Assembly: GCA_963822945.1 (NCBI GenBank) | Contig: CAWGJO010000023.1 | Span: forward strand, 1 to 20,493 | DNA length: 20,493 bases | Direction: 5' to 3' | Source of the DNA: an uncultured Gemmatimonadaceae bacterium | Lineage (GTDB): Bacteria > Gemmatimonadota > Gemmatimonadetes > Gemmatimonadales > Gemmatimonadaceae | Shown here: positions 1-20,493 of the stretch, piece by piece | Numbering within the stretch: the stretch's first letter is position 1 | Layout of the letters: each line of letters opens with the position of its first letter | Position numbers and translations under genes: made by a program | Notes under the pieces: model-generated | What the model was told of the DNA's origin: nothing | The model's database searches: none | The model's input: the letters and a program-made list of their open reading frames with translations, nothing else

Positions 1-1
1 C

Positions 2-265
2 GACGGGACGCTGCTCATCCACCAGGTGGATGGGCGGACCTACACGATGGCCATCCGTCCCGGCGCCGACCCGCCCGTCGGGCCACTCACCTTGCGTTTC
101 GACGATCCGCGTATGGGGGAAGGCCCGGGCTGGTCCAATTCGATCACTAGCGACGGCGCGGTGGTCTATCCGCTGGTGCCGGATCAGCCCTCTGTCGACT
201 ATCTCCGGGTCATCCCCCACTGGCTCACGCACATGGAGCACGCCGTGGACGAGGCGAACAAATGA
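2..265 (+). CDS. 3' end of a CDS (5'-truncated by the window), probably another kinase/beta-propeller paralog (K0)
   Basis: Frame open from base 2 (DGTLLIHQVDGRTYTMAIRPG...WSNSITSDGAVVYPLV...LRVIPHWLTHMEHAVDEANK*). The tail resembles the downstream kinase C-termini (YDVSxDG...LIVVENWDRAL). Its TGA overlaps the K1 ATG (ATGA at 262-265). Confidence 0.6.
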   Translation, partial: DGTLLIHQVDGRTYTMAIRPGADPPVGPLTLRFDDPRMGEGPGWSNSITSDGAVVYPLVPDQPSVDYLRVIPHWLTHMEHAVDEANK

Positions 266-2934
266 CGAGTACTGCCGACCGCCTGATCGCCGCCCTGGCC
301 GACCGCTACCGCATCGAGCGCGAGCTCGGCGCCGGCGGCATGGCCACCGTGTATCTGGCCGAAGACCTCAAGCACGATCGCAAGGTCGCGATCAAGGTCC
401 TCAAGCCCGAGCTGGCCGCCGTGCTCGGCGCCGAGCGCTTCGTGCAGGAGATCAAGACCACCGCGGCGCTGAGCCATCCGCATATCCTGCCGCTCTTTGA
501 CTCCGGCGTGGCGGATGGGCAGCTCTACTACGTGATGCCCTACATCGAGGGCGAGACGCTGCGCGAGAAGTTGAACCGCGAGACGCAGCTCGGGGTGGAC
601 GAGGCGATCAAGATCACCACCGAGATCGCCGACGCGCTGGACTACGCGCACCGGCACGGCGTGATCCACCGCGACATCAAGCCCGAGAACATTCTGCTGC
701 ACGACGGGCGGCCGATGGTGATGGACTTCGGCATCGCGCTGGCCGTGAGCGCCGCGGCCGGCGGGCGCATGACCGAAACGGGCCTCAGTCTCGGCACGCC
801 CTACTACATGAGTCCCGAGCAGGCGACGGCGGACAAGGACATCACGGCGCGCAGCGATATCTACTCGCTGGCGATCGTCCTCTACGAAATGCTGGCCGGC
901 GAGCCGCCGCACACCGGGAACTCGGCGCAGCAGATCATCATGAAGATCGTCACCGAAGACGCCGCGCCGGTCACCCGCCTGCGGAAGAGTGTGCCGGCGA
1001 ATGTGGCGGCGGCGCTCGGTGAAGCGCTGCAGAAGCTCCCCGCCGACCGCTTCGAGAGCGCCAAGGCCTTTGCCGACGCGCTGGCCGACGTGCACTTCAC
1101 GACCGGCGCGGCCGCGGCGGCGATCGGTGGCGGCCCGCTATCCGTTCGCTCCGCGATGCGCAGTCCGGTGACGGCGGCCCTGGCGGCCGCGCTGGTGATC
1201 GTCGCGGTCCTTGCCGGTGTGGAGTGGCACGCGGCGCATCGTGCGGTGCCCACCCCCGTCGTGCGGTTCCAGTTGCCGTTGCCCTCCACACAACAGGTCG
1301 CAAATACGGCGCCGAGCCGCAACGTGGCCGTATCGCCGGACGGCCAGACCCTCGCGTATACCGTGCCCGATTCCACCGGCGCATCACACCTTTATGTGCG
1401 TCGTCTCGGTGAGGCCGATCCGCGCATGTTGGCCTCCACCGATGGTGCCCAGCAGCCGACCTTCTCGCCGGACGGGCGGTGGGTCGCCTATGCGGTCGGC
1501 ACGGTGGTGTGGAAAGTGCAGGTCTCGGGCGGCGCGCCGGTTCGGCTGGCGGATCCCGGGACGAGCCCCACCGGTTTGACGTGGAGTTCGTCCGGAGAGA
1601 TCGTCGACGCCATCGTGCGCGGCCTGTATGCGATTCCGCAGAGCGGCGGAACGCCACGCCTGATCGCCAAGCCCGATTCGGCAGCCGGTGAGTTGTATTT
1701 CAACCAGCCGTTTGCCCTCCCGGACGGAAAGTCGGCGCTGTTCTCCATTCAGCCGGCGGCGGGGCCGAACCAGACGCATCTGGCCGAGGTGTCGTTGGAG
1801 AGCGGCAAGGTGCAACGGTTCCACTTCGATCTGATGGACGTTTCCGGCTACGTGGACGGTACGCTGGTGTACGTGCTCGCATCGGGTCCGCTCATGGCCG
1901 TACGGTTCGATCTCAAGAGCGGAAAGGCGACCGGCACTCCGGTAGCACTCGGTCCCAGCGTCGTCACGACACTGGCAGGGGCGAGCATGTCGGCCCTGTC
2001 GTCCAACGGCACGCTGGTGTACGAGCCGACCAGCGCCCGGGCCAGGTTGGGGTGGGTCAACATGCACGGCCAGTTCACGCCGTTGCAGTCCAAAGCGCAA
2101 GGGTATGCCTACCCGCGACTCTCGCCCGACGGGAAACGTATCGCGATGTCCATCGGCGCCGACGGCCGCTCCGACATCTGGCTGTATGACATCGCGTCGG
2201 GCACGCCAATTCGGATCACGAACGCCGGGACGCTGAACGACCGCCCGGAGTGGAGTCCCGACGGCAAGCGTGTGCTCTACCGCTCGGATCGCAGCGGACG
2301 CCCGGGCATCTGGTGGGAACCGGCCGATCAGAGCGCACCGTCCACGGCCCTCGAGGCCGGTCCGCAGCACGCCTACTTCGAGGGGGTGATCTCTCCAGAC
2401 GGCAAGTACCTCGTGTATCAGATGGACGACGCCGGCGCCGAACAGGCCGACGTGATGTATCGTGCCCTCGCGGGCGACACGACGTCGCACCCGGTTGCCG
2501 CCACGCGATTCGTCGAGACGCAGGCCCGTGTTTCGCCCGACGGCCATTGGGTGGCCTACGTGACCGATGAGTCGGGAACGTCGCAGGTGCGCGTGAAGCC
2601 ATTCCCCGGTCCGGGTGGCCAGGTCCAGGTGTCGGTGTCCAGCGGCAGTGAGCCCGTGTGGTCTCGCGACGGCACTCGGCTGTTCTACCGCGATGGACGG
2701 CACATGATCGCCGCGTCGGTGCGAACGTCGGGCGGCAGTTTTCTCGTCACCGGGCGTACCGAACTCTTCGACGACGACTACGTCTACGCCGAGGCGCCAC
2801 ACGCCAACTATGACGTATCGCCGGATGGGACGCGTCTGCTGATGGTGCAGAGCGCCGAAAAGCCGGAATACGAAGTCGTCGTCGGATTTGCGACGGAGCT
2901 GCGGGCCAGGATGCGGGCGGCCGCCGGCAACTGA
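262..2934 (+). CDS. Membrane-anchored Ser/Thr protein kinase with TolB/PD40-like beta-propeller ectodomain (K1, 890 aa)
   Basis: Intact Hanks motifs GAGGMATVY, VAIK, HRDIKPEN, DFG and GTPYYMSPEQ. TM segment TAALAAALVIVAVLAGV. Repeated SPDG blade motifs (VSPDGQ, FSPDGRW, LSPDGKR, WSPDGKR, ISPDGKY, VSPDGHW, VSPDGTR). Confidence 0.95.
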   Translation: MTSTADRLIAALADRYRIERELGAGGMATVYLAEDLKHDRKVAIKVLKPELAAVLGAERFVQEIKTTAALSHPHILPLFDSGVADGQLYYVMPYIEGETLREKLNRETQLGVDEAIKITTEIADALDYAHRHGVIHRDIKPENILLHDGRPMVMDFGIALAVSAAAGGRMTETGLSLGTPYYMSPEQATADKDITARSDIYSLAIVLYEMLAGEPPHTGNSAQQIIMKIVTEDAAPVTRLRKSVPANVAAALGEALQKLPADRFESAKAFADALADVHFTTGAAAAAIGGGPLSVRSAMRSPVTAALAAALVIVAVLAGVEWHAAHRAVPTPVVRFQLPLPSTQQVANTAPSRNVAVSPDGQTLAYTVPDSTGASHLYVRRLGEADPRMLASTDGAQQPTFSPDGRWVAYAVGTVVWKVQVSGGAPVRLADPGTSPTGLTWSSSGEIVDAIVRGLYAIPQSGGTPRLIAKPDSAAGELYFNQPFALPDGKSALFSIQPAAGPNQTHLAEVSLESGKVQRFHFDLMDVSGYVDGTLVYVLASGPLMAVRFDLKSGKATGTPVALGPSVVTTLAGASMSALSSNGTLVYEPTSARARLGWVNMHGQFTPLQSKAQGYAYPRLSPDGKRIAMSIGADGRSDIWLYDIASGTPIRITNAGTLNDRPEWSPDGKRVLYRSDRSGRPGIWWEPADQSAPSTALEAGPQHAYFEGVISPDGKYLVYQMDDAGAEQADVMYRALAGDTTSHPVAATRFVETQARVSPDGHWVAYVTDESGTSQVRVKPFPGPGGQVQVSVSSGSEPVWSRDGTRLFYRDGRHMIAASVRTSGGSFLVTGRTELFDDDYVYAEAPHANYDVSPDGTRLLMVQSAEKPEYEVVVGFATELRARMRAAAGN
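289..1100 (+). repeat. Kinase-domain repeat copy, near-identical to ~15475-16290 and more diverged from ~5441-6255, ~10644-11450 and ~18227-19020
   Basis: Long shared DNA stretches, e.g. aaggtcgcgatcaaggtcctcaagccc and tacatcgagggcgagacgctgcgcgagaag, in both K1 and K4. Confidence 0.9.
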
Positions 2935-2936
2935 GG

Positions 2937-2966
2937 TTGTGGCCCACCCACTCGCCGCCATAAGAT
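2937..2966 (+). promoter_or_regulatory. Possible sigma70-type promoter (TTGTGG-N18-TAAGAT) upstream of the MBL remnant and M1 peptidase
   Basis: TTGTGG at 2937-2942 and TAAGAT at 2961-2966 in an intergenic region. A GAGG Shine-Dalgarno at 3023-3026 precedes ATG 3033. Confidence 0.35.
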
Positions 2967-3032
2967 TTCGCCGCCCCCCTGCCGTCCCCCAGCGGCGTTC
3001 GCTCGTTTGATTTTCAACCGCTGAGGCGTTCG

Positions 3033-3370
3033 ATGCGCACCCGATTGGCCGTCTGCACGGCGCTCCTGCTCGCTCCCACGCCGGCGTTCGGCCAGCGGGC
3101 CCGGCGCCGCGCCGCTCTCCCCAACGCCGCCGCCGGCGTGGTGCGGCGGGCGGTGGCCGCCGCCCGCAAGGACTCGCTGCTCGCGAATACCACACGCATT
3201 TCCATACGTCGGGCATCGAGTTGGGCGAGATGGCCGCCAGGGCGCGCCCCAAGCTGCTCGTGCTCACCCATATTCTGTTCATGGGCCAGCCGGCCCAGGA
3301 AATCGTCGACGAAGTCAAATCGCACTTCTCCGGACCGGTGGTGATGGGTGCCGATCTGGCCATGTTCTGA
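3033..3370 (+). pseudogene. Internally deleted, frameshifted remnant of a secreted MBL-fold metallo-hydrolase (RNase Z/AtsA-like)
   Basis: From ATG 3033: signal peptide MRTRLAVCTALLLAPTPAFG-Q, then AGVVRRAVAAARK, which resembles the segment after the D-x-G-x-G motif in this family. A different frame at 3182-3370 gives [62 protein letters not shown], a typical RNase Z-type C-terminus (HT...A..A.PKLLVLTH...DL). The HxHxDH core is absent. Confidence 0.7.
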
Positions 3371-3386
3371 TCGAGGGATGCTCACG

Positions 3387-5363
3387 ATGAAACGCACTGC
3401 CATTTCTGTCTGTCTGGCCGCCGCGTGCATGGCCGGCTTCGGGACCCCTGCGCACGCCCAGTACAACGTCCGCCAGACGTTCGATCCCACCTTCCTCAGC
3501 AATCCGGGGACGATCTATCGCAGCGGCTCCGGCGCGCCCGGCCCGCGCTACTGGCAGAACGAGTCCGACTACCGCATCCACGTCACGCTCGATCCCGCCA
3601 AGCACACCGTCTCGGGCACCGACCAGATCACCTACACCAACAACAGTCCCGACACGCTGCACTACCTCTGGCTGCAGCTCGATCAGAACCTCTACGCCAA
3701 GGACTCGCGCGGCACGATCACGGCGGCGCTCAACAATCCGCGCTACATCACGCCGGGGTTCAGCGGCGGCTACACCATCGCGTCGGTCCAACTCGACGTG
3801 GGCGGGCGATGGCAGAAGGCCGACTACCTGATCACCGACACGCGCATGCAGATTCGGTTGCCGCGCGCGCTGGTGCCCAACGGCAGCAAGGCGCACGTGC
3901 GCATCGCGTACTCGTACGTCGTGCCGCCCTTCCGCCAGCGCACCGGGTGGTACGACACCAAGAACGGTCCCATCTATGCCATCGCCGAGTGGTATCCGCG
4001 CATGGCCGTATACGACGACGTGAAGGGGTGGAACACCCTTCCGTACCTGGGACGCGGGCAGTTCTATCTGGACTATGGCACCATCGACTACGCGATCACG
4101 GTGCCCTGGAACTTCCTGGTCGTGGGGTCGGGCAAGCTCACCAACCCGCGCGACGTGCTCACCGGCACCGAGAACGCGCGCCTCGCGGCGGCGGCGAAGA
4201 GCGACAGCACGGTCACCGTCCGCGGCGCGTCGGAGGTGACGAATCCCGCCACGCGTCCGGTGCGCAGCGGCACGCTCACCTGGCGCTTTCACATGACCAG
4301 CACCCGCGACGTGGCGTGGGCGGCGTCGCCTGCGTTCATCTGGGACGCGGCCGGCATCAACCTGCCGCACCATCAGACCGCGCTCGCCGAGTCGGCGTAT
4401 CCCGTGGAAGTCGCGGGCGATTCGGCCTGGGGAAGTTCCACGCAGTACGTGAAACACACCATCGAGTACGACTCGCAGCAGTGGTACCCGTACCCGTGGC
4501 CGGTGGCGGTGAACGTTGCGGCAGCCGCCGGCGGCATGGAGTACCCGGGCATGGTGTTCTGCGGTTGGACGGCCAAGGGCCGCTCGTTGTGGAGCGTGAC
4601 CACGCACGAGATCGGGCATAGCTGGTTCCCGATGATCGTCGGCTCCGACGAGCGCCAGTACGGCTTCATGGACGAGGGGTTCAACTCGTTCATCGACATC
4701 TACTCCACGCTGGCCTACGACCATGGCCGCTACGCGCCGTACAGCGCCATGGAAGACTCCATGCCGCTGCTCGCCCGCGCGATGAAGGGCACCGGACAGC
4801 CGAACCCGATCATCACCTACGCCGACAACATCAAGCGCGACTACCTGGGCTTCAACAACTACGTGAAGCCCGCGGCCGCGCTCTACCTGCTGCGCGAAGA
4901 CGTGCTCGGCCACCGGCGGTTCGACGAGGCGTTCCGCGCCTACATACAGCGCTGGGCCTACAAGCATCCCACGCCGAAGGACTTCTTCCGCACCATGAAC
5001 GACATTTCCGGTGAGGACCTCGACTGGTTCTGGAAGGAATGGTTCTACGAGCCCTGGACGCTCGACCAGGCCGCAACGGGCGTGTCGTACGTGGAGGGGA
5101 ATCCGGCCAAGGGCGCCGTCATCACGATCGCCAACAACGACCACATGGTCATGCCGGCCACCGTTCGTGTGGTGGAGCGGGGCGGGCAGAGCGGGACCGT
5201 CCACCTGCCCGTGGAGATCTGGCAGCAGGGCGGGAAGTTCTCGTTCCGCTACGATTCGCACGCCGCCATCGACTCGGTGATCGTGGACCCCGGCGACCGC
5301 ATGCCGGACGTGGACCGGGCGAACAACGTCTGGACCGCGTCAGGATCGGGCGGAGGGCGCTGA
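3387..5363 (+). CDS. Secreted M1-family zinc metalloaminopeptidase
   Basis: Signal peptide [30 protein letters not shown] (GAMEN-like) motif and HEIGH-x18-E (MDEG) gluzincin motif. YWQN N-terminal and [23 protein letters not shown]-terminal family motifs. GAGGG at 3373-3377 supports ATG 3387 (3378 is an alternative start). Confidence 0.93.
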
Positions 5364-5401
5364 ACGCCCGAATTTCCGATGGCATTCCGTGGCCGTAGCC
5401 T

Positions 5402-5416
5402 GCATCTTTGCGCATG
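5402..5416 (+). promoter_or_regulatory. Conserved upstream element GCATCTTTGCGC-ATG; possible -10 box of a leaderless kinase transcript
   Basis: Nearly the same sequence lies before K4 (GCATCTTTGTCGC-ATG, 15435-15450), and CATCTT lies before K5 (18187-18192). None of the three has a Shine-Dalgarno. Confidence 0.4.
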
Positions 5417-8098
5417 GCAGACGCCCTCTCCCGCCTGAGCGCCGCCCTTTCCGACCGCTACCGCCTGGAGCGCGAGCTCGGGCAGGGCGGCATGGCCACC
5501 GTCTATCTCGCCGAGGACCTGAAGCACGATCGCAAGGTCGCGATCAAGGTCCTCAAGCCCGAGCTCGCCGCCGTCTTGGGCGCCGAGCGCTTCGTCAGCG
5601 AGATCAAGACCACGGCCGCGCTGCAACATCCGAACATCCTGCCGCTCTTCGATTCGGGCGAGGCCGACGGCTTCCTGTTCTACGTGATGCCGTACGTGGA
5701 GGGCGAGACGCTCCGCACGAAGCTCGACCGCGAGGCGCAGCTTGGCATCGACGCGTCGGTGAAGCTGGTGAGCGAGATCGCCGACGCACTGGACTACGCG
5801 CACCGGCACGGCGTGGTCCACCGCGACATCAAGCCTGAGAACATTCTCATCCACGACGGGCGCCCGATGGTCGCCGACTTCGGCATCGCGCTCGCCGTGA
5901 GCGCCGCCGCCGGCGGGCGGATGACGGAGACCGGGCTGAGTCTCGGCACGCCGCACTATATGAGTCCCGAGCAGGCGACCGCCGAAAAAGCGATCACGGG
6001 GCGGTCGGACATCTACTCGCTGGCCAGCGTCTTGTACGAGATGCTCACCGGCGATCCGCCGCACACGGGCAAGACGGCGCAGCAGGTGATTGCGAAGATC
6101 ATCGCCGAGGACGCGCCGCCGGTGACCAACGGCCGCAAGGCCGTACCGGCGAACGTGGCGGCCGCGCTCTCCAAAGCGCTGCAGAAACTCCCGGCCGACC
6201 GGTTCGACTCAGCGAGAGCATTCGCCGACGCATTGGCGGATCCGCACTTCTCCACGGCGGGTGGCACGACGATCGGCGTCGGTGCGTCGCCCGCTCGCCA
6301 ACGCGGACTCGTCGTTGGGCTGAGCCTGTTTGGCGCGGCCATGACGGCGGTGGCGGCGTGGGCACTGCTGCGCCCGCAGCCCCAGCCTCCGGTGTCGCGC
6401 TACGCGCTTTCACTCCCGTCCGACCAGACCCCGGCCTGGGACGGGTTCGTCGTCGGCACGTCAGACGGTTCGCGTCTCGTCTATCAAGGACCGGCGCTGG
6501 CGGGCCAGCGCGGCCAACTCTGGGTGAAGCAGCGCGATCGGGTGGATGCCGTGCCGCTGGCCGGCACCGACGGAGCCACGGCGGCGGCGATCTCGCCCGA
6601 CGATCAGTGGCTCGCGTTCGTCCGCGGCTCGGACCTGCTCAAGATGCCGCTGGCCGGCGGACCGAGTACGGCGCTGGCGCACGATGCCGGCAATGTCGGT
6701 GGCGCGGTCACCTGGCTCGACGACGGATCCATCGTGTACGTCGCCGCCGATTCGGTCCGGGCCCACGTGCTCGAACGCATCGCGTCCGAGGGTGGAGCGC
6801 CTCTGCGTATCTGGCGCTCTCCCACGCTCATTCCTCGTATGCTCACTCCGCTTCCACGTGCGAGGGGTGTGTTGTTCGAGGGATGCAATGGGCTGTGCAT
6901 GACGGTCGGACTCTACGCCCTGAACCTGCGGACAGACTCGGTATCCGAGGTTCGCCCGGGGGTGCATGCCGGCTACGTGGTTGGCGGCAACCGCCTCGTC
7001 TTCATCGATGCCGACCAGACCGCGATGGTCGCCCCGTTCGACATGAGCTCGCTCCGCATCTCCGGAACCGCGAAGCCGGTGGCCGACACGGTCTCCATGG
7101 GCCTGGGCCTCTCGCCCTACTTCTGGGTCGCACCCGACGGCGGGACCCTGGCGCTGCAGCGTGGCCAGTTGGCCGACCGCAATGGGCTCTACCAGTTCGT
7201 CTGGACGGATTCATTGGGCCGGATTGCGACGGTGGACACGAGCACGCGGTTTGCGGTGGCGCAGCGCGGCGCGGATTTCGGCTGGCGCCTCTCGCCCAAC
7301 GGGCGGCAGGTCGTGGTCGGCGTGCATAACGGTTCCGGCGATCGGATCTGGGTGAAGGCGCTGCCCCAGGGCGCCATGTGGAGGGTCACGGACCGCGAGT
7401 CCTGGCGCCCGCGCTGGCGCCCGGATGGCGCGCATGTCACGTTCGTCGGCGACAGCGGGATCTACATGGCCCGCGCGGACGGGACGGGCCGCGACTCGCT
7501 GATCTGGCCCGGGCAGTTCGACGAGGGCGTCGTCTCGCCCGATGGACGCTGGCTGCTGGTGCGCAATGGCGCCACCGGGCCGAACGCCGGCGGCCGCGTC
7601 ATTTCCGGGGCGCGGCTGGGCGTCGATACCGTGCTGCGTCCCATCGTCGCCACCTCCAGCGACGCGATGGCCATCGAGCTTTCACCAGATGGCCGCTGGC
7701 TCGCCTACGAGTCGAACGAGACCGGCCGCGTGGAGATCTATGTGCGCCCCTTCCCGGTCACGCCCGCCGGCGGGCGCCGTCAGGTATCGGCGCGCGGCGG
7801 AACCGGGCCGCTCTGGTCGCCCAACGGGCGCACGCTCTACTACCTGCGCAGTGATGGCGAGATGATGGCCGTGCCATGGCCGCCCGCGCACGGCGTGCCG
7901 GAAGCGCGCGAACTCTTCCATCTGAGTTCCGCGCTCACGAACACCTGGATCAACGCCAACTACTACACGCCCTGGGACGTGGACGCCCGCGGACGCTTCC
8001 TCATGGTCCGCGAGGTGGGCAGCGGCGGCAGCCAGAGCACGCCCCTGATCGTGGTGGAGAACTGGGACCGGGCGCTGCGGAGCGTGATGGGGAAATGA
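5414..8098 (+). CDS. Membrane-anchored Ser/Thr protein kinase with beta-propeller ectodomain (K2, 894 aa)
   Basis: Start MADALSRLSAALSDRY matches the paralogs. Motifs GQGGMATVY, HRDIKPEN, DFG, GTPHYMSPEQ. TM GLVVGLSLFGAAMTAVAAWALL. SPDG/SPNG repeats. Confidence 0.95.
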   Translation: MADALSRLSAALSDRYRLERELGQGGMATVYLAEDLKHDRKVAIKVLKPELAAVLGAERFVSEIKTTAALQHPNILPLFDSGEADGFLFYVMPYVEGETLRTKLDREAQLGIDASVKLVSEIADALDYAHRHGVVHRDIKPENILIHDGRPMVADFGIALAVSAAAGGRMTETGLSLGTPHYMSPEQATAEKAITGRSDIYSLASVLYEMLTGDPPHTGKTAQQVIAKIIAEDAPPVTNGRKAVPANVAAALSKALQKLPADRFDSARAFADALADPHFSTAGGTTIGVGASPARQRGLVVGLSLFGAAMTAVAAWALLRPQPQPPVSRYALSLPSDQTPAWDGFVVGTSDGSRLVYQGPALAGQRGQLWVKQRDRVDAVPLAGTDGATAAAISPDDQWLAFVRGSDLLKMPLAGGPSTALAHDAGNVGGAVTWLDDGSIVYVAADSVRAHVLERIASEGGAPLRIWRSPTLIPRMLTPLPRARGVLFEGCNGLCMTVGLYALNLRTDSVSEVRPGVHAGYVVGGNRLVFIDADQTAMVAPFDMSSLRISGTAKPVADTVSMGLGLSPYFWVAPDGGTLALQRGQLADRNGLYQFVWTDSLGRIATVDTSTRFAVAQRGADFGWRLSPNGRQVVVGVHNGSGDRIWVKALPQGAMWRVTDRESWRPRWRPDGAHVTFVGDSGIYMARADGTGRDSLIWPGQFDEGVVSPDGRWLLVRNGATGPNAGGRVISGARLGVDTVLRPIVATSSDAMAIELSPDGRWLAYESNETGRVEIYVRPFPVTPAGGRRQVSARGGTGPLWSPNGRTLYYLRSDGEMMAVPWPPAHGVPEARELFHLSSALTNTWINANYYTPWDVDARGRFLMVREVGSGGSQSTPLIVVENWDRALRSVMGK

Positions 8099-8913
8099 AC
8101 GCAGTCCGCTCGTTGCATTCCGGAGTCTGGCCTCCGTCGGTGCGCCGCCCTGTTCGTCGCCACCGCACTTCTCGCCCTCCCGCGCCTCGCCAGCGCCCAG
8201 TCCGTGCTCAACACCGAGCGCGTGGATCCGCTCGAGGTCTCCGGGCTGTTCGCGAGCGTCGCCGCGGGCACCACGCTCCAGGGCGGCAACGCCGACGTCG
8301 TGAAGCTCAAGGGAAACGGCGCCACGGGATACCGCGCTACGCACTCGTGGATCCTGCTCGTGGGCGGGCTCTCGTACCTGTCGAGCTCGAACAAGGTGTC
8401 CACCGACGACCGGTACCTGCAGATACGCTACGGCCGCTTCCTGTCGCCGCGCACCCGCACCTTCCACTTCGTGCAGATCCAGAACAGCCGAGAGCAGGCG
8501 TTGTCGCACCGGCTGCTGCTCGGCAACGGCGTGCGCCACAGCTTCGTGCGCAACGCGAGCAGCCGGCTCGACCTCGGCGCCGGCGTCATGTGGGAATCCG
8601 AGCGCCTGGACGCCGCGCTCCTGCCGGCCGGCACGCCCACCACTTCCCACGACTGGCGTGGCGACTTCATCGCCTTCGCCATGCACCGGATCTCCGCCAC
8701 CAGCCGGCTCACCAACATGCTCTACCTGGAGCCGCGCTGTGGACATCCCGGCGGACGTCCGCCTGCTCGACGAACTCCACCTGCTCGTGACCATCGGTGC
8801 CGGCTTCGATCTCGACGTGGGGCTTCCAGTGGCTCCACGACAGCCGGCCGCCCGGCACGGTGCGGCCGAACGACGTCGAACTCGACACCGCTCTCTCGCT
8901 CACGGTGAAGTAG
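8095..8913 (+). CDS. DUF481-like outer-membrane beta-barrel protein with three apparent +1 frameshifts (sequence error or pseudogene)
   Basis: ATG 8095 overlaps the K2 stop. The next frame gives signal peptide RRCAALFVATALLALPRLASA-QSVLNTER and amphipathic strands (LQGGNAD, RLLLGNGVRH, LDLGAGVMWESE, TNMLYLEPR). A shift at ~8738 gives VDIPADVRLLDELHLLVTIGAGFDLDV. A shift at ~8820 gives GFQWLHDSRPPGTVRPNDVELDTALSLTVK* (TAG 8911-8913). The DSRPP..V...D tail is typical of DUF481. Confidence 0.7.
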
Positions 8914-8925
8914 GCGCCGCGGCGC

Positions 8926-8942
8926 GGCGGGCGATGCCCGCC
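8926..8942 (+). terminator. GC-rich hairpin after the DUF481 stop, possible terminator
   Basis: GGCGGGC-GAT-GCCCGCC, a perfect 7-bp stem 12 nt after the TAG. Only a weak U-tract follows. Confidence 0.3.
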
Positions 8943-9144
8943 CGTGTTCGTCACTTCCTCACCGAGCGCTCCGGGCCGGGTCCACGACCTCGGGGAGATG
9001 TTCGGACTGGCGGGGGCCGGTGTTTGTACCAATCTTGGGGCGCCAATGCTCAATTCCCAGAAGCATCCCGAGTAGCGCCGCCGGAATTGCGGCCGCACCG
9101 GACGGGTCGGACACCCCGACCATTCACCGATAGAGGAATCGCAC

Positions 9145-10617
9145 ATGACGACAGACGCTCAGGCGCAGGCGCGGACGAAGGGCTTCACGACCCTCTTCCT
9201 CGTCGAGCTGTGGGAGCGGTTCGGCTACTACGGCATGACGGCGGTGGTGGTGCTGTTCATGGTGCAGCAGCTTGGCTACACCGACGACCGCGCGAATCTC
9301 ACATTCGGCGCGTTCGCCGCGCTCGCCTACACCGTCCCCGCCATCGGCGGCTGGATCGGCGACAAGATCCTCGGCAGCCGTCGCACGCTGGTCCTCGGCG
9401 CGCTGGTGCTCGCCCTCGGATACATCGGGCTCTCGATCCCGAATCACCCCGAATTGCTCTTCCCCGCGTTGGCCCTGGTCGCGGTGGGCGGCGGCATCTT
9501 CAAGGCGAACCCCGCCAACATGATCTCCAAACTCTACGAGGGCGACCCGGCCAAGCTCGACAGCGCGTTCACGATGTACTACATGGCGGTCAACATCGGA
9601 TCGGCCGTCTCGCAGATCGCCACGCCGCTCATCGCCATCAAGGTCGGCTGGCACGCGGCATTCGCGGTGTGTGCGGGCGGCCTCGTCGTCGGCATCCTCA
9701 ACTACTTCGCCATGAGCCGGTATCTCCGGCACGTCGGTTCGGCGCCAGACTTCCAGCCCCTCAACGTGAAGCGCCTGCTCGTGGTTCTCGTCGGGATCGC
9801 CATCGGCGTGGTGCTGGTGTCGTACATCATCCAGAACCGCACCGTGGCGCGGGCCACCGTCTTGCTCGGGTTCCTGACCATGCTCGCCATCTTCGGGGTC
9901 ATGGGAAGCAAAGGGAGCGAGCGCGAGCGGAAGGGGCTCATTTCCGTGTTGATCCTGACGGGGCTCGGCATGCTGTTCTTCATCTTCTATCAGCAGATGT
10001 CCACGTCGCTCACGCTCTTCTCGCTCCGCAACGTCGAGCTCAACCTGTTCGGATACCAGGTGCCCGCGGGACAGGTCCAGGCGCTGAATCCACTCTGGAT
10101 CTTCATCCTCAGCCCGGGGCTGGCCTGGCTCTACAACAGCCTGGGCCGGGGCGAGGGCGGCGACTTCCATATCTCCACCAAGTTCGCCATGGGATTCGCC
10201 GTGTTGGCGCTCGGCTTCTTCATCTACGGCTTCAGCGGCCATTTTGCCGTGGCCGGCAAGGTCTCGTTCTGGTTCATGATCGTCGGGTACGCCTTCCAGT
10301 CGCTGGGAGAACTCCTCATCAGCGGACTGGGTCTCGCCATGGTCGCGCGCTACGTCGGCCCATCGCTCCGCGGGTTCCTCATGGGCGTCTGGTTCCTGGC
10401 TACCGGAATCTCGCAGTACCTGGGCAGCTACGTCGCCACGTACGCCAGCGTGCCGCAGAGCGTGACGAGTCCCGTGGACTCGCTGCCGCTGTACACGAAC
10501 CTGTTCCTGAAGCTGGGCATCGTGGCCGTGATCGGCACCGTGATCGCCACCGCGCTGATCCCGCTGATGAAGAAGCTGTCGGTGGTGACCGAAGGGCCAT
10601 GGGAGGAGGCCGCGTAG
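9145..10617 (+). CDS. POT/PTR-family proton-dependent di-/tripeptide transporter (MFS), DtpA/TppB-like, 490 aa
   Basis: ELWERFGYYG (ExxERFxYY motif), GGWIGDKILGSRR, FTMYYMAVNIGS (PTR2 signature) and GELLISGLGL. Many TM helices. GAGGA Shine-Dalgarno at 9133-9137. Confidence 0.95.
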   Translation: MTTDAQAQARTKGFTTLFLVELWERFGYYGMTAVVVLFMVQQLGYTDDRANLTFGAFAALAYTVPAIGGWIGDKILGSRRTLVLGALVLALGYIGLSIPNHPELLFPALALVAVGGGIFKANPANMISKLYEGDPAKLDSAFTMYYMAVNIGSAVSQIATPLIAIKVGWHAAFAVCAGGLVVGILNYFAMSRYLRHVGSAPDFQPLNVKRLLVVLVGIAIGVVLVSYIIQNRTVARATVLLGFLTMLAIFGVMGSKGSERERKGLISVLILTGLGMLFFIFYQQMSTSLTLFSLRNVELNLFGYQVPAGQVQALNPLWIFILSPGLAWLYNSLGRGEGGDFHISTKFAMGFAVLALGFFIYGFSGHFAVAGKVSFWFMIVGYAFQSLGELLISGLGLAMVARYVGPSLRGFLMGVWFLATGISQYLGSYVATYASVPQSVTSPVDSLPLYTNLFLKLGIVAVIGTVIATALIPLMKKLSVVTEGPWEEAA

Positions 10618-13274
10618 TGGCTGACGCGCCGTCCCGTTTGGCCGCCGCCCTGGCCGACCGCTACCGCATCGAGCGCGAGCTCGGGGAGGGCGGGATGGCG
10701 ACCGTCTATCTCGCGCGCGATCTGAAGCACGACCGCCAGGTCGCCATCAAGGTCTTGCGCCCGGAACTCGCCGCCGTGATCGGCGCCGAGCGCTTCCTGG
10801 CCGAGATCCGGACGACGGCGAATCTGCAGCACCCGCATATTCTGCCGCTGCACGATTCGGGCGAGGTGGACGGCACGGTCTTCTACGTGATGCCGTTCGT
10901 GGAGGGCGAATCGCTCCGCGACCGGCTGGACCGGGAGCACCAACTCCCCGTGTCTGACGCCGTTCGCATGGCCATCGAGGTGGCCGGCGCGCTGGACTAC
11001 GCGCACCGGCACGGCGTCATCCATCGCGACATCAAGCCCGAGAACATCCTGCTGCACGACGGCCAGTCGCTGGTGGCCGACTTCGGGATCGCGCTCGCCG
11101 TGAGTCGCGCCGACGGTAGCACGCGGATGACTGAAACCGGCATGTCGCTGGGCACGCCGCACTATATGAGTCCCGAACAGGCGATGGGCGAGCGTGAGAT
11201 CACCGCGCGCTCCGACGTCTACGCGCTGGGCTGCGTCTTATACGAGATGCTGCTCGGCGAGCCGCCGTTCACGGGCCCCACCCCGCAGGCGATCATCGCC
11301 CGCGTGGTGACCGAGGATCCGCGCAGTCTCATGGCCCAACGAAAGACGATTCCGCCGGGCGTCGAGGCGGCGGTGCACACGGCCTTGCAAAAGCTTCCAG
11401 CCGACCGGTTCGCGACGGCGGCCGAGTTCGCCGAGGCGCTGCAGCATCCAGAGCGCGCGCCGGCGGGAGCGAGGGCGCCTACGAGCGCCCCGACAAAGGT
11501 ACCCCGCTGGATGTGGGGCGTGGTTGCCGCGGCCGCCGCCATCGGCGTCGTCGCCGGCGGGATGCGACATGCCCCCGCGAGCGCGGACCCGGGCGTCATT
11601 CGAGCGACGTTCCGGCTCGGAGACAGCGTTCTGATTCGCGCCATCCAGAACGAACTGCTCGCCATCTCACCAGACGGGCGTCGTGTCGCGTTCGTCGGCA
11701 TGGCGTCGGGGGTGACGACGACGTCTCTCTGGATTCGCAACCTGAACGAACCGCGGGCGCGGATGATCGCCGGCACGGGGACCCCCGGGGCCCCGTTCTT
11801 CTCGCCCGATGGGCGAGCCATCGGGTTCACCCACCGTGGCGGCATCATGGTCACGTCCGTTGAGGGAGGAACCGTGCGAACCGTCGTCGACACAGGGAGC
11901 ACGGGCTTCGGCGCTTCGTGGGCCGACGATGGTTACATCTACTTCGCGAACACGGCCTACGGACTCTCGCGGGTGCCGGCCGCCGGCGGGGCTGTGGAAG
12001 TCGTGAGCCACCCCGACTCGGCGAGCAAGGATCTGGTGCAGGACTTTCCCGATGTGCTCCCCGGGGCCCGGTTCGCGATCGTCGGCATCTGGAGGGGCAA
12101 CGTCGCCACGGCGAAGATCGGCGTCGTCGATCTCCGGACTGGGAAGGAGACCGCGATAGCCGACGGAGCATACGCGCGCTACGTCGCTCCGGGCTACCTC
12201 GCCATCGGCACGACGAATGGCGATCTCCTCACCGCTCCCTTCGACCCGGCACGAGGTGTGCTCACCGGACCGCCGGTGCTCGCCGTGTCCGATGTCGATC
12301 ACGATATCGCCAGCGGCACGGTGCAATTTGCGGTGTCCGCCGCCGGCACTCTGATCTACACCAATGGGGACGCGAAGAACTCCCGTCTGGTGTGGAGGGA
12401 TCGTGGCGGCGGTGAGGCGGTGATCGACTCGGTGCACGCGGGCGTGCTGACCACGGTCGCCCTTTCGCCCGACGGCACCCGGGCGGCCCTTTCGAGAACG
12501 GAGTCCGGCGGCAGCAGCGTCTGGATCGAGCAGTTCGGCACGGGAGCGCTGACCAGACTCAGCGTCAACGAAGCCGACGCGGATCGCGCGGTCTGGACCC
12601 CCGACGGCAGGAGCGTTGCCTATCTGGCAACGCGGGACGGCCATCGCAGGGTCTGGGTCCGCCGCGCCGACGCGAGCGACACGGCCCGGGCCCTGTCACC
12701 CGCCGGCCTCGACCTCGACGAAGTGTCGTTCGATCCTCAGCGGCGGTACATCCTCTACCGCACCTTCGGCACGGGGCCGGGCAGTCGGCACCTCCTGATC
12801 GCGCGCGCCGGCGCCGACAGTGTCCTGCGACCGTTCTTGAGTTCCAACGTCGATCACTATGCGATGACCTTTTCCTCCGATGGGAACTGGCTGGCATATG
12901 TCTCCGAGTCGTCCGGGCACCCCGAGGTTGTTGTGCGGCCATTCCCCAACGCCGATTCGGCGCGGTTCACGGTGTCGGTGAACGGCGGCGTGGAACCGGT
13001 GTGGCGCCGCGACGGGAAGGAACTCTTCTACCGCAGCCCGCGCGGGGAAACGTTCGTCGTGCCGACGACCATCGGCCGCACGTTCACCCACGGCGTTCCG
13101 AAGCAGCTCCTGGAGTCTACGGGGGGTGTGCTGGGGCCGTACTTCCGCGACTACGACGTGAGTGCCGACGGCCGCCGATTCCTGATGGTGGCTGGCGGCG
13201 ACAATGGCACGCGCGAAATCTCGCTCGTCGTCAACTGGCGACAGGAATTGGAACAGCTGGGCCGGAAACCGTAA
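10617..13274 (+). CDS. Membrane-anchored Ser/Thr protein kinase with beta-propeller ectodomain (K3, 885 aa, GTG start)
   Basis: GTG 10617 shares its G with the transporter TAG, and GGAGGAGG sits at 10602-10609. The start (M)ADAPSRLAAALADRY matches the paralogs. Motifs HRDIKPEN, DFG, GTPHYMSPEQ. TM WMWGVVAAAAAIGVVAGG. SPDG repeats. Confidence 0.93.
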   Translation: MADAPSRLAAALADRYRIERELGEGGMATVYLARDLKHDRQVAIKVLRPELAAVIGAERFLAEIRTTANLQHPHILPLHDSGEVDGTVFYVMPFVEGESLRDRLDREHQLPVSDAVRMAIEVAGALDYAHRHGVIHRDIKPENILLHDGQSLVADFGIALAVSRADGSTRMTETGMSLGTPHYMSPEQAMGEREITARSDVYALGCVLYEMLLGEPPFTGPTPQAIIARVVTEDPRSLMAQRKTIPPGVEAAVHTALQKLPADRFATAAEFAEALQHPERAPAGARAPTSAPTKVPRWMWGVVAAAAAIGVVAGGMRHAPASADPGVIRATFRLGDSVLIRAIQNELLAISPDGRRVAFVGMASGVTTTSLWIRNLNEPRARMIAGTGTPGAPFFSPDGRAIGFTHRGGIMVTSVEGGTVRTVVDTGSTGFGASWADDGYIYFANTAYGLSRVPAAGGAVEVVSHPDSASKDLVQDFPDVLPGARFAIVGIWRGNVATAKIGVVDLRTGKETAIADGAYARYVAPGYLAIGTTNGDLLTAPFDPARGVLTGPPVLAVSDVDHDIASGTVQFAVSAAGTLIYTNGDAKNSRLVWRDRGGGEAVIDSVHAGVLTTVALSPDGTRAALSRTESGGSSVWIEQFGTGALTRLSVNEADADRAVWTPDGRSVAYLATRDGHRRVWVRRADASDTARALSPAGLDLDEVSFDPQRRYILYRTFGTGPGSRHLLIARAGADSVLRPFLSSNVDHYAMTFSSDGNWLAYVSESSGHPEVVVRPFPNADSARFTVSVNGGVEPVWRRDGKELFYRSPRGETFVVPTTIGRTFTHGVPKQLLESTGGVLGPYFRDYDVSADGRRFLMVAGGDNGTREISLVVNWRQELEQLGRKP

Positions 13275-13287
13275 CGGGAACCCAACT

Positions 13288-15390
13288 ATGAGCATCGTGA
13301 GACTCACCGCACTCGCGGTCGCCGTCAGCATCGCCGCCGCTCCCACGGCTTCCGCCCAGGGCGCCGCGAAACCCGACACCACGGCCGCCGACACCGCCGG
13401 CCCGCACACCACGTTTCGCCTCACCGACCTGCGCGCCCTCGTGCAGGTGGGCAGTCCGGAGATCAGCCCCGACGGCAAGGAGATCGCGATCGTCGTCAGC
13501 CGGTGGGACTGGAAGGAGGACAAGTCGCGCCGTCAGATCGACCTGGTGAACGTGGCCGACGGCTCCAGCCGCCCACTCACCTACGAGCGCGACGGCGTCG
13601 GCTCGCCCAAGTGGTCGCCCTCGGGCGACCGGCTGGCCTTCGTGGCGCCGGACACCTCCAAGAAAGGGCAGATCTGGGTGCTGAGCATGAAGGGCGGCGA
13701 CCCGATCCGCCTCACCGAGTCCAAAACCGGCGTGTCGTCGTACTCGTGGAGCCCCGACGGGCGCACGATCGCCTACGTCGCGCAGGACACCGTGCCCGAC
13801 CCCAAGGCCATCAAGCACCACGAAGACGCGTTCCAGATCACGCTCAACAACTATCAGGCGCGCGCCGCGGTGCAGCCCTGGCATCTCTGGATGATTTCCG
13901 CGAACGGCGGCAAGGCCAGGCGCCTCACCGCCGGCCGCTGGAGTCTGCAGACCGAACCCGGTGGGGCGGCACCGCCCGCCTGGAGCCGCGACGGGAAATC
14001 CCTCATCGTCGTCCGCCATCCGGGCGTGTGGTTCGGCAACGCCTACCGCTCCACGCTCGTGCGCGTGGACACCGCCGCCAAGGCGGACTCGATGCCGCCG
14101 CTGGCCGTGGGGACGCCCGACACGGCGCGGGTACGCGTCGGCACCACCGGCGATACGCTGCTCGCCGGCGAGGGCGCCGGCAACCCCGAGTTCGCGCACG
14201 ACGGTGCGGCGCTCGCCTTCCGCCGCGCCCGCGGTGGCGACATGAACAACGGGAATGCGGTGTACGTGGAACAGAACGGAACGCTGCGCGACGTCACGGC
14301 CGACATGGCGCGCGACATCGGCGCCTTCGCCTGGCTGCCCGGCGGACGGTCGTTCCTGCTCACCGGACCGCTCGGCGCGCGCACGGCCATGTGGGTCAAG
14401 CCGGTCGACCGCGCGGCGCGCCTGGTCGACCTCGGCGCCGTGCAGCCCTCGGGCGCGGTAAGTGTCTCGGACAGTGGTGCCGTGGCGTTCATCGGACGCA
14501 CCACCGGCCAGCCGGGCCAGCTCTACTACATGGCGTCGCCGAGTGCGACGCCGAAGCAGCTCACGCATTTCAACGTCTTTCTCGACTCGCTGCACCTGGG
14601 CCGTGTGGACACGGTGGCGTGGAACGGGCCGGACGGATTCCGCGAGGACGGCGTGCTCACCTATCCCCCCGACTACGAGTCGGGAACCAAACTCCCGCTC
14701 GTGCTCGTCGTGCACGGAGGGCCGGGGAGCGCGTCCACGGGCATCTTCTCTCCGCTGCCACAACTCCTCGCCGCACGCGGGTACCTGGTGTTCGAGCCGA
14801 ACTACCGCGGCAGCACCAACCTCGGCGACCGCTACCAGCACGCCATCTATCGCAACACCGGTGACGGGCCCGGCAAGGACGTGATGGCCGGGCTGGCCGC
14901 AGTGGAGAAGCTGGGCGTGGTGGACACCAGCCGCATCGGTGTTTCGGGCTGGTCGTACGGCGGCTACATGACCACCTGGCTCACCGGCCACTACCATCCG
15001 TGGAAGGCGGCGGTGGCCGGCGCCGCGCTCACCGACTGGGTCATGGACTACACCATCGCCTTCTATCAGGACGGCGACCTGTACTTCTTCGGCGGCTCGC
15101 CGTGGACCAAGGAGTACTGGGACATCTGGCGTGAGCAGTCGCCCATCACCTACGCGCGCAACGTCACGGCGCCCACGCTCGTCATGGGCGACATCGGCGA
15201 TCCCAACGTGCCCATCGTGAACAGCCTCGAGTGGTACCATGCCATCCGGGACAACGGCGTGGAGACCGAGTTCTGGTCGTATCCGGCCGACACGCATTTC
15301 CCCGGCGACATCGTGCGTCAGACCGACGTCTACCGGCGCTGGATCGACTGGCTGGACCGGTATCTGAAGCCGGGTGAGGGCAAGAAGTAG
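13288..15390 (+). CDS. Secreted S9-family serine peptidase (acylaminoacyl/dipeptidyl-peptidase-like, 700 aa)
   Basis: Signal peptide MSIVRLTALAVAVSIAAAPTASA-Q. N-terminal PD40 propeller (ISPDGK, WSPSGD, WSPDGR). Motifs VHGGP, PNYRGS and nucleophile GWSYGG, with Asp (DPNV) and His (DTHFP) completing the triad. Confidence 0.95.
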   Translation: MSIVRLTALAVAVSIAAAPTASAQGAAKPDTTAADTAGPHTTFRLTDLRALVQVGSPEISPDGKEIAIVVSRWDWKEDKSRRQIDLVNVADGSSRPLTYERDGVGSPKWSPSGDRLAFVAPDTSKKGQIWVLSMKGGDPIRLTESKTGVSSYSWSPDGRTIAYVAQDTVPDPKAIKHHEDAFQITLNNYQARAAVQPWHLWMISANGGKARRLTAGRWSLQTEPGGAAPPAWSRDGKSLIVVRHPGVWFGNAYRSTLVRVDTAAKADSMPPLAVGTPDTARVRVGTTGDTLLAGEGAGNPEFAHDGAALAFRRARGGDMNNGNAVYVEQNGTLRDVTADMARDIGAFAWLPGGRSFLLTGPLGARTAMWVKPVDRAARLVDLGAVQPSGAVSVSDSGAVAFIGRTTGQPGQLYYMASPSATPKQLTHFNVFLDSLHLGRVDTVAWNGPDGFREDGVLTYPPDYESGTKLPLVLVVHGGPGSASTGIFSPLPQLLAARGYLVFEPNYRGSTNLGDRYQHAIYRNTGDGPGKDVMAGLAAVEKLGVVDTSRIGVSGWSYGGYMTTWLTGHYHPWKAAVAGAALTDWVMDYTIAFYQDGDLYFFGGSPWTKEYWDIWREQSPITYARNVTAPTLVMGDIGDPNVPIVNSLEWYHAIRDNGVETEFWSYPADTHFPGDIVRQTDVYRRWIDWLDRYLKPGEGKK

Positions 15391-15447
15391 TGCGCTATTC
15401 CGATTGTGGCGCTGGTTATCGGCGCTGGGGGGCCGCATCTTTGTCGC

Positions 15448-18150
15448 ATGGCTGACGCCGTCGCCCGCCTTTCTGCCGCCCTCGCCGACCGCTACCGCAT
15501 CGAGCGCGAGCTCGGCGCAGGGCGGGATGGCCACCGTGTATCTCGCCGAGGACCTCAAGCACGACCGCAAGGTCGCGATCAAGGTCCTCAAGCCCGAACT
15601 GGCCGCGGTGCTCGGCGCCGAGCGGTTCGTGCAGGAGATCAAGACCACCGCGGCGCTGAGCACCCGCACATCCTGCCGCTCTTCGACTCGGGCGTGGCCG
15701 ACGGCCTGCTGTACTACGTGATGCCCTACATCGAGGGCGAGACGCTGCGCGAGAAGCTGAACCGCGAGACGCAGCTCGGCGTGGACGAGGCGGTGAAGAT
15801 CACCACCGAGATCGCCGACGCGCTGGACTACGCGCACCGGCACGGGGTGATCCACCGCGACATCAAGCCCGAGAACATTCTGCTGCACGACGGGCGGCCG
15901 ATGGTGATGGACTTCGGCATCGCGCTGGCGGTGAGCGCGGCGGCCGGCGGGCGGATGACCGAGACCGGCCTGTCGCTCGGCACGCCGCACTACATGAGCC
16001 CCGAGCAGGCGACGGCGGACAAGGAGATCACGGGACGCAGCGACGTGTACTCGCTGGCCAGGGTGCTGTACGAGATGCTGGCCGGCGAGCCGCCGCACAC
16101 CGGGAGTTCGGCGCAGCAGATCATCATGAAGATCGTGACGGAGGAGGCGGCGCCGGTCACGCGGCTGCGGAAGAGCTGTGCCGGCGAATGTGACGGCGGC
16201 ACTGGCCAAGGCGCTGGAGAAGCTGCCCGCCGACCGGTTCGAGAGCGCGAAGGCGTTTGCGGACGCGCTGGCCGATCCGCACTTCTCGACGGCGGCCGTG
16301 GCCGCCGGTGTGGGTGTGCCCGCCGACGCACGTCGGTGGAGGTCCCTGGCGCTCGGTGCCGGCGCGCTCGGCGCGGTCCTGCTCGTCGCGGCCCTATGGG
16401 GATGGCTGCGGCCGCGTCCGGCGGCGGCCGCCCCGCCCGAACTGCAGATGTACGTGCAGGGCGATTCCAGCTTCTCCGTCACCAACGACTGCTGCGGGCC
16501 GTCGGTCGCCGTTTCGGCCGATGGCCAACGCATCGTCTTCATCGCGCAGACGGGCGACACCACGATGCTGTACCGGCGGGATCTCGGCGACGCCGATGCC
16601 CATCCGGTTCCCGGAACGGGAAATGGCGTGACCCCGTTCCTGTCCCCCGACGGGCGCTGGCTGGGGTTCCTGCGTCAGGGAATGCTGATGAAGGTGGACG
16701 TGACCAACGGCGGCGCGCCCATGAGCATCGGCTCCGCCGGCGCGCCAAAGGTGCGGGGCGCGTCGTGGGGCGATGATGGGTACGTGTACTTCACGCCGGA
16801 CGTCGACGGACCGCAACCCATCTACCGGGTGAGCGCCGACGGCGGCGACCCGACGGTATACTCGCGTCCCGATACGGCGGCCGAGACGGGCGCACCGTCC
16901 ACGCGTGCTGCCCGGCAGCCACGTGCTGCTCTACGCCACTGCCCCGAAGAACGGTGGCGACGCCGATGCGTGGGTGGTTGCACTCGACATGGATCGCGGC
17001 GTCGCGCATCGCCTGACACCGGGATTTCAGCCGTACTACTCCAGCAACGGGTATCTCACGTACGCCCTGGCCGACGGCTCCCTCATGGCCCGCCGATTCG
17101 ACCCGAAGACGTTCGCGCTCAGCGGGTCCCCCATCCGCCTCAGCGATCGCACGCTCACCCACAACTACTCCGAAGCCGAATACGCAGTTGCGAACGACGG
17201 CACCATGGTGATCCGGGCCCTCGGCGCGCAGCAGAGCCAGCTCCGCCTGTATTCGATGCAGGGGCAGCTCGTCCGCACCATTCCGGGCAATGTCGCGCGG
17301 CACTCGCCGCGATTCTCACCCGACGGGCACCGCATCGCGTACACCCAGGGGGACTACAACCGTGCCGGTACGTACGAGGACGTGTGGGTCTACGACCTCA
17401 CGTCGGGCGTGGACACGCGGCTGTCCGATGCCGGCAACGCGCTCGACCCGATCTGGTCCGCCGACGGACGCAACGTACGCTGGCTGGACGATCGGAATGG
17501 CGTCCGTCGGCTGATGAGCCGCCCCGCGGACCAGAGCGCGCCGGCGGCGCCGTTCGGCGACACGACGTTCGCCGGGGTCCAGCGCCATAATGTCGGCCAG
17601 AGCGTCCGCCTCGGATTCCCGTCCGACCGCGGCGCCCTCATCCCGCTTTCCGTCGACGGTCCGGACGGAAAGTCCACCGACATATGGGTCATGAACGCCG
17701 ACGGCACGCACGCCCATCCGTTCCTCCAGACCTCGGCCCACGCCAAGTTCCCGGCCGTGTCGCCGTCCGGCAAGTGGCTGGCGTACGAGTCGGACGAGAC
17801 GGGGCGCAGCGAGATCTACGTCGAGCCCTTCCCCACCGGTGGTCCCCGCTATCGCGTCACGACCGCCGGCGGCTACTACCCGGTGTGGGCGACGGACACG
17901 ACCCTCATATACGAGAACGAAAACTACGAAGCCGTGATCGCGAGCGTGCGGTTCGCAAATGGCGATGTGCGGGCTGGGGCGCCGAGGGCGATCGTTGGCT
18001 CGGTGTTTGACCAGATCGTTTCGTCGCGGTCGGTCGACGTGAGCCCCGACGGCAAGACGCTGGCGGTCAATCGCCATGCCCGCGGTATCCCGCCTGCTGG
18101 TGGAGACGAATCGTCTGCAGCACCTCGGGGGCGCCGACCGGCAGCCCTAG
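15448..18150 (+). CDS. Membrane-anchored Ser/Thr kinase with beta-propeller ectodomain (K4, ~900 aa), with ~5 frameshifts (probably sequence errors)
   Basis: Starts MADAVARLSAALADRY. Frame changes near 15517, 15660, 16177, 16895 and 18069 restore a continuous protein with all kinase motifs, TM LALGAGALGAVLLVAALWGWL, SPDG repeats and tail IAMPAVSRLLVETNRLQHLGGADRQP* (TAG 18148-18150). Confidence 0.85.
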
Positions 18151-18202
18151 GTGTGACCGGACTGGCCGTTGGCCCCGCCGTCGCACCATCTTCTACCTCA
18201 CC

Positions 18203-20493
18203 ATGCCGAGTCCCGAAAAGCTTACGGCCGCCCTCGCCGACCGCTACCGTATCGAGCGAGAGCTCGGCCAGGGCGGGATGGCCACGGTCTACCTCGCCGA
18301 GGACCTCAAGCACGACCGCAAGGTCGCGATCAAGGTCCTGCACCCGAGCTGGCGGCCGTCTCGGCGCCGAGCGGTTTCTCAGCGAGATCAAGACCACGGC
18401 CAACCTGCACCACCCGCACATCCTCCCGCTGCACGATTCGGGCGAGGCCGACGGGCTGCTGTACTATGTCATGCCGTTCGTCGAGGGGAGTCTCTGCGCG
18501 CCGGCTCGACCGCGAGAGCCGCTCCCGCTCGACGACGCGCTGGGCATCGCGCGCGAAGTGGCCGACGCCCTGGACTACGCCCACCGCCAGGGCGTGATCC
18601 ATCGCGACATCAAGCCCGAGAACATCCTGCTGCACGACGGGCAGGCGCTGGTGGCGGACTTCGGCATCGCGCTCGCCGTGCAGAGCGCGGCGGCGAGCCG
18701 GATGACGCAGACCGGGCCTCTCGTGGGCACGCCGCAGTACATGAGTCCCGAGCAGGCGATGGGCGAGAAGCGATCGACGCCCGGAGCGACGTGTACGCGC
18801 TGGGCGGCGTGCTCTACGAGATGCTCACCGGCGATCCGCCGTTCACCGGCTCCACGGTGCAGGCGATCGTCGCCAAGGTGATGAGCGCCGAGCCCGAGCC
18901 GGTGACGATGCTGCGCAAGAACACGCCGCCCGCCGTAGCCGCCGCGGTGCATCGGGCGCTCGAGAAGCTGCCGGCCGATCGATTCCCCACGGCGCGCGCG
19001 TTCGCCGACGCGCTCGTGGCACCGGCGCGCCGCCAGTACGGCGACCTGGCCGTACGCCCACCGGAGCGGCCTGCCGGGGTGGCGCCGCGTGTTCGGACAG
19101 CCGGCGACAGTTGCGCTCGCCGTCGTGGCGATTGCGGCGATCGCTGTGGCCGTGCGCGAGCGGCGCAACGCGGACGGGTCCGCGCCCGCGCAGGTGGAAC
19201 GATTCATCGTCGAGCCGCCGGCCAGGATGAACCGGACGTCGGGCTCGAGTCCACGCAGAACGTCGCCATCGCGCCCGACGGATCGTTGATGGTGTTCGCG
19301 GCGATCGGCGCCGACGGCATGGAACGCCTGTACGCGCGCCCGGTGGATGCACTCGCGGCGCGGCCCCTGGAGGGCACCGAGGGCGGCAGCCAGCCGTTCT
19401 TTTGCCCGACGGCCGGCTCGTGGCGTTCTGGGTGGCCGGCCGACTGCTCAAGATTAGCGTGGGGGGCGGACGGGCCTCGCTCATCACCGATCTGGGAGAC
19501 ATGACCGGCGCGACGTGGACCGTCGGTGGCGACATCGTGGCCAGCGTCGGGAATCGCCTCGTCTGGTTCCCGGTCCGTGATCCGAGCCAACGGCGCACGG
19601 CTGCGCTCGACACCGCGCACCAGAAGCGCTGCAAATCTTCCCGGTCGCCATGCCCGATGGCGAGCACGTGCTGTATTCGAGCTGGGGAACGGGCGGGCTG
19701 GAACAGGTGGTGCTCGGTGAGCTGTCGCTGAAGACGGGGCGCGCCCGGCGGCTCGACATTCCCGCCCGAAGTGTCCTCGGCATGGTGGATGGAGTCCTCG
19801 CGTTCTCGAACGAGAGCGGTGGGGTGGCCGCCGAGCCGTTTGATGCCGGGAGCGGCGCGCTCACCGGACCTCTGATTCCGCTGATATCGAACGTGGCGAA
19901 TGGCGAGCGCGGCGTTGCCCTCGCGTCGCTGTCCGCCACCGGCACGCTCTTCTACGCCACGGGGACGGCCCAGGCCACGCTGGTGCTCGCCGACTCTACG
20001 GGCGACACGCCCGTGATCGCGGAACCCCGCGAGTATGCGTACCCGCGGTATTCGCCCGACGGCAAGCGGATCGCCATCACGATCGGCGCCGGGGCCACCC
20101 GCGACGTGTGGCTGTACGATGTCGCGACCCGTGGCCTGCGCGGCCTCACGAGCGGCGGATCGGTGAATGAACGTCCCGAATGGTCGCCCGACGGCAAGCG
20201 CGTGCTCTTCGGGTCGGACCGGGGCGGCCGGTCCGCCATCTGGTGGCAGCCCATCGACGAGAGCGCGCCTGCCACGTTGCTCGTTGGCGACCCCAAGCTC
20301 CTGCCGTACGAAGCCGTCATGATGCCCGACGAGCCGAGGGATCGTCTATCAGGTGGATACGATGCGCGCCAACATCTACTACCGCGCAATCCGTGGGGAC
20401 ACGACGCCGCAGCCCATCGCCACGTCGCCCGCCGACGAGTCGGAACCGCGTCCGTCGCTGGATGGACACTGGATCGCCTTTCAGGCCTCCGAG
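18203..20493 (+). CDS. Membrane-anchored Ser/Thr kinase with beta-propeller ectodomain (K5), 3'-truncated by the window, with ~11 frameshifts
   Basis: Starts MPSPEKLTAALADRY. Motifs HRDIKPEN, DFG, GTPQYMSPEQ. TM ATVALAVVAIAAIAVAV. Ectodomain motifs YAYPRYSPDGKRI and ERPEWSPDGKRVLF. Frame changes near 18345, 18360, 18487, 18502, 18518, 18770, 19030-19090, 19240, 19401, 19630 and 20335. Confidence 0.85.

Follow-up and report, generated by a model that had tools for sequence, protein, structure and literature searches.

Bacterial receptor kinases with a propeller in the periplasm are already known, as are expansions of receptor kinases in particular lineages. The closest in layout to the proteins described here is PknD of Mycobacterium tuberculosis (PDB 1RWI), with which they share the order of kinase domain, transmembrane (TM) helix, and propeller, the sensor of PknD being six-bladed. 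According to the available text of the review PMC3601408, PknD and PknB are activated via dimerization, and the ligand of PknD was not known as of that review. PknD is a single gene with one propeller, whereas the arrays described here contain 10 to 25 tandem paralogues with homogenized kinase blocks, and their ectodomains are predicted to carry a second, TolB/PD40-like propeller inserted into the first. The single six-bladed NHL propeller that characterizes the PknD subfamily was not found, and the array proteins would work like PknD without being members of that subfamily. In Planctomycetota, the available text of PMC11032199 describes a lineage-specific expansion of kinases that span the membrane once, with the Pkinase domain in the cytoplasm and WD40 or TPR repeats in the periplasm. 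The "tandem arrays" in that text are domains within a protein, whereas in the present case whole genes form the arrays and appear to swap ectodomains; the terms "Gemmatimonad," "gene conversion," and "propeller" are absent from its main text. For the idea of peptide sensing, the closest characterized model is GlnH-GlnX-PknG-GarA/OdhI, through which a Ser/Thr kinase reads a periplasmic nutrient signal in the amino acid sensing of Actinobacteria, as set out in the available text of PMC6069109. PknG is soluble, with a separate binding protein and a conserved operon, whereas the sensors here are variable, fused to membrane-bound kinases, and have no conserved partner. No gene for a solute-binding protein was identified in the window by Pfam searches.

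PASTA repeats, as found in PknB, PrkC, and StkP, gave no match in K1 to K3 at an E value of ≤0.01, and the modeled ectodomain is an all-beta propeller. The array ectodomain has its fold and PD40 repeats in common with TolB, tricorn, and DPP IV of the PD40 family; it differs in that no peptidase catalytic domain was detected and a TM helix joins it to a kinase. Look-alike PD40/Tricorn_N clusters were also seen in the atlas, most commonly in Acidobacteriota. MCP chemoreceptor sets and plant receptor-like kinase clusters likewise pair a constant signaling domain with a variable sensor and have arisen by tandem duplication, although they differ from the array in chemistry and the likeness is one of analogy only. 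No description of Gemmatimonadales kinase arrays or of kinase-block conversion was found in the literature searched, which lay mostly outside subscription journals.

The DNA analyzed here (the window) is the entire 20,493-nt contig C23 of a genome (G000) of 45 contigs that is 88% complete. Related records were from Gemmatimonadota, and close homologues of the POT transporter were named Gemmatimonadaceae. Open reading frame listing and Pfam searches gave the order K0 tail, K1, metallo-beta-lactamase (MBL) remnant, M1, K2, DUF481, POT, K3, S9, K4, and K5, all on the plus strand (Table 1), and the array is truncated at both ends, where C23 itself ends. The window holds part of a receptor kinase array of a type that is widespread in Gemmatimonadales. 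The kinases of these arrays share a single architecture, with a constant and a variable part; DNA identity between paralogues is lost abruptly where the kinase block ends, gene order differs between close strains, and the cargo turns over. On balance, such a tandem array of single-pass kinases, each with a near-constant kinase domain and a variable double propeller, probably represents a library of periplasmic sensors kept in flux by recombination between kinase repeats, in which M1, S9, POT, and DUF481 genes are habitual but exchangeable cargo.

Table 1. Features of the 20,493-nt window and the evidence for each
Feature	Position (nt)	Strand	Evidence
K0, kinase-TM-propeller receptor, C-terminal tail only, cut by contig start	2..265	+	Ectodomain HMM, E value 2.5e-17
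K1, intact 890-aa receptor Ser/Thr kinase	262..2934	+	Pfam, motifs, TM, AlphaFold, fold search
Weak terminator-like hairpin in ~110-nt spacer	2991..3010	+	Single site found; shuffles expect 6.4
Remnant of secreted metallo-beta-lactamase-fold gene with internal deletions	3033..3370	+	Piecewise alignment to intact C13 paralogue
M1 aminopeptidase, predicted secreted	3387..5363	+	PF01433; GGMEY and HExxH(18)E; signal-peptide-like N terminus
K2, intact 894-aa receptor kinase with CxxxC pair in ectodomain	5414..8098	+	Pfam
DUF481 protein, frameshifted here	8095..~8965	+	PF04338; intact in G012 and G009
POT/PTR2 di/tripeptide:H+ symporter	9145..10617	+	PF00854; ExxERFxYY motif
K3, intact receptor kinase	10617..13274	+	Pfam; start overlaps POT stop
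S9 peptidase, predicted secreted, with own PD40 propeller	13288..15390	+	PF00326; GWSYGG Ser, Asp, His; signal-peptide-like N terminus
K4, receptor kinase split by several single-base indels	15448..~18150	+	Motifs in frames 0 and 2
K5, receptor kinase, frameshifted, cut by contig end	18203..20493	+	Motifs in frames 0 and 1

The co-directional layout of kinases, MBL remnant, M1, DUF481, POT, and S9 had been recognized in a preliminary description of the window, as had the overlapping or very short junctions, and both observations stand. K0/K1 and K2/DUF481 overlap by 4 nt (ATGA) and POT/K3 by 1 nt, while the remaining gaps measure 13 to 180 nt. A σ70 promoter scan of the window returned 0 sites (1.4 expected), a result that carries no information at a GC content of 68%. 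The K0 tail shares 97.7% identity with the C terminus of an intact 880-amino-acid kinase in G009, and its sequence marks K0 as a true member of the kinase-TM-propeller family. The intact paralogue of the MBL remnant, on contig C13, belongs to the Lactamase_B family, and the DUF481 protein is presumably an outer-membrane barrel, as its family is described. Orthologues of several genes were identified in related genomes: the ectodomains of the K2 orthologues in G012 and G009 are 94 to 97% identical to that of K2, K3 is identical in G012, and S9 orthologues are present at 96 to 99% in G001 and G012.

The preliminary description also held that K1 to K5 retain their catalytic motifs, which is true of all five, although only K1 to K3 are intact reading frames. 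PF00069 scored above its cutoff in K1 to K3, each of which has all five motifs of a Hanks-type kinase (Gly-rich loop, catalytic Lys, HRD, DFG, and an APE-like motif); in K4 and K5 the motifs GGMATV, VAIK, HRDIKPEN, DFG, and MSPE are all kept but are spread over different frames. G012 shares 96 to 97% DNA identity with the window and has the same gene order between K2 and K5; there, K5 (885 amino acids) and DUF481 are intact and K4 carries a different single break. Relative to G012, indels in the window climb to 5 to 11 per kb over the final 2.5 kb of C23. Public DNA sequencing runs matching the window, with shares of 0.16 or less, were used solely for checking indels, and no RNA run was among the matching runs listed. 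Since independent contigs from these runs lack at least 10 of the same indels, the breaks in K4, K5, and DUF481 are most likely assembly errors.

In K1, the Pkinase domain (residues 16 to 266) is followed by a TM helix at about residues 302 to 320 and then by the ectodomain, and K1 to K3 each have one hydrophobic helix near residue 300, after the kinase domain. Hydropathy, charge bias, and paired Cys residues predict a single TM segment with the kinase inside and the sensor outside. Across 113 proteins the net charge falls from +2.9 ahead of the TM helix to +1.1 behind it. Cys residues are even in number or absent in 79 of 82 ectodomain representatives (odd in 3) and often form close pairs, and 29 kinase domains carry one single Cys. 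Because of the even or paired Cys residues and the charge bias around the TM helix, we infer that the propellers face the periplasm and the kinase the cytoplasm. AlphaFold modeled the 567-residue K1 ectodomain from a 52-sequence alignment with a pLDDT of 91.8 and a pTM of 0.87, predicting two six-bladed propellers, one TolB-like and one PknD/NHL-like. The single TM helix and the length of the ectodomain (~560 amino acids, given earlier as ~550) are thus as first described, but two propellers are predicted rather than one. The second propeller (residues ~266 to 544) matched TolB proteins with Z scores of 25.8 to 29.2 (root mean square deviation [rmsd], 2.5 to 2.7; 245 to 257 residues aligned). 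The first, which is closed by a C-terminal strand, matched the PknD ectodomain (Z score, 20.9; rmsd, 3.2; 238 residues aligned) and NHL domains (Z scores of about 21). Tricorn (1K32), considered as a candidate for the closest fold, ranked only 50th in Foldseek, with a TM score of 0.31, and was absent among the 50 best structural alignment matches. Top-face loops are conserved at 0.33 to 0.35, compared with 0.55 to 0.57 for bottom loops and turns, a contrast that is compatible with varied ligands yet usual for PD40 propellers and no proof of binding.

The picture of a conserved signaling core coupled to diversified periplasmic sensors, also put forward in the preliminary description, is supported by the fold, by the Cys and charge pattern, and by the distribution of sequence identity. 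Among 63 intact paralogues, mean identity is 74% in the kinase domain and 28% in the ectodomain, and the 63 ectodomains fall into 44 clusters at 50% identity. Within the window, kinase and ectodomain identities are 84% and 28% for K1/K2 and 69% and 30% for K1/K3, and the K4 kinase block is 90% identical to that of K1 in DNA. A kinase block of ~700 nt can be 95 to 100% identical between paralogues whose ectodomains are unrelated. The kinase domains of one G010 pair are identical in amino acids, with a dS of 0, whereas the ectodomains share 24%; their DNA is 97 to 100% identical over nucleotides 100 to 800 and about 60% identical thereafter. In G012, K4 and K6 show 95 to 99% DNA identity, dropping to about 63% past the kinase block. 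Kinases 94% identical to that of K1 occur in G012 (K6), G009, and G013 with ectodomains that are 26 to 31% alike, while the closest relative of the K1 ectodomain (67%, in G015) is joined to a kinase only 85% alike.

Gene order shows similar shuffling. The kinase next to the near-identical K0 orthologue in G009, on its downstream side, resembles K1 but has a different ectodomain. The spacer downstream of K1 is 88.6% identical over 114 nt to the one that precedes M1 in G012; K1, spacer, and M1 precede K2 in the window, whereas G012 has its spacer and M1 downstream of K6, at the opposite end of the row. Because near-identical kinase blocks join unrelated ectodomains, the sequences fit a process in which crossovers or gene conversion inside the ~800-nt kinase block swap ectodomains. 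Polishing of repeats in long-read assemblies could exaggerate the identity of the kinase blocks but would not create it. In 11 orthologous pairs, dN/dS was 0.25 for ectodomains, 0.28 for top loops, and 0.11 for kinase domains; these ratios indicate that orthologous ectodomains are under purifying selection, and no positive selection on top-face loops was found in the same pairs. Selection of this kind would suit sensors of fixed specificity better than an arms race.

Of the 47 Ser/Thr kinase loci in G000, 15 are at least 60% identical to the K1 kinase domain. Six further family genes, one fragment, and the start of a seventh gene lie at the end of contig C33. In G001, G010, G011, and G016, the genes upstream of this row and the POT orthologue are on the same contig, and because of this synteny the C33 end and C23 are probably a single locus of at least 12 kinases; no end overlap joining C23 to other G000 contigs was found. 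An ectodomain profile detected the family in 57 of 101 genomes of the phylum, which is a lower bound, scoring having been limited to 13 candidates per genome. A row in G029 has 24 family kinases on one contig (312 to 405 kb; 93 kb), and further arrays were identified in G051, G058, G062, G065, G071, G081, G093, and G106. A locus search with the K1 ectodomain as the query returned just two related loci.

The preliminary description had proposed comparing the gene neighborhoods of related kinases for enrichment in peptidases and POT genes. In a first set of nine genomes, which left out G000, the window's own genome, and G006 (S9 and M1 not searched), 22 of 321 S9, M1, M14, and S41 genes lay within 5 kb of 78 core kinases against 5.2 expected (about 4-fold), expectations here and below being based on rounded genome sizes, windows unclipped at contig ends, and kin that are not independent. 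Outside the genus, the figure was 9 of 113 (2.1 expected). Control families were not found near core kinases in this set (SDR, 0/123; TonB receptors, 0/53; amidohydrolases, 0/84), beta-lactamase family genes were found 4 times in 55 (1.0 expected), and APC permeases were found once in 31 (0.6 expected), the TonB and APC counts coming from four genomes only. Around 29 lower-scoring kinases, one extra peptidase lay within 5 kb, compared with about 2.4 expected. The enrichment was not reproduced in a second set of nine genomes from nine other genera, four arrays of which had been viewed before the test: 5 of 155 peptidases were near kinases against 3.2 expected (P = 0.22), three of the five being one DPP IV copied in G065, and 0 of 35 M1 and 0 of 24 M14 genes were near kinases in the five genomes searched. 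PIN genes, considered as a stabilizing feature of arrays, were strongly enriched in the first set (8/40; 0.8 expected) but not in the second (1/34; 0.9 expected) and were rejected as such.

These data bear on whether the window encodes a dedicated peptide-sensing unit, in which M1 and S9 trim peptides, POT imports them, and the neighboring kinases sense the products. The signal-peptide-like N termini of M1 and S9, the intact family motifs of all three proteins (HExxH(18)E with GxMEx, GxSxGG-Asp-His, and ExxERFxYY, respectively), the overlap of POT with K3, and the enrichment in the first set all favor such a unit. POT orthologues (83 to 99%) are present in 13 of 16 genomes of the genus, and in 12 of these 13 the distance from POT to a family kinase is no more than about 3.5 kb, so that POT as a neighbor holds within the genus, where its retention appears to exceed what random cargo would give; no orthologue was found in 14 genomes of other genera. 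Arrays elsewhere carry APC amino acid permease, DPP IV, M24, M61, S45, M3, or tricorn genes, APC recurring inside those of G001, G009, G010, G011, G065, and G093. Against this, sensor pairing is not fixed: in five genomes, the ectodomains that follow POT represent four unrelated types (26 to 33% identity), and that preceding M1 differs between G000 and G012 (31% identity). An M1 orthologue was inside the array in just two fetched loci, that in G012 being placed differently. In the arrays of G062, G071, G081, and G106 the kinases follow one another without cargo, others have unrelated cargo (mostly toxin-antitoxin genes in G120, amylases and DinB in G042), and in the first set PIN genes were more enriched than peptidases. 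Because the enrichment was not replicated, the POT orthologue was found only in the genus, and sensor partners are not fixed, the peptide link is weak and lineage dependent. The fixed peptide-processing module first proposed, with a sensor that stays paired with M1 or POT, was not supported, the enrichment that it predicted having been seen in one set of genomes but not in the other, and a dedicated unit, although possible, is unlikely.

Other explanations fare less well. Immune-like or kin-recognition receptors for surface proteins of phage, predators, or neighbors, diversified in an arms race, could account for the constant/variable build, the turnover between strains, the hypervariable top loops, and the toxin-antitoxin pairs within arrays (four PIN pairs in G029 and many pairs in G120). 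Such a role is improbable, given purifying selection that extends to the top loops, a PIN enrichment that did not recur, and fetched arrays in which other defense genes were not seen. TolB binds its partners through top-face loops, and the strong TolB matches of the second propeller raise the prospect of envelope integrity sensors that bind Pal or another envelope protein; the top-face loops are, however, the least conserved part of the ectodomain, and 10 to 25 paralogues would be needless for one shared partner, which makes this reading very improbable. A largely neutral expansion, with unequal crossing-over multiplying repeats and many copies decaying, would be in keeping with the many broken copies in assemblies and with the 44 of 101 phylum genomes in which the ectodomain profile had no match. 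It is barely tenable, as the breaks go with contig ends and do not recur in independent contigs, 64 of 66 full-length family copies have all catalytic motifs intact, and the dN/dS ratios of 0.11 to 0.25 reflect purifying selection.

If the arrays are recombining sensor libraries, as we favor, each type of ectodomain would bind its own stable periplasmic ligand on the variable top faces. Fold analogy and the unreplicated enrichment put it at about an even chance that this ligand would be a peptide or an exposed protein tail. Binding would dimerize and activate the kinase, as for PknB and PknD, and the near-identical kinase domains would feed shared substrates, so that many inputs could converge on one output. 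A PP2C phosphatase, which flanks the arrays of G012, G009, G015, G020, G065, and G071, may reset the signal; the closest matches to it in G000 share 47% identity and lie on another contig. A search of five genomes found no FHA proteins close to the core kinases. A more ambitious version, in which up to about 25 shuffled kinases per locus read the pool of periplasmic peptides and protein fragments into one output through interchangeable kinase domains, with a separate peptide signature for every double propeller, and peptidases and peptide or amino acid transporters are repeatedly recruited because they act on the same pool, is put forward tentatively and is rather unlikely. If true, it would give bacteria an equivalent of the clustered peptide-receptor kinases of plants.

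The window also illustrates that a neighborhood resembling a coherent pathway can be mostly cargo. Gemmatimonadota are common in soil, and their signaling biology is almost undescribed. With 44 ectodomain types in 63 genes on one scaffold, the arrays offer a natural panel of ectodomains predicted to be well folded and soluble, which makes the question of how bacterial receptor Ser/Thr kinases are activated testable by ligand screening.

Tricorn-type S41 proteases near family kinases (receptor Ser/Thr kinases of the K1-K5 type) were the peptidase link with the widest lineage span among those observed. In G010, and likewise in the relatives G011, G016, and G004, such a protease adjoined a kinase lacking the K1-type ectodomain, and in G026 and G029 tricorn-type S41 genes were again close to kinases of the family. 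The alternative ectodomain encoded in the source genome (G000) did not match that of K1.

Features identified in the source genome and its relatives
Feature	Location
Family kinase without K1-type ectodomain, adjoining tricorn S41 protease	G010:C4:510683-516712 (L018)
CATCTT-like hexamer, 5-9 nt upstream of K2 and K4 starts	window 5395-5413 and 15425-15447
Family kinase with different 600-aa propeller-like ectodomain	G000:C33:104468-106276
807-aa protein, thiol-activated cytolysin and FG-GAP domains	L013:4499-6919 (G012:C12)
At least eight toxin-antitoxin modules among three family kinases	G120:C95:1-28000 (L066-L067)
Kinase-DPP IV-MFS-DUF2911-kinase block, three near-identical copies	G065 C2, C6, C16 (L055-L060)
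Array of ~93 kb, 24 family kinases	G029:C3:312171-405265 (L030-L035)

The G029 array also contained four PIN toxin-antitoxin pairs, together with M14, S9, amidase, and cysteine-synthase-like genes. Two short kinases in the array were each partnered by a separate TolB-like PD40 protein, an arrangement also found in G058 that possibly represents a split receptor. The modules in G120, densely packed among the kinases, were of the PIN, ParE, and HepT/nucleotidyltransferase types. The block copies on three G065 contigs reflect either segmental duplication or strain variants within the assembly. In the close strain G012, the cytolysin-domain protein was encoded next to genes for an ECF sigma factor and for an unrelated kinase.

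The GC content of the POT region (window 9001-10500) was 0.635-0.644, below ~0.68, and among 30 relatives searched, an orthologue of this symporter gene was detected only within the source organism's genus; this low GC and narrow distribution suggest that POT entered the array by acquisition.

The start-proximal YANNNT pattern occurred at 28 of 160 kinase starts, compared with 6 further upstream. This CATCTT-like element may mark leaderless promoters, which, if true, would divide the kinase row into several transcripts.
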